Source of the DNA: a virus
IMG/VR virus record: IMGVR_UViG_3300046806_000356
Location: 32,001 to 96,000 of that record
Strand: one strand, 5' to 3'
DNA: 64,000 nt
The stretch's first letter is position 1. Each line of letters starts with the position of its first letter. The notes under the pieces are model-generated. The model did no database searches. It had not been told where the DNA came from and was given only the letters and a program-made list of their open reading frames with translations. Of the stretch, positions 1-64,000 are shown piece after piece. Position numbers and translations under genes: made by a program.

Positions 1-3000
1 CAAAAATCCCAGTGCAGATAAAATTTATCTTTATGGATTTACATCAAAAGATGATGTACCACCAATTCTAACTCAAGGATATCGTGTTGGCGCTAAACTA
101 AATGATAAATTATTTGTTGAATTAAACAATACAGAATACTCTGCAAGTATTTTGATGTCTGATGGTGTGACAAGCAGTGTCAAGGAATACACTGCAACAA
201 TCGCATCAAATAAATTTACTATTGGCACTAATGCCATTGAGAATGGTGAAAAAGTTATCATTATTAGTGATACTGGAGATCTACCAGAAAATATTACTGA
301 ACATACAGTTTATTATGCAATTACTCCAAGTGCTAATAGTATAAGAACGGATGGTGTTTCACTATCTTCAATAACAGGTGAAATTCAATTAGCATCTTCT
401 CCATCTGATGCTGATATCGGATCCCCAATTACTGCATATCTTGGTAAGAATCTTAGAATTCTAAGTCGAGTATCTGATAAGATTGCTGGAGATATTGGAC
501 ATCCAGTAGGATTTAATACTTCAATAAATCAATGGTTTATTCGTTCAACTGCAAATAATCAAATTTATCAACAACTCAATTCTCTTGGTGGAGTCAGCAT
601 TCTTGGAGATAGAACAGAACCATCTTACATTAAAAGAATTCCAGACTCAAGAAGTTTGGATGAAAAAATCTATAAACTGAGAGTTGTTATTCCAAAAGAA
701 CTTACAAATGCAAAGGCACCAGAACCTGGATTCATTCTTCAAGAGTCAAGTACAACTGGTGTCAGAACAGATGGAGATTTTACTCTTGCATCAACAAGAA
801 ATCTCAACCTTTCTGACTACAAATACAATCGAAATCCAAGATTTATTGCAAGTTGTACTCGATCTGCAGAAGTCAGTGGAGTTTATACCGTAACAATCGT
901 AACGGAAATCCCACATAATCTCCAAGTTGGAAATGATGTTACCATTTATAATGTAAAAGATTCTGCCATTAACCCAAATGGAAAGAATAATTCGGGATAT
1001 AACGGAACATATGCCATAAAATCCATTGTAAATGATTTGTCATTTACATATGAAATTGCATATGAAGTTACAACACCCGCAACAATTCCAACATCTAAGA
1101 CTTCAAGTTGGCCAAGATTTGAAAGAACTGATCTAAAGTCAAATATCTATATTTACCGTAGTGTACCTATCTCAGAATATATTGAGGGGCAGCAAGATGG
1201 TATCTATCACGTATTTGCTCTGAATGCAAGCAATACAATTGAAAACGAATTTACTAATATATCTTACAATCAAAGTGTTGTGGATTTTTATCCACAACTT
1301 GACAGAGATAATATTGATGACAACCCAAGAGCATCAAAGTCATATTCTGTACGATCACCACTTGGTAAAGTCGTAACAAATGACCTCAAAAAAAGTATTA
1401 CAAGAGAGAATACTGATAAGTTATTAACTACATTTGGAGTTGGTATTGGAGTTTCCACAGTAAGTGCTTCATCTGGAGTCTCAACAATTACCTTTGAAAG
1501 AGCACATAATCTTGCTGGTATTGTAACGGCAACCATTAGTAATGTTGGTGCTGGATATAGCACCGGAACATTCTATAACGTAAAGATTCTGCCAGATGGA
1601 ACAAGCACCACCAACTGGCAGGGTGCAACGGCAACTGTTGTTGTAAGTGGTGGTCAAGTAAATTCAGTATCCATTACCAATGGAGGATCTGGATATACCG
1701 CAGGAACTTATGAACTTGATGAAACTGCTATTGGTAATAATGGGGTAAACACAGATGTTGCACTTACAGTTTCTACAACTGGTATCTCATCTGCTGTTGG
1801 GCAAGTTGTTCAATTTACTGGTGCTGGCACAACCTCTGATGGATATCATAGAATCACAAGTGTCTTGGGAGCAAGTCAAGTTGCTGTTGCCAGAACAACG
1901 GGAGATCCAGGAATTACAACCTCACAATACGCATTTGTTGTTGGACCTTCCATAAGTATTGCATCAACTGCATATGGATCTGCCACTGGAATTACAACGT
2001 TTACTTTTACCAGTGCTCACGGATTAGTTGCTGGAAATAAATTTAGAGTTCTTGATGCAAATCACAACAATAAGGGTGATTTTATTGTAAAATCAAGAGT
2101 CGGTGTTAATACATTTACCACACTCACAAATGAGAACCTTGGCACTGTAACTTATGTTCTGAAGCATGGTCTTTCTTCAAATGATGGAATATCCGACCAA
2201 TCACAAGAAAATCTGGGAATACGAGGTCTTCCTCTCTTTGATGAAGAAATTGCTTATGTAACCAGTTTCACAAGTGACACACAAATCAGAATTAGCATCC
2301 CAAATGCTGGAATTGGAACTGTTCAGAGATTCCCCTACGGTTCTTACATCCAAATTGATGAAGAGATTATGAGAGTTGCGAGTAGCACTCTTGGTGGAAC
2401 TGCACCCAATTATGATGAAATCACGGTTATTCGTGGTTCTCTTGCAACAAGAAAAGTACCTCATGATAATGGATCACTCATCAGAAAAATTAAACCAATT
2501 CCTGTTGAGTTCCATAGACCATCAATTATTCGTGCCTCTGGACATACATTTGAATATCTTGGATATGGTCCTGGTAACTATTCAACTGGACTCCCCCAAA
2601 TTCAAATTAAATCTCTTTCAGAAAGAGAAGAATTTCTTGTCCAATCTCAAGAAAAGAGTGGAGGAATTGTTGTTTACACTGGTATGAACAACAGAGGTGA
2701 TTTCTTCATTGGAAATCAGAAGAAAACCGCTACGACTGGTCAAGAAGTTACATTTGATACACCAGTTCCAACCGTAACTGGTGAAGATCCGTCAAGATTG
2801 AGTGTTGTATTTGATGAGGTTACTGTCAAAGAAAGACTGGTTGTTGAAGGTGGAAACTCAAATACAGTTCTTTCTCAGTTTGATGGACCTGTCACATTCA
2901 ATAAAGAAATTAACTTCAATGATAATATCAATCTAAGGGCACTGACAAAGATTATTGATGACACTCAATCTACTAATACTAAAACTGGATCTTTGATCAC

Positions 3001-3784
3001 TAAAGGTGGTGTTGGTATTGAGAAGAATCTAAACGTCGGTGGAACATTAAGCATTACTGGTGTTTCTACATTCTCCAGTCTACTTGATGCCAATGCTGGT
3101 GCCACAATTGATAATATTCAAATTGGAATTACTGGAGACAATGAAATTGATACCTCTACAGGTAACTTAACAATTGATTCTGCTGGTGGCACTACAACGA
3201 TTGATGATCAATTATCGGTCACAGGTATATCAACATTCTCCAGTCTACTTGATGCTAATGGTGGAGCAACTATTGATAACATAAGAATTGGTATTGCTTC
3301 TGATAATACAATTGATACTTCTTCAGGAAACTTAACAATTGATTCTGCTGGTGGCACTACAACGATTGATGATAATTTAACCGTTAGTGGAAATTTAAGT
3401 GTCAATGGAAATACAACTTTGGGTAATGCAACTACTGATGTTACAACAGTTAATGGTGAACTTAGAGTTACTCAGGATATCATTGCATTCTACACTTCTG
3501 ATCAAAGATTAAAAGATAATATTACACCAATTGAAGATCCACTTGCAAAAGTTCTTTCAATCAGTGGTAATACTTATATTTGGAATGAGAAGTCTGGCAA
3601 GGAAGGGAATGATGTTGGTGTCATTGCTCAGGAAATTCTTGAAGTTCTTCCAGAGGCAGTCAAAGAACGAGATAATGGATACTTGGCAGTTGATTATCAC
3701 AGAATTGTTCCTCTTCTTGTTGAGGCAATCAAAGAACTTTCTCATAAAGTAGAAGTTCTTGAACAAAAACTACGAGATAAATAA
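1..3784 (+). CDS. Tail fibre protein (5'-truncated by the window) with C-terminal intramolecular chaperone (peptidase S74) domain
   Basis: Frame is open from base 2. Gly/Ser/Thr-rich beta repeats; C-terminal YTSDQRLKDNITPI...GVIAQEI...VDYHRIVPLLVEAIKEL is the typical auto-cleaving chaperone. Confidence 0.88.
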   Translation, partial: KNPSADKIYLYGFTSKDDVPPILTQGYRVGAKLNDKLFVELNNTEYSASILMSDGVTSSVKEYTATIASNKFTIGTNAIENGEKVIIISDTGDLPENITEHTVYYAITPSANSIRTDGVSLSSITGEIQLASSPSDADIGSPITAYLGKNLRILSRVSDKIAGDIGHPVGFNTSINQWFIRSTANNQIYQQLNSLGGVSILGDRTEPSYIKRIPDSRSLDEKIYKLRVVIPKELTNAKAPEPGFILQESSTTGVRTDGDFTLASTRNLNLSDYKYNRNPRFIASCTRSAEVSGVYTVTIVTEIPHNLQVGNDVTIYNVKDSAINPNGKNNSGYNGTYAIKSIVNDLSFTYEIAYEVTTPATIPTSKTSSWPRFERTDLKSNIYIYRSVPISEYIEGQQDGIYHVFALNASNTIENEFTNISYNQSVVDFYPQLDRDNIDDNPRASKSYSVRSPLGKVVTNDLKKSITRENTDKLLTTFGVGIGVSTVSASSGVSTITFERAHNLAGIVTATISNVGAGYSTGTFYNVKILPDGTSTTNWQGATATVVVSGGQVNSVSITNGGSGYTAGTYELDETAIGNNGVNTDVALTVSTTGISSAVGQVVQFTGAGTTSDGYHRITSVLGASQVAVARTTGDPGITTSQYAFVVGPSISIASTAYGSATGITTFTFTSAHGLVAGNKFRVLDANHNNKGDFIVKSRVGVNTFTTLTNENLGTVTYVLKHGLSSNDGISDQSQENLGIRGLPLFDEEIAYVTSFTSDTQIRISIPNAGIGTVQRFPYGSYIQIDEEIMRVASSTLGGTAPNYDEITVIRGSLATRKVPHDNGSLIRKIKPIPVEFHRPSIIRASGHTFEYLGYGPGNYSTGLPQIQIKSLSEREEFLVQSQEKSGGIVVYTGMNNRGDFFIGNQKKTATTGQEVTFDTPVPTVTGEDPSRLSVVFDEVTVKERLVVEGGNSNTVLSQFDGPVTFNKEINFNDNINLRALTKIIDDTQSTNTKTGSLITKGGVGIEKNLNVGGTLSITGVSTFSSLLDANAGATIDNIQIGITGDNEIDTSTGNLTIDSAGGTTTIDDQLSVTGISTFSSLLDANGGATIDNIRIGIASDNTIDTSSGNLTIDSAGGTTTIDDNLTVSGNLSVNGNTTLGNATTDVTTVNGELRVTQDIIAFYTSDQRLKDNITPIEDPLAKVLSISGNTYIWNEKSGKEGNDVGVIAQEILEVLPEAVKERDNGYLAVDYHRIVPLLVEAIKELSHKVEVLEQKLRDK
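3047..3378 (+). repeat. Two in-frame 165-bp (55-aa) repeats in the tail fibre
   Basis: ACATTCTCCAGTCTACTTGATGC at 3068 and 3233; peptide TGxSTFSSLLDANxGATIDNI...GNLTIDSAGGTTTIDD occurs twice. Confidence 0.9.
3776..3783 (+). promoter_or_regulatory. Probable T4-type late promoter (GATAAATA)
   Basis: One mismatch to TATAAATA, 17 bp before the structural gene at 3801. Confidence 0.6.
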
Positions 3785-3800
3785 TTAAAAAGCATATAAA

Positions 3801-6179
3801 ATGGCAAATTATAGGAAGTCATTTAACTTTAGAAGTGGTGTTCAAGTTGATAATGACCGATTAATCGTAGATGGAAGAGGAAATGTTGGTATTGGAACAT
3901 CAATTCCAGGAAGAGAATTGGATGTTTATGGCACTGCAAGAGTAAATGGTCTATTGGAATCCAGAAGTGTTAACATTTCTGGATTTTCAACGTTTCAAAA
4001 TGATGTAAAAATTGGATCTGGAATTACACTTGGTGCGGCATCAGGAATTATTACTGCAATTTCCTTCAGAGGTGACGGATCTTTATTATCGGGAGTAGTC
4101 GCAATTGCTACTGTTGGTTGGATTTCTTCTGGTGAATCTCTTACAACATCACGATCTATTGGAATAGGAACCACAAATCCATCATATCAATTCCAAGTTG
4201 GAAATACGGTTGGTATTGATTCAACTGGAAATGTATATGTGAGTGGAGTTACTAGCTCAGTAAATCTACGGGTTACTGGTGTTTCTACATTTACAACCTT
4301 AGGTGTTACTGGTCTTGCTACTGCAAATAATTTTCAAGTTACTGGTGTCTCTACATTTACAACCTTAGGTGTTACTGGTCTTGCTACTGCAAATAATCTA
4401 CGGGTTACTGGTGTTTCTACATTTACAACCTTAGGTGTTACTGGTCTTGCTACTGCAAATAATTTTCAAGTTACTGGTGTCTCTACATTTACAACCTTAG
4501 GTGTTACTGGTCTTGCTACTGCAAATAATCTACAGGTTACTGGCGTTTCTACCTTAGGATTTTTAACTGCAAGTAATATTTACTCATCTGGAATTATTAC
4601 TGCTACCACATTCAGTGGTTCTTTATCAGGAACTGCATCTGCTGCACAATCTTTAACGGGAACTCCAAATATTAATGTTGGTGTAACAACTGCAACAACT
4701 CTTAATGCAACTTCCTTATTTGTTTCTGGTACAACACTTTCAGCACTCAGTAATGGTTATGTTGGAGTAGGAACCACAAATCCGACAGCAGATTTGCAAA
4801 TTAAAAAGAGTGGTGCTACATCACTTGAAGTTATTAGTACAAATAACTCATCATCCATTTCAATTGGTCAATCTGTTGGACTTGGAAACAGTAGTGCCTT
4901 ATTGCAATATGAGTCTGGACTTTTAAGAATTAATAATTACAATACGGGTGGATTTGAATTTAACCTTCATGAAGGAACTGGAACAGGATCCACAGATGGA
5001 TTTAGAGTTAGATATGACTCCACAAATATTTTAGATTTAACCTATGATGGTAAATTGGGAGTCAATAAGACTTCTCCCGATTATAATCTACAAGTTGAAG
5101 GAACTGCTTATATTTCGGGAAATAGTCAAGTTGTAGGCATTCTTACCATTGGAACTGGAGGATCTAAAATTGTTTTAGATCCAATCGGAGGAAATAGTGT
5201 TATACCATTCCCATCAACTCAGAACTTTAATACTCTTTCTGGTATTAGTACATTTAATAAAATTAATGCAGCAAGTTCAATTAGAGTTGGTGCTGCCGAG
5301 ACTTCAGCAGTATCTGGAGATATAACTCTTGCATCAAAAGTAGGCATCGGTACAACAGTATTTACTTCTTTAGATCCAACCAATTCATATAGATTGATAG
5401 TTGATGGAGCAGCAAGGATTAGGAATAATATAGTACTTTCTGGGCAATTTGCACTTTCAAGTAGTGGAGAATTTTTATCTGATCCACGAATTATTCCAAA
5501 CGTAGCACCATTTTCAGCAACTGTTCCATATTTTTCTTATGGAGACTTTCAACTCACTACAAATGGTGGATCAACATTTGTGGGTGAAAACTTCACAATT
5601 GTGCCAAAAACTGCCATCACAACCGTAGGATTTGGAACTACAAATGGTGGTCTTGTTCCATCAAACTTTGATGGAAACAAATACTTAACAAGAGTCGGTA
5701 TCAATACGTTTATTGCAAGATCTGTTCTTGACGTTGGTTCTGCATCAACAACATCAAACAGTTATTTCATTCCCCCATCATTAAATCAAACTGATTTAGA
5801 CATTGTAGCAAACTTGTGGAATACTCCAGCAAATACTGGTTATGATATGGCATATAGAACAACTCCAAATGGAGTTATTTCTGGTGCTATTGTTTATAAC
5901 ATCACGGCAAGACAACTTCAAATTGGACTTGGACCTACAACATTCGTTGGACTTGCAACAGTTGGATCTGTAAATTATGTACCAACAGCAGGTGTAGCTA
6001 CAAGTGTCAATGGTGGCATTGGAACTTTAACACAACTAAGTGTTAGTGGTGTAACCACATCACAAAATGGATTTACAAGTGGTGTTGGAATTACTAATCC
6101 TGTCAAGATTACAGTATCTGGAAATATTCTAACATTTACCGTTACTGGTATTGGGTCCACAAGCTTGACACTATTCTAA
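3801..6179 (+). CDS. Tail fibre / virion structural protein (792 aa)
   Basis: Repeated VGIGTT(N/S)P motifs and VTGVSTF repeats typical of cyanomyovirus fibres. Confidence 0.8.
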   Translation: MANYRKSFNFRSGVQVDNDRLIVDGRGNVGIGTSIPGRELDVYGTARVNGLLESRSVNISGFSTFQNDVKIGSGITLGAASGIITAISFRGDGSLLSGVVAIATVGWISSGESLTTSRSIGIGTTNPSYQFQVGNTVGIDSTGNVYVSGVTSSVNLRVTGVSTFTTLGVTGLATANNFQVTGVSTFTTLGVTGLATANNLRVTGVSTFTTLGVTGLATANNFQVTGVSTFTTLGVTGLATANNLQVTGVSTLGFLTASNIYSSGIITATTFSGSLSGTASAAQSLTGTPNINVGVTTATTLNATSLFVSGTTLSALSNGYVGVGTTNPTADLQIKKSGATSLEVISTNNSSSISIGQSVGLGNSSALLQYESGLLRINNYNTGGFEFNLHEGTGTGSTDGFRVRYDSTNILDLTYDGKLGVNKTSPDYNLQVEGTAYISGNSQVVGILTIGTGGSKIVLDPIGGNSVIPFPSTQNFNTLSGISTFNKINAASSIRVGAAETSAVSGDITLASKVGIGTTVFTSLDPTNSYRLIVDGAARIRNNIVLSGQFALSSSGEFLSDPRIIPNVAPFSATVPYFSYGDFQLTTNGGSTFVGENFTIVPKTAITTVGFGTTNGGLVPSNFDGNKYLTRVGINTFIARSVLDVGSASTTSNSYFIPPSLNQTDLDIVANLWNTPANTGYDMAYRTTPNGVISGAIVYNITARQLQIGLGPTTFVGLATVGSVNYVPTAGVATSVNGGIGTLTQLSVSGVTTSQNGFTSGVGITNPVKITVSGNILTFTVTGIGSTSLTLF
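4263..4551 (+). repeat. Tandem 66-bp (22-aa) repeats, 4+ copies, arranged as two identical 132-bp units
   Basis: CTACGGGTTACTGGTG at 4266 and 4398; peptide (LR/FQ)VTGVSTFTTLGVTGLATANN x4. Confidence 0.95.
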
Positions 6180-6221
6180 AAATCATGTAGACTGCTTTTG
6201 TCCAGGTTGAAGATAAAGTAC

Positions 6222-6278
6222 TAAGACACTTTAAGAACCGTCCACTGGGTAGCACCAGGGACGGTTTTCTGCTATAAT
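6222..6278 (+). promoter_or_regulatory. Palindrome-linked early promoter cassette 1
   Basis: TAAGACA-CTTTAAGAAC-CGTCCAC, small hairpin, TGcTATAAT with -10 at 6273. Confidence 0.7.
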
Positions 6279-6291
6279 AGTTCCATACGCA

Positions 6292-7569
6292 ATGAAGAAC
6301 GTGATTCAACTCCGTCCCCACCAGCAAGATGCCCTGGATGCCCTGCAACAACATTCTAAAGGTATCTGTGTGTTTCCTACCGGTGGTGGTAAGACCAACG
6401 TAGGTATCTTTGATGCCATCAATCAGTTTCTTTCTAAGACACCTCAGACCATTGTAATTGTTGCTCCTCGTATTCTTCTGGCAGAGCAACTCTCCAGTGA
6501 GTATCTTGAGTTTATCACGAATGCTTCTGTGATGCACGTTCATACGGGTGAGACTCATCACTATTCTTCTACCAAACCCAGTGATATTGCCTGGTTTGCC
6601 GATAATACTCCTGGTCACAAACTTATCTTTACTACCTATAATTCTCTACAGCAATTGCAACGTTCAGAGATTAAGGTAGATACGATTTACTTTGATGAGG
6701 CACATAACAGCATTCAACGTCACTTCTTTCCTGCAGTAGAGTATTTCTCACAGGAAGCAGATCGTTGCTACTTCTTTACTGCAACTCCTAAGTACAGCAA
6801 TGTAATTGGTAAGGCAGGTATGAATGACACTGAGATCTACGGTAGCATCATCTCTAAGGTTCCTGCTCCTCAATTGGTGCAGAACGGTTACATCATTCCT
6901 CCTCAAGTGATTTGCAAGCAGATGCGTCTCTCTGTCAAGGGTGAGGATATTGCTCAACGGGATTGTGAGTATCTACTCGATCTTATCCTTAATCCCAAAC
7001 AGGTTACTGTAACTGAGGGTCTGGTTGATTACTCAAACTCCATCGACAAAATCCTGATTTGTGCCAAGGCAACCAAGCACATCATTGGTCTTCTGTCTGA
7101 GACTAATTTTGCCGAACAACTGGCAGAAGAAGGTTATTCTGTGATGCACATTACTTCTAAGCACGGTGCATTTATTGACGGTGAGAAGGTCAATCGTGAG
7201 GTATTCTTCGACACTCTCAATGATTGGGGCAAGGATGCTGCCAAGAAATTTGTGGTTCTGCACCACAGCATTCTGGCAGAGGGCATCAATATTTCGGCAC
7301 TGGAGGCAGTCGTCTTTATGCGTTCTATGGACATCGTGGGCATTGGTCAGACTGTGGGTCGGACACTGCGTCTGCACCCTCAGGATGCTGCTGGAATCCG
7401 TTCTGGTGCCCTTGTGGCAGGTGATCTGCCCTCCTACACCAAATCCTATGGTCTGGTGATCTGCCCGACCTTCGACAAGGCATCTACGGGCACGGCACAG
7501 AAGGTCCAGAACGTCGTGGACATCATCTTCAACCAGGGTGAGGTGGCATTCAGCACGATTAACCGGTAG
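6292..7569 (+). CDS. Superfamily-2 (DEAD/DEAH, ResIII-like) helicase
   Basis: Q-motif LRPHQ, Walker A PTGGGKT, DEAH, TAT, EGI, QTVGRTLR. Confidence 0.9.
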   Translation: MKNVIQLRPHQQDALDALQQHSKGICVFPTGGGKTNVGIFDAINQFLSKTPQTIVIVAPRILLAEQLSSEYLEFITNASVMHVHTGETHHYSSTKPSDIAWFADNTPGHKLIFTTYNSLQQLQRSEIKVDTIYFDEAHNSIQRHFFPAVEYFSQEADRCYFFTATPKYSNVIGKAGMNDTEIYGSIISKVPAPQLVQNGYIIPPQVICKQMRLSVKGEDIAQRDCEYLLDLILNPKQVTVTEGLVDYSNSIDKILICAKATKHIIGLLSETNFAEQLAEEGYSVMHITSKHGAFIDGEKVNREVFFDTLNDWGKDAAKKFVVLHHSILAEGINISALEAVVFMRSMDIVGIGQTVGRTLRLHPQDAAGIRSGALVAGDLPSYTKSYGLVICPTFDKASTGTAQKVQNVVDIIFNQGEVAFSTINR

Positions 7570-7602
7570 GGGGTTGACACCTTCTTTTTTTTACCCTATA
7601 AT
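7568..7602 (+). promoter_or_regulatory. Host-like sigma70 promoter overlapping a possible intrinsic terminator
   Basis: TTGACA(7574)-17 bp-TATAAT(7597). The same bases form the hairpin AGGGGGT-TGAC-ACCTTCT followed by a T run. Confidence 0.8.
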
Positions 7603-7667
7603 AAGAGGGTTGAAAGGCAAATGCTCTTGCTGACGCACTTTCACTATTGTACATCGCATGATTCTAA

Positions 7668-8639
7668 ATGAAATTTGAAAAGATTAACGTCCCTTGTGGC
7701 GTACCCAATTTGGATTGGTTCAAGGATCTTGAACTTCCTAAGTTCCGCACTGCAAATGTGATTGGACTTGAAATCCGAGAGTGCTCCTCCATTCTTTACA
7801 CTAATGATAAGGGACAGGAAATCAACGTTGCTCGATCAACTGGAACAGACTATGTAAACCGGGAAAAGATCAAAAACAGTATTGAAGTGAATGGTATTCA
7901 GGTTGATGTTACTCCTCCTGTAATTCTTCCTGATGGAACTTCTGTTGATGGTTTTACCCGTGGTGGTGCTCTTAAAGTTCTAGAGCAAGAGAAATGGGTT
8001 TATCTTGTTGTTGATCTGAAGGATGGGTTTTCTATCGAAGATCTGAAAGATGAACTTGGATTGGGATGCAATAACCATTCTCCCTCAAAACCTGCTACTG
8101 AAGATGATTTTGAAGTTCGTCTTCGGAATTGGATTGCACGTCAAGAAGATTCCCCTACAGTTCAAGAATGTATGAATTGGTGGAACTCTATTCCCCATTC
8201 TTTCAGTCAAAAGGTAGTGGAAAATCGTTGCAACAAAGTCGTAAACAACATTATGGCTTCTTCCAGTATGGTTTCCTTCAATAAGGAAGCAGCAGAAACT
8301 CTTGCAAAGAAGATCTTGAAGCAAAAACTTCCCGAAAATGCAGCAGTAATTGCAATCAACAACGGAAACACAACCTACCATAAACGGGCATTCTTCGAAG
8401 CTCTTGAATCTGTAGCAGAAGGTAAGGTTCCTGTTCCGGTTGGATTTTTGCAGAATGTTACTGCAGAAAAGGCAGATGATGAACGTAAGAAACTCACTAA
8501 GCAGATTGCAAAATTGAACAAAATGTTCCGTGTTGCTGCTGAGAAGTATAATACGGATCCTACCTTTGAACTTCTTTCAATTGAGGGATTTGTACCACAA
8601 GCTCTTGGTATCGAAGATCCCAGTGAATTGATTCGATAG
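7668..8639 (+). CDS. Hypothetical protein with ParB/Srx-like N-terminal motif
   Basis: IKNSIEVNG...PPVIL...VDGFTR..AL resembles the ParB/Srx DGxxR motif. Confidence 0.5.
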   Translation: MKFEKINVPCGVPNLDWFKDLELPKFRTANVIGLEIRECSSILYTNDKGQEINVARSTGTDYVNREKIKNSIEVNGIQVDVTPPVILPDGTSVDGFTRGGALKVLEQEKWVYLVVDLKDGFSIEDLKDELGLGCNNHSPSKPATEDDFEVRLRNWIARQEDSPTVQECMNWWNSIPHSFSQKVVENRCNKVVNNIMASSSMVSFNKEAAETLAKKILKQKLPENAAVIAINNGNTTYHKRAFFEALESVAEGKVPVPVGFLQNVTAEKADDERKKLTKQIAKLNKMFRVAAEKYNTDPTFELLSIEGFVPQALGIEDPSELIR

Positions 8640-8697
8640 GGACAGATTCTAAACTGGCACAAGGAGTCCCATAAAACCCCCCCTTGTGCCCTATAAT
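8638..8697 (+). promoter_or_regulatory. Palindrome-linked early promoter cassette 2
   Basis: AGGGACA-GATTCTAAAC-TGGCACA; GGCACAAGG/CCTTGTGCC stem; TATAAT at 8692. Confidence 0.8.
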
Positions 8698-8731
8698 TAC
8701 AATGTTCAACACTAACGGAGTTAGTTTAATT

Positions 8732-9289
8732 ATGACAATCGCAAATCTTATCGATCATCTGGAAACAGGTGTCAACTGGAATAAAATTTTTGGTGTAGTT
8801 CGTTCCACCTATGGTGATCCTGGATTCACCTCCAGAGCAGATAACTTCACAAAATCAACCACAATTGAAAAGGCTCTTGCTAAGTTTTCTGACTTAGAAC
8901 GAGTTGATCAAATTGGATATGATTTTGTATATGGTGGGTTGAAAGTAGAACTGAAGATGCGTCAGAATCTATTCTACAAACGCACACCAAATCAAACTCA
9001 GATGATTAAAATGAAGAACTTCCAAGGTAACAAGAAGACCTTGCAAGATTTTAAGAACGATCAGACATTTGATATTGCAATTGTTCTGTGTCTTACCACC
9101 TATCAATGCATTGTTATTGAAGATGATGTGGCACGTGATCGTTACTTTGCCGATGGTGACGGAGTTTTTGCCAAGTTTGATCTTGGTGATTATTACAAAT
9201 GTGACATTGGTGAAGTAACAGCAATCCTTCCCCCAACTCAACTTTCTGAGCAGATTCAGTTGGCAATCGACAATTACCTCAATTTTTAA
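8732..9289 (+). CDS. PD-(D/E)XK restriction-endonuclease-like protein
   Basis: Motif GYDF...KVELK; GGAG RBS before ATG 8732; resembles ORF 35629-36228. Confidence 0.55.
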   Translation: MTIANLIDHLETGVNWNKIFGVVRSTYGDPGFTSRADNFTKSTTIEKALAKFSDLERVDQIGYDFVYGGLKVELKMRQNLFYKRTPNQTQMIKMKNFQGNKKTLQDFKNDQTFDIAIVLCLTTYQCIVIEDDVARDRYFADGDGVFAKFDLGDYYKCDIGEVTAILPPTQLSEQIQLAIDNYLNF

Positions 9290-9326
9290 TCTTATAATAC
9301 AATCATAACCAAAAAGGTTTCCTCCC

Positions 9327-9467
9327 ATGAAATGCAAAGTCGAACTCTACGTTGCTGGTAAAGTGTTCTATGAGCACGTTGAAGCACGTGATTACCAGGA
9401 TGCCAAACGTACTGCACTGGCACGTAATCCATCTGCAAAGGTTATTAGTGTGAATGCCGCATTCTGA
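9327..9467 (+). CDS. Small cyanophage-type hypothetical protein (46 aa)
   Basis: MKCKVELYVAGKVFYEHVEARDYQDAKRTALARNPSAKVISVNAAF; stop overlaps the next start. Confidence 0.7.
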   Translation: MKCKVELYVAGKVFYEHVEARDYQDAKRTALARNPSAKVISVNAAF

Positions 9468-9709
9468 TGCATCTACCATTCATTCCTAACTACGGACTGC
9501 TGAACAATAAATCTTCTGATCCTGCCGGTTATGTGACCAAGGATGGAATGTGGGCTGCAGTCCCTTTTGGCAAGCAGTTTATGATCATTCACAACGGAGA
9601 ACAAGTTCATGTATCAGGAACTCTTGCAGTTGCCAAATCTTACATCAACAAACAACTCAAAGCATCTAAGATTAAACCTGGTACATCATCACTGGAGGAA
9701 TTCCTATAA
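9467..9709 (+). CDS. Hypothetical protein
   Basis: 80-aa ORF coupled to the upstream gene. Confidence 0.65.
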   Translation: MHLPFIPNYGLLNNKSSDPAGYVTKDGMWAAVPFGKQFMIIHNGEQVHVSGTLAVAKSYINKQLKASKIKPGTSSLEEFL

Positions 9710-9742
9710 ACTTGATTAAATAGTGCAATACGAGTTTGGTAA

Positions 9743-9973
9743 ATGACTGCATATTACTTTTGGTTTGGAATCTTTATCTTCGTCTTCTACATTGTAGCAA
9801 CGGATGATAGTGTGGCATATGCTGTCACTTTAGTATCTAAGATCGTAAGATTCCAATACGAAAAACGAAAGTGGTGGTTGCTTCATAATCCCGCAAATCC
9901 GATTGTGAAATGGTTGATGTGGAGAAATGCTTTACGAATTGCAAAGGAACTTGAAAAAGAATTCAAAAAGTGA
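9743..9973 (+). CDS. Hypothetical membrane protein
   Basis: N-terminal hydrophobic helix; TAAATA late-like box upstream. Confidence 0.65.
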   Translation: MTAYYFWFGIFIFVFYIVATDDSVAYAVTLVSKIVRFQYEKRKWWLLHNPANPIVKWLMWRNALRIAKELEKEFKK

Positions 9974-10005
9974 TATAATTAGTACTGTGTTTATTTGCAC
10001 ACATC

Positions 10006-10230
10006 ATGTCTAGAACTCATCGCAATATTGAATGGATGCATAGCGGAGCACTCAGATTCCCGCACACATTCAACGAAATCCGTCAGTTAGATGGAATCTT
10101 ACACGAAGAAGACTTGGAGGGTCTTCCAGTTTCTAAGGTAAATCATATGAAAGCACGAGAGCATAATTTGCCGACTGCTTGGGATGATAATGTTGTAAGT
10201 GGGTATTATCAGGAAGATTACGAAGTCTAA
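10006..10230 (+). CDS. Hypothetical protein
   Basis: 74 aa, preceded by TTGAAA(9951)-17-TATAAT(9974). Confidence 0.65.
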   Translation: MSRTHRNIEWMHSGALRFPHTFNEIRQLDGILHEEDLEGLPVSKVNHMKAREHNLPTAWDDNVVSGYYQEDYEV

Positions 10231-10289
10231 ACAGACACTTTAAAAATCGTCCACCGACCCTTGACTTTTCCAGTCAGGGGTCTTATAGT
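10231..10289 (+). promoter_or_regulatory. Palindrome-linked early promoter cassette 3
   Basis: ACAGACA-CTTTAAAAAT-CGTCCAC; TTGACT(10261)-17-TATAGT(10284) inside an 11-bp stem-loop. Confidence 0.8.
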
Positions 10290-10311
10290 ATGAAGGTAAT
10301 CAAACGAAATC

Positions 10312-10881
10312 ATGACCTACAACGCAACCGTCAAGTTTTCTTACACAAGTGATAGTCAAGAAACATCAAGCAAGTATTTTCCTGAAAGTGTGGATCGTAA
10401 AACCATCACGATTGAAGCACCAGCAGAAGACTTGAATATTCATCAGTATTATGAACTCTTCAAGAGTTTCCTTGCTGCTTCTGGATTTTGCGAGTACAGC
10501 ATTATGGATGGTGCTTGCCGTGTTGCCTTCAACGACAGCAATAGTGAAGCACAGATGAAGAAAGTTGCCGATGAGTATGATCTCTTTCTTGCAGAAGATT
10601 ATCACAAAAAACTTGTTGAGTATGATGCACAACAAGATAGAGATATTGCAGGACTGGAAGCAGAAATTAAAGAACTGAAAGAAAAACTTGCAAGGGTTCT
10701 TCCAGAGCAGTATGGAAAAATCGATTTTTCGGAACTGTATAGGTCTTGGGATAATTTAATTCCTGGATCTGATGAGGCATATAAAAAAGGTTGTAAGTGC
10801 CCTGTTCTTGATAATCAAGAAATGCCTAATGATAAAAAATGGGTGAATGGTGATTGTCCTCTTCATGGTAAGGTAAGGTGA
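10312..10881 (+). CDS. Hypothetical protein with coiled coil and C-terminal CxC...CPLH motif
   Basis: 189-aa ORF; PGSDEA..GCKCPVLDN...DCPLHG. Confidence 0.7.
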   Translation: MTYNATVKFSYTSDSQETSSKYFPESVDRKTITIEAPAEDLNIHQYYELFKSFLAASGFCEYSIMDGACRVAFNDSNSEAQMKKVADEYDLFLAEDYHKKLVEYDAQQDRDIAGLEAEIKELKEKLARVLPEQYGKIDFSELYRSWDNLIPGSDEAYKKGCKCPVLDNQEMPNDKKWVNGDCPLHGKVR

Positions 10882-11171
10882 AGTTTGAATTCAACTTTGT
10901 AAAACCTGGAGTTTTTGACCTACCAGAAACCGACTGGTGGGATTTTGACCCAAACGACCACATTGAAATTCAACCACATTGGACTATGGCACACTTGGCA
11001 GTAGAAATGGAACTGTTCCCATCAGTCGGACAAGCACGGAAGAATGGGTGGGATGGACAAATACCAAGAGGATTTACAGAGAAGAAAGCAATCGGAAAAA
11101 TGAAAAAATCTATGTTTATTCACAATCCATCTGACGAATTTATTAACAATCCTGAATGGGGTAAAGACTAA
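10878..11171 (+). CDS. Small protein with S4-like RNA-binding motif
   Basis: LAVEMELFPSVGQARKNG resembles the S4/TyrRS C-terminal motif. Confidence 0.45.
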   Translation: MKFEFNFVKPGVFDLPETDWWDFDPNDHIEIQPHWTMAHLAVEMELFPSVGQARKNGWDGQIPRGFTEKKAIGKMKKSMFIHNPSDEFINNPEWGKD

Positions 11172-11362
11172 TGAAACCAAATACTTATGTAATTCTTCAA
11201 CGAGCAGTAGAAGAAGGAGCACTTCTTGGATACCGAAGGGCATTCAAGAGAGTTGAAAATCCAACAGAAGAACAAATCGTAGAAGCACTTACAGATGCAA
11301 TAATGCTGACTGTAAGTGAAGTATTTGATTTCCCCCATCAATCAGGAGATAGTTATCAATGA
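11171..11362 (+). CDS. Hypothetical protein
   Basis: 63-aa coupled ORF. Confidence 0.65.
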   Translation: MKPNTYVILQRAVEEGALLGYRRAFKRVENPTEEQIVEALTDAIMLTVSEVFDFPHQSGDSYQ

Positions 11363-11667
11363 GTTTTTCCAAAACTGTTTCTGTTGTTGCAGCACTTGCA
11401 AGTATCTTTGCTGCTGGTGCTACTGGTTGGAAACTTGCGGATACCCAAAAAGAAGTTCCTTTGAGTTCATTGGACCAAAAGGTGATGGAACTGGAAAAGA
11501 AACTTGAAGGAGTAAAAGAACCTCAAGTTGCTCCTGATTCTGGGGTTCAGCAACCTATTACTCCCCCTGCTCCTGTGCTTCCACAACCTATTACTCCTGC
11601 TCCTCAAGTGGTTCAACCTCCTCTAACCCCTCCCCCTCCTGTGCCCGAACTTCCTACCCAACAATGA
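11359..11667 (+). CDS. Membrane-anchored coiled-coil protein with proline-rich tail
   Basis: Hydrophobic N-terminus; QPITP repeats and PPPP. Confidence 0.7.
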   Translation: MSFSKTVSVVAALASIFAAGATGWKLADTQKEVPLSSLDQKVMELEKKLEGVKEPQVAPDSGVQQPITPPAPVLPQPITPAPQVVQPPLTPPPPVPELPTQQ

Positions 11668-11867
11668 TTTCACTTCTTGCTTTCACCTTTCTTCAACTTC
11701 CTTCGTATCAGTATAATATGAAACATAACACGGTTCATGTGCCTGAAAGTGTGGCACGATATTGTGCGAGTGCTGTGGGTATTCCTTATGCCTCTGACAA
11801 CTTCTCACCACAAGAATGGGAACGATTCCAGGATTGCACTTACTTACAAATGGAACAGAAGAAATGA
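11664..11867 (+). CDS. Hypothetical protein
   Basis: 67-aa coupled ORF. Confidence 0.6.
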   Translation: MISLLAFTFLQLPSYQYNMKHNTVHVPESVARYCASAVGIPYASDNFSPQEWERFQDCTYLQMEQKK

Positions 11868-12016
11868 CTTATGAAGTCCAAACTTATGATACCACAGACA
11901 ACACTGTGTATTATGAAACCGTAAAGAATGCTATTGATTATGAGAGTGCTCGTGATATAATTGCCGAGAAGTATCCAAATCGTAAAGTGATTGCTGTAAT
12001 TGGTAAAAACAAATGA
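11864..12016 (+). CDS. Hypothetical protein (50 aa)
   Basis: ATGA overlap; MTYEVQTY...DYESARDII..KYPNRKVIAV is similar in pattern to 9327-9467. Confidence 0.6.
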   Translation: MTYEVQTYDTTDNTVYYETVKNAIDYESARDIIAEKYPNRKVIAVIGKNK

Positions 12017-12342
12017 AAAGGCATTATGTTTATTGTTCGTATGAAGAAAATGGTAGGCAATATATTGGAAGTAGAACTTGTGATTATTTGATTGAAGAAG
12101 ATGCTGAATATTTTGGAAGTTATACTGATAAAACTTTTAATCCAACTGGAAAAGTAGTTCTTGCAACATTTCCAAATAGAAGAGAAGCAAATGCATACGA
12201 ACATTACTTGCACAAACTTTTTGAGGTAGATAAAAATCCACATTTCGCAAACAAAGTATGTTTTATTGATTTTAGTGGATATTATGCTTGTTTTTATAAT
12301 GAACATCAACTCAAATACACATTACAAAATTTGAAAAAATGA
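12013..12342 (+). CDS. GIY-YIG endonuclease (short, probably truncated homing endonuclease)
   Basis: HYVY...RQYIGSR...YFGS...REANAYE...FANK motifs of the GIY-YIG catalytic domain; no obvious DNA-binding repeats. Confidence 0.75.
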   Translation: MKRHYVYCSYEENGRQYIGSRTCDYLIEEDAEYFGSYTDKTFNPTGKVVLATFPNRREANAYEHYLHKLFEVDKNPHFANKVCFIDFSGYYACFYNEHQLKYTLQNLKK

Positions 12343-12396
12343 CTTACGATGAACTGGCACAAGACCCCACCAAAACCCCACCAGATGCCTTATAAT
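12338..12396 (+). promoter_or_regulatory. Palindrome-linked early promoter cassette 4
   Basis: AATGACT-TACGATGAAC-TGGCACA; TATAAT at 12391. Confidence 0.8.
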
Positions 12397-12421
12397 GACT
12401 TCATAACCACCTGAAACTCTG

Positions 12422-12628
12422 ATGACTGAATTTTCGCAAAAACGATTTGTTGATTTGGGGCAAACTCTTTATGTTGAATGGTTGAAAACTGTAATAAAAA
12501 TACCAGTATCTAATCTTCATAGTTTTACCGAAGAAAAACGACGGCAGATATTCAACGTAGGAGCACAGTATGCCTTTGAGGCAGCAGAAGAGTTTGCCGA
12601 AGTGTTTCGTAATCAAGATGACAATTGA
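12422..12628 (+). CDS. Hypothetical protein (single gene between cassettes 4 and 5)
   Basis: 68 aa; stop codon lies inside the next palindrome. Confidence 0.65.
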   Translation: MTEFSQKRFVDLGQTLYVEWLKTVIKIPVSNLHSFTEEKRRQIFNVGAQYAFEAAEEFAEVFRNQDDN

Positions 12629-12675
12629 CGAACTGGCACAAGGACTTCACAAAGTCCCACAGAATGCCCTATAAT
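12617..12675 (+). promoter_or_regulatory. Palindrome-linked early promoter cassette 5
   Basis: GATGACA-ATTGACGAAC-TGGCACA; TATAAT at 12670; near-identical to cassette 6. Confidence 0.85.
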
Positions 12676-12703
12676 AGTCCTATACGCAATTCGCAAACAG
12701 CAA

Positions 12704-12931
12704 ATGGCACTTTCTATTGATGAACTCTTTGAGATGATTACCAAAGTGATTGCTTCTCCTCATACTGCCATCACAGAACACGACAAACGCAGAGCAATTC
12801 AGGTATTTCTTGGATTTGATGAATACCTGATGGATAATGTGCCAGAGTATTGTGATGATACATCAGAGTTATGTGAGATTGACTTTGGTTCTTATGCTGC
12901 GGGTATTCTTGATGAACTGGAAGGAAAATGA
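12704..12931 (+). CDS. Hypothetical protein
   Basis: 75 aa, ends in ELEGK. Confidence 0.65.
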   Translation: MALSIDELFEMITKVIASPHTAITEHDKRRAIQVFLGFDEYLMDNVPEYCDDTSELCEIDFGSYAAGILDELEGK

Positions 12932-13113
12932 CTGAAACAGAAAAACTCTATAAAATCTGTATTCTTGATTTGCTTATAGCAATTGATGAGGATGTTGTGG
13001 ATTGGAGGAATTATCCTAAACTCTGGACCGCAATTCAAAAAGCAGATAATGCCCTTGATATTTGGGCAGGAATGAACCTCAAACAAATCAAACAGGAACT
13101 GGAAGGAAAATGA
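12928..13113 (+). CDS. Hypothetical protein
   Basis: 61 aa, also ends in ELEGK; bracketed by an 18-bp direct repeat. Confidence 0.65.
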   Translation: MTETEKLYKICILDLLIAIDEDVVDWRNYPKLWTAIQKADNALDIWAGMNLKQIKQELEGK

Positions 13114-13265
13114 AACAATGGTTTGAAGATGCTTGGTGGTCTTGGGAATGTTGCATTTATTCCAGATTTGTTGATTATAATGACAACATAGACCGTTGTG
13201 CCTTCTTTTGGGAAATCAACTATGGTTGGTATCAAATGTATTATAATGATGAGGAACTACAATGA
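13110..13265 (+). CDS. Trp-rich small protein (51 aa)
   Basis: ATGA overlap; MKQWFEDAWWSW...FFWEINYGW. Confidence 0.65.
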   Translation: MKQWFEDAWWSWECCIYSRFVDYNDNIDRCAFFWEINYGWYQMYYNDEELQ

Positions 13266-13492
13266 CTTGGAAAGAATACTGGAAAATGACCAAATGGGAA
13301 TGGTTCATTGAGGGTTTCCGCAACATTGAGTATATCATTGATTGCCGTGCTACTATGAACCATTTTGGATATGATGACTTCTGGGAATCTCTCAGTTGGG
13401 GATGGATGTGTGAATATGTCTATCCTTATGATGACCCTTACAATCCTTACATATCAGAAGAACGCAAACTACGATTGGGAAGATGGTCTTAA
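13262..13492 (+). CDS. Trp-rich small protein
   Basis: 76 aa; DDFWESLSWGW. Confidence 0.65.
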   Translation: MTWKEYWKMTKWEWFIEGFRNIEYIIDCRATMNHFGYDDFWESLSWGWMCEYVYPYDDPYNPYISEERKLRLGRWS

Positions 13493-13815
13493 TAAACAAG
13501 TGGATAATCACCAACAAGTATCTCCGTTATACTCCATTCTGGTGGTGGTATCGTTTGATGTCTCACGAAGGATTCCGTTTTGATGATTACCACCTTTGGA
13601 AAGAGTTTTGGAGTTCTTTGAGTGGTGGTTGGTTGGATATGAACTACAAGTGGGAGTTTGAGAAGTTCTGGGGCAAAGGCTCTTACCCACCCAAAAGAAC
13701 CTTGATTTCTGCCGAGAATTATGATAAACTGGTGGAACAACTGAACGAACCTCCAAAACTAATTCCAGGATTGATAGAACTTATGAACCGCAAAACACCT
13801 TTTGAAAATGACTGA
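13483..13815 (+). CDS. Trp-rich protein with DUF1778-antitoxin-like C-terminal helix
   Basis: EFWSSLSGGW; C-terminus LISAENYDKLVEQLNEPPKLIPGLIELM. Confidence 0.6.
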   Translation: MVLINKWIITNKYLRYTPFWWWYRLMSHEGFRFDDYHLWKEFWSSLSGGWLDMNYKWEFEKFWGKGSYPPKRTLISAENYDKLVEQLNEPPKLIPGLIELMNRKTPFEND

Positions 13816-15802
13816 ATTTAATCCACTTGAATGGCAGAAAATCTGGGAACAACTCAGTGAAGAAGGTCCTTATGGAACTGGACCTGTAAATCTGTATCAT
13901 CTCACAAGTATCTTGGAGGACTTGTATGTGGAAAATCAAGAACTCAAAAGCAGAGTAGAAACTCTGGAAAAGGATATGGAATTTAGAAAAAGATATGAAC
14001 TTTTATGAGCAAGAACAAAATGACTAACAAACTAAAATTCACACAAGTATCACGAGTAATCTGTCCTAAAACTGGTATTCATTACTTGGATGCTATTGAT
14101 GAGTATGGAAATCATTGGACTGCTGAAATGCGAACTGATGTAGAACAATGGATTACATATTCTCAAATGTGGCATGAAGACCCCCAACAACCAGTAAAAA
14201 TAGAAAGATGACTGACCTTGATAACTACTTGAAAAAATGAAAATCCCGAATTACGCACTTGGATTAGTCACAGGATTTTGTTTTGCTGCTCTGTATTTTA
14301 TGGTATTTGTTATCCTCAAACAACCATCTATTTCACCAGAACCACCTATTTCAACAAATGCTGAAAAGCACAGAAACCTTGAAGTGGTGGATAGTTATTC
14401 TTATGAGAATAGAACTTGTTCTGTGATTAGATACACAACTCCTTCAACTAATTGGGTATATTTCCTTGATTGTAAAGAGGTGAAGAAATGAAAGTTTATG
14501 ATTACCGAATTGTAGAAGACCTCAATTTAAAAACTTTGAAACCTCATTTTTTTATTCAATATTATCATCTTACTGAAGAAAAATATTATATGTACTCAAA
14601 TGATACATTTCAAACACTTCAAGAAGCACAAGAAGCAATACGACTGATTAGAAAATACAACGAACCTGTGTATCATTATGTTGAGGACTGAAAAATGATT
14701 GAAATGAGAATTGTTGAAATTGGTGATGGTTGCCGAAGGAAGACCCACGACCTTCATATGCTACGATGCAATGGGATAAATGTGTTAGGATGATGAGGGA
14801 GAAACTGGAATGACTGAAAATGTACAAAACTACTTTTCTGTTCTTATGGAGTCTTTATATGCTAGAATAAAAGGAAATGGGGAGGAAGAAGATTCATTAT
14901 TGGATTATCTAGATAAAATTTGGAATAACTTTACCCCAGAAGAAATTGAGATTATAAACAAAATTATTAAGGAATTTAAAAATGATTGAAATTAGAGTTG
15001 TTGAGGAGGTGAAAGAATGACTACTGAACGAGACCTTAAATACGAACTTTGTTATAGCAACTATATTGATATGGAGAATGGTGATGATACGGAATCAATT
15101 GACTATCGTTCATTGATACATATTCTTACAGAACTTATGAGTAGGATTGAGAAACTGGAGGCAAAATGACAATCACAAAACTCCAAATAGGTTCTAAATG
15201 GAAACATAAGACTTCTAATGATGTTTATGTTGTAATGGAACAATATTCTCATAGAGTTGTTCTAAAACACGAACTTACTGGAACTATTATCAAATCAACC
15301 ATAGGGCATCTAAATCCTGATGGTTTTGCTGAATATCAAAGGATAGAAGAATAATGAAACTTTTTGATTATAAAACCAGAGACGACTACGGAAAAGATTT
15401 TTATTTCACATTTCTCAAAGGACAAAAATACTCACTCATTCAAGTATCATTCAGTATTTGTGAGTATCCAGGATTTCCTTATTTTCAAATCACTATGGGA
15501 ATGGGAAAGCTCTTTGGGTTCTTTACTTATGCTTGGAAATTTGGATTTGATATTGATATATTTGGTAGGACTTGGTGGTTGTGATTGAAAATCCAGACGA
15601 AATTGTATTGGAAGATGTGAAGATGTTTCACTTGGAAAGTATGAATGAACGAGCACTATGGATTGGTGTTTATACTCAAAATGGTAAGACATATCACTTG
15701 AATATCAGTGGTGATGGTGATAAACTAACTTATTGGTGGAGTGATGAGACACCTGACGAACTGGCACAAGGACTTCCCAAAGTCCCACCAGATGCCCTAT
15801 AA
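13808..15802 (+). other. Run of ~10 translationally coupled small hypothetical ORFs and gene remnants
   Basis: ORFs at 13808-14008, 14005-14211, 14237-14491, 14488-14691, 14810-14989, 15166-15354, 15354-15584 and 15581-15802, with ATGA/TAATG overlaps. Confidence 0.65.
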
Positions 15803-15803
15803 T
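15745..15803 (+). promoter_or_regulatory. Palindrome-linked early promoter cassette 6
   Basis: TGAGACA-CCTGACGAAC-TGGCACA; TATAAT at 15798; the upstream ORF reads through it and stops in the -10. Confidence 0.85.
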
Positions 15804-15999
15804 ACATTCATACACACAAACGACTGATGACTTACTCAATCACAAAATCAATTTGTCTTCATAACAAAGAAGATGGATGGAAGTATGTCTTTACAACTGA
15901 TGAGTATGGAACTGTGAGTGTTGAAGGTGATAATGGATTAGGCATTCACATTCCCAAAGATTGTATTCAAAACTTTATTCGTGTTCTGGAACAACTGAA

Positions 16000-16233
16000 A
16001 TGACTAAAATCCCACTCAAAGCAATCACAATTACTTACACCCGAACTCTTACATTTACTCCCACACGGGATATATTTGAGGGAGAACCAGACCAAGAATC
16101 ATTTGAGAGTTATGCTCTTTGTGAATTATTTGATACGATTTATGAAGATGTATCACGAGACGGAGACCCTATGCCTTATACTGATATTCAGCAAGGAGAA
16201 ACCGTTGAGATTGATTGGGAGGATGAAGAATGA
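16000..16233 (+). CDS. Acidic hypothetical protein
   Basis: MTKIPLKAITITYTRT...EIDWEDEE. Confidence 0.6.
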   Translation: MTKIPLKAITITYTRTLTFTPTRDIFEGEPDQESFESYALCELFDTIYEDVSRDGDPMPYTDIQQGETVEIDWEDEE

Positions 16234-16688
16234 TTGAAGATTTCAAAGTAAAATTGATTGGTAATTATTCTAACCAACAGCAAGCATTTAACAGTCCATC
16301 ACTTTGGGCACATATTCATATTAAATTTGAAGAACTTCCTGACGGAATGTTATACTCAAAGAGTTGGTATGATATTGATGGGGAAGAAAAACCTTATCGG
16401 GCAACAACATTGGAATTATCCGTGTCTGGTGAGAATGTTATTATGACACCTTATAATAATCTTACAAATACCAAATCTTGTGAGATTGTTTTTGAGTATG
16501 TAAATAACTCTTGGATTGGTATAAATGATAATTGTATCATACCCAAGAGAAATGCTTATGTCTCCACATTTTTGAAGTTTGATGGTATTAATTACTATTC
16601 CAGAGATGCTGGATATGATATAGATTCAAATGAATTTCTCTGGGGTAAAACAAAACAAGATGGTGAATTTCACTTTATAAAACTATGA
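16230..16688 (+). CDS. cpeT: CpcT/CpeT-family phycobiliprotein lyase
   Basis: GNYSNQQQAFNSPSLWAHI...PYR...C...SRDAGYD...WGK...FHF matches T-type lyase motifs known in cyanophages. Confidence 0.85.
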   Translation: MIEDFKVKLIGNYSNQQQAFNSPSLWAHIHIKFEELPDGMLYSKSWYDIDGEEKPYRATTLELSVSGENVIMTPYNNLTNTKSCEIVFEYVNNSWIGINDNCIIPKRNAYVSTFLKFDGINYYSRDAGYDIDSNEFLWGKTKQDGEFHFIKL

Positions 16689-16814
16689 TTTACGAAATAA
16701 AAAAACAAGCAATTGATGAGTATCGTATAGATACGATTGAGGAACGACTTACTCGTATTGAAGATAAAGTTGATTTACTCATTACTCAACTTAAAATAGA
16801 GTTTTATAAGAAGA

Positions 16815-17048
16815 ATGACTAACGAACAAATACTTGAACTTGCTAAAACCTGTGGATTTGGAACATACACAGATGATGATGGAACACCATCCGATTACTT
16901 TGATTGTTATGCTGAACAACTCTTGAAGTTTGCCCAAAAAATGTATATAAAGGGTTATATTAAGGGAAAAGATGAGGGTTATGAAGAAGGTTGGAAAAGT
17001 TGTGATGTAAGCACCAAAATGAATACTTGGAGTTCTGATTATGACTAA
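16815..17048 (+). CDS. Hypothetical protein
   Basis: 77 aa, starts MTNEQ; GYEEG repeat. Confidence 0.65.
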   Translation: MTNEQILELAKTCGFGTYTDDDGTPSDYFDCYAEQLLKFAQKMYIKGYIKGKDEGYEEGWKSCDVSTKMNTWSSDYD

Positions 17049-17262
17049 CGAACAAAAACTCACACTTCTCCTCAAGGTTCTCAAAGATTACGCAGAACAA
17101 AAACACTGCTATGATAGAGAGGAGGACTCGTATGAGTACCCTCAGCAAAAGTGGGATGTCTTTGATGATGGTGCTGATTATGGTGAAATACTCTTTGCCC
17201 GCACTCTATTAGAACAAATCGGTGAAAACTTTGAATATCCTTGTATGAGGGAAGAAGAATGA
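17041..17262 (+). CDS. Hypothetical protein
   Basis: 73 aa, starts with the same 16 nt as the previous gene. Confidence 0.65.
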   Translation: MTNEQKLTLLLKVLKDYAEQKHCYDREEDSYEYPQQKWDVFDDGADYGEILFARTLLEQIGENFEYPCMREEE

Positions 17263-17831
17263 CTGAACACAATCTACCAGAAAACGATGATGCTCCATGG
17301 TTAAATCTCACACCACAAGAAGTAGAAGAACTGCGATATAATAAGCAAAAATTAACAGAGTATGGTAGGGAGAAAATACGAGCACTTATGCTAAAATCAC
17401 AAATGACTGAAGACATACAACAAGCAAACGGAGATTTTATAAAGAACTATCCAGATGTAACTCGTGTTGAAGTTATTGGTAATGATGGACGAGAGTTTGT
17501 TCATTATGGGTGCTCTAATGTTAAGGTAAGTTTGCAGGACGACGGTAGAACAATCAAGGTATTTCTATACACTATGTTTCAACAAAAAGAACCAAAACCT
17601 ATGGATGATGTTATTGATAGGTTGGTAGAGAAATATAAATCTCAAAAACTTTGGAATATGGTAAGAAATGAACTTGGATATTCTATTGATTGTTGTGATG
17701 AGATTGTGGATTTGGTAGAGAGATGGCTTCCTGAAGAACAATCTGCGGAAGGAAGTCAGAATGTAGATACTGAATTACTTGTAGATGGTTTTAATGATGC
17801 AATACAAAAAATGAAGGAGATGTTGCGATGA
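17259..17831 (+). CDS. Hypothetical protein (appears to fuse several small modules)
   Basis: 190 aa from MTEHN; internal MTED and MDDV start-like segments. Confidence 0.6.
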   Translation: MTEHNLPENDDAPWLNLTPQEVEELRYNKQKLTEYGREKIRALMLKSQMTEDIQQANGDFIKNYPDVTRVEVIGNDGREFVHYGCSNVKVSLQDDGRTIKVFLYTMFQQKEPKPMDDVIDRLVEKYKSQKLWNMVRNELGYSIDCCDEIVDLVERWLPEEQSAEGSQNVDTELLVDGFNDAIQKMKEMLR

Positions 17832-18019
17832 CTATTAGAGCAGAGCAAATCGTGAATGCTACTCTTGAACTTACTCTCCGTCCTCAAAGTGAAGACAGAA
17901 AGAAAGTTGTTGCCTGTGTGATTAGGGAGGTTGCTGATAGACTTTGCACGGATTTAGGGGAGATGGAATGTCCTATAGATAAGTTGCGACAAATTGCGGA
18001 TGAAGTAGAGGCACTCTAA
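17828..18019 (+). CDS. Hypothetical protein
   Basis: 63-aa coupled ORF. Confidence 0.6.
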   Translation: MTIRAEQIVNATLELTLRPQSEDRKKVVACVIREVADRLCTDLGEMECPIDKLRQIADEVEAL

Positions 18020-18723
18020 TGACTTACGATACTGTTTTTATTTCTGATGTTCATTTAGGAACTGAAAGATGTAATACTCAAAAACTACTCAAGTTTCTCA
18101 AAGAACTCAAAACTAAAAAACTTGTGATGGTTGGAGACATCATAGACATCTATTGTATGGAGAAATACAATACCAGATGGAAACGAGAGCATACTGAATG
18201 TGTTCACGCACTTTTAGATTTGTGTAAGAAAGGCACAGAAGTTGTTTATGTTCTTGGTAATCACGAAGGGGCTATCAGAAGATATTGCACCTTTGAACAC
18301 AAGAACTTTATGATGTGCGATGAGTATGTTCATAGGGATAAACAAGGTGGAAAGTATCTCTGCACTCATGGAGATAAGCACTCGGAGTTTTCTTCTGGTT
18401 CTTGGAAGCAACTGATGTTTAATAAAGGTTATGAGGTTATCACACCTATGAGTATTTGGTTGGAAAGGTTCTTTCGGTTCTCTTTGGTGTATTCTCTCAA
18501 AAATAGTGTAAGAGGAAAGAGTTATATTGATAAGTATGAGAATGATATTATTGGGTATTGCATTCAGCAAGATAAGAAGTATGATGGTATTATCTGTGGG
18601 CACATTCATCACGGAAACATTCGTCAGTTTGGTAAAATGACTTATATGTGTTGCGGAGATTTCGTTGATACCTGTTCTGCGATTACTGAGAAGAATGGTG
18701 TTTATTGTTTGGAGAAATACTGA
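18019..18723 (+). CDS. Calcineurin-like metallophosphoesterase, UDP-2,3-diacylglucosamine hydrolase (LpxH-like) family
   Basis: ISDVHLG, GDIID, GNHE, HGD, GHIH motifs. Confidence 0.85.
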   Translation: MTYDTVFISDVHLGTERCNTQKLLKFLKELKTKKLVMVGDIIDIYCMEKYNTRWKREHTECVHALLDLCKKGTEVVYVLGNHEGAIRRYCTFEHKNFMMCDEYVHRDKQGGKYLCTHGDKHSEFSSGSWKQLMFNKGYEVITPMSIWLERFFRFSLVYSLKNSVRGKSYIDKYENDIIGYCIQQDKKYDGIICGHIHHGNIRQFGKMTYMCCGDFVDTCSAITEKNGVYCLEKY

Positions 18724-18980
18724 TGACTGACGAACAATTCCTAAAACAAACAGCAACCAAAGTTGCAAATATTCTTCATATGCCTTTGGGTGACATTGAA
18801 CCAATAAAACTGATACAAATGGTTGTGTGTTTGGATATTCTTTTGGGTGGTGATAAAGAACTTATGATACACTGGGTAAATACTCATAATAAACACTTGG
18901 GATACTGTCCTGGTGCTCACTTGACGGATGCTCGTATGGATGATACAATAAGGTATCTTGACGCAATGGTGGAGCACTGA
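18723..18980 (+). CDS. Hypothetical protein
   Basis: MTDEQ start; HWVNTHNKHLG..P resembles an MbcA/ParS-type antitoxin C-terminal motif (weak). Confidence 0.55.
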   Translation: MTDEQFLKQTATKVANILHMPLGDIEPIKLIQMVVCLDILLGGDKELMIHWVNTHNKHLGYCPGAHLTDARMDDTIRYLDAMVEH

Positions 18981-19131
18981 TGTCAAAGTATGGTGTGGTT
19001 CTTTCAAGTCTTGTGGATGGTGCGACTGTGAGTATTCAAATTTTAGTTGAAAGTGAGATGAGTGCTTCTCAACTTACAACTTATTATAAGTGTAAATCCA
19101 TTACCATTAGTGATGTTTATGTGGAGCAACT

Positions 19132-19524
19132 ATGATTTCTAAACCAGTATTAGCAACAGACAAACAGAAAACCACACTCAACTGGTGGGAGTATCATATC
19201 GGGCACTGCTGGATGACTGGATGGCAGACTATTGGTTCTGCGTTCCGTATCTGGGCAGACTTGATGGGTAGCAATTATGAAGTTTATGCACTACCAAGAA
19301 CAGCAGAAGACCCAGAAGCAGAATGTATTGAATGGTTCTGGGCAACTCTTGGAGAAGATGAAGTTTATCCCAAAGAGTTTCTTGAATATCTTATGCAAAT
19401 GGCAGATGATGTAATGACTGGGAAGGTGAAGACATATCCTATGGAAGATGTACTGGCAGAACTAAAAGACCTTATTGGTGATGTGGAGTTAGACGACGGA
19501 CCACTTGACGAACTGGCACAGTAA
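19132..19524 (+). CDS. Trp-rich hypothetical protein
   Basis: 130 aa; C-terminus runs through cassette 7 (GPLDELAQ). Confidence 0.7.
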   Translation: MISKPVLATDKQKTTLNWWEYHIGHCWMTGWQTIGSAFRIWADLMGSNYEVYALPRTAEDPEAECIEWFWATLGEDEVYPKEFLEYLMQMADDVMTGKVKTYPMEDVLAELKDLIGDVELDDGPLDELAQ

Positions 19525-19554
19525 ACGGGCACGGGTCGTAGAACCTGCTATAAT
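19497..19554 (+). promoter_or_regulatory. Palindrome-linked early promoter cassette 7
   Basis: CGGACCA-CTTGACGAAC-TGGCACA; TGcTATAAT with -10 at 19549. Confidence 0.85.
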
Positions 19555-19576
19555 AAGAGGACACAAGCAAAGGCAA

Positions 19577-19840
19577 ATGCTTACTTCAAATCTTTCTAAA
19601 ATCAAACCTAAACTTCGCACACAAGGCAATGTAACAGGAAATTTTGGAAGACCAAAAGCAAAAGCAGGTTCTTCTATGCGTGATATTGGAATTACAAACG
19701 CAAAAGTCGTGAATGTCGTAAAGCAAGAAGATTACTTGAAACGATTGTATGCTGCTTTTGAAAATACAAATGATGAGAAATTGAAACAGTTTATTTACAT
19801 TGAAATCAAAAAGATTATGATTCAACGAGGTGAATGGTAA
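19577..19840 (+). CDS. Basic hypothetical protein
   Basis: MLTSNLSKIKPKLRTQG... Confidence 0.65.
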   Translation: MLTSNLSKIKPKLRTQGNVTGNFGRPKAKAGSSMRDIGITNAKVVNVVKQEDYLKRLYAAFENTNDEKLKQFIYIEIKKIMIQRGEW

Positions 19841-20526
19841 TGGAATTTAATATTAATAATATACAGAATGGTAATGACCCCTTTAATTATTGGGTAATTG
19901 ATAATTTTCTTGATCTTGAAGATGCTAAAAAATTGAGTAAAGAATTTATTGATTATAATAGTAAAGATGATTTAGTTTATTATCGTGATTGGACTGCTGA
20001 AAAAAAGTCATGTAATAATTGGAATAGATTTCCTCCATTAACATATAAAACTTTTTATAATTTATTGTCCTATAAGTTTTGTGAAACACTTACTAGTATA
20101 ACAGGGCACAACTCTTTATACCCTGACATAGGACTTCATGGTGGAGGTTGGCACATGCACGTTAGTGGTGGAAACCTTGCCTTGCATTTAGATTATTGTA
20201 TTCATCCAAAATTAAATCTTCAAAGAAAGTTGAATTTAATAATTTATCTTGAGGAAGACTATGACCCATGTTGGGGTGGTAATCTTGAATTTTGGTCTCA
20301 TAATGATAAAAAAAATGCACCACATGAGAAAATAAAAACAATTGAACCTCTCTTTAATAGAGCAGTAATATTTGATACATCACAAAATTCTTGGCATGGA
20401 TTTGTAAATCCAATAAATTGCCCAGAAGGAAAAATGAGAAAGAGTATTGCAGTTTATTATTTGACTGATATTGAGTCAAATTCTGTTGAAAGATATAAGG
20501 CTTCATTTGTTAATTTGGACACTTAA
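19840..20526 (+). CDS. 2OG-Fe(II) oxygenase
   Basis: HLD, GGNLEFW, FNRAVIF, SWHG, RKS motifs. Confidence 0.88.
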   Translation: MEFNINNIQNGNDPFNYWVIDNFLDLEDAKKLSKEFIDYNSKDDLVYYRDWTAEKKSCNNWNRFPPLTYKTFYNLLSYKFCETLTSITGHNSLYPDIGLHGGGWHMHVSGGNLALHLDYCIHPKLNLQRKLNLIIYLEEDYDPCWGGNLEFWSHNDKKNAPHEKIKTIEPLFNRAVIFDTSQNSWHGFVNPINCPEGKMRKSIAVYYLTDIESNSVERYKASFVNLDT

Positions 20527-20537
20527 TTAAATTAAAA

Positions 20538-21942
20538 ATGGTAATGGAACATCCGCACACAAAACTAGAACGCATTTGTAAGGAATTGAAAGAGATTGTA
20601 AAATCTGAAAACTCACTTCATATGATGGATATGAACCTCAATTCAAGTGATGTAGATACACTTGATGAGGTTATGAAAGAATTGAAAGGTGATGACGATG
20701 AGTGATAATTACTTGACCCACGAAGAAATGTTAGAAATTGCATCACAAAGAGAAGCAAAGAACTCTCAAGAATTTGAAATTGATGCTGATGGATTAGAAG
20801 ATTGGTTAGGTGAAGCACCTGCACCAGATAAACTTGAATACCTGGAACAACGAAATAATCGTCGTATTGAGATTAAGAAGCAGTTTGATGTCTGGTTTGA
20901 GGAGATGGAAGGATACTCTTTCCGGTATGAAAGGTTCTGGGATGACTTTGATTATGCAAAAGAGTCCAAAGACAACAAAAGTATGGTAAGATGGTTACGA
21001 ACCGCATTTGAGATGGGTTATTATGCTTCTGAATCAAAACTTTATGGAGGAACAGACTAATGCCTAAAGATGAAGAATTTCCTTACGATCAGTTTCCTTG
21101 GAAGTTGATGCATAAAGATGGTAAGGATGGTAAAGAGACACGCAAGTGTTACTTTCAATCTGAAGAGCACATGAAGAAGCACATTACACGATACAATCTC
21201 AAAAAGAAAGACTACACTATTGGTTATAAGTATGAGTGACACCGATCCTACTGCACCTTGGTATGAGTTTCTATCATATTGTAGATGTTGCGATAGTTTA
21301 AATAGACCAGTAAGAATTGGTGGATTTATGAGATACCAAGCATATCTTAGAGAAATCGGAGTAGTCTAATGTTTAACTGGTTTAACAGAGTTGTTGAAGA
21401 TTATGATGTAGAAGATGTAGATGAAAGTCTTCTTGATATAATTGCTGACTTAGAACTGAGAGTTTTAAAGTTAGAAGAGGAAAATGTAGAACTTACAAAT
21501 TGTTTGTATGAAGTTGAAAACAGACTACAAGCACAGATTGACAATATTCATCCAGTCACTTATAATTTACAAGACTATGGACTTGAAAAATAATGTATGA
21601 AAATCTTTCGGCGTATGAACGCTCACTTGCACGGTTTGGTGATAAATGTGCCCTCATTGCAGGACTTGAAATCACAGATAAAATCACTCCAGAACAAGCA
21701 TATCAGGAAATCAAGGAACTTTACAGAGAACTTAAGAAACTTCGCAAACAAGAAAAAGATGAATGGGAAGTAGAAGTATGACAGAAGACTCACTTAAGAT
21801 CACAGAGAATGCTGATGGCACATTCACCATGGATTGGGACAAGCAAGACCCAAAATGGTCCTGGTTGAATGGGTTGACATCCAAGGAGATTCAGGTTATT
21901 ATGGAACAAGCAATTAAAGAGGAACTTCAAAATCATGACTGA
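20538..21942 (+). other. Run of small hypothetical ORFs
   Basis: ORFs near 20538-20705, 20698-21060, 21060-21239, 21232-21369, 21369-21593, 21593-21781 and 21778-21942. Confidence 0.6.
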
Positions 21943-22489
21943 CTACAAAAAATACTCACTTGGACAAGTTGAGAACTTTCTGTACGATGCGATGAGTTCT
22001 GGTGCAACACCACAGGAAATCTATGATACCATTAGAGGTGTTGTTGAGGACAACTATTATACCTATAAGAAATCAACATCGGAAGCATATGAACTTCTTG
22101 CTCTATTGAATGGTAATGGTGTTGGGCATATTACAAACTATGATGATAGGGAACTGATGCCCGATCTTCAATACACAGAAGAAGAATTGAATGCAATGTG
22201 TGATGCAGCCGAAGCAAAAGACAAAGTGAATAAGTGGATTATTCCTGTTGATGATGACTACAACATCACATTCCCAGAAGATCTTCTGGAGCAAACTGGT
22301 TGGAAAGAAGGAGATGTTCTTGAATGGATTGATCAAGGCGATGGTTCGTTTAAACTGATTAAAAAGGAAAAAAAAGAACATCCATCTTGGGAAAAAGGTA
22401 ATGAACTTGCAAAAGTTAAAACCTACCAAGAAATGATTGATGATGGTTGGACTATGACTGATGATGGATTTTGGATTAAGGAGAATTAA
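21935..22489 (+). CDS. Protein with AbrB/SpoVT-like DNA-binding domain
   Basis: ITFPEDLLEQTGWKEGDVLEW...GSFKL; sigma70 promoter TTGACA(21874)-17-TATTAT upstream. Confidence 0.7.
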   Translation: MTDYKKYSLGQVENFLYDAMSSGATPQEIYDTIRGVVEDNYYTYKKSTSEAYELLALLNGNGVGHITNYDDRELMPDLQYTEEELNAMCDAAEAKDKVNKWIIPVDDDYNITFPEDLLEQTGWKEGDVLEWIDQGDGSFKLIKKEKKEHPSWEKGNELAKVKTYQEMIDDGWTMTDDGFWIKEN

Positions 22490-22491
22490 AA

Positions 22492-22719
22492 ATGGCACTT
22501 GGAACACAAGTAGAAGAATCACTGAAAGAAGCAGAAGCAAGTCTCAGGAATGCATTGTCTTATGCAGCAAGAACTGAACGACCTATGGTTTGTAGTGTAA
22601 TTGCTGATTTGATTCATCGTATTGAATCTGTGATGAGTACTGATTCTTTGTTGGATAAACTTGAATCACGCAGACCAGGAAGCAGTGGAGACTTTGGAGT
22701 GTTTTTCAACAATGACTGA
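22492..22719 (+). CDS. Hypothetical protein
   Basis: 75 aa with AAGGAG RBS. Confidence 0.7.
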   Translation: MALGTQVEESLKEAEASLRNALSYAARTERPMVCSVIADLIHRIESVMSTDSLLDKLESRRPGSSGDFGVFFNND

Positions 22720-23083
22720 AGAAGCAAAAAAACCTAATAAGTTTGGGGAAGCACTGCAAGAATGGTGGGATTCTGAAGCATGTAAAAAACTACAAGAAGA
22801 ATCGAAACGATCAGTTCAACTTGCGGTAGGAAAATATCATATTCTTCCTCCTAAGGATAAGTATGATATGGTTCAGGCAATCTGCTATATTATGTGTAAA
22901 GCAGAGAAAGAAGGAATTTCTCACAGGGGATTGATGGATGAACTTGGAATCTATCCCGAAGCATTTTGGATTACTGAACTTATGGATGTTCATAATGCAT
23001 TGTGGTCTGAATTTAACAAACGCAAGAATGATGCGGAGTTGGACCGAGAAATCAAGATGTTACAAGAATTTTCTGAAACCTGA
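22712..23083 (+). CDS. Hypothetical protein
   Basis: MTEEAKKPNKFGEAL... Confidence 0.65.
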   Translation: MTEEAKKPNKFGEALQEWWDSEACKKLQEESKRSVQLAVGKYHILPPKDKYDMVQAICYIMCKAEKEGISHRGLMDELGIYPEAFWITELMDVHNALWSEFNKRKNDAELDREIKMLQEFSET

Positions 23084-23150
23084 AGAGATCGTTAAGTTTC
23101 TACATAATAATGAAGATAAGTGTTAGAATCAACACAATCGCATTGAAATC

Positions 23151-23348
23151 ATGACTCTCTCCAGAACAAGTACGGAAGAACTTACAACAGAAGAATGGAA
23201 TGAGTTAAATGCTCTCAAAAAAGCCATTAACTACGATCCACACACTGTAGCACCCGAAAAGATGGAGAAATTTACCGAACTTATGGTTAGATCTCTTGAA
23301 GGCAAGGGTGATCCTGTGTCAGTACAAACGAAACCAACCAACTATTAA
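23151..23348 (+). CDS. Hypothetical protein
   Basis: 65-aa ORF. Confidence 0.65.
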   Translation: MTLSRTSTEELTTEEWNELNALKKAINYDPHTVAPEKMEKFTELMVRSLEGKGDPVSVQTKPTNY

Positions 23349-23376
23349 ATAAATATTACGATATTTTAACAGTCTT

Positions 23377-23589
23377 ATGGGAACCATAGACCAACATATT
23401 CAAAAAGATGTTGAGATCTTAAATGATCCAACAACATCATCTCAGTCAAGAAGACATATAGAAGAAGAATTAGCAGCACTGAAATCATATAAAGCAAATC
23501 ATCCTGAAGACTCACACGATCCAACAACACTGGAACTGTACTGTGATGCCAATCCTCATGCACGAGAGTGTAGAGTGTATGAAGACTGA
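23377..23589 (+). CDS. cp12: CP12 Calvin-cycle inhibitor (phage type)
   Basis: IEEEL and C-terminal LELYCDANPHARECRVYED; TAAATA late-like box upstream. Confidence 0.92.
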   Translation: MGTIDQHIQKDVEILNDPTTSSQSRRHIEEELAALKSYKANHPEDSHDPTTLELYCDANPHARECRVYED

Positions 23590-23646
23590 GGACAATTTTT
23601 AAAGTGGCACACCGGGACACCTATGACCCTTTGAATGCATTATAAT
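23588..23646 (+). promoter_or_regulatory. Palindrome-linked early promoter cassette 8
   Basis: GAGGACA-ATTTTTAAAG-TGGCACA; TATAAT at 23641. Confidence 0.85.
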
Positions 23647-23668
23647 ATATTTTGATTCACAATTTATT

Positions 23669-24196
23669 ATGACTATTCTCCCATACATTGGTTCAGTCAT
23701 TAATCTTGCCAATGGATTTTCGCAAGCAACCAGACCCAAGCACGTGGGTCAAATGAGTGATTTAATTCAAGAATATCGCAATTCTACTTGTACTCTCAGT
23801 GAAGATGGTTGGAGGCAATTTTATTGTGAAAAAATTGGTTCAGATAAAATAAAAAATGCTTCCAATAAAAGTTGGGAATGCATTCAACGTATAAGGGAAA
23901 ACCTGAACAGTTTAACTCATGAGGATGTATATAACTGGGTAGACGATCTTATCATTACTAAAACCTTTTCTGGGTTACAACTTCAACTTGACATTTTGGA
24001 AATGGTATGCGATAATGATAATTATCGTCTTGCTACTCCTGAAGAAGAATCACAGGGTATTGATGGATTTGTAAATGGGGAACCAGTTTCAATTAAACCC
24101 AATACTTACAAAAAAACAATTGAGTATGGCAAAGAAAATATAGAGTATCGCATCATTTATTATAAACAAACTAATAAAGGTCTTGTAGTTGTATGA
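23669..24196 (+). CDS. MjaI-family type II restriction endonuclease
   Basis: ATRPKHVGQMSDLIQE...WVDDLIITKTF.GL...YRLATPEEESQGIDGF...VSIKP.TY matches my recollection of the RE_MjaI family. Confidence 0.78.
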   Translation: MTILPYIGSVINLANGFSQATRPKHVGQMSDLIQEYRNSTCTLSEDGWRQFYCEKIGSDKIKNASNKSWECIQRIRENLNSLTHEDVYNWVDDLIITKTFSGLQLQLDILEMVCDNDNYRLATPEEESQGIDGFVNGEPVSIKPNTYKKTIEYGKENIEYRIIYYKQTNKGLVVV

Positions 24197-25014
24197 ATAG
24201 GATTATTTGCTCAGATGCGCTCACTGCCTTAAAGGAAATTGAAAGTAGTAGTGTAGATATTGTGCTTACATCTCCCCCATATAATTTTGATATGGATTAT
24301 GATAAGCACAATGATAAGGACGATGCTCACAAGTATATTGATACTCTTGTAACTATTTTTGGTGAGTGTATACGCACTCTTAAAGATGGAGGAAGACTTA
24401 TTATCAATATTCAACCAAATTACAAAGATTATTTCCCATCACATCATTATATTACCACTGCAATGATAGAAAGTGGTTTAATCTGGCGTGGTGAAATTCT
24501 TTGGTTGAAGAATAATTTGAGTAAATTAACTGCATGGGGTAGTTGGAAATCACCATCGTGTCCATATTTGTCTTATCCATTCGAATTTATTGAAGTGTTC
24601 AGTAAAGCATCACTTAAACATGTTGGTAATAAAGAAGATATCGATATTACCAAAGAAGAATTCATCAAATATGTGAATGGACATTGGAGTATTGCACCAG
24701 AAACAAGAATGAAAGAATTTGATCATCCAGCTATGTTTCCAGAAGAATTGGTACGTCGTTGCCTTAAATTGTTTTCATACAAAAATGATGTGATTCTTGA
24801 TCCTTTTAATGGTGCTGGAACAACTACTTTAGTGGCACACGAACTGGGTAGGCAATATATTGGTATTGATATTAGTGAAGCATATTGTGAAATAGCAAAA
24901 AATCGCATACTAAAATACAATCCTCTTGATAATTTCTTCTCCGACTGTACCACTTCCCGAACTGGCACACAGGGCACTCCAGACCCCTCTGAGTGCCCTA
25001 TAATAGTCTCATAA
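24193..25014 (+). CDS. N4-cytosine/N6-adenine DNA methyltransferase (beta class)
   Basis: TSPPY catalytic motif, HPAMFP, DPFNGAGTT SAM-binding motif, GIDI; ATGA-coupled to the nuclease. Confidence 0.92.
   Translation: MNRIICSDALTALKEIESSSVDIVLTSPPYNFDMDYDKHNDKDDAHKYIDTLVTIFGECIRTLKDGGRLIINIQPNYKDYFPSHHYITTAMIESGLIWRGEILWLKNNLSKLTAWGSWKSPSCPYLSYPFEFIEVFSKASLKHVGNKEDIDITKEEFIKYVNGHWSIAPETRMKEFDHPAMFPEELVRRCLKLFSYKNDVILDPFNGAGTTTLVAHELGRQYIGIDISEAYCEIAKNRILKYNPLDNFFSDCTTSRTGTQGTPDPSECPIIVS
24946..25004 (+). promoter_or_regulatory. Palindrome-linked early promoter cassette 9
   Basis: TGTACCA-CTTCCCGAAC-TGGCACA; AGGGCACTC/GAGTGCCCT stem; TATAAT at 24999. Confidence 0.85.
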
Positions 25015-25025
25015 GCAAAACACCC

Positions 25026-25472
25026 ATGACTGCCACCTTTGCCGACTACGTTGCCCAGCAAGACGCAAGGAACACCATCCAGTTGAACGTTACCAAGTGG
25101 TGTTACCTGTTGATTGATGCACTCAAACAGAATTACACTGATTATGCCATTCGTGGACATCAACGTAGTATTGCAATTCATGGTACTCAAGTTGATTATC
25201 ATCAACAGAGGATTGATGAACTGAAGTCTGGTGATTGTTCGATTGATTACACTATCGAATCTGGTAAAAAGTATCACAAAATCATTCTGATTGATGGTGG
25301 TGGTTCACGTTCTGTTCATGCCTTTGTGGACAAGAAGACTGGTGAGGTTTACAAGTCTGCTTCTTGGAAGTCTCCTGCAAAAGGTGTTCGTTATGATCTT
25401 CGTTTGATTGAAGAACGTGAATGGTTGCTGGAGAATGCAGACTGGGCAGGTGGTTACCTCTACGCAAAATGA
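25026..25472 (+). CDS. Conserved phage hypothetical protein
   Basis: GKKYHKI...SVHAFVDKKTGEVYKSASWKSPAKGVRY. Confidence 0.75.
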   Translation: MTATFADYVAQQDARNTIQLNVTKWCYLLIDALKQNYTDYAIRGHQRSIAIHGTQVDYHQQRIDELKSGDCSIDYTIESGKKYHKIILIDGGGSRSVHAFVDKKTGEVYKSASWKSPAKGVRYDLRLIEEREWLLENADWAGGYLYAK

Positions 25473-25533
25473 ATATGACAACGACTGACAAACTTATTTT
25501 CATCTCATCCTTCGTTTGGTTTCTTCATTGGTC

Positions 25534-26013
25534 ATGCAGTCTATCATTGAAATTAGTGGATATGGTTATCACAAACGGGTCTGTGAGAGTGTTACCACTT
25601 GGTTTTTGAATGAGTTCTTTCCACGGCATAAACTCTACGTTGAGATTGTGCATCGTGGTCTGAAACGTGATTGTGCCTATGGTTATTGTGACTATACCGG
25701 TGAGGCATATCGTCCTCGTGAGTTTCTGGTTGAATTGGATACTTACATGAATCAAGAGTTGTATATTAAGACACTTCTTCATGAACTGGTACACCTGCAA
25801 CAGTGGGTGACTGGAACTCTTCGTGCCAAACGTGGTAAAAGGTATTATAATTCCATTAATGTGGAGGATATTGAGTATTGGGATCAACCACATGAAATAG
25901 AGGCACGGGGACAGGAAGAAATACTATATCAACAGTATCTGAATGCAATGAACCCTGTGCCAGTACGACAAGTGGCACACTACTTCCCCAATCGACTGCT
26001 GAATGCAGTATAA
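25534..26013 (+). CDS. HExxH zinc metallopeptidase-like protein
   Basis: TLLHELVHLQQ...YWDQPHEIEA. Confidence 0.75.
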   Translation: MQSIIEISGYGYHKRVCESVTTWFLNEFFPRHKLYVEIVHRGLKRDCAYGYCDYTGEAYRPREFLVELDTYMNQELYIKTLLHELVHLQQWVTGTLRAKRGKRYYNSINVEDIEYWDQPHEIEARGQEEILYQQYLNAMNPVPVRQVAHYFPNRLLNAV

Positions 26014-26014
26014 T
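25956..26014 (+). promoter_or_regulatory. Palindrome-linked early promoter cassette 10
   Basis: TGTGCCA-GTACGACAAG-TGGCACA; TATAAT at 26009. Confidence 0.88.
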
Positions 26015-26037
26015 TACAAGGTAATCAAGAGAACACC

Positions 26038-28743
26038 ATGAAACTCGAATGCTACACCACCGGTAACGTTGTCGATTACTATCCAGTCAAGTTTGTGGAT
26101 GGTACTATCTTGACCGAATGGTTTTTGAGGATTGTATCATTCGAGGGTACTGAAACTACATCAAAGAAGTTTCTTCGTAAGAAGGATGCGTTTGATGAGG
26201 TGAATGAACGTATTGCCCATGGCTATAAAGTAATCGACTTTAATCTCATTCCACAGATTGGTAATCCCATTGCAGGTGCTTGCTAAATGACTACAATTCA
26301 TCGTTTTAATAATCTCTTTGATGCCGTGAGGTTCTTGACTGATACATTTCAGATGACGAATCAAGAAGCAACTCATTTTGTCTGGGATCATCAATCTACG
26401 ATTGGAACTGATCGTGGAGTTTGGATTGACGTAAAATCACTGACTGGACTGGTAAAATGAACAACAACACAACTTGGTTTCAAATTTTTGTAGTTCTTGG
26501 TGCTGGTATTATTCTTCTTGTGCTTGCTGCTGGTCTTCTTTCTGTTACTAATCCAAGAATTGAGGCAAAATGTCAAGCAGCAGGAGGACAAGTTCTTGCT
26601 CGTCCTGGTAATGTTAGTTCCTGCCTTTATCCTATAAACAAATGACTGAAACACAAATGAATCTGAATGTCCATGAGGTGGGCATTCTCCTCTCTGCACT
26701 TCAAACGTTGAGTGTGAGTGATGAGAGAGTGATTGCCAGAGACTATGGAAGTGCTCCGGCATTGTATAATAAACTTTACAGTTTGTATGAGCAGATGGAT
26801 AGGTCAAAGGTTGAATTACGTTATGAGTTAACACCATCATTTTGAATCATGGATTCAAAGGCACGAATTCTTTCCAGCATTACAATTGTTTTTGCATTCT
26901 ACATCACTCTTTATCATGATACATCGGTGGGTGCAAGATTGTATATGATTGGAAATCTTCTGGCACTTCCTTATATGATTCGCAATAAGTGTTGGGATGT
27001 AGTTGCTTTACTTACATTTTTGATTATTATGGGGTTACCAAAAGTTATCGGAGCAACGACATGAATAACAAAGACCTTCAATCATTTATCACAGCATTTG
27101 ACGATTTTATGAAACACTTTGATGCCGAAGAACTTTACTACGAAGGTCGTATGGTTTATGAGAATCACCGTGCCGAAGCACGACGTATTCAAGAACAAGA
27201 GATTGAATCAAAGGCTGCAGAACTGGAAGTGACCTGTGACTATTATATGATGGAGTTTATGTAATGAATCTTTATATCATCAACCAAATTCTGCACGATT
27301 ACACTTCTGGTATGGTAGTCATTGCCGCCGAATCTAAAGAACAATGTCGTGAATTGTTTATTGAAAAGTTTGTTAACTATGGTGCCGAAGATTTCGATCA
27401 TGAATGTACCGAGTTCACTGTGATTGAAGGTGTGAATCATCCTGCTGGTATTGTTGACTATGTGTATGGTGGAGAATGAATCAAACAACTAAACTACTGT
27501 TCGCACTTATGCAAATAGAAGGTATCACTAAACTGATGAAAGACAATGAGTCTGAGCATTACCTTAACACCTTTCTAACACCTGTCAATGCAGAACTTAA
27601 CCGACAGTTGACAAATCTCACACAATCATCTAAAATTAAGGAGTAATTAAGCACAAGAAATGAAATCACTTTATATTGTTGACTACTGGGTGCCATTTCC
27701 ATCTTCCGAGTATGGTGGTCTAATCAATCTGATTGCCGAGAATGATACGGAAGCATTTGCCATTCTATCACAGGAAAACATCTTTGATGAAAGTTATGTT
27801 GATCGCATTATGCCCAATGTAGTCAGTGCTCAGAAGTTTGCTCTTGTTGATGAGTATGAGTCTGGCATTATTGATTCTTTCACAACGTAATTCAAATGGA
27901 AGCACTTTATCGTATTGAAGAGTTCACTACCACAGGATGGGAACTAATTGATGAGAAGGAGGTTCGATTGACAAAAGAAGTTTGCTCTCAACATATTCAA
28001 ACTTACATAAATGAGGGTGTGAACCCAAATCTTTTAAGAGTTGTTGTCGATGCTTGAATTTCCACACAAAGCACCAAAGGATTATAGTTATGAATTTGAG
28101 ACTTGGAACACCCGTACTGTTCGCATTATGCTCCGTTGTCATCGGCAATTTGATTATAACCTTGGTGCCAGTACCGCAACTGTATGGGGATTCTACAGTC
28201 CAAAGAAACGAATCTACTATGCACCAATCAATGCCAAGACAATTGGTAAGGAAGTGAATATAGATAATACAACTCCTTATACTGCAATGCCATTAAATAG
28301 AACGTCATTAGAAAAATGTTTTGTATGACCACATTCTATTCAGGATTGAATGTTAAGTACAGGGATCATATTGGTTTTGTTGATTTTATGTGTGAGAAGT
28401 ATATTACAATCTGTTTAGGACAGTTCGAACATAGATCAAAAGATGTCTGCATATTGATCTATCCATCACAGTGGAAAGAAGTACAACTCCTGAAAGAATC
28501 GGAGAAATGAAACATAAGACAGTGTGGAAATGGTTTGCAATGGCACTGGGAGAGAAAGCATCCAAGTGTGATAGAGAGTCTGATATTGTAGCAAGAATTC
28601 GTGCTGTTATATTTCTCACATACTTAATCACAAACATCTTTATTGTTGCAGGAGTAATTCGACATTGGGACGATAATCAGGAAATAAAACATGAGCAATC
28701 CATACAAGAAAATACTGTTTCCAGTTCACATTTTTCAATGTAA
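26038..28743 (+). other. Run of ~13 small hypothetical ORFs
   Basis: Includes 26038-26286, 26457-26645, 26642-26845, 26849-27064, 27061-27264, 27264-27479, 27660-27890, 28050-28328, 28325-28510 and 28507-28743; sigma70 promoter TTGACA(27608)-17-TAAAAT. Confidence 0.65.
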
Positions 28744-29341
28744 TATTAGGGAGAATCAAATCATTCAAGATGAGATTCTTCCAATAATAGAAGACATTCA
28801 TCAGAAAAAGAAATCACTGATTCCAGATGGATGGGAAACTACAAAATTACACACGTCTTTTAATATCGCCGAAATCAATCAGCAATTGTTTTCTGAGCAA
28901 ACTGCAGCGTGTCAGTATTATATGAAATACATTTCAAAGTTCTTTGATAAACCAAGTCAACTGGAGATTGTAGATATATGGTATAATTATTATGATGATG
29001 GAGAATATCAAGAGATACATGATCATTTGAACAGTAATATCTTTTTAAAGAAATCACATTTCTCTTGTATTCACTATTTGAAGTATGATTCTGATGTTCA
29101 TGTTCCCACAACATTTGTGGATCCAATCGAACAGATTCGATCACACTCTTTGGAGATGGAATCAAATCATTATGGTCCCAAGTATCATCCATATGTGCGT
29201 GAAGGTGATTTAATTATGTTTCCAAGTTATATGCAGCATTTCGTGAGAAAATCAGATCCGACTCCAGATTCACCAAGAATCACTGTCGCATTCAATTTAC
29301 ACGTATCACAATACGGAGAGTATTTTCAAGATGGAACTTAA
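28691..29341 (+). CDS. 2OG-Fe(II) oxygenase (putative)
   Basis: QEIHDH, FSCIHYL, EGDLIMFPSYMQHFV, RITVAFN. Confidence 0.82.
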   Translation: MSNPYKKILFPVHIFQCNIRENQIIQDEILPIIEDIHQKKKSLIPDGWETTKLHTSFNIAEINQQLFSEQTAACQYYMKYISKFFDKPSQLEIVDIWYNYYDDGEYQEIHDHLNSNIFLKKSHFSCIHYLKYDSDVHVPTTFVDPIEQIRSHSLEMESNHYGPKYHPYVREGDLIMFPSYMQHFVRKSDPTPDSPRITVAFNLHVSQYGEYFQDGT

Positions 29342-29813
29342 TTTTATTGATGACTTTCTGATACAGAAAGAACAAGAGATTGTTTTGAATTATTGTGAAT
29401 CCGCACCATATCATTATGGTGAACAGGATGATAAAGATTTGCCAGTCACTGGAATGATTCACAACATTCCTGAGACAGAATTTGTGTATAAACTGTTCAA
29501 GAAACATATTTCAGATAGAATTGAGATCGTTCGGAACATGAAACTGTATCGAATGTATGTCAATTGTTTTGCACCACAGGAAAATCCTTTCTTTCATATT
29601 GATGGCGAGGGTCTGACATTTTTGTATTATCCAAACATGCAATGGCACGTTCAGGAAGGTGGCGAGACTCAATTTTATATTGATGACAACATTTATGGCA
29701 TTATTCCCAAACCAAATCGATTAGTCGGATTTGATGGAACGATATTACATCGTGCCACATCATTTCGCAGTTTACATCGATTCACTGTGGCAATTAAGTA
29801 TTCTCCACAATAA
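29331..29813 (+). CDS. 2OG-Fe(II) oxygenase (prolyl-hydroxylase-like)
   Basis: FHID, GGETQF, PNRLVGFDG..LHRA, RFTVAIK. Confidence 0.85.
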   Translation: MELNFIDDFLIQKEQEIVLNYCESAPYHYGEQDDKDLPVTGMIHNIPETEFVYKLFKKHISDRIEIVRNMKLYRMYVNCFAPQENPFFHIDGEGLTFLYYPNMQWHVQEGGETQFYIDDNIYGIIPKPNRLVGFDGTILHRATSFRSLHRFTVAIKYSPQ

Positions 29814-29843
29814 ATACAAAAAATAGATACACAAGACTTTAGA

Positions 29844-31049
29844 ATGTCACTTCCAGCATATACTGCAACAACATATTTTAATACTGGTTCAATCAGTGCT
29901 CGTTCATTGCAGACGACATTTGGTGGAAATTCAAATAATGTCAAATTTTCTACTTATCGAAGAGATGCGGATCAAACAAACACAAGTCCGATTGTACCCG
30001 ATGCAACGGAGAATGATGATATTTCAACCGAAAATAATCTTAGTGCCTTAACTTTCCGTGGATCAGTCAAGGAGTTAAGTACATCTCAATCAGGTTCTGA
30101 TACAAATTTGAACATTGGTAGTACTTCAGTCTGGGGATTAAATCTCAACAAAAATATCATTAAGAATTTGAGTATTGGTGGTTTAATCACAGCCTCATCA
30201 AGCGCCACAACCGCGGCATCACTCAGTGGCAGTGCAATTAACTTAAGAATTGATATAAGTGGACAGATTTATGGTCAGTCTGGATCTGGAAATGGTGGTG
30301 GTGCTCTGTATTTGAATAATACGACGACTGTATCCAGTGGAAATGCAAGATTTATCAATGTGAATGTCAATTCAAATGGAAGAATCTGGGCTGCTGGTGG
30401 TGCAGGATCTGCAGGTGAAAGCGGAAACTCTGGTCCAGATCTTGGTTGTTATGCTGACACATACTATAATGTTAATTACTATTTTGGAGATAATCGTGAC
30501 TGGTATCAAAGTCTTGCCGATTCAGCTTGTGCAGCATATATTCCATTAAATTATAGTTCTGGTTATGCTCTTTATGGTAATCCAACCGATACAAGAACAC
30601 GTTGTCGTGGTGGTGGATATCGAAGTGGATCTACTTGGGATTCAAATAATCGATCAGGATATGCATGTGCAACAAATTGGGATCTAAGGTGTATAGCAAG
30701 AGGAAACTTTTTGGTTGCTGGTGGATCAGGTGGTGGAGGAGGAAATGCTGGAGTTGGTAGAGGATTTTCAAACAAAGGATCTTGGAGTTCAAATTATCCT
30801 CTCAATGATGCAGAGTATAATAGTGGTTCGACATCTGGTGGAGGACCTAATCCAGCAGGTGCAAATACGTGTGATGCTAATGGAACATCTTCATATGGTA
30901 ATGCAGGAACAGCAGGAAATCCTGGAGGTGACTGGGGTTCCGATGGTGCTGGTGGAACAAAGGGTGCCGCAATCTCCGGATTACTATATAAGATTGTTTC
31001 TGGTGATATCGGCAGTGGACATTTACAAAGAATCAAGGGATCGAAATAG
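29844..31049 (+). CDS. Glycine-rich virion / receptor-binding adhesin-like protein
   Basis: N-terminal GSIS..SL...FGG fibre-type motif; poly-Gly segments (GRIWAAGGAG, GGSGGGGG); AATAAATA late-like box near 29808. Confidence 0.6.
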   Translation: MSLPAYTATTYFNTGSISARSLQTTFGGNSNNVKFSTYRRDADQTNTSPIVPDATENDDISTENNLSALTFRGSVKELSTSQSGSDTNLNIGSTSVWGLNLNKNIIKNLSIGGLITASSSATTAASLSGSAINLRIDISGQIYGQSGSGNGGGALYLNNTTTVSSGNARFINVNVNSNGRIWAAGGAGSAGESGNSGPDLGCYADTYYNVNYYFGDNRDWYQSLADSACAAYIPLNYSSGYALYGNPTDTRTRCRGGGYRSGSTWDSNNRSGYACATNWDLRCIARGNFLVAGGSGGGGGNAGVGRGFSNKGSWSSNYPLNDAEYNSGSTSGGGPNPAGANTCDANGTSSYGNAGTAGNPGGDWGSDGAGGTKGAAISGLLYKIVSGDIGSGHLQRIKGSK

Positions 31050-31067
31050 TAAGGAGTTTATGCTATA

Positions 31068-31394
31068 ATGAAGTTGTCTCAAGTTGTTTTTCGTTTTATT
31101 GATGAATTCTTTATTCAAGAAGCACAGGGCAAAGAGTTTCATGCCTCTCCCTCATGTCAGAAGGAAAGGTGGGAAATCTGCTCAGGTTGTGAACATTATG
31201 ATGAAGAGGAAAAAGGATGTAAGTATTGTCATTGCTATTTGCCCAATAAAATAGCAGATCCCTGGGGTGATTGTCCATTGGATAAATGGATCTCAAATTC
31301 AGAACAATGGCACGAAGAGCACTATAAATTTATTAAAGAGAAGTTAATCTCAAAGTATCCAGAATTAGAAGAGTATTTGAATGGAAAGGATTGA
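31068..31394 (+). CDS. Cys-rich small protein (CxxC...CxxCxC...CP..KW; DUF6171-like)
   Basis: ERWEICSGC...GCKYCHC...DCPLDKW. Confidence 0.7.
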   Translation: MKLSQVVFRFIDEFFIQEAQGKEFHASPSCQKERWEICSGCEHYDEEEKGCKYCHCYLPNKIADPWGDCPLDKWISNSEQWHEEHYKFIKEKLISKYPELEEYLNGKD

Positions 31395-31974
31395 ACTCAA
31401 AGGAACATATGAAGATTTCATAGGATCATACTCCTGCATTGCTGATTCAGATTTTTGTAATGAAATCATTCATACATTTGATTATTATCAGAGTATTGAT
31501 TCTGTATATTGTGAGGATCAACAGTTTGATAATTCTAATGCAGGAAGATTCGACTGGGCACTTGATTTAATCAATATGCAACAGTCAATGAAAGGACAAT
31601 CATCTCAACAATTGAATGAGATTCTTAAGTCATGTTTAGAAGAGTATACACAAGTCTTCGGACATATGAAACAGGTGCCTTTATATTCATTGTCACAGAA
31701 GGTACAGAAGACTCCTGCTGGTGGTGGTTATCATGTTTGGCATGATGAGAATAGTGGACTTGATCACTGTTCAAGAGCATTGGTTTGGATGTTATATTTG
31801 AATGATGATTATAAAGGAGGAGAGACTGAGTTCTTGTATTATAAGAAACGTATTCAACCAGAGAAGGCAAAGTTATTGATTTGGCCTGCTGGTATGACTC
31901 ATGCTCATCGTGGAGGATTAGTTTTGGAAGGAACTAAGTATATTGTAACAGGTTGGTTTTATTTGGGAAGATGA
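31381..31974 (+). CDS. 2OG-Fe(II) oxygenase
   Basis: YHVWHDE, YLND..GGETEF, THAHRG, KYIVTGW. Confidence 0.88.
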   Translation: MERIELKGTYEDFIGSYSCIADSDFCNEIIHTFDYYQSIDSVYCEDQQFDNSNAGRFDWALDLINMQQSMKGQSSQQLNEILKSCLEEYTQVFGHMKQVPLYSLSQKVQKTPAGGGYHVWHDENSGLDHCSRALVWMLYLNDDYKGGETEFLYYKKRIQPEKAKLLIWPAGMTHAHRGGLVLEGTKYIVTGWFYLGR

Positions 31975-32234
31975 CACAAAATCAAGAAGAGTTTCCATCA
32001 TTATCGGAACAAGGTAAAAATTTAGCAAAGTTCACCGTCGAAGTTGTAAAGAATGTACTCATAACTTCAGACCCACAAATCTATGCTTCTCATCAATTAC
32101 AAAAGGAAAGACTTGATACTTGTAAGACGTGTGAGTATTATAGTGTAAGGCAGGAACGTTGTAAGCATTGTGGTTGTTGGTTACAGCATAAGGTTAAATT
32201 TGAGGCTGCCTATTGTCCGATTCAAAAATGGTAG
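31971..32234 (+). CDS. Cys-rich small protein, paralogue of 31068-31394
   Basis: ERLDTCKTC...RCKHCGC...YCPIQKW. Confidence 0.72.
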   Translation: MTQNQEEFPSLSEQGKNLAKFTVEVVKNVLITSDPQIYASHQLQKERLDTCKTCEYYSVRQERCKHCGCWLQHKVKFEAAYCPIQKW

Positions 32235-32303
32235 CCAATTATACCAAAATAGGTTAAATTTAATTAAAAAACATAATAAAAAACTATTATGTATTGTTAA
32301 TAA

Positions 32304-32335
32304 CATTCTCAATAACTACTTACTTATTGAGAATG
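32304..32335. repeat. Perfect 12-bp inverted repeat (hairpin)
   Basis: CATTCTCAATAA-ctacttac-TTATTGAGAATG. Confidence 0.9.
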
Positions 32336-32424
32336 AAGATCTCATAAAGGATCTCATAAAGACCTCTGAGACTTGTGTTTAATGTGCTATAAATGCCTCT
32401 GAGACTTGTGACCTTTGCCTGCGC

Positions 32425-32454
32425 ATTATAGCACGAGACCTTGCGAAATGTCAA
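32425..32454 (-). promoter_or_regulatory. Consensus sigma70 promoter on the minus strand with no downstream gene
   Basis: Reverse complement reads TTGACA-18 bp-TATAAT with an extended -10 TG. Confidence 0.75.
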
Positions 32455-32488
32455 CCCCCCGAAAAAATGTCACGAGATCTTTACAAAA

Positions 32489-32695
32489 TCTCGACGAGAC
32501 ATTCACAAATCATCATAATTCTCGACGAGCATCATATATACATACACGAATCTCGACGAGACCAGGCATCATACTTGCATCTTGTCGAGATTCATGCTAT
32601 AATCATACAGTACTCACACAATCTCGACGAGCATGTACGACGATTACGATCTCGACTACACATACAGCAACGATTATGGGCAAGATCTCGACGAG
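32489..32695. repeat. Array of TCTCGACGAG(A) palindromes
   Basis: Exact TCTCGACGAG at 32489, 32520, 32551, 32622 and 32686; inverted variant TCTTGTCGAGA at 32580. Confidence 0.9.
32575..32603 (+). promoter_or_regulatory. Sigma70-type promoter
   Basis: TTGCAT-17-TGcTATAAT. A second TTGCAT-17-TGaTATAAT lies at 32757-32785. Confidence 0.7.
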
Positions 32696-32779
32696 TATGC
32701 ACAAGATGCAGACATTGACGAGGAGTACACACGAGATGGGCAAGACTACGAGACACTTGCATATCGTCATTATGCATGA
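32633..32779 (+). CDS. Asp/Tyr-rich acidic peptide (48 aa)
   Basis: MYDDYDLDYTYSNDYGQDLDEYAQDADIDEEYTRDGQDYETLAYRHYA, directly after the promoter. Confidence 0.6.
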   Translation: MYDDYDLDYTYSNDYGQDLDEYAQDADIDEEYTRDGQDYETLAYRHYA

Positions 32780-32811
32780 TATAATGTAGTACACATCGCA
32801 CAGGGGTTCTT

Positions 32812-32961
32812 ATGGTCACACAGAAACGCCTACTTACTGTTACATTAGACATCATGTGTTATGATGATCTAGATGTAGAACATATGGACTGGAAAGAGTT
32901 ATTAGAACTCGAAGGTACTGAGGAAGTCTATTGTAGCATCAAAGAGTATGATCCGTTCTAG
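32812..32961 (+). CDS. Small acidic hypothetical protein (49 aa)
   Basis: MVTQKRLLTVTLDIMCYDDLDVEHMDWKELLELEG...; own promoter and AGGGG RBS. Confidence 0.65.
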   Translation: MVTQKRLLTVTLDIMCYDDLDVEHMDWKELLELEGTEEVYCSIKEYDPF

Positions 32962-33043
32962 CCTTGTGCCAGTTTGAAGATTGGATCTCATTCTCAATAG
33001 TACAAGACTTATTGATTCTCAATAGTAGAATCTTATTGAGAAT

Positions 33044-33103
33044 GAGGACAGTCGAGAGACTGGCACAGTAGAGGTTGCATAGTGTGCGGCCTCGTGATAT
33101 TCT
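33044..33103 (+). promoter_or_regulatory. Palindrome-linked early promoter cassette 11
   Basis: GAGGACA-GTCGAGAGAC-TGGCACA; TTGCAT(33075)-17-TATTCT(33098). Confidence 0.75.
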
Positions 33104-33154
33104 ACATTCGTGGTTGAGACATTCTCTACATTCTCTCTCACCACGAAAATATTA

Positions 33155-33403
33155 ATGAAACTCTTTGCCTCTAAGTTCTACCAAACTCTGGTGCTGAATG
33201 TTGCCACGATTGCTGCAATTGTCGTGGGTTTGTATCAGTTTGCAGTTCGTGCCTACGATGAGAATCAAGGACCAGAAAAGACTCGCAAGGTGATTCAAAC
33301 CGTGCTGCAGTTCGTTAATGCAATTGAGTCACAATTGCAGGCAGTTGTTGATATCGATGTGCCAGTCGTGAAAGTGGCACATAAAACTACCAAACGTCGT
33401 TAA
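33155..33403 (+). CDS. Hypothetical membrane protein
   Basis: Hydrophobic segment; C-terminus reads through cassette 12. Confidence 0.65.
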   Translation: MKLFASKFYQTLVLNVATIAAIVVGLYQFAVRAYDENQGPEKTRKVIQTVLQFVNAIESQLQAVVDIDVPVVKVAHKTTKRR

Positions 33404-33416
33404 GATCTGATATATT
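33358..33416 (+). promoter_or_regulatory. Palindrome-linked early promoter cassette 12
   Basis: TGTGCCA-GTCGTGAAAG-TGGCACA; TGaTATATT with -10 at 33411. Confidence 0.82.
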
Positions 33417-33442
33417 ACATTCGTTACTGAAACACCAACCAA

Positions 33443-33655
33443 ATGAAGATTATCTACACCCGACAGAATGTCGATGGCAGTTATGATCAGTGTGGAATGA
33501 ACAATCAGCGTTTGACTAGTCACTACAAGACAACTTCGGGGTTTCTTCGTTATGGTATCCCGAGCAACTTCTATGGTAACACTTTGAAGTTGGAAGTGTG
33601 GTATGGTGATAACATCTACCGCAACCCTGATAAAGTGATGTATGTGACAGTCTGA
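33443..33655 (+). CDS. Hypothetical protein
   Basis: 70 aa; single gene between cassettes 12 and 13. Confidence 0.7.
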   Translation: MKIIYTRQNVDGSYDQCGMNNQRLTSHYKTTSGFLRYGIPSNFYGNTLKLEVWYGDNIYRNPDKVMYVTV

Positions 33656-33702
33656 CTAGTGGCACAAGGGGGGTTGCGGAATCCCCCAATCCGTTCTACA
33701 TT
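33643..33702 (+). promoter_or_regulatory. Palindrome-linked early promoter cassette 13
   Basis: TGTGACA-GTCTGACTAG-TGGCACA; TTGCGG-17-TACATT; about 45 bp nearly identical to cassette 14. Confidence 0.82.
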
Positions 33703-33729
33703 ACATTCGTACCTGAGAAAACCACTCAA

Positions 33730-34155
33730 ATGCCCGTGACTCTGCAAGTAAACTACAAAGAAGTCTTCGCAATTGAGACTGTTGAGTTCATCGAAGAGAA
33801 CTGTGTTGAAGGTGAGTATGATTTAGATGATGCTCTCAAGTTTATTGATGAGCACAATGAGTCAGACTTCGTTGCTTATTATGATGAGTATGTTCGTGTT
33901 GGTGAGAATATTGGTTATGATGTAGTTGATGCCTTTATTGAATATCACGGTGATGTTTCGTATGTTGAGAATGTAGAAGATGCCTATCGTGGGTATTATT
34001 CTGATGAGGCAACATTTGCCGAAGAAGTTATCACTGAGGTTTATGGGTATGATATTCCTGCCTACGTAGTTGTTGATTGGCAGGCAACCTGGGAACAGAA
34101 TCTTCGTTATGATTATGATTTCGTAGATGGTTACGTATTCTCCAGCAGTTTCTAA
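33730..34155 (+). CDS. ArdA-like antirestriction (DNA-mimic) protein
   Basis: Very acidic; EDAYRGYYSDEATFAEE...DIPAYVVVDWQATW..L..DY.F.DGYVF resembles the ArdA C-terminal domain. Confidence 0.72.
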   Translation: MPVTLQVNYKEVFAIETVEFIEENCVEGEYDLDDALKFIDEHNESDFVAYYDEYVRVGENIGYDVVDAFIEYHGDVSYVENVEDAYRGYYSDEATFAEEVITEVYGYDIPAYVVVDWQATWEQNLRYDYDFVDGYVFSSSF

Positions 34156-34171
34156 CACTTAGTGTAGGGGG

Positions 34172-34231
34172 TGTGCCGGTTCAGATACTGGCACAAGACC
34201 CCTTGCAAAATCCCCCGATCCGTTCTACATT
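34172..34231 (+). promoter_or_regulatory. Palindrome-linked early promoter cassette 14
   Basis: TGTGCCG-GTTCAGATAC-TGGCACA; TTGCAA-17-TACATT. Confidence 0.85.
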
Positions 34232-34254
34232 ACATTCGTACCTGAGAAAACCAC

Positions 34255-34380
34255 ATGGAAGATACACTCTGGTCTGAGATTGCAGACATGGATGGTGAAA
34301 TCTTCGATATGGAGATTCCTGAACTTAAGCAAGAAAAGTTCGATTTCAATGAGTACCTCAACGCAAACTACGATTACTGA
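34255..34380 (+). CDS. Acidic peptide (41 aa)
   Basis: MEDTLWSEIADMDGEIFDMEIPELKQEKFDFNEYLNANYDY. Confidence 0.6.
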   Translation: MEDTLWSEIADMDGEIFDMEIPELKQEKFDFNEYLNANYDY

Positions 34381-34384
34381 AACT

Positions 34385-34531
34385 ATGGAAGTTCTAGAAC
34401 TCAACCAAGACGACATTCAGGCACTGCTTACTCTCATTGAGTTTCATGATGATTGGGATGAGGTGAGTGAAATTGTGGGCACAAATGTTGCTCTACTCTA
34501 TGATAAAGTTGCCGCACTTCGTACCTACTGA
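34385..34531 (+). CDS. Acidic peptide (48 aa)
   Basis: MEVLELNQDDIQALLTLIEFHDDWDEVSE... Confidence 0.6.
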   Translation: MEVLELNQDDIQALLTLIEFHDDWDEVSEIVGTNVALLYDKVAALRTY

Positions 34532-34659
34532 TGACACCTGACACTCTCAACTTTACTGGTGATGGTATCACCTTCCTTGGTTTGATTGGTGTGATTAGCA
34601 CCGCAATCATCGTGGTTTCAGTATTTCGTTCCTTCTACAAATCACCTCTGAACAAATGA
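34531..34659 (+). CDS. Single-pass membrane peptide (42 aa)
   Basis: MTPDTLNFTGDGITFLGLIGVISTAIIVVSVF... Confidence 0.6.
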   Translation: MTPDTLNFTGDGITFLGLIGVISTAIIVVSVFRSFYKSPLNK

Positions 34660-34862
34660 AGTTCCAAGTTACCGAAATTGAGTTTGATTTCACCACTGAT
34701 GATCTCAACAATCTTCCAACATTAGGTTATCAAGAAGACATCACCAATGACACAATCGGTCAAATCTGGGATGCTGATGATGGAGATGATTTAGTTGAAG
34801 AGATCACATGTGCCACTGGTTGGTGCATCAAGTCCATTGATTATCGTCACATTCTTTCCTGA
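34656..34862 (+). CDS. Acidic hypothetical protein
   Basis: MKFQVTEIEFDF...WDADDGDDLVEEITCATGWCIKSIDY. Confidence 0.7.
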   Translation: MKFQVTEIEFDFTTDDLNNLPTLGYQEDITNDTIGQIWDADDGDDLVEEITCATGWCIKSIDYRHILS

Positions 34863-34878
34863 ACCTCCAATGACATAA

Positions 34879-34938
34879 TGTGCCACTTCAGATACTGGCA
34901 CACTGACCCCCTGAGACCGTCCCTTGACCCTGTAGGAT
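34879..34938 (+). promoter_or_regulatory. Palindrome-linked early promoter cassette 15
   Basis: TGTGCCA-CTTCAGATAC-TGGCACA; TAGGAT at 34933; leader shared with cassette 19. Confidence 0.82.
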
Positions 34939-34965
34939 AAGTAAGAACCAAACGAAACCAACTCA

Positions 34966-35142
34966 ATGACTGACACCATCAAAGAGTTTTTTACCGAAGC
35001 AGAATGGGATCTGATCTATTCTCTGGTTGGAAACAATCGAGAGTTCTGTGAAGATACTGAAGAAGATCCCGTGGAGGATTATGATAGCATTGTAAATAAG
35101 ATTCATAAGTTATTTGAACCCGAATCCATCGAACCTTCCTGA
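34966..35142 (+). CDS. Acidic hypothetical protein (58 aa)
   Basis: MTDTIKEFFTEAEWDLIYSL...; lies with its promoter between 19-bp direct repeats. Confidence 0.65.
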   Translation: MTDTIKEFFTEAEWDLIYSLVGNNREFCEDTEEDPVEDYDSIVNKIHKLFEPESIEPS

Positions 35143-35149
35143 ACCTCCA

Positions 35150-35323
35150 ATGACTGACCTTCGTTATTCTACTGGTGAGGAACTTGAACAGTTCCTCTAT
35201 GAGAAATGCAGGCAAGATCCTGACTTGCTTGCTACCATCATCAACGAGTATGTATGCTCTTTGAGTGATAACAAACTGATTGAACTTGAAGACTTTCTCA
35301 CTAACAACTTCGGAGACAACTGA
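35150..35323 (+). CDS. Acidic hypothetical protein
   Basis: MTDLRYSTGEELEQFLYEKC... Confidence 0.65.
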   Translation: MTDLRYSTGEELEQFLYEKCRQDPDLLATIINEYVCSLSDNKLIELEDFLTNNFGDN

Positions 35324-35547
35324 TGACACTCAACAAAGAACAATTCTCCAAACTGGTTGAGAATTATGCCAGTCACATTATCGAAGGATTATCTAATGAT
35401 TCCCTTGAATTGATGGTCTTCGATCTACTCACCCGTGAGTATGAGACCTATACTGAAGAGCAGATTGTTGGTGAGATCGAAGAACTTTATGGTGAGGAAG
35501 TTGCTGCCGATTTGTTAGAATCAGCAACTGATGTGCCAGTTGCCTAA
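35323..35547 (+). CDS. Acidic hypothetical protein
   Basis: 74 aa; ends inside cassette 16. Confidence 0.7.
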   Translation: MTLNKEQFSKLVENYASHIIEGLSNDSLELMVFDLLTREYETYTEEQIVGEIEELYGEEVAADLLESATDVPVA

Positions 35548-35590
35548 GTGTCCACTACGGGTTGACTTTCCCCCCAACCCGTGCCATACT
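35532..35590 (+). promoter_or_regulatory. Palindrome-linked early promoter cassette 16
   Basis: TGTGCCA-GTTGCCTAAG-TGTCCAC; TTGACT(35562)-17-CATACT. Confidence 0.82.
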
Positions 35591-35628
35591 TAACAAGTAA
35601 ACAATCAATCCTTACGAGGAGATTACAA

Positions 35629-36228
35629 ATGACTAAAACTGAACAATTCATTCAAGCACTTCAATCAGTGCCCCAATCTGTATACAAAGATTTCACAGAT
35701 CGTGCCAAAGTTGTTGCACTCCAATACCCTACTTCTTTCGGTATTGATTGCTTTGCACGTGGTGAAGGTATCGAATACGGGTTTCTGCAAAGTGTAACAG
35801 ACTACATCGATTTGCAGGCAAACGATAAAGGTCAGGCAAACGATCCTGATTATCTTTTTGCCGGTAACATTCTGACTGATGCGAAGACACAATGTGGCGG
35901 ACTGAAACCACAACAATCTGGTAAGAAGTTGTTTTATACTAACCAGTGGGATATTCAGAAGAAGGCACAAGGTGCATCTGAGTTTAAGTCCAAGGCAGAT
36001 TCTTACGTGTTGATTGATCCTCACTATGCACGGATTGCCGTGATTGATAGTGCAGTATTCTACACCAAGAAGTTCACTCAAGGATCGGCACGTATTAGTT
36101 TCTCCGTGAAACCTGAAGAAGTGACTATGATTTATGATGGTGCAGATTCTGTGCTTGATATTAAAGTGGCACACAATTCCAGGGATATCTATCGGGCAAT
36201 CTGGGAGAATGCAGCAACTCACGTTTAA
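35629..36228 (+). CDS. PD-(D/E)XK restriction-endonuclease-like protein
   Basis: NDPDY...TDAKTQ motif; GAGGAG RBS; resembles ORF 8732-9289. Confidence 0.55.
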   Translation: MTKTEQFIQALQSVPQSVYKDFTDRAKVVALQYPTSFGIDCFARGEGIEYGFLQSVTDYIDLQANDKGQANDPDYLFAGNILTDAKTQCGGLKPQQSGKKLFYTNQWDIQKKAQGASEFKSKADSYVLIDPHYARIAVIDSAVFYTKKFTQGSARISFSVKPEEVTMIYDGADSVLDIKVAHNSRDIYRAIWENAATHV

Positions 36229-36230
36229 GA

Positions 36231-36289
36231 TGTGACAGTCGGGGAACCGTCCACTGGTTCCCCCATTCCCCCCGATTCCGTGCCATACT
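36231..36289 (+). promoter_or_regulatory. Palindrome-linked early promoter cassette 17
   Basis: TGTGACA-GTCGGGGAAC-CGTCCAC; CATACT at 36284, 6 bp before ATG 36296 (leaderless-like). Confidence 0.78.
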
Positions 36290-36295
36290 AACAGC

Positions 36296-37189
36296 ATGAA
36301 AAACACACACCTACAACACCCCGAAGATTCTATCCTGACAGGTGATCTGTCAGTGTTAGACTGGTTCGTGAATCCCGGTCATCTCAGTGTTAAGATTGAT
36401 GGTGCCCCTGCTATTGTCTGGGGCACGAATCCTGCAACGGGTAAGTTCTTCGTGGGCACCAAAAGTGTCTTTAACAAAGTTAAAATCAAAATCAACGAAT
36501 CACATGAGGAAATTGATGCGAACCACACTGGCGAAGTTGCAAACATTCTGCACACTTGTTTTGATTGCCTACCTCATACAGACACCGTTTATCAGGGTGA
36601 CTTTATCGGGTTTGGTGGATCTGCTGAATACACCCCCAACACTATCACCTATCAGTTCCCTGAGGTAATTGATCAGAAAATTATCATCGCACCTCACACT
36701 TGCTATTATGCTGAGACGGACCTACGTGATGCTGTAGCAATGCCTGATCGTTCGATCTGGACTGATACTGAGACCGTCAAGTTTGTGCAACCTACAGCAT
36801 CAATCTTCGCAGGTGCTGAATACTTTGCCGACCTTAAAGATGTCTGCAAGTTTGCTAAGGTGATGGCACTGGGAGTTGAGTTTGTAACTCCTAAAGTTTC
36901 GGCACAAATTCAACAGCAACTGAATGCCTGTATTCGTGAAGGTCGCGAAGTGAATCCTGATGACTTTGAGAATCCCAACCTGATCAGTTTCTGGAAGTTG
37001 GTGAAGTCTATCAAAGAGGATGCAGTCTATCTCTGCCGCAATGATGGTCCTGCTGCTTACATCAATTACAACCGAATTGATGCCGAAGGTTATGTGATGA
37101 CCAATGAGTTCGGTATGTTTAAGTTGGTCAATCGTGAGGTCTTTAGTTATGCTAACTTTAACTACTCCCGGTTCCAGTGTGCCAGTTGA
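36296..37189 (+). CDS. ATP-dependent ligase-like nucleotidyltransferase (DUF6267-like)
   Basis: KNTHLQHPED; motif I SVKIDG, QGDF, EGYV, FKLV. Confidence 0.65.
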   Translation: MKNTHLQHPEDSILTGDLSVLDWFVNPGHLSVKIDGAPAIVWGTNPATGKFFVGTKSVFNKVKIKINESHEEIDANHTGEVANILHTCFDCLPHTDTVYQGDFIGFGGSAEYTPNTITYQFPEVIDQKIIIAPHTCYYAETDLRDAVAMPDRSIWTDTETVKFVQPTASIFAGAEYFADLKDVCKFAKVMALGVEFVTPKVSAQIQQQLNACIREGREVNPDDFENPNLISFWKLVKSIKEDAVYLCRNDGPAAYINYNRIDAEGYVMTNEFGMFKLVNREVFSYANFNYSRFQCAS

Positions 37190-37237
37190 CAAGGTGGCAC
37201 AAACCCCCTTGTGGTTCCCCCCAAAACCTGCAATACT
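37178..37237 (+). promoter_or_regulatory. Palindrome-linked early promoter cassette 18
   Basis: TGTGCCA-GTTGACAAGG-TGGCACA; TGcAATACT with -10 at 37232. Confidence 0.8.
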
Positions 37238-37264
37238 TAACAAGTCAACCAAACGGAGCACCTC

Positions 37265-37591
37265 ATGCGTAAGATCGAATCCCAAATGAATGCTGCCATC
37301 ACTGCCAAAAGTGATTGGAAGTCTGGCAACACTGAGGTTTCTAACATCGACGGTGTGAGTTTTGTGTTCCTTCACGGGAATAAGATTGCAGAAGTCGGTG
37401 ATAACTTTGTGAGGTTGTTTGATGGTGGTTGGCAATCCAATACCACCAAATCCCGTTTGAATGCTATTCTTCAGGGGCACGGATTGCCCGGTGAATGTGT
37501 ATTCCAAAAGCAGTGGACTTGGTTTGTTAATCTTAAGACTGGCAACGGTATTGCAACTGTTCCCTTCTTCTCCTCCATGCGTCTGGCATAA
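37265..37591 (+). CDS. Conserved phage hypothetical protein
   Basis: MRKIESQMNAAI...LHGNKIA...DGGWQSNTTKSRLNAIL. Confidence 0.75.
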   Translation: MRKIESQMNAAITAKSDWKSGNTEVSNIDGVSFVFLHGNKIAEVGDNFVRLFDGGWQSNTTKSRLNAILQGHGLPGECVFQKQWTWFVNLKTGNGIATVPFFSSMRLA

Positions 37592-37657
37592 CATCAAAGA
37601 GAATGGGATGCGCTCTAAAGACACCCTCACTCAAACCACACTATCTAACACTCACTC

Positions 37658-37777
37658 ATGACTTTTGAAATTGCATCTGCCCTGCTGAATCGTGCCACCA
37701 ATGGTAACGATCTCCTGCGTATTCTGGAATCTATCGCATCGGATGAGCAGGACCAGGGGCAGGAGATCCAATTCTAA
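37658..37777 (+). CDS. Small peptide (39 aa)
   Basis: MTFEIASALLNRATNGNDLLRILESIAS...; stop inside cassette 19. Confidence 0.55.
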   Translation: MTFEIASALLNRATNGNDLLRILESIASDEQDQGQEIQF

Positions 37778-37823
37778 GACTGGCACACCTGTCCCCTTTG
37801 GGGGGTTGGGTTGCCTGTAGGAT
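37764..37823 (+). promoter_or_regulatory. Palindrome-linked early promoter cassette 19
   Basis: AGATCCA-ATTCTAAGAC-TGGCACA; TAGGAT at 37818. Confidence 0.75.
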
Positions 37824-37852
37824 ACGTAAGAACCAAACGACCTCCCCCCCCC

Positions 37853-38116
37853 ATGACCAGCAACACCTACAACGGTTGGGCAAATTACCAGACCTGGAAT
37901 GCTGCCCTCTGGATTGGCAATGATGAGTTTCTCTACAATACTGCTAAGGCATGTGTTGAGTACTGCGGCACCAATGAGACCCCATGGGCAAAATTCGTCC
38001 GTTGCATGACTGATGGGCAGATCGGACGGATGCTGGGGCAGACCCGTGATGGGGTGAAGTGGAATGACCCCGCAATCGATGAGGCAGAGATGGTTGAGAT
38101 GATGGCAGACCTTTAG
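37853..38116 (+). CDS. Conserved phage hypothetical protein (YNGWxNYxTW family)
   Basis: TYNGWANYQTWNAALWIGNDEFLY...TRDGVKWND. Confidence 0.75.
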   Translation: MTSNTYNGWANYQTWNAALWIGNDEFLYNTAKACVEYCGTNETPWAKFVRCMTDGQIGRMLGQTRDGVKWNDPAIDEAEMVEMMADL

Positions 38117-38169
38117 GGGTTTGCCCCCCATCCGTGCTACAATTAACCCGTACCAAACGACCCGAACCC

Positions 38170-38436
38170 ATGGCACTCTACAACCAAGCATCCGACCTCG
38201 CAACCCGTCAGACCGTATGGATCGGAACCAAGGTCAGCAACCTGCCTAAGTTCAATGGCACAGAATGGGAATTGAAGCAGGGGCATCAGGCAAACTCCCA
38301 CACCCGCGGATGGCAGGATGATGGGTTGCCCTCTGCCGAACTGGCAGATCTGCACACCCCCTGGCAGGGATGGGTCGGTCCCGGTCACCGTTACTATTGC
38401 AACCCGGAGGCAGGTCGTCGGTCGTTCCTTGCCTGA
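38170..38436 (+). CDS. Hypothetical protein
   Basis: 88 aa after TGcTACAAT and the ACCAAACGA leader. Confidence 0.65.
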   Translation: MALYNQASDLATRQTVWIGTKVSNLPKFNGTEWELKQGHQANSHTRGWQDDGLPSAELADLHTPWQGWVGPGHRYYCNPEAGRRSFLA

Positions 38437-38663
38437 TGCACTCCCTACCCCCTGCCCTCACGGGTGGGGGGTTCGTGCTATGGGCACCCTATTCGTTCGT
38501 GATTTGACAGTGGCCCCCGTGCCTTAAGGGGTGCGGGGGTGCCCGCCGTATATAAAACCCATGGGTCCCCGTAGGCTATAAAGTCTTGCTTTTGCCATCT
38601 CTTTATACTTCGAATATAAAAATTTTTTTTACTATATAAAAAAATAAAATAAGTTTAATAGAA

Positions 38664-38837
38664 ATGAAAAAAAATTCGGCAGAAATTTTTCAACCCCTAC
38701 AAGTCGATCCAATTTCGGGTGAGTACTACTTAGTGATTCCTGAGCAATTTGTAAATGATCTGTCTTGGTATGAGGACACTGAAATTAAAATAGAATTATC
38801 TGGATCTGAAATTATTCTTTCAGAAAAGGAGAGTTGA
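38664..38837 (+). CDS. AbrB-like small DNA-binding protein
   Basis: YYLVIPEQFVNDLSWYEDTEIKIEL...IIL. Confidence 0.65.
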   Translation: MKKNSAEIFQPLQVDPISGEYYLVIPEQFVNDLSWYEDTEIKIELSGSEIILSEKES

Positions 38838-38862
38838 CAACGTATAGATAATACTGTATGAT
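38834..38862 (+). promoter_or_regulatory. Host-like sigma70 promoter
   Basis: TTGACA-17-TATGAT before gene 38885. Confidence 0.75.
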
Positions 38863-38884
38863 ACTGAAGTAACTACAATCAATT

Positions 38885-39643
38885 ATGGCTAAAGGATTTA
38901 CTGTAAAGGCAAAAAGCCCAACCCCATCAACTCAAGGAGAGGAATGGGATTATGATAAAGCAAGGGAACTTGTAAGAGGCAAATCTATTGTCTTCTGCCT
39001 ACCTGGCAGAGGTGTTTCTTATACTTACCTCAAAAACTTTGTACAACTCTGTTTTGATCTTGTACAATCAGGAGCAAGTATTCAAATCTCGCAAGACTAT
39101 TCATCGATGGTGAATTTTGCAAGATGTAAATGTTTAGGTGCAAACGTTTTGCGTGGACCTGATCAGATTCCCTGGGATGGACAACTGAAATATGATTGGC
39201 AACTTTGGATTGATTCTGATATTGTATTCAATACCAATAATTTTTGGCAACTTGTTCTGATGGAACAGGATATTGCAGCAGGTTGGTACTGTACCGAAGA
39301 CGGACGTACAACATCTGTAGCACACTGGTTAGAAGAGGATGATTTTAGAAATAATGGTGGAGTCATGAATCATGAAACCATTGAGAGCATCTCTAAGCGT
39401 CGTAAACCATTCACCGTAGATTATACCGGATTTGGATGGGTTCTAATTAAAAATGGAGTTTTCGAAAATTCCGAAATGAAGTATCCATGGTTTGCACCGA
39501 AGATGCAAGTCTTTGATTCTGGAGATGTTCAGGATATGTGTGGGGAGGATGTATCATTCTGCCTGGATGCAAAGGAAGCAGGTTTTGAAATCTGGTGCGA
39601 TCCTCGTATCAGAGTTGGTCACGAAAAGACAAGAGTTATTTGA
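38885..39643 (+). CDS. Glycosyltransferase (GT-A fold, family-2-like)
   Basis: WIDSDIVF (DxD), TGFGWVLI, GEDVSFC, VGHEK. Confidence 0.8.
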   Translation: MAKGFTVKAKSPTPSTQGEEWDYDKARELVRGKSIVFCLPGRGVSYTYLKNFVQLCFDLVQSGASIQISQDYSSMVNFARCKCLGANVLRGPDQIPWDGQLKYDWQLWIDSDIVFNTNNFWQLVLMEQDIAAGWYCTEDGRTTSVAHWLEEDDFRNNGGVMNHETIESISKRRKPFTVDYTGFGWVLIKNGVFENSEMKYPWFAPKMQVFDSGDVQDMCGEDVSFCLDAKEAGFEIWCDPRIRVGHEKTRVI

Positions 39644-39647
39644 TACA

Positions 39648-39827
39648 ATGGAAGATCGTTACAATATTATTCGTAATGGAAAAATATTGCATTCAAATCT
39701 TACAGAAGAAGAATACTTCAATGCTATAGAGGATTTGGCAGATGAATTTTATCAGTCAGGTTCTCTAAATCCAAATGAAATTGAAACTGAAATTTTGACT
39801 AATACTATGGAGAAAACTAATGGCTAA
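39648..39827 (+). CDS. Hypothetical protein (59 aa)
   Basis: MEDRYNII...NLTEEEYF..IEDLADEFYQSG. Confidence 0.65.
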   Translation: MEDRYNIIRNGKILHSNLTEEEYFNAIEDLADEFYQSGSLNPNEIETEILTNTMEKTNG

Positions 39828-39963
39828 GCGTGCATCATTATCTGGTAAAGTTGTTATTGAATCAAATCCGAAAAAGACTCGTCAAGGGGCTGGTTCTCAT
39901 ACGAAGTATGCTGCAACTTCTCGTAACTCATCTGGAAAAAAATACAGAGGACAAGGTAGATAA
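39820..39963 (+). CDS. Small basic protein (47 aa)
   Basis: MAKRASLSG...PKKTRQG.GSHTKYAATSRN...KKYRGQGR; GGAG RBS. Confidence 0.7.
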   Translation: MAKRASLSGKVVIESNPKKTRQGAGSHTKYAATSRNSSGKKYRGQGR

Positions 39964-39968
39964 TTATC

Positions 39969-39996
39969 AAAGTGGGTACATGTACCCACTTTTTTT
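39969..39996 (+). terminator. Rho-independent terminator
   Basis: Perfect palindrome AAAGTGGGTACATGTACCCACTTT followed by a T run. Confidence 0.85.
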
Positions 39997-40048
39997 ATGT
40001 AATAAATATTTTTTTATTAAAACTATTACCGAATTGGAAAAGTTTTCA

Positions 40049-40375
40049 ATGGGCAGGCACCTATTATTGGAGGTGTATGATGTTAAATACAATCTCATTA
40101 ATGATGCAATTGCTCTTGAAGAAATAATGGTTGGTGGAATTAAACGTGCCGGAATGACCATTCTAAACGTCTTCCAGCACTGTTTCATACCTCAGGGGTG
40201 TACTATAGTCATAGCACTCTCTGAGAGTCATGTATCGTGTCACACATGGCCTGAGGAAGGTTGTCTGGCAATAGACGTTTATACATGTGGTGAAGGAAAT
40301 CCGAAATTAATTGCAATAGAGTTGTTAAAATATCTTAATTCTGATAATTATTCTCTTCGGGAAGTAATTCGTTAA
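40049..40375 (+). CDS. speD: S-adenosylmethionine decarboxylase proenzyme
   Basis: MGRHLL...F.PQG.T....LSESHVSCHTWPE.G..AIDVYTCG (ESH self-cleavage motif). Confidence 0.93.
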   Translation: MGRHLLLEVYDVKYNLINDAIALEEIMVGGIKRAGMTILNVFQHCFIPQGCTIVIALSESHVSCHTWPEEGCLAIDVYTCGEGNPKLIAIELLKYLNSDNYSLREVIR

Positions 40376-40441
40376 ATATGCATAGGAGATAGCAACCTCC
40401 TTCATAAAAGTTCTGTTTTAGTAAATAAAACAGGAGCTCAA

Positions 40442-40684
40442 ATGTCCAACTTACCAATAGATAAAGATTCAAATTATATGAGAGAAATGTGGTCTAAGAA
40501 TCAATTGATCACTGATCATAATGCTGAACCAAAAAAAAGAGTGATTCAAGAAGTTATGCATGATCTTGCACCACAACACGACCTTAAAAAGCAAGTCGAA
40601 CTTCATGAAAAAATTCGTAATGATGAAGATTATGATGATTGGGAATATGGGACTGAACCAACTTATGGATCTGTCTGGCACTGA
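40442..40684 (+). CDS. Hypothetical protein
   Basis: 80 aa with AGGAG RBS inside a hairpin. Confidence 0.7.
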   Translation: MSNLPIDKDSNYMREMWSKNQLITDHNAEPKKRVIQEVMHDLAPQHDLKKQVELHEKIRNDEDYDDWEYGTEPTYGSVWH

Positions 40685-40685
40685 A

Positions 40686-40693
40686 TATAAATA
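40686..40693 (+). promoter_or_regulatory. T4-type late promoter TATAAATA
   Basis: Exact consensus before gp25. Confidence 0.85.
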
Positions 40694-40715
40694 AAGCAAA
40701 GAAAACTCTTGATCA

Positions 40716-41117
40716 ATGACAATACAGAGGATATCTAGATCTTTTAAGGACATTAGTTTATCCTTTGAACCTCATCCTATAACAAAGGATTTGCAGATTT
40801 TAAAAAATGAAACTGCGATTCGTAGATCTGTAAGAAACATAGTTGAAACTATTCCAACTGAAAAATTCTTTAACTCATCATTTGGATCTAACGTTAGATC
40901 TAGTTTATTTGAATTTGTTGATTTTGGTACTGCATCTGTTATTCAAAATCAAATTGAAATTGCAATAACTAATTTTGAACCCAGAGTTGAAAATATAAAA
41001 GTTGATGTTGAACCAAATACAGATAGCAATGAATTCAATGTCACTGTAATTTTTGATATTATTGGTCAAGAGTTTCCGACACAAGAATATTCATTTCTCT
41101 TAGAGGCAACAAGATAA
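40716..41117 (+). CDS. gp25: Baseplate wedge subunit, T4 gp25-like
   Basis: FKDISLSF..HP...AIRRSVRNIV.T...EKFF...FGS....LFE...I.NFEPRV. Confidence 0.92.
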   Translation: MTIQRISRSFKDISLSFEPHPITKDLQILKNETAIRRSVRNIVETIPTEKFFNSSFGSNVRSSLFEFVDFGTASVIQNQIEIAITNFEPRVENIKVDVEPNTDSNEFNVTVIFDIIGQEFPTQEYSFLLEATR

Positions 41118-41118
41118 A

Positions 41119-43047
41119 ATGCCTTTCACTAAATTTACTAATTTAGATTTTGATCAAATAAAAACTTCAATCAAAGACTATCTTCGTGAAAATTCAAATT
41201 TCACAGACTTTGATTTTGAAGGATCTAATTTTTCTGTTTTAATTGATACGCTAGCATATAACACATATATTACTGCGTTTAATTCCAATATGATTGTCAA
41301 TGAGTCTTTTTTAGACTCGGCAACTCTTCGTGAAAACGTAGTTTCACTTGCAAGAAATATTGGATATGTGCCAAGATCAAGGGCAGCATCTAAGGCACGG
41401 GTATCTTTTCAAATTACAGGTCTTGTAGATGAAACTGGTTTACCATCAACTCAAACATTAACTTTAAAGGCAGGATTAGTTTGCACTGGAGATATTGAAA
41501 ATTCATCTTATGTCTTTTCTATACCAGAAGATATTACAGTTAATGTAGATAGTTCTGGAGTTGCGGCATTTAATAATATAGAAATTTGTCAAGGAACTTT
41601 CTTAACAAATACATTTAACTATGATGGTTCTTTAGATCAAAGATTTATTTTAAATAATTCATTTATAGATTCTTCCACAATTCGTGTTTATGTTAAAAAA
41701 ACATCGGATCAAGGTCTTGGATATGAATATTATCAAGTAGAAAATATTTTAAATATAGATTCATCATCCAGAATTTATCTCATTCAAGAAGTTCAAGATG
41801 AAAAGTATGAGATACTTTTTGGTGATGGGTACATTGGAAAGAAATTGGGAAATGGAGTTAATCTGGACGGAACAGTCATAACAACTAATTATATTATAAC
41901 AGATGGTAAGGATGGTAATGGAGCATTCAGATTCTTATTTTCTGGTACGTTAGAGAAATCAAATGGGAGCACTTTAGTATTAAACAGTCCAGTATCAGTC
42001 ACAACAAACCAAGCATCTCAAAATGGTGATGATATTGAACAAATTAACTCTATCAAGTATTTTGCACCAAGAGTATACTCCTCACAGCACAGGGCAGTGA
42101 CGGCAAATGATTATGAAACGATCATTAAAAGAATTTATTCAGATACTGAATCAGTTTCTGTTATTGGTGGTGAAGAACTAGATCCTCCAGAATATGGAAA
42201 TGTTCAAATTAGTATTAAACCTAAAAACGGAACTTTCGTGTCAGACTTTAATAAGACTCGAATTTTAAATGAACTAAAGAAATATAGCATTTCCGGAATC
42301 AATCAAAAAATAATCGACCTCAAAGTATTGTATGTTGAAATTGATTCTTCAGTATATTATGATTATTCAAAGACATCATCGTCAGAATCTTTAAAAACTA
42401 AAGTCATAAACTCTCTAACAAAATACGCAAACTCCATCGACTTGAATAAGTTTGGTGGAAGATTCAAGTATAGTAAAGTTCTACAACTTATTGATAACAC
42501 AGATTTTGCCATAACATCAAACATTACCAAAGTTCGTATTAGAAGAGATATGAAAGCTCTTTTAAATAAACTTGCACAATATGAACTTTGTTTTGGTAAT
42601 CAGTTTCATGTTGTACAAGACTCATATAATATTAAGTCTACGGGATTTGTTGTTGAAAATGATCCAGATACTGTTTACATTACTGATAAACCAAATGCAG
42701 ATAAAAAAACTGGGATTCTATCCATTGTAAAACCAATATCTGAAACAGAAACAAGAGTCGTTATTAAATCGGTTGGTACTGTTGATTATGTGAAAGGGGA
42801 AATAAATCTTGGAGCATTAAATATCATATCAACATCATTGCCAAATAATATTATTCAAATTCAAGCTGTTCCGGAATCAAACGATGTTATTGGACTGAAA
42901 GAATTATATTTAAGTTTCAGCATTGATAAAAGTGAAATAAATATGGTAAGAGATGTTATATCTTCTGGGGAAGAAACATCCGGAACCGAGTTCTCCAAGA
43001 ACTACTATACATCTAGTTACTTAAGCGGAAATTTAATAAGAAAGTAA
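41119..43047 (+). CDS. gp6: Baseplate wedge subunit, T4 gp6-like
   Basis: LDFDQIK...FTDFDFEGSN..VLIDTLAYNT...NESFLDSA..RENVVSLA; RAVTANDYE. Confidence 0.93.
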   Translation: MPFTKFTNLDFDQIKTSIKDYLRENSNFTDFDFEGSNFSVLIDTLAYNTYITAFNSNMIVNESFLDSATLRENVVSLARNIGYVPRSRAASKARVSFQITGLVDETGLPSTQTLTLKAGLVCTGDIENSSYVFSIPEDITVNVDSSGVAAFNNIEICQGTFLTNTFNYDGSLDQRFILNNSFIDSSTIRVYVKKTSDQGLGYEYYQVENILNIDSSSRIYLIQEVQDEKYEILFGDGYIGKKLGNGVNLDGTVITTNYIITDGKDGNGAFRFLFSGTLEKSNGSTLVLNSPVSVTTNQASQNGDDIEQINSIKYFAPRVYSSQHRAVTANDYETIIKRIYSDTESVSVIGGEELDPPEYGNVQISIKPKNGTFVSDFNKTRILNELKKYSISGINQKIIDLKVLYVEIDSSVYYDYSKTSSSESLKTKVINSLTKYANSIDLNKFGGRFKYSKVLQLIDNTDFAITSNITKVRIRRDMKALLNKLAQYELCFGNQFHVVQDSYNIKSTGFVVENDPDTVYITDKPNADKKTGILSIVKPISETETRVVIKSVGTVDYVKGEINLGALNIISTSLPNNIIQIQAVPESNDVIGLKELYLSFSIDKSEINMVRDVISSGEETSGTEFSKNYYTSSYLSGNLIRK

Positions 43048-43048
43048 T

Positions 43049-46000
43049 ATGATACAAACTGGATTTGATTCAAGAGTTAAAGTTTATCAAGTTATTGAAA
43101 ATCAACTTCCAAGTTTTATTTTGGATGAAAATCCAAAAGCTTCAGAGTTTTTAAAGCAATATTACATATCTCAGGAACATCAGAGTGGTTCAATTGATAT
43201 TGCTGAGAACTTAGATCAATACCTTAAGTTAGATAATCTCACACCGGAAATCATTGTTGATAATACATATCTAACCTCTGGAATTGGGACCAATAATAAG
43301 ATCACAATAAATGTCAATAGCACAAAAGGATTTCCAAAACAATATGGATTGTTGAAAATTGGTGATGAGATCATCACTTATACTGGAATTACCACTAACT
43401 CTTTTCTCAATTGTCAGAGAGGATTCAGTGGCATTACAAGTTATCATCAAGAATTAAATCAAGAAGAATTGCTTTTTGAAACATCAAGTGCAGAATCTCA
43501 CGAGCAATCTGCAGCAGTTCAAAACTTAAGTTCTTTATTTTTAAAAGAATTCTATAAAAAATTAAAGTATTCCCTTACACCAGGATTAGAAGATATAGAT
43601 TTTGTATCTGATCTTAATGTTGGTAATTTTATAAAAGAGGCAAGATCCTTTTATAAGTCAAAAGGAACAGATGAGTCTTTTAAAATTCTGTTTAAAGTTT
43701 TATATGGAGTCAATGCTACTGTTGTTAATTTAGAAAATTTTCTTATTAAACCTTCATCTGCAGAATTTGTTAGAAGAAAAGTTGTTCTTATAGATTTCTG
43801 GAGAACCTAACAAGTTATCTGGACAAACAATTGAAAAATCAACAGATCCTGATACAAATGCATCAGTATCAGAAGTTGAAGTTGTTACTAGAAATGGAAA
43901 AAAATATTATAAATTATCTCTATTCGTTGGTTACGATGATTCTCCAACTGTTCAAGGAGAATTTGATGTTACACCATCTACAAAATGCTTGGAATCTGTC
44001 CCAGTCGGTTCCTCTGTAATTTCCGTTGATTCAACAATTGGTTTTCCAGAATCGGGAACAATTATCTCTGGAACAAATACAATAACTTATACGGGTAAAA
44101 GTGTTAATCAATTTTTTGGATGTTCTGGAGTTGAATCTCAAATAGATCAGGCAGATAATATTAGAACTGATGATGTTTACATTGGATATGAAGATGGTGA
44201 TAAAACTAAAAAAGTTGAATTTAGAATACTTGGATCATTATCGGATTTTATCCAAGTATCAGAATCGTTAAGTGGTGTTTCTGAGGGTGACTTTGTTTAC
44301 ATTAAAAGTCTTGGAAATGCAGTTGGTCAGACTAAGTTTGGAGAAAAGAATTTTAAAGAAGTATTAGTAAATTCTTGGTTCTATAATTCCAACTCAAGAT
44401 ATCATATTCAGGATTTTAGTGGACCAAAATCTTTAAATCTCAAATCACCAATTGATAGAACTAGTTTAAAATATGGAGATGAAATTGAGATAGTAGAAAG
44501 GGGAACGTCAAATGTTGTTTTTACAACATATGTAAATGAGGAAATTCAGGATAATTCAAAATCTATTCAATTGTTTGCATTTATTGCTCCAAATCCAAAT
44601 GCAAACTATGATCTAAGAAGAAAAGTTAGTAAGGCTAGTAGTTTAAATGTTCCTTTGATATATGGCAATGATTCTATTATATCTGATGTAAGCAATGTAT
44701 ATACAGATAATGATTATGCATATGTAGCATCTAACTCTTTGCCAGCAAATAATAGAGGGTTGTCTGTTCCATATTGTTATCAGATAACAAAAAACTTGAG
44801 CGGCAATTATATTGATAATAGCATTGGAATTTTAACTGGCAAAGTTGACGATGACTTTACAATAATTTCTTTTCCTGACAACGTACCATTTTTAACAGGA
44901 GATAGAATTTTTTATCAACCAGAAGAAGATTCTCTTGTGGGATTAGAAACTGGATCATACTACGTTAAAGTTCTGGACTCAAATAAAAAAGAAATACAAT
45001 TGTATTCTTCTCAATCTTTTGTCGGAAGTTCAAATTATCTGACTTTTGATTCTCCTTATATTTCTGGAATAGGAACTCATAGATTTACATTATATTCTCA
45101 GAGATCTGCTGAAATAGGTCCTCAAAAAATACTTAAAAAATTTCCACTTACAAATAATATTTTTAATGGATCTAATGAAAAAACTTTACCTGGGCCTGTT
45201 GGTCTGTTAGTTAATGGTGTAGAAATTGACAATTACAAATCATTAGATAAAATTTATTATGGACCATTAAATTCTGTTAAAGTTTTGAACAGTGGTGAAA
45301 ATTATGATGTTATAAACTTACCTTTTATATCAGTTTCGACTGGTATAGGGTCAACCGCATTTATTCAACCTGTGGTAAGTGGATCAATTCAAAAAACTTA
45401 TGTTGAGAATCAAGACTTCGATATTCAAAATATAGTTTCTATAGGAGTTAGTGGTGGAAATGGATTTGGTGCTGTATTAGAACCAATTGTTAAAAAGAGA
45501 GTAAGAGAAGTTTTTTTTGATGCAAGAACCACGACCAATTCTGGTGGAATTAATACTACGACCAGACAACTTACCTTTTTAACTAAACATAATTTTGTAG
45601 ATGGTGAAGAAGTAATCTATAGTTCAAATGGAAATTTGGGAGTTGGAATAGGTGTAGGTAATTCCACTCTTATTGATAATTCTCAATATTACATAAAAAC
45701 AACTAGTGATCTAACAGTCAGATTATATCAATCTTTATCAGACTATTCTTCGGGAATTAATACTGTTGGATTTAATACTGATAATACTTCCGGAATTCAT
45801 AAATTTTATACTTCATCCAGTAAAAATACTTTAACAGAGATTAAAGTGGTTGACGGTGGACAACAATATACTAACAGAAAATTGATTGTCAAACCAACAG
45901 ACATTTCTACATCCAATCATACAATTAATTTTAAAAATCATGGGTTTAATGATGGTGATTTAATTAAGTATAGTTATCAGACTTCTTCAATATCAGGAGT

Positions 46001-49000
46001 TTCTACTGACACATCTACATCGTTTTATGTTTTAAAAGTCAACGATAATTCTTTTAGAATTTGTGATGCCGGTATTGGGGGGGTAACTAAATCAAATTAT
46101 GAAAGAAAAAATTATGTCAGGTTTTCTTCCGTAGGATCTGGATACCAGTATTTTAGTTATCCAGAAATTTCTGTTTTTGTAGAATTTACAACACCTAATG
46201 GTATAAGTACTACACAAACAATTCAAATAACTCCCAAGGTCAGAGGAAAGATAATTGATGCTTATTTGTACGAATCTGGTACTGGATATGGATCATCTAT
46301 TTTAAATTTTGAAAAGAAACCAATCATTACTATTCAAAATGGAAAAGATGCTAAAATAGTACCCAATATTATCAATGGAACTATTAACTCAGCTAAAATT
46401 GAATATGGTGGTAAAGAATACTATTCTGATCCAGATATTATTGTAGAAGATCCAACTGGAACTGGTAGTGGGGCAGAAATAATACCTACAATTAGTGGTG
46501 GAAGAATTTCCAATGTTACTGTTACTAATTCCGGAATTGGATACTCAACAAGTTCAAAAATTAAAGTTGTTCCTGCCGGATCTAATGCACTCTTTGATGT
46601 ATCTATTAGAGACTTAACAATTAATAATACTAAGAGATTTAATTCTGAAATTTATACAGAAACCTTGGACAATAAGTTAAAATATTTAGTTTCTGGATAC
46701 TTTGATACGTTACAAAATTGCTTTGCAGATAATGGAACTTTCCATTCAAAGATCATTGGATGGGCATATGATGGTAATCCAATTTATGGTGCATATGGAT
46801 ACAACACCCCAGAAAACACCGAATCAATAAGACTTCTAACTTCAAGTTATATATTAGATACCTCTTATCTTGATAGACCATTTGGATTTGATGCTGGATT
46901 CTTTATTGAAGATTATCGTTATGATGGAAGTGGAGATTTGGATATTCATAATGGAAGATTTTGCAAAACTCCAGAGTTTCCAAATGGAATATATGCATAT
47001 TTTTCACCAATTGATAATATAAATTCAGAATCAAAGTTTCCTTATTTTATTGGTGATTCATATAGATCGAATACATTAATTGAAAATTCTTCTTTGGATC
47101 AATCGTTTGATTTTGGAAGTTCCGATTTATTAAGAAACACATATCCATATAAACTGATTGATTCAAATATTGAAAACGATTTTATTCCAAGTTATTTGGA
47201 TCTAAAAAATCAACTTTTAACTGTAAATTCAATTGCAAGTGGAGTTATTAGTGGTTTTAATATTGTCAATTCTGGATCAGATTATAAAGTCAATGATTTA
47301 TTAGCATTTACCAATGCTGATGACATTGGGATATCCGCTAAAGTTTCTTCATTAAATGGAAAGGAAGTTGAAAATGTTGTAACATCGACGGAAACTTATA
47401 ATAATACCATTGTTTCTTGGAATAATCAAAATCAGGCAAAAATAACAATTTTACCCTATCACAGTTTAAAAGATAATGACTATGTGACTTTATCTGGATT
47501 TTCCACCAATCTTACAACACTAGATGGATTTTATAAAATTGGAGTATCTTCACAATATTCAACAGTTACAAGAGATATTCCTCAAGCAACATCTATTGGG
47601 TCCACTGAAGTATACGTTTCCCAAATTCCAAATGCCATTTCAGTTGGAAGTAGCATTGGCATTGGAACCGAAACTCTGAAAGTTCTTGGTATTTTTAAAA
47701 ATGAAAATATTTTAAAGGTGAAGAGAGGATTAACTGGTGCTGGGTCTTCTCATATTGCATCATCCACAATTTCAGTATTTCCAAACTCATTTACAATTAC
47801 ATCCAATTTAGATTATTTTGATTCAAAAGTTAACGATAAAGTTTTCTTTAATCCAAGAGAGTCTGTTGGTGTTGGCACAACACTTGGTACAAGTAGTTCA
47901 GTATCTTTTAATTTTGGAGACTCCACAGTCATTAGAGACATTCCAGTAAAAGGAATATATTTGGAAAATCACCCATTTGTAACTAATCAGAAAGTACTTT
48001 TCACAATACCTAGTGGAAACATTTCAGTTTCTACAAATGGATCAAGTACATATTCGATTCCAACTAGTGGAATATCACAAGAATTTTATGTTGTAAATAA
48101 AAGTATTAATTTGGTAGGTTTAAAAACTTCATTTACTGCTCCAGAACTGTTCTTTCATGGTAATGGAGATGATAATGATGAATATTCGATTGAAAGCATG
48201 TTTAATCAGATTAAGGGAACAGTACAGAGATATAAAACTACAGTATCAGTTTCTACTGCGCATGAACTATTAAATGGTGATGCTATTACATTAAATGTAA
48301 ATCCAAACTTAAATGTAGGAATTGGAACTTCAACTTCCGTAAGAATTTTATATAATACAGAATATGGAAAATTAATAATTAATCCAATTGGATTTGGATC
48401 GGAAAATGTGATTCGTACTAAGCAGTACTATGCTATTCCAACTAGACAATCAACGATTGATACTGCGGTTGGAATAGCATTTACTTCTAAAGCAATATCA
48501 CCTTTAGCGACAAGAAATGCCCAACAAATTTACGATTATATTTGGGACAATTATAGTAAGTTTGATGTTGATGGTGATGGTGTGGTTAGTGATGTAGATG
48601 GATTAATTCTTGCAAGAGAAATGTCTCCTGCTTTTACTGGAGATGCTTTAATATCAGGCATTACTTTTCCATTAGGAGCAACAAGAACAACAGCATCTTC
48701 AATCAGATCTTATATTAGTTCTGTAACTGGTGGTGTAGGAATTGGTAGTACGATTGGCACTGCACCATTTAGTTCTTGCTATGATATAGATGGTCATGGA
48801 AGTGTAGGATTTAATAATGATGGTATAATGATTTATAGATTTGCAGTCACTCCAAGACTTGGTGCTGGAGGATTTTATTCCCCAGGTACATTGAGAGGAT
48901 CTTTTGAAATTGTAAATCATGGACTAAAAACAGGAGATAAAGTTCTTTATCTGAATAATACAACTTCAATATTAAAACCAGTAGATAGTGGTGAATATTT

Positions 49001-52000
49001 TGTTCATAGAAACAATGATAATAGTTTTCAGTTAGGTTTAACTTATAAAGATGTGGTCGAAGATCCAATAAATCCTGTAAGTATTGCATATACGGGAGTA
49101 TCGAATCAATCAATCTCTCTCATTAATCCACCAATTCAAGTAATAAAAAATAACAGTCTAAAGTTTGATCTATCAAATTCCTCATTAACTGGATATAAGT
49201 TAAAAATTTATTATGATAAAGATTTTAAAAATGAATTTGTGTCTACAGGATCCAGTACATCTTTTAATATTTCTGGATTGGGGACAGTAGGAGTATCTAC
49301 AACAGCATCATTGACATTAAGTTACGGTGAAAATTTACCATCTAAACTATATTATAACTTAGAAAAATCTGGATATATTAGCACAACTGATTCCAATGTT
49401 GTCAACTATTCTCAAATAGAATTTATTGATAGTTTTTACGATAACAATTATATAATTTCTGGAGTGGGGACGACAACATTTAGTGTTTATCTTGAAAAAA
49501 GTCCAGAAAGAGTATCATATGCAAAAACTGAATGTGATAATCTTGAATATTTTACAAGCTCATTAAATGCAAAGGGATCTATAAAGGAAATTGGCATAAT
49601 TTCAAAGGGATCAAGTTCCAAAAATATTCCAATTATTACTGAGATAAATTCAACTGATGGCACGAATGCAAATGTTTTCTGTAAGACAAAAAATATAGGT
49701 GATATTAAAGAATTGGGATTAATCAATGAAGGATTCGAATATCCATCAGATCCAACCTTACAACCCACTGCATATATTTCTCCACAAATTGCCATAAAGG
49801 CAGCAAATACAATTGGTGTCGTCACTGTTACTAGTGGAGGATCAGAATATATTAATCCACCATCTATTGTCATTGTTAATACTCTTACTGGTGAAAAAAT
49901 TGATAGTGGAATTTTGGAAGCATCTCTATCGGGATCTTCTATATCTGCCGTAAAAGTTTTACAAGATCCAAAAGGAGTTCCAGATGCTGAAGTAAACTTG
50001 TTTGCTACAAATAATACAAATGGATTTAGTATTCAACAAGTTCAATCATCTTCTACTGGAATTTTTACGTGTTTTATTTCCAAACCAACTGGAGGATTCA
50101 CACCAAATCCATTTGAAGTAGGAGATGAAGTGTTTATTGAAGGAATTAAAAAAGAAAGTACTGATGGAGATGGATTTAATTCTGAAGAGTATGGATATCA
50201 GTTTTTCAATGTTACTAGTTTTGATGACACGACTGAACTTCTAGCTAAAATTGTTATAAACGTTTCTGAACTAACAGCAAATACAGGAATTGCGAAAACA
50301 ATTCAAGACTTTATTCCTACAATCATTAACAGGAAGACATATCCTATTTTCGAGTTTTCTAAGAAAAAAGCATCATTTATCATTGGAGAAAAAATTATTT
50401 CAAATGAAGTTGAAAGAGATTTGAAGATTGTAGGATACAATGATTCATTTATTAAAGTTGTCGGTTCTTATGAGTTATCAATAGATGAAACATTTAAAGG
50501 AAAAGAGTCTGGAACAATTGCTACTGTTGAGAGCATCAAAGAAAATATAGGTCGATTCAAAATTAATTTTTCATCTGATAAAAATATTGGATGGTCCAAT
50601 AACATTGGAATTCTAAATGATGATGCACAAGTAATACCCGATAATGACTACTATCAAAATTTATCATATACAATTAAGAGTCCCATTACGTATGACGAAT
50701 TTAAAACTCCTGTAAACAATTTATTACATAGTGTAGGAACAAAAAACTTTAGTGATACCGGCATAACATCTACAACTTCTGTTGGAATAGGAAGTGAAAA
50801 TGTAACCACAATAATTAGAGATATTATTGAAGAGCAAAGAGTAGACACAATCTATAATTTTGATTTATCAAAAGACATTGATGCTGTTAGTGGTTATTCT
50901 AAGTTTTTAAAATTAGAAAATAAAATATTAACTCCATTTATAAACAATACAACTAATAATGTGTTGAAATTGGATGATATTAATCGACTATTCTCAAACT
51001 TGGAAACAAGTCCATATGAGTTCTTAAATCTTATCAATTTAAAAGAACAAAATAGTTCTTATATTAATATTTTAGTTAGAGTTACTTCATCAGATAACAC
51101 AGAGATACAATTATCAGATTTAATCATTCTAAATGATGGAACTGATATTTCTATTCTTGAAAAAGGAACTCTTGTAAATTCTGGAATTGGTCTAACTCAT
51201 TTCTCTGGAGAAAACCTTGGAGACTTCTCAATAGAGGAAAATGAATTTAAAGAAGTTTATTTAAGATTTACTCCAGCAAATTCTTACGAAAAGGATTATG
51301 ATCTCAAGTGGATTCAAAGTTATTTTGATGCAAACACTATAGGTATTGCATCAACTTCAATTGGATTTGTAAAATTATTTAATTCTATTGATAAATCATC
51401 CCCAGGAATAACAACAAATATTGTTTCTTTAGCATCAACTTCATTTGAATCACTTCATGCTTCTGTGCAAGTTATAAACGAATTGACAAATGAAATTAAC
51501 TTTGTAGAATTATATTTGACTCAAGATGGAACAAATACGTTTATATCTGAATATTATTTTGATAATAGTAATCAAAATAGTTATTCTGGAAACTTTATAG
51601 GATCATTCGGTTCAGATCTACAATCCAATATTCTATCTCTTAATTTTACAAACACTTTAGATACTGGTAATGTTACTGTAAAGTCTAGTATTATTGGATT
51701 TGGAACTGCAGATACTATTGGTGTGGGTAGTATTTACAGATTTAAGAATGTTGGATCTGATGGATCAGAAAGAAGTGCAGTTTATATCTCAAATTATCAA
51801 ACTACTACATCCGGATTATCAACATCAATACTTGACATAAATGCAGGTCTTTTTAACTGTGTCAAATCAGTAGTTGAGGTTAGTGCAGGATCAACAAAGG
51901 CACTTCATCAAGTCATGATGATTCACGATGGAGTAGATGTATATACTGAACAGATGCAATTTTTATCTGTAAGTGGCATATCCACATCAGATTCTGGAGT

Positions 52001-55000
52001 TGGATTAGGCACATTTGGAGGGACTTTTGAAAATTCTGGAAATAATTTTGTATTGAAGTTCTATCCAGATGCTGGAGTAACTCAAAATCTTTCTATTTCA
52101 AACTTGAATAAGTGTCTTTACCAAACCATCGATGCAATCAATATACCACCAGACTTAACTTATGTTGAAGGTGGTTCGATCTTAGGAAGAGAGTCTATTG
52201 AAGTTGACTTTTTCAACTCTTTAGGTGGAACTAGAATTAATAGAAAAGATTTTCCATTAACTTCAAATGGATTGAAAGTTTTTGCCAGAGAGTTTGATCC
52301 GACTGACAATACTCAAATTTCTGTTGCAGGAACATTTACTTCTTCAAATCACTTTTTCAGTGAAGGTGAGCAATTAATTTATACACCTAAGTCTACAATA
52401 GTAGGTTTAGCTGCTACACCTATGGTTTATAAATTGGGTGGTATTACCACTTCTTTACCATCTTCTGTTTTTGCAGTGAATATATCCGAGAATACTTTCC
52501 AAATCTCTACAACAAGAGCAGGAACTGCAGTCACTTTTGTTTCTCGTGGTAGTGGAAATTCTCATCAATTTGAGATGGCAAAGAAAAATGAAAAAACAAT
52601 TATAACAATTGATGACGTAATTCAATATCCAATATCTTTTGTAAAATCATCACATCAACTTCCTATTGGAATTGGATTAACTTCGACAATATTTGCATTA
52701 TCTGGGATAAGTACAGTATTCCCAAGAGATCTTTTAAAGATTGATAGTGAGTATATGAGTGTGGCTAGTGTTGGTTTTGGAACAACTAGCATTGGTCCCA
52801 TAACTGGAATAGGAACGACTGCCCTGGTAGAAGTGGTTAGAGGATTTGTTGGGTCTTCTTCAACTTCCCATTCTTCTGGTGCTCAAGTTAAAGTGTATCG
52901 AGGAGCATATAATATTGAAGGTAATAGTATTTACTTCAGTGAAGCACCAAGAGGAAATCCACAAATAGAAAGAGATTTTAGTAACTTAGTATTCCAAACT
53001 TCAGAATTTAGTGGAAGAGTATTTTTGAGGAAAAATTACGATTCTAATGTAGTTTTTGATAATGTGTCAAATGAGTTCAATGGAATAGGTAGAACATTTA
53101 CACTTACTGTTGGTGGTGCAAATACTGTTGGTTTAGGTACAACTGGTGGAAATGGAATTGTTCTTATAAATGGTCTTTTCCAATCACCAACAACAGAAAA
53201 TAACCCAGAAAATAATTTTAAAATTATTGAAACCACTGGACCTTCAGGAGTAACAAGTGTAGTTTTCTCTAGCATAAGACCAAATCTTGATATTATTTCA
53301 CAATATGATATTAATCAAAATGAGATACCTAGAGGTGGTATTATTGTTTCTCTGGGATCATCAAGTGGATTGGGATATGCACCGTTAGTTGGAGCATCTG
53401 TGACCGCAGTGGTGGGTGCTGGGGGTTCAATTGTATCTGTGGGATTGGGAACAACTAATATAGTTGGATCTGGTTATAATGGTATAGTTTCAATTGGTGT
53501 TACTGTTTATCAAGAGGGTCATGTTGGAACTGCCGCCAGTATTATGGCAGTTGTAGGTGCTGGTGGAACATTGTCATTTACAGTTAGCATTGGTGGAACT
53601 GGATATACTAATCCTAAAATATTTGTTTCTGATCCATCATATGAGAATTTAAAAGTTACTGGTGTTTCCAGAATTGGTATTGGAACAACAACTGCGACAG
53701 GATTAGGGTTGTTGCTAAATGTTGAAGTTGGAGCAAGTTCAACAACAGGTATAGGATCAACGTATTTTGAAGTGACAGGATTTAATATAACAAGACAAGG
53801 ATATTCTTTCAGAAAAGGTGATGTATTCAAACCAGTTGGCCTTGTAACCGATAGAAGATTGGCAAATCCTCTGTCAGAATTTACATTGACTGTTCTTGAT
53901 ACATTCTCTGATTCTTTTGCGGCTTGGCAGTTTGGTAATTTAAATTATATTGACTCAATTAAAAATTATCAAGATGGCGTCAGACAAAATTTCCCATTAT
54001 ACTACAATGGTGAGCTGTTGAGTTTTGAGAAGGATGAAAATTCTACGATAGATCTTCAAAATTTACTGTTGATTTTTATTAACGGAGTTTTACAAGAACC
54101 AGGAGTTTCATACTTGTTTAGTGGTGGAACATCTTTTGTGTTTACAACAGCACCAAAAGTAGAAGATGAAATTTCTGTCTTTTTCTATAGAGGAACCATT
54201 GGAGATGACAGTGCCCTCAATGATAATGTATATCCAACTTTAAAATCTGGTGATATTGTAAAAGTTCATAAAAACAACAAGTACCCAAGTACCATATCTC
54301 AAAATAATAGAACAGTATTTAATTTAACATATTCTGACAAATTTGAAACTAGTCTTTATAGTGGAGTTGGTATAGATGAAACTTTTGAAAAACCAGTAAG
54401 TTGGACAAAACAAAAGAAAGATCAAAAAATAAATGGAGTATTTGTTTATAAATCAAGAAGCTCCATAGAAACTCAGGTATACCCAACTGCAAGAGTTATT
54501 AAGAGTATTTCACCAACAGATCAACAAATATTTGTCGATAATGCACAATTCTTTAATTATGATAATACAGCTTCACCCGAACTTTTTGACATTTTAGTTA
54601 TTAATGATGCACTTTCTGGTGTCGGCACAACAACTTCAGTAGGTTTTGTTGAATTGATGAGTGGAGTTAATGAAGTTGGAGGTTTTTCTGGTGTTATCAG
54701 TGGAATATCTACCAGTGTTGGAATTGGTACTTCTCTAGCATTAAGATTCTATATTAATAACTTAAATCAAAATAACTTGGTAGGATTGCAGACTGGAAAT
54801 CCAATTTTTATTTACAATACATCGATAGGATCTGGTGTTACATCTATAAATAATTCCAATACATCAGTAGTTGGAGTTGGCACAACGTATCTTGACAATG
54901 TTTATCTCATTCATAGTTGGTCCAATGTTGTTGGAGATGATAACTTGGGGATTATCACATGCAACGTTCACTCATCATCTAATATAATTGGATTGACAAC

Positions 55001-55202
55001 TTCAGGAACAGAATTAAATCCAGTTGGGAATTTCTCATGGGGAAAACTGAGTGGATTTGCTAGATCAAGTTCACCAATTTCTATTGGTGCAAGTGGTAAT
55101 AGGGTAGATGTTGGATTGACTACATTTGCAACTGTTCATAGAAGGGGTATAGGATTGAAATTAAGATACGAAACTGGAGCACTCCCTAAACAAGGGGTAT
55201 AG
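43049..55202 (+). CDS. Giant baseplate wedge initiator (gp7-like, ~4050 aa), split by a +1 frameshift near 43793
   Basis: ORF 43049-43810 (FLKQYY, FYKSKGT..SFKILFKVLYG) continues in the +1 frame, open from 43794 to 55202; position between gp6 and gp8. Confidence 0.8.
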
Positions 55203-55242
55203 GATTGAAATTAAGATACGAAACTGGAGCACTCCCTAAACA
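55142..55242 (+). repeat. Exact 50-bp tandem duplication at the gp7-like gene 3' end
   Basis: AAGGGGTATAGGATTGAAATTAAGATACGAAACTGGAGCACTCCCTAAAC x2. Confidence 0.95.
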
Positions 55243-55244
55243 GT

Positions 55245-55252
55245 TATAAATA
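55245..55252 (+). promoter_or_regulatory. T4-type late promoter TATAAATA
   Basis: Exact consensus before gp8. Confidence 0.85.
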
Positions 55253-55269
55253 GATAAAAAACTATTAGT

Positions 55270-56835
55270 ATGTCAGCAATTATAACAGATCAATTTAGAT
55301 TATTTAATGCAGAAAATTTTGTTGATTCTGTTAACAACAATGATAATTCATATTATGTTTTTTTAGGATTGTCAAATCCAACAAAATCTAATAGCTTTGG
55401 TAGAAGCACTGGATGGAATTCAAATCCTGATGAACCTGTAGATAACTTACAATACGTATCTCATTATAAAGATACTCTACTGTTTGGAAAAAAAATTATA
55501 TCATCGAATGTAAGAAGAATTGTAAGAAAGGTTACTTGGACAGAGAATAACAAATATGAAATGTATCGTCATGACTATAGTACTACTAATTTGGCACCAA
55601 TATCAGAGTTACCAAGACTGTATGACTGCGACTATTATGTGATGAATAGTGACTATAGGGTCTATATCTGTATAGATAATGGATCTTCGGTTACTAATCC
55701 AAAAGGAAATAAATCTCAAGATCAACCAACGTTTACTGATGAGGATTCTTCAGCAGCAGGATCTAGTGGTGACGGGTATGTTTGGAAATATCTATTCACT
55801 ATATTGCCAAGTGACATCATAAAATTTGACTCTACAGAATATATCGTATTACCCAATAATTGGGATGATACATCAACTAATAGTGAAATTAAACGTATTC
55901 GAGATGCTGGTAATTCGGATGTTGAAGAGAACCAGATTCAAAAGATTTATATTGCAAATGCCGGATCCAGTTATTTAAGTAGAGATGAAGAATATAGTGT
56001 CGATATTAACGGAGATGGAACTGGAGCTACTGCATCTATTAAAGTAACTGATGGAAAAATTGTTTCTGCCAGAGTTACATCTGGTGGTAAGGGGTATACT
56101 TATGGAATAGTTGATTTGGGACGACTAAGGGCAGGGACCATTCAAGAAGATGCTCAATTAGTAGTAATTATTCCACCATCAAAAGGACATGGATATGATA
56201 TTTACAAAGAATTGGGTGCAGATAGAGTTTTAATTTATGCAAGATTTGATGATTTAACTGAGGATACTCCAATTAGCACTGCATTTGCTCAGATTGGTAT
56301 TTTAAAAAATCCAAAATATAATACTGCGGATACTTTATTTGAAGAGAATCAATTTTCTTCTTTATATGCAATTAAATTATCATCAATTGGACAAATTCCA
56401 ATAATTGGTGAGCAAATACGTCAAGTTAGAGAGTCTGATGAGAAAATTGCAAAAGGATATGTTGCCTCTTACGATTCCAATACTAGAGTTTTAAAGTATT
56501 TTAGAGACAGATCTTTATATTTTCCAAATGGTGAGGATGAAACAGATGATACTGATATCAGTGATGTTTCTGAAGTTTTGGATTTTGAATCTTCATCAGC
56601 AAATCAAATTCAGTTCGTTGATTCTGCATTTAGTGCTCCCATTGATACCACATTTGACGAAAATAAGGTTATTAAAGATGGAAAAATTATAAATCTTGGT
56701 GTAACTTTTTCAAATGGTCTTTCTAATCCAGAGATAAATAAAAAGACAGGGGATATAATTTATATTGATAACAGACCCTTAGTTACAAGAAATTTAAGAC
56801 AAAAAGAAGACGTTAAAATTATTCTGGAATTTTAA
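55270..56835 (+). CDS. gp8: Baseplate wedge subunit, T4 gp8-like
   Basis: MSAIITDQFR..NA..F; YRVYICIDN; DGYVWKYLFTI; C-terminal GDIIYIDNR...QKEDVKIILEF. Confidence 0.9.
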   Translation: MSAIITDQFRLFNAENFVDSVNNNDNSYYVFLGLSNPTKSNSFGRSTGWNSNPDEPVDNLQYVSHYKDTLLFGKKIISSNVRRIVRKVTWTENNKYEMYRHDYSTTNLAPISELPRLYDCDYYVMNSDYRVYICIDNGSSVTNPKGNKSQDQPTFTDEDSSAAGSSGDGYVWKYLFTILPSDIIKFDSTEYIVLPNNWDDTSTNSEIKRIRDAGNSDVEENQIQKIYIANAGSSYLSRDEEYSVDINGDGTGATASIKVTDGKIVSARVTSGGKGYTYGIVDLGRLRAGTIQEDAQLVVIIPPSKGHGYDIYKELGADRVLIYARFDDLTEDTPISTAFAQIGILKNPKYNTADTLFEENQFSSLYAIKLSSIGQIPIIGEQIRQVRESDEKIAKGYVASYDSNTRVLKYFRDRSLYFPNGEDETDDTDISDVSEVLDFESSSANQIQFVDSAFSAPIDTTFDENKVIKDGKIINLGVTFSNGLSNPEINKKTGDIIYIDNRPLVTRNLRQKEDVKIILEF

Positions 56836-56838
56836 GAA

Positions 56839-59800
56839 ATGGCACAAAAAACAAATTTAAATATTAGTCCATATTATGATGATTTTAATTCTGAGAAGAA
56901 TTTTTATAAAGTCTTATTTAATCCAGGAAGGGCAGTACAAGCTAGAGAATTAACTACCCTCCAGTCAATTTTACAAAACCAAGTAGAGTCATTTGGTAGT
57001 CATATATTCAAAGAGGGATCTGTTGTGATCCCCGGAAATATAGTATATGACGGTCAATTTTATGCGGTCAAATTAAATCAAACAAATTTTGGCACGGATA
57101 TTTCATTATATATTGATCAATATATTGGTAAAAAAATAACCGGACAAACATCTGGAGTTACGGCAACCGTTCAACACATCGAACTCATTGATGATATATC
57201 TGTTTTAGAACCAACAATTTATGTAAAATATATTGATTCAGATAATAATTTTAATTTCACGCAGTTTCAAGATGGAGAATCTTTGATTGCAAGTGAAAAT
57301 ATCACTTATGGAAATACTACAATCAATTCTGGAACTCCATTCGCATCATTAATTTCATTAAATGCAACATCAACAGGATCGGCAGCATTTATTGGTAATG
57401 GAGTTTATTTTGTTAGAGGATATTTTGTCAATGTTTCTCAACAAACTTTATTACTCGATTACTATACAAATACCTCATCATATAGAGTTGGGTTGAGAAT
57501 AGAAGAATCTATTGTAACTGCTAAAGATGACATAGATCTTTATGATAATGCTAAAGGATTTACAAATTATGCTGCACCAGGATCTGATCGATTCAAAATT
57601 GATTTAGTTTTAGATAAAAAACCACTTACAGATTTAAATGACACTAATTTTATTGAATTACTGCGAATAGAGAATGGTTTTATAAAAAAAATAGAAACCA
57701 AAAGCAATAACAACATTATCAGAGATTACTTAGCACAAAGAACATATGATGAATCTGGAGATTATTCTGTAGAACCATTCAATCCATCTATTCACAATTC
57801 ACTAAATGATAGATTAGGTAGCAATGGACTGTTTTTTGAAAACGAAACGACCTCACAAAGAAATATACCATCAAATAATTTGATGTGTGTCAAAATTTCT
57901 CCGGGAAAAGCTTATGTGAGGGGATATGATATTGAAAAACAATCCACTGTAATTTTAGATGTAGATAAACCAAGAGAGACTAAATCTCAATCAAATGTTG
58001 GCATTTCTTTTGAAATGGGCAATCTTCTGAGAGTCAATAATGTATCTGGTGTCCCACAGCAGAAGGGGATTGTTACATTTTTCAGTGAGTTAAACGGATC
58101 TGGATCTGGGGTTGGTAGTGCTCGGGTATACAATTTCAACTTAACAGACTCTGCGTTTATAAATGGGGCAACAAATTGGGACTTATATTTGTATGATATT
58201 CAAACAAATACCAGTTTAACTTTAAATAACGTTATAAGTTCATCTGATCTCCCAACATCATCTTTTGTAAAAGGCAAAAATAGTGGAGCAAGTGGATATG
58301 CAGTTTCTGCAGGATCAAATTCATCTATAATTACCTTAAGACAAACATCTGGATCTTTTGCTCCAGGTGAGCAAATCTCAATCAATGGTGTTGATTTTCC
58401 AAGAACAATTGTATCAATTACTGCATACGGAACTCAAAATATAAAATCGATAAAACAGGATTCCAATTTTCCCATCACTGGCATTGCAACTTTTGCCGCA
58501 AATGCAGTGCTTGAAAGATTTAGAATGCCTGGTAACATTACTCAAGTATCAATTTCTACTGCTAGTGGGGGAGTATCAACAGTTACTTCGGTTGGACGTG
58601 TCTTTACAGGCATAACAACAAATACAATTGTCAGGTATCAAAAAATTGGATTTAATACAGAAACCTACAATAAAGTTTCTTCTATATCTTCAAGTGGGTT
58701 ATCTATAACTCTCTCAGGTATAACTACAAATGTATCTGGAGTTTTTGAAGGATCATTACCGACAAGTACAGTTTTAACAAACATTTTTGCTGCAGCACCA
58801 ATTATCCGAAATCAAGATTCTGCATATCTATACACAAATCTTCCTAATAATAATATTTCAAAAGTAAATCTGTCAGATTCAACGTTGAGAATATCTGCTC
58901 AATTACCAAATCAGACAATTACTGCAAATACATTAACTTTAAGTGCTGCAACTGTTGCATCAACTCTTGGCATTTCTTCTGTATATTTCGATTCATTTGA
59001 TCAAGAAAAGTATTCAGTTCATTACCCCAATGGAACTATATCCAGTTTATCATCAGATTCTGTTACAGCAAGTAATGATACATTAACGATTAGAAATTTA
59101 ACAAATACAACCGCGGCAACAGTTAATGTTACTTTGGTTAAAAATAATATTAGAAGTAAAGTAAAAAAATATTCTAGAAGTGAAACGGTAGAAATTACAA
59201 GATCCAAGTACAAGCAATCTGGTGCTGGAATTAATACTTCAATCTCTGACGGATTAACATACAGTCAATATTATGGATTAAGAGTTCAAGACGAAGAAAT
59301 TTGTTTAAATGTTCCAGATGTTGCAAAGGTTATCTCAATATATGAATCTTTTAATTCTTCGGCACCATCATTCGACAGAGTTTTATTCACTTCAACTGCA
59401 AATGTTGGGACAAATTCAATCGTTGGTGAAAACATAATTGGAAGCATCTCAAATGCAGTTGCAAGAATCGTAAATAGACTAACCTCACCAGCAAATACTC
59501 TTGAAGTTGTTTATTTAACAGATGATAGATTTGTAACTGGAGAAACTGTAACATTTGAAGAATCCAATATTACTACAGAAATTGAAGCAATTACATTGGG
59601 AAGTTATAAGGACGTTACTAACTCATATTTCTTAGAAAAAGGTCAAAAAGATCAGTATTATGATTACTCCAAGATTATAAGAAATAAAAACGTTCCAGAA
59701 TCAAGTAAGAGATTATTAATTGTATATGATAGATACACAGTTGAATCTAATGATAATGGGGATGTCTTTACTGTATTAAGTTATGATGAAGAAAGATTTT

Positions 59801-62800
59801 CCACAGATATACCAGTAATTGGATCAAGATTAAAGAGGGCATCGGATACTTTAGATTTTAGGCCAAGAGTTGCAACTTTTGATCCAAATTCAACCAATGC
59901 ATCACCATTTGATTTTGGGTCAAGAAGTTTTGGTACGGATCCAAAAGTAATTCTTACACCCAATGAATCTTCTTCTATTGGATATGATTATTATTTGGGA
60001 AGAGTAGATAGACTATATTTGGATAAAACTGGTAATTTTATTCTTGAAAAGGGAGTTTCTTCAAATACACCAAAAGCTCCAACAAAAAGTGATGCAATGA
60101 TGGAAATTGCTACTATACAACTTCCACCGTATCTCTACAATCCTCAAGATGCTCGCATACAACTGAGAGATAATAGAAGATATACTATGAGGGATATTGG
60201 ATTTATTGACAATAGAGTCAGTAATTTGGAAAGAGTGACTTCATTATCGTTCTTGGAAATTGATACTCAAACTTTACAAATACAAGATGCTGAAGGTCGA
60301 AATAGGTTTAAGAGTGGATTTTTTGTTGATGATTTTAAAAACTATAATTTTATGAATCGTCAATTAACTACAGCCCAAGTAAATCCATCTGCAAATGAAC
60401 TTATTCCATTAATAAGCAGAAACTCAATTAAATCAAAATTGGTCTCCGCAACTTCTGTAACTGATGAATCTTTAGATTATAAATTAAATTTTGAATTATT
60501 GGATTCCAACGTTCAAAAAACTGGAAACTGCGTAACACTCAAATATCAAGAAATTGGTTGGATTCAACAACTATTTGCAACTGGTGTAGAAAATGTCAAT
60601 CCATTTAATGTTGTTATATACACTGGTGTCATTAGTTTAAATCCATCAGTTGATAATTGGGTTCGAACAATCCAACTTCCAGATAAAAACATCAATATTA
60701 CAAATAATATACCCAGAACTATTCAAAGAAATCTTGTAAGTAATGTAAATGTTGATATAACTAATCCGGTTGTTCGTGAAACTTCGTCTTCCAGAGTTAT
60801 TGCAAGTGTAGCGGATGTAAGTAGAAGAGGAGAACAGGAAGCAATAGGATCAAATATAACAGATACTCCAACCACATCAACAAATACATCCTCAAATACA
60901 ACGCGGGACGTAAGTTTTGATACTGTAACAAATACTGATGTGTCTGTTAGAAACATTCTTATATCGGCATCAGATGAATCCTTTATGAGATCTAGAAATA
61001 CTGAGTTTTCAGTATCAAATCTCAAACCATCTACAAGATATTATCAGTTCTTGGATGGTAGTAGTTCGGTTGATTTTGTACCCAAATTAGTTGAAATTTC
61101 CAACGATTCAACTTTAGTAAATTCCGGATCAACTGGATCGTTTAAGGTGGGAGAAACTGTATTTGGATCAGTTAATGGTGTTAGATTGATATCATTCAGA
61201 CTTTGCACACCAAACCACAAGTATGGTCCATTTAATTCACCAACAACTTCATTTAATATCAATCCATATATTAAAACAGAATCTTTACCTTCTGCATATA
61301 GTCAAACTACAAAAATATTAAATATTGATACAGGATCATTGGCAGAAGAAGCACAAGGTAGATATACCGGTTATTTGACTAAAGGTATGCTTTTAGTTGG
61401 TCAAGAAAGTGGTGCAGTATCTTATGTAAGTGATCTAAGACTTATATCCGATAATTTTGGAGATTTAATAGGGACTTTCTTCCTAAGAGATGCGAATACA
61501 ATTCCTACACCTTCAGTCAGAATTCCAACAGGAACAAAAACATTCAGAATTACCTCAAGTAGCACAAATGATCCTGGTCTTCCAGGAAGTAATTCAATTT
61601 CCTTTGCAGAGACTAATTACAATTCTGATGGAACTTTAAATCAATTTGAAAATGAAGTAACAACAATAACAAACAATCTAACGACAACAACGGTAACCAA
61701 CCTAACAACAAACACTACATCATCTTTAACAACTATAGATCGAAATACTGAAACTTTATTAGCAGAGTACTATGATCCACTAGCGCAGTCATTTACTGTT
61801 GGTGGGAACATACAAGCACCAACAGAATATGACACTTCAGACGACATTAATGGTGCGTTCTTAACTTCTGTTGGATTGTATTTTGCCTCTAAAGATGATG
61901 GAAATGCACCATTAAGAGTTGAGATAAGGACAGTTGAACTTGGAACTCCAACTATGATAATTGTTGGAAAACCAGTTATTTTAAGACCCTCGGATATTAC
62001 AATTTCTGATGATGGTGAAACTGAAACAAAAGTAACGTTTGCAGAACCAATTTACTTATCTCCCGGTAGAGAGTATTCTGTTGTGATTATTTCTGCCCAC
62101 AGTGACAAATATGAAATGTGGATAGCAGAAATGGGTAAAAAGACGAGAAAAACTCAATCTTTACCAAATTCAGAATCTGTTGTTTACTCAAAGCAATTTG
62201 CACTGGGAAGTTTATTTAAATCACAAAATGGATCTATTTGGACAGCAAATCAGTATCAAGATCTTAAATTTAAACTTTATAAGGCACAGTTTACATCAAC
62301 CACCGGAACGGCATTCTTTACTAATCCATCATTGGATGAAAGTAACAGCTATGTATCGACACTGAATAATAATCCAATCAGGACATTACCAAAAACTGCT
62401 ACTTTAAGTATCAGCACATCTACAGATTCTACAATTATTAACAATATATTGATTGTAGGTAGAAAAATTTCTGGAACTAAACCAAATACTTATGGTTACA
62501 TTGTCGGAACTGGTAGTTCCGTCTCACGAGCACAAGTTACAGATGGTGGAACAAATTATCCAGCAAGTTCTACTCTTGCTAACTTAGAAACAACTAACAT
62601 TGTTGGAAGAGGTTCTGGATTGAGATTGAGTGTAAATACAAATTCAAGTGGATCTATTACTGGAATTGCGGCAACAACTGCAATTGGTCGTGGATATCAA
62701 GTTGGAGACGTTGTAGGTATTGTTACAAATTTGGGAAGAAATTCGAGAATTTCAATTTCTTCTATTACTTCTTTAGATACTTTATACTTATCGGGTCTTC

Positions 62801-64000
62801 AAGCAGAATCAAGTTCATTTGTAGTTGGTGCTGCAGTTAGTTACTATCCCAATGATTTCCCAACCAATCCTATTGTATCATTAGCATCAACAACAATAAC
62901 AAATTTTGTTATTGATGGGGGAGTTAATTCTGGAAATTATATTAAGATAAACCATTTTGATCATGGAATGTACTCTGGAATTGATAAAGTAAAAATAAGC
63001 AATGCTCAATCATCTTATTCACCAACAAAACTATCTGCAGAATTACTTGCAAATGGAACAACTTCTATTAGTGTAGGAAGTACAGAAATATTCTCTACTT
63101 TTGAAGGATTTAATGTTGGATCCGGAAACACTGGATATGTATTAATTGGTGAAGAAATAATTGGTTATTCAAATAGTTCTAACGGAACATTAACTATCGC
63201 ATCGAATGGTAGAGGGATTGATGGAACAGTTGTTACTCCACATCAAATAGATAGTTTAGTCTATAAGTATGAAATGAATGGAGTTTCTCTACGTAGAATC
63301 AACAAAGAACATACGATGAGTTCCACAAGTATAGGAATTGATGATTATTATATTCAGATATCCAGAACTGAAAGTGGTTCAAATAGATCTTCTGATGGTT
63401 CGGTAACTAATGCTCCAGAGTTATCATTTGTAAATGAGAGTTCTTTTGGAGGACCAAAAGTAAAAGCATCTGAAAATATTAATTATGATGGTTTAGTTCC
63501 AACATACAATTTAATTACTCCAGGATCTGCAACTTCAGTAAATGCATTTATTAGAACTGTAAGTGGAACAAGTATTGATGGAAATGAAAATTCATTCGTC
63601 GAACAACCATCGGAACCAGTTCAATTGAATGTATTAAATACACTCAGAAGTGTAAGACTAGTTGCTTCGGATATAAATGAAAAAAATCAACCTGGACTAA
63701 GTAAACTTTTGAGAAAGAAATCATTTACTACAGGAATTACTTTATCTACAGGAGATTCAAACTTATCTCCACTCATTTATCTTGATAACGCACTAACAGA
63801 GTTTACAATCAGTAGATTGGATAGTCCAATTGCAGATTATGCTACTGATAGCAGAGTTAATTCAATTTTAAACGACCCACACTCTGCAATTTATGTTTCA
63901 AATACTGTAAGGCTTGCACAACCTGCAACATCTCTTAAAGTTATTTTAAGTGCATATAGACATGAAAGTGCGGATTTTAGAGTTCTTTATAGTTTAATCA
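56839..64000 (+). CDS. Large virion structural protein (VrlC/DUF4815-like), runs off the window
   Basis: MAQKTNLNISPYYDDF...FYKVLFNPGRAVQARELTTLQSILQNQ; RTYDESGDY; DNRRYTMRDIG; RFKSGFFVDDF; YDPLAQSF. Absent from the ORF track, consistent with no stop before 64000. Confidence 0.88.
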   Translation, partial: MAQKTNLNISPYYDDFNSEKNFYKVLFNPGRAVQARELTTLQSILQNQVESFGSHIFKEGSVVIPGNIVYDGQFYAVKLNQTNFGTDISLYIDQYIGKKITGQTSGVTATVQHIELIDDISVLEPTIYVKYIDSDNNFNFTQFQDGESLIASENITYGNTTINSGTPFASLISLNATSTGSAAFIGNGVYFVRGYFVNVSQQTLLLDYYTNTSSYRVGLRIEESIVTAKDDIDLYDNAKGFTNYAAPGSDRFKIDLVLDKKPLTDLNDTNFIELLRIENGFIKKIETKSNNNIIRDYLAQRTYDESGDYSVEPFNPSIHNSLNDRLGSNGLFFENETTSQRNIPSNNLMCVKISPGKAYVRGYDIEKQSTVILDVDKPRETKSQSNVGISFEMGNLLRVNNVSGVPQQKGIVTFFSELNGSGSGVGSARVYNFNLTDSAFINGATNWDLYLYDIQTNTSLTLNNVISSSDLPTSSFVKGKNSGASGYAVSAGSNSSIITLRQTSGSFAPGEQISINGVDFPRTIVSITAYGTQNIKSIKQDSNFPITGIATFAANAVLERFRMPGNITQVSISTASGGVSTVTSVGRVFTGITTNTIVRYQKIGFNTETYNKVSSISSSGLSITLSGITTNVSGVFEGSLPTSTVLTNIFAAAPIIRNQDSAYLYTNLPNNNISKVNLSDSTLRISAQLPNQTITANTLTLSAATVASTLGISSVYFDSFDQEKYSVHYPNGTISSLSSDSVTASNDTLTIRNLTNTTAATVNVTLVKNNIRSKVKKYSRSETVEITRSKYKQSGAGINTSISDGLTYSQYYGLRVQDEEICLNVPDVAKVISIYESFNSSAPSFDRVLFTSTANVGTNSIVGENIIGSISNAVARIVNRLTSPANTLEVVYLTDDRFVTGETVTFEESNITTEIEAITLGSYKDVTNSYFLEKGQKDQYYDYSKIIRNKNVPESSKRLLIVYDRYTVESNDNGDVFTVLSYDEERFSTDIPVIGSRLKRASDTLDFRPRVATFDPNSTNASPFDFGSRSFGTDPKVILTPNESSSIGYDYYLGRVDRLYLDKTGNFILEKGVSSNTPKAPTKSDAMMEIATIQLPPYLYNPQDARIQLRDNRRYTMRDIGFIDNRVSNLERVTSLSFLEIDTQTLQIQDAEGRNRFKSGFFVDDFKNYNFMNRQLTTAQVNPSANELIPLISRNSIKSKLVSATSVTDESLDYKLNFELLDSNVQKTGNCVTLKYQEIGWIQQLFATGVENVNPFNVVIYTGVISLNPSVDNWVRTIQLPDKNINITNNIPRTIQRNLVSNVNVDITNPVVRETSSSRVIASVADVSRRGEQEAIGSNITDTPTTSTNTSSNTTRDVSFDTVTNTDVSVRNILISASDESFMRSRNTEFSVSNLKPSTRYYQFLDGSSSVDFVPKLVEISNDSTLVNSGSTGSFKVGETVFGSVNGVRLISFRLCTPNHKYGPFNSPTTSFNINPYIKTESLPSAYSQTTKILNIDTGSLAEEAQGRYTGYLTKGMLLVGQESGAVSYVSDLRLISDNFGDLIGTFFLRDANTIPTPSVRIPTGTKTFRITSSSTNDPGLPGSNSISFAETNYNSDGTLNQFENEVTTITNNLTTTTVTNLTTNTTSSLTTIDRNTETLLAEYYDPLAQSFTVGGNIQAPTEYDTSDDINGAFLTSVGLYFASKDDGNAPLRVEIRTVELGTPTMIIVGKPVILRPSDITISDDGETETKVTFAEPIYLSPGREYSVVIISAHSDKYEMWIAEMGKKTRKTQSLPNSESVVYSKQFALGSLFKSQNGSIWTANQYQDLKFKLYKAQFTSTTGTAFFTNPSLDESNSYVSTLNNNPIRTLPKTATLSISTSTDSTIINNILIVGRKISGTKPNTYGYIVGTGSSVSRAQVTDGGTNYPASSTLANLETTNIVGRGSGLRLSVNTNSSGSITGIAATTAIGRGYQVGDVVGIVTNLGRNSRISISSITSLDTLYLSGLQAESSSFVVGAAVSYYPNDFPTNPIVSLASTTITNFVIDGGVNSGNYIKINHFDHGMYSGIDKVKISNAQSSYSPTKLSAELLANGTTSISVGSTEIFSTFEGFNVGSGNTGYVLIGEEIIGYSNSSNGTLTIASNGRGIDGTVVTPHQIDSLVYKYEMNGVSLRRINKEHTMSSTSIGIDDYYIQISRTESGSNRSSDGSVTNAPELSFVNESSFGGPKVKASENINYDGLVPTYNLITPGSATSVNAFIRTVSGTSIDGNENSFVEQPSEPVQLNVLNTLRSVRLVASDINEKNQPGLSKLLRKKSFTTGITLSTGDSNLSPLIYLDNALTEFTISRLDSPIADYATDSRVNSILNDPHSAIYVSNTVRLAQPATSLKVILSAYRHESADFRVLYSLI

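Follow-up and report, generated by a model that had tools for sequence, protein, structure and literature searches.

The closest described relatives of the repeat analyzed here are the promoter-early stem-loop (PeSL) cassettes of T4-like phages (Arbiol et al. 2010, PMC2839356; Comeau et al. 2014, PMC4122927). In those accounts, PeSLs are repeated promoter units of ~70–100 nt, often with stem-loops, that are concentrated in hyperplastic regions ahead of small ORFs without known function; each unit contains the stop codon of the upstream gene and extends to the start codon of the gene that follows. Indels are described in which one close relative carries two units and the other a single chimeric unit, degraded 'half' copies lie close to indels, and homologous exchange without a dedicated recombinase is proposed. 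The element described below shares each of these traits, and modular shuffling through such elements is already published as the PeSL mechanism. For the PeSLs of phi1/RB49, the same sources present promoter activity, terminator activity, and mini-circles as shown by experiment, whereas for the element here promoter activity is predicted from sequence. In S-PM2, PeSLs were judged too sparse to matter (Puxty et al. 2015, PMC4503421). Early genes of S-PM2 and Syn9 have been linked to a sigma-70-like upstream motif, in a passage that calls early control in cyanomyoviruses unclear (PMC2984593).

The window analyzed is 64,000 nt long (positions 32,001 to 96,000 of IMG/VR record IMGVR_UViG_3300046806_000356) and belongs to a 119.6-kb linear contig, a fragment rated 56% complete by CheckV. 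By gene content, the contig is assigned to a freshwater T4-like cyanophage of the Kyanoviridae; it carries tail sheath, portal, and major head protein families as well as a Kyano_Gp96 match, and its protein relatives are Synechococcus and Prochlorococcus myoviruses. Its variable (hyperplastic early) region is flanked by a helicase and 323-aa gene pair on one side and a highly conserved 252-aa gene on the other. The repeat in this region is probably an early-promoter cassette of the Kyanoviridae that occasionally acts as a PeSL-like, in-register crossover site and contributes a minority of gene turnover.

Anatomy and distribution of the element

The window holds 21 occurrences of the heptamer CTGGCAC (2.9 expected) and 10 of GTGCC-N-TGGCAC (0.06 expected). 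The element totals 18 plus-strand copies, one minus-strand copy, and one degenerate copy; across the full 119.6-kb contig, the search found no copy beyond 8.6–38.2 kb of the window. The right arms of the plus-strand copies begin at 8655, 12355, 12634, 15762, 19514, 23605, 24963, 25973, 33061, 33375, 33660, 34189, 34896, 35549, 36249, 37195, 37781, and 38121. The cassette is a dispersed repeat of ~75 nt with a fixed order: a weak left arm, a near-invariant right arm (TGGCACA), a G/C-rich and frequently hairpin-forming spacer of ~30 nt, a −10 box (TATAAT or TAnnnT), and a short leader of 20–30 nt that reaches the start codon. The arms form an imperfect dyad, G(T/N)G(A/C)CA-N10-TGGCACA; where the first-pass annotation had described a 6-bp core, there are 10 nt between 6-nt arms (8 nt between 7-nt arms). 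Its conserved right arm and variable left arm recur among 535 unique copies from the window and its relatives, in which the right arm and −10 box are near-invariant and the left arm is half-conserved.

Some copies depart from this form. The right arm is GTCCAC in elements 14 (35533..35592) and 15 (36233..36291), and element 18 (38100..38143) has no clear dyad, with a G/C hairpin and a TACAAT −10 box. The sole minus-strand copy (32930..32987, placed at 32966–32972) reads CTGGCACAAGG...TACAAT and lies just before element 9 (33045..33103).

The −10 box, the placement ahead of start codons, and the strand bias suggest that the cassette functions as a promoter, presumably an early one. A standard sigma-70 scan flags only two of the 18 copies, and the element thus has no regular −35 box; if transcription starts ~7 nt beyond the −10 box, the right half of the dyad would lie at about −48 to −42, where TGGCACA may play a role of its own. 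Each cassette would head a transcription unit of one to ~20 small genes.

Three near-identical pairs of promoter bodies, seen already in the first pass, are present (12626–12676/15754–15804; 33680–33725/34209–34254; 34929–34955/37814–37840; families D2 and D10). Elements 3 (12618..12675) and 4 (15746..15803) have bodies 89% identical, elements 11 (33644..33702) and 12 (34173..34231) share an identical −10 box and leader as far as the start codon, and those of elements 13 (34880..34938) and 17 (37765..37823) are near-identical. Within each pair the flanking genes are unrelated, with no blastp match at E ≤ 10 or only matches at E ≥ 0.08. More generally, the dyad with its spacer and the −10 box with its leader are mixed in varying combinations among copies whose flanking genes are unrelated.

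The element is found well beyond this contig. An nhmmer profile built on 15 window copies, which match by construction, gave 558 matches across the window and 157 of 219 fetched loci. The pattern CTGGCACA-N23-25-TGCNNTATAAT matched at least 120 IMG/VR stretches, most of which share small genes with the early region of the contig. With a looser regular expression, 123 loci totaling 1.06 Mb yielded 486 copies, compared with 54 after shuffling; of the 123, 120 had been chosen for carrying the pattern rather than sampled at random from relatives. Cultured phages carry the same TGGCACA-N(about 29)-TATAAT arrangement in one-strand clusters within early/variable regions: forward and reverse counts of TGGCACA-N26-32-TANNNT are 15/2 in S-SRM01, 5/1 in S-SM2, 9/3 in S-PM2, 16/6 in P-SSM2, and 8/3 in S-CAM3, with 0–1 for a reversed control pattern. 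The 20 copies inspected from cultured phages retain the left arm, loop, spacer hairpin, and leader.

Upstream gene ends and the dyad

The first-pass annotation held that at least 13 of 19 upstream ORFs end inside the element or read through it, and a recount bears this out, with 15 of 18 stops lying at −16 to +51 of the right arm. Every stop it had named is present: 12342 in the left arm of element 2 (12339..12396); 12628, 33655, 35547, 37189, and 37777 in the loop; and 8639 and 23589 abutting the left arm. The ORF that stops at 37777 is short (its frame opens at 37649, with an ATG at ~37658) and falls below the 40-aa cut-off of the ORF list. The read-through ends at 15802 (the TAA of the −10 box of element 4), 19524 (just beyond the right arm of element 5, 19498..19554), 25014, 26013, and 33403 are likewise real, and their tails had been read correctly (...PDELAQG...DAL-stop, ...LDELAQ-stop, VPVRQVAH..., VPVVKVAH..., and CTTSRTGTQG...).

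The claim that the element overwrites the upstream 3' end holds for some of these genes. Homologs of the ORFs ending at 15802 and 19524 stop before the element, stop in its loop, or read through it in a different frame. It fails for the two ORFs that end at 26013 and 33403: their homologs (62–73% identity) carry the same tail with the element embedded, and the element is therefore a stable part of the 3' end. Element 8 (25957..26014) has a perfect 6-bp dyad within the conserved C-terminus VPVxxVAxxFPNRLLxAV-stop of a 165-aa ORF, and element 10 (33359..33416) lies within the conserved tail DVPVVKVA(H/Q)KTTKRR-stop of a 97-aa ORF; two of the five quoted tails are thus conserved protein parts. 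Since the genes are tightly packed, the upstream half of a cassette would tend to overlap the 3' end of the ORF before it, which may then acquire a TGA stop in the loop or a TAA stop in the −10 box, or have the element fixed as its C-terminus.

It is also possible, if rather doubtful, that the dyad is chiefly an RNA feature of the upstream transcript, serving as a 3'-end stabilizer, attenuator, or processing site, or as a terminator half like that of PeSLs. Several copies do have perfect 6–7-bp stems, minimum-free-energy hairpins are predicted at 25957, 33359, 34173, 34880, and 37179, one relative shows a double change (GTACCA...TGGTAC) for which another shows a G.U intermediate, and in P-SSM2 and S-SM2 the spacer hairpin is followed by a T-run. 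Against this, no T-run follows the dyad here, and a terminator scan calls none at any element. Across the 535 copies, no pair covaries beyond what column make-up predicts; pairing frequency equals that expectation, pair 14–23 is anti-correlated, a mid-stem A.G mismatch occurs in half of the copies, and only 212 of 535 form 6–7 of the 7 pairs. Folding z-scores reach −2 or lower in only four of 18 copies. The right arm is, moreover, far more conserved than the left, which fits sequence recognition better than pairing.

Chimeric joints and gene turnover

The element was also proposed to be a joint through which modules are captured, excised, or swapped, and comparison with relatives supports it as a site of such events. 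Intervals of one or two genes between elements are present as described, and at four of them relatives carry one chimeric element where the window has element-gene-element. The polymorphic gene g02 (8732..9289, plus strand; ATG at 8732 inferred from the −10 box position) is missing from L204, L205, L206, L122, and L212, and both joints fall within elements. It follows element 1 (8639..8697; weak left arm GGGACA, right arm at 8655, −10 TATAAT at 8692–8697), which is the left edge of the variable region in all relatives, and overlaps the degenerate copy at ~9261 (9245..9296, plus strand; TTGGCAAT...TATAAT), whose −10 box and leader are the same as in the single element of L204/L205/L206. The single gene lying between elements 2 and 3 is g14 (12422..12628, plus strand); in its place L121 carries one chimeric element, in which the element 2 spacer is joined to the element 3 leader. 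Neither L168 nor a depth-105 contig of run X9 (35555->36261) has the single gene g90 (35581..36228, plus strand); each carries one chimeric element instead. The fourth case is the restriction-modification module (23669..25014, plus strand), comprising an MjaI-type endonuclease (23669–24196; PF09568, E 7.6e-49) and an adjoining N6_N4 methyltransferase (24193–25014; PF01555, E 3.3e-45); element 6 (23589..23646) forms its left border, element 7 (24947..25004) lies within the 3' tail of the methyltransferase ORF, and an X9 contig that skips 23587->24959 has exactly this pair removed. The chimeras keep the canonical length, with the left part of one copy and the right part of another. Insertions at elements occur as well, with 0.9 kb flanked by an element on either side at element 16 (37179..37239) in L178, and another at element 18 in L174.

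Contigs of four freshwater metagenomes yielded at least 23 distinct joints, nearly all from the single run X9, on assembled contigs at 90% likeness and with several sides shorter than 30 nt. Among the 23 joints listed, nine have both ends in elements and two more are ambiguous; another two touch an element at one end, and 10 at neither. Two land at element 5 (19499 and 19502), and X9 contigs connect element 16 to elements 10 and 12. Where the bridging letters of an element-to-element joint are known, all seven keep register within 2 nt, and six of them within 1 nt, with two of the anchors set by hand from the sequence; one of the seven is the joint that removes the restriction-modification pair. 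Crossover points are scattered over the loop, the region just beyond the right arm, the spacer, the −10 box, and the leader.

The first-pass annotation preferred homologous or microhomology exchange to a tyrosine recombinase, and the chimeric elements, in-register joints, and lower conservation of gene adjacency at elements (below) agree with that preference. An integron-like system, in which a recombinase from the missing 44% of the genome or from the host acts on the palindrome, is most improbable. The near-invariant right half of the dyad, the single-gene units bounded by elements, and the incompleteness of the contig would be in keeping with it. But crossovers fall over the whole cassette rather than at one core, and the lack of a recombinase reported for the window extends to the whole contig, a 56%-complete fragment in which no tyrosine or serine recombinase was found and no match to PF00589, PF00239, or PF00154. 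Recombinases dedicated to such a system are not known from T4-like phages, which also counts against it. Each element further has its own −10 box and leader, unlike integron cassettes; because the cassettes are not promoterless, the integron-like label does not fit.

Gene adjacency is kept in 10 of 226 comparisons at element junctions against 203 of 977 elsewhere (Fisher p 1.3e-10), and mean conservation per junction is 0.024 with and 0.205 without an element (Mann-Whitney p 2e-4; 19 vs 60 junctions). Shuffling does not, however, run mainly through the element: of the 774 breaks at junctions free of it, 747 lack an element in the relative as well, and of the 39 gaps (indels or replacements) against close relatives, 23 are element-free at both ends. 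Most turnover takes place at ordinary gene boundaries inside operons, with the element a minority route; examples are the precise loss of a single operon-internal gene (10882..11160) and the loss of a 3.6-kb block (28682..32332) with no element at either end.

These events raise the possibility that the element is a promoter only, that illegitimate recombination occurs everywhere, and that selection for intact genes and one working promoter makes joints seem bound to elements. Pervasive shuffling at element-free junctions (774 breaks vs 203 conserved), together with the two losses just described, speaks for this explanation. So does the crowding at 33–38 kb, where nearly all junctions bear an element (10 of 14), such that joints at gene boundaries must meet one and element-to-element joints are only weakly enriched over that null. 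Even so, we judge the promoter-only explanation unlikely, given the in-register joints (7/7 within 2 nt), the chimeras of canonical length, and the patchwork sharing of sub-segments among copies; element-free gaps of ≥20 nt, moreover, break no more readily than do overlapping gene ends (0.25 conserved vs 0.19 for tight junctions). Under the preferred reading, of a promoter cassette that is also an occasional crossover site, general recombination enzymes of phage or host would sometimes cross over in register between two cassettes, because these are dispersed repeats of ~75 nt. As in the PeSL mechanism, promoter-led modules would be deleted, inserted, or given new neighbors, and one chimeric cassette would be left behind.

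Comparison with integron sites and PeSLs

The element shares with integron attC/attI sites the presence of short imperfect palindromes around single-gene units that are gained and lost. It differs in that no integrase was found on the contig, the units bear their own promoters, crossovers extend across ~75 nt of homology with no single core site, and the conserved feature is the right arm rather than a folded bottom strand. The likeness to PeSLs is closer, but here, too, there are differences. In place of a regular −35, the element has TGGCACA 30 nt upstream of the −10 box and a weak dyad partner another 10 nt upstream; its stem-loop is inconstant; it often lies in coding sequence and forms part of a conserved C-terminus in two gene families; and the host group of the phage is the cyanobacteria. 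We therefore regard it as a PeSL variant that lacks a −35 box and carries a conserved upstream TGGCACA box.

A repeated element in a hyperplastic region

The source record has linear ends and is 56% complete by estimate. Among the contig's products are T4-type structural proteins (tail sheath, portal, and major head protein) and a Kyanoviridae Gp96-family protein; its proteins have their relatives in Synechococcus and Prochlorococcus myoviruses, and near-identical DNA is present in freshwater metagenomes. Taken together, these features lead us to read the contig as part of the genome of a T4-like freshwater cyanophage. Conserved anchors bracket 8.6-38.9 kb of the window. The left anchor consists of a helicase (6292-7569) and a neighboring 323-aa gene (7668-8639); the right one is a 252-aa gene (38885-39643) of high conservation, for which IMG/VR contains at least 599 relatives, the best 80 of them at 85-94% identity. 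The interval between the anchors is typical of hyperplastic regions: about 97 small ORFs are tightly packed on the + strand, and ATGA overlaps link many of them.

Across the window, the heptamer CTGGCAC and the dyad GTGCC...TGGCAC are strongly overrepresented (21 occurrences vs 2.9 expected, and 10 vs 0.06, respectively). Both belong to a longer element, of which 18 copies were placed on the + strand (elements 1-18, from left to right), one on the - strand, and one in degenerate form; a scan of the whole 119.6-kb contig found all copies within 8.6-38.2 kb and none outside. In aligned copies, a left arm of 6 nt and a loop of 10 nt precede the right arm TGGCAC, after which come an A, a G/C-rich spacer of ~30 nt, and a -10 box with a 20-30-nt leader up to the next start codon. 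The -10 box is TATAAT in the copies at 8-26 kb (8/18 overall), the remaining copies having TAnnnT or close variants; those at 33-38 kb carry TACATT, TAGGAT, TACTTA, or TACAAT. A profile built on 15 window copies and searched against the window and 219 fetched loci gave 558 matches, in the window and in 157 of the 219 loci. Across the 535 unique copies, hardly any variation is seen in the right arm, the A that follows it, or the -10 box (TATAAT, columns 60-65). In the left arm G..CA is kept, with A or C equally often as the fourth base, so that the dyad can be written G(T/N)G(A/C)CA-N10-TGGCAC; its center lies ~42 nt ahead of the -10 box, counted to the first base of the box. In two elements the length of a C-run in the leader or spacer differs between strains (37842-37852 and 38123-38129); one sequencing run, X9, lacks 2 letters at 37844 and has C or CC inserted at 38123.

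Other parts of the window are also distinctive. The stretch at 33000-38200, with one element per gene, has a G+C content of 42-46% vs 34-40% in the remaining variable region, and the DUF6267, Kyano_Gp96, and DUF7249 genes, conserved across Kyanoviridae, sit there. The minus strand carries a perfect sigma-70 consensus (TTGACA-18-TATAAT with TG) at 32425-32493, which, with a terminator-like hairpin, adjoins the sole minus-strand copy of the element (32930-32987). These features look like a small divergently transcribed island in an otherwise one-strand region, and the + strand ORF calls at 32170-32382 and 32415-32789 may be wrong. Directly before the 252-aa gene, at 38430-38660, a pair of G/C-rich hairpins precedes a strongly A+T-rich stretch with TATAAA-type motifs; the early region may end here and late-type transcription begin. 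ORFs of 3737 and 2481 aa occur in the window as well, and a 50-nt unit is duplicated exactly in tandem across the end of the former (43989-55202), at 55142-55241. On the left of the window, giant structural ORFs contain tandem repeats of 165 nt and 66 nt that are in frame (3056-3384 and 4238-4567).

The element in cultured cyanophages and its putative role

The pattern TGGCACA-N26-32-TANNNT recovers forward matches in S-SRM01 (15), S-SM2 (5), S-PM2 (9), P-SSM2 (16), and S-CAM3 (8), whereas the reversed control pattern gives 0-1 matches in these five genomes. The matches cluster in variable early regions, on one strand, with TGGCACA ~30 nt upstream of TATAAT. The 20 copies inspected have in common a left arm (..GACA or GTGCCA), the loop CTTGAAGAAC, a spacer hairpin, and a leader; in S-PM2, six of the nine matches were inspected (5.1-23 kb), and all six contain the full element. 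The matches in five cultured genomes argue that the element is a feature of the whole family Kyanoviridae, beyond this contig. Megablast of 8-20 kb against cultured phages recovered two short patches only. A search of the accessible literature found no description of TGGCACA in cyanophages, and the string occurred in one cyanophage paper only, within a cobS primer. Almost identical cassettes, with loop CTTGAAGAAC and spacer hairpin GGAGACC..GGTCTCC, occur at 8550-8660 of S-PM2 and 54620-54730 of S-SRM01, a marine and a freshwater phage of different genera; this near-identity suggests either very strong constraint or cross-habitat cassette transfer.

The position of the -10 boxes, 20-35 nt ahead of start codons, is that of the -10 box and leader in the promoter-early stem-loop (PeSL) cassettes of T4-like phages. 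A regular -35 box, which PeSLs possess, was sought and rejected: a -35-like hexamer lies 16-18 nt upstream of the -10 box in only two of the 18 copies (TTCACA and TTCCCA, each with an 18-nt spacer), without enrichment, and sigma-70 site counts in 8-27 kb do not exceed those of shuffles. The spacer columns are low in information across the 535 copies. An intrinsic terminator was also rejected, as terminator-like sites show no enrichment and none of the 16 falls at any element; no T-run follows any element of the window, the right arm leading to A and then to the G/C-rich spacer.

Covariation was rejected both for the dyad and for the G-run and C-run of the spacer: the arms pair as often as expected from column make-up, and one pair is anti-correlated. 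Half of the copies have an A.G mismatch mid-stem, and 212 of 535 form 6-7 of 7 pairs; the double change GTACCA...TGGTAC or a G.U intermediate is rare, occurring in few relatives. When the 18 copies were folded, the dyad hairpin formed in about 7, the spacer hairpin in about 10, and no structure in one, with z <= -2 in 4. The marked asymmetry between an invariant right arm and a loose left arm would fit recognition of the right arm as sequence better than a required hairpin.

Sites of NtcA are centered near -41.5. An NtcA-activated promoter was rejected, since G(T/N)G(A/C)CA-N10-TGGCAC differs from the NtcA consensus GTA-N8-TAC, as quoted in PMC3037559. Of the RNA sequencing runs found, none contains more than 0.06 of the sampled words, the value for X19 and X20. 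A more speculative possibility, to which we give rather low credence, is that TGGCACA and its weak dyad partner form the site of a novel factor that replaces the -35 contact and switches on early transcription in all Kyanoviridae, marine and freshwater, and that the cassette (dyad, spacer, -10 box with leader) is a family-wide plug-and-play linker. Candidates for such a factor are a host activator, a sigma-associated protein, and a protein carried in the virion; a gene landing behind the cassette would be expressed early, and any two cassettes would be able to recombine. If true, this would explain both the control of early transcription in cyanomyoviruses and their fluid hyperplastic gene pool. 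In 2010, early and middle transcription control in these phages was called unclear because T4's alt, mod, and motA genes are absent (PMC2984593). A family-conserved putative promoter cassette with a defined upstream box is a concrete experimental target.

Breakpoints of gene turnover

The first-pass annotation proposed that the element is an integron-like recombination joint that overwrites the 3′ ends of upstream genes. Its observations on gene ends are borne out: the upstream stops at 12342, 12628, 33655, 35547, 37189, and 37777 lie in the left arm or loop, those at 8639 and 23589 adjoin the left arm, and five ORFs read through, those ending at 15802, 25014, and 26013 reaching into or past the -10 box, with their tails correctly read. 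Its near-identical promoter bodies are real and limited to the element, the flanking genes being unrelated, and the restriction-modification (R-M) pair at 23669-25014 does comprise a MjaI-type endonuclease and an N6_N4 methyltransferase. Whether the tails were made by the element depends on the ORF. Homologues of the ORFs ending at 15802 and 19524 end before the element (e.g., ...DVELDD*), in the loop, or in another frame (...ETGTEDVEDAS*), and these two tails are therefore by-products of the element. The claim does not extend to the ORFs ending at 26013 and 33403, whose homologues at 62-73% identity have the same tail with the element embedded; as judged from these alignments, element and protein end are here one conserved unit. 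More distant homologues of the 26013 ORF keep an FPNRL motif without the dyad. Homologues of the methyltransferase reach only about 27% identity and have different ends.

Comparison with 23 close loci gave 39 indel or replacement gaps, some of them the same event in several loci; a window element lies at one end or more in 16, at both ends in 6, and at neither in 23. Several events exchange two units for one chimeric unit. The single-gene cassette g02 (8732..9289) is missing in three loci (L204, L205, and L206), where a single element combines the dyad of element 1 with the -10 box and leader of the 9261 copy. Where g14 (12422..12628) is concerned, the single element of locus L121 joins the spacer of element 2 to the leader of element 3, and for g90 (35581..36228) that of L168 joins the loop of element 14 to the -10 box and leader of element 15. 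At element 16, locus L178 carries an insertion of 0.9 kb with an element on either side; in metagenome contigs, the R-M module and others show the same exchange. In all relatives that reach element 1, variation starts there on the left. Other events are element-free: g08 (10882..11160) is precisely lost, as is 28682..32332. At 10878-11171, 28682-32332, and many ATGA junctions, genes or blocks are gained or lost exactly at the overlapping stop and start, with no repeat in either genome at such junctions. Element-free gain and loss at gene junctions is the majority mode of shuffling.

For distant relatives, 99 translated ORFs were searched against 123 IMG/VR loci, 120 of which had been chosen for carrying the pattern, and each window junction was scored for whether neighbors remain neighbors. 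A strict tblastn version was redone with loose neighbor detection, lest overlooked weak homologues inflate the breaks; the conclusion was the same. With loose detection, adjacency is kept in 10 of 226 cases at element junctions vs 203 of 977 elsewhere (Fisher p 1.3e-10), with per-junction means of 0.024 and 0.205 (19 vs 60 junctions, Mann-Whitney p 2e-4). Wide gaps are no more breakable, element-free junctions with gaps of at least 20 nt being conserved at 0.25 vs 0.19 for tight ones. At broken element junctions, the homologue of the upstream gene still has an element after it in 54 of 127 cases, and that of the downstream gene still has one before it in 47 of 89. For the 774 breaks at element-free junctions, the relative has an element at that spot in only 27. 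Ends of local alignments inside elements cluster at the right arm and start codon, and cannot resolve crossovers because these are common to all copies.

Contigs of four freshwater metagenomes were aligned to 19001-39000 at 90% likeness, and stretches of run X8 without contig cover were not counted as absence. Distinct joints number 23 among those listed, with 42 and 7 further joints besides; they come from assembled contigs, nearly all of one run, and several have sides under 30 nt. Among the 23, both ends fall in elements in 9, 2 are ambiguous, 2 end on the left border of element 5, and the remaining 10 involve no element. The nine are 23587->24959, which removes the R-M pair; 35555->36261, which removes g90 at a depth of 105; and 33068->33688, 33366->34219, 37217->34226, 37217->33407, 38147->37831, 37775->38134, and 37842->38126. 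Since an element stands at 10 of 14 junctions in 33-38 kb, joints in elements exceed a gene-boundary null only weakly in that stretch. A stronger argument is that the joints are in register: in all seven with letters given, the bridging letters equal the skipped element positions within 2 nt (within 1 nt in six), two anchors having been corrected from the printed sequence. In these populations, promoter-led modules, including a restriction-modification pair, are seen to be gained and lost via cassettes in present-day lakes. The idea of a recombination joint is partly upheld by the chimeric indels and in-register joints, but it does not account for most turnover, which proceeds without the element.

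Relation to integrons and PeSL cassettes

The integron analogy itself does not hold. No integrase or resolvase was found: PF00589 (tyrosine recombinases, such as the adjacent IntI of integrons), PF00239, and PF00154 had no match in the 56%-complete contig, while the PF00589 control genomes all matched; for UvsX-type proteins the search carries no information, since the contig lacks the half of the genome devoted to replication. Integron cassettes are promoterless and are expressed from one common promoter, whereas every unit here brings a -10 box and leader of its own, and the crossovers fall at various points of the cassette.

Repeated promoter/stem-loop cassettes are described as recombining in T4-like hyperplastic regions, with deletion or insertion of the intervening genes leaving a chimeric cassette (PMC2839356; PMC4122927). 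For the PeSLs of phi1/RB49, promoter and terminator activity and excised mini-circles were demonstrated experimentally. What the first-pass annotation proposed is in essence this PeSL model, already published. For S-PM2, another study judged PeSL-mediated exchange unlikely, few such elements having been seen (PMC4503421); the pattern nevertheless has nine forward matches in that genome, and the six inspected contain the full element. We consider it probable, from the sequence comparisons, that the element is an early-promoter cassette of T4-like cyanophages and that promoter-led modules are occasionally exchanged through it by homology; most gene turnover in the region bypasses it.

The element resembles PeSLs in its location, upstream of small ORFs of unknown function in a hyperplastic region, and in its chimeric indels, and the spacer hairpin with T-run of some P-SSM2 and S-SM2 copies matches the PeSL promoter-terminator arrangement. 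Unlike PeSLs, the cyanophage element is without a -35 box, has a conserved upstream box, is inconstant in its stem-loop, and often lies within coding sequence. It is probably a PeSL variant, neither a new class nor integron-like. PeSL-type shuffling is thereby extended to T4-like cyanophages, a group that ranks with the most abundant viruses infecting primary producers in aquatic habitats, with the cassette route as a minority of turnover.
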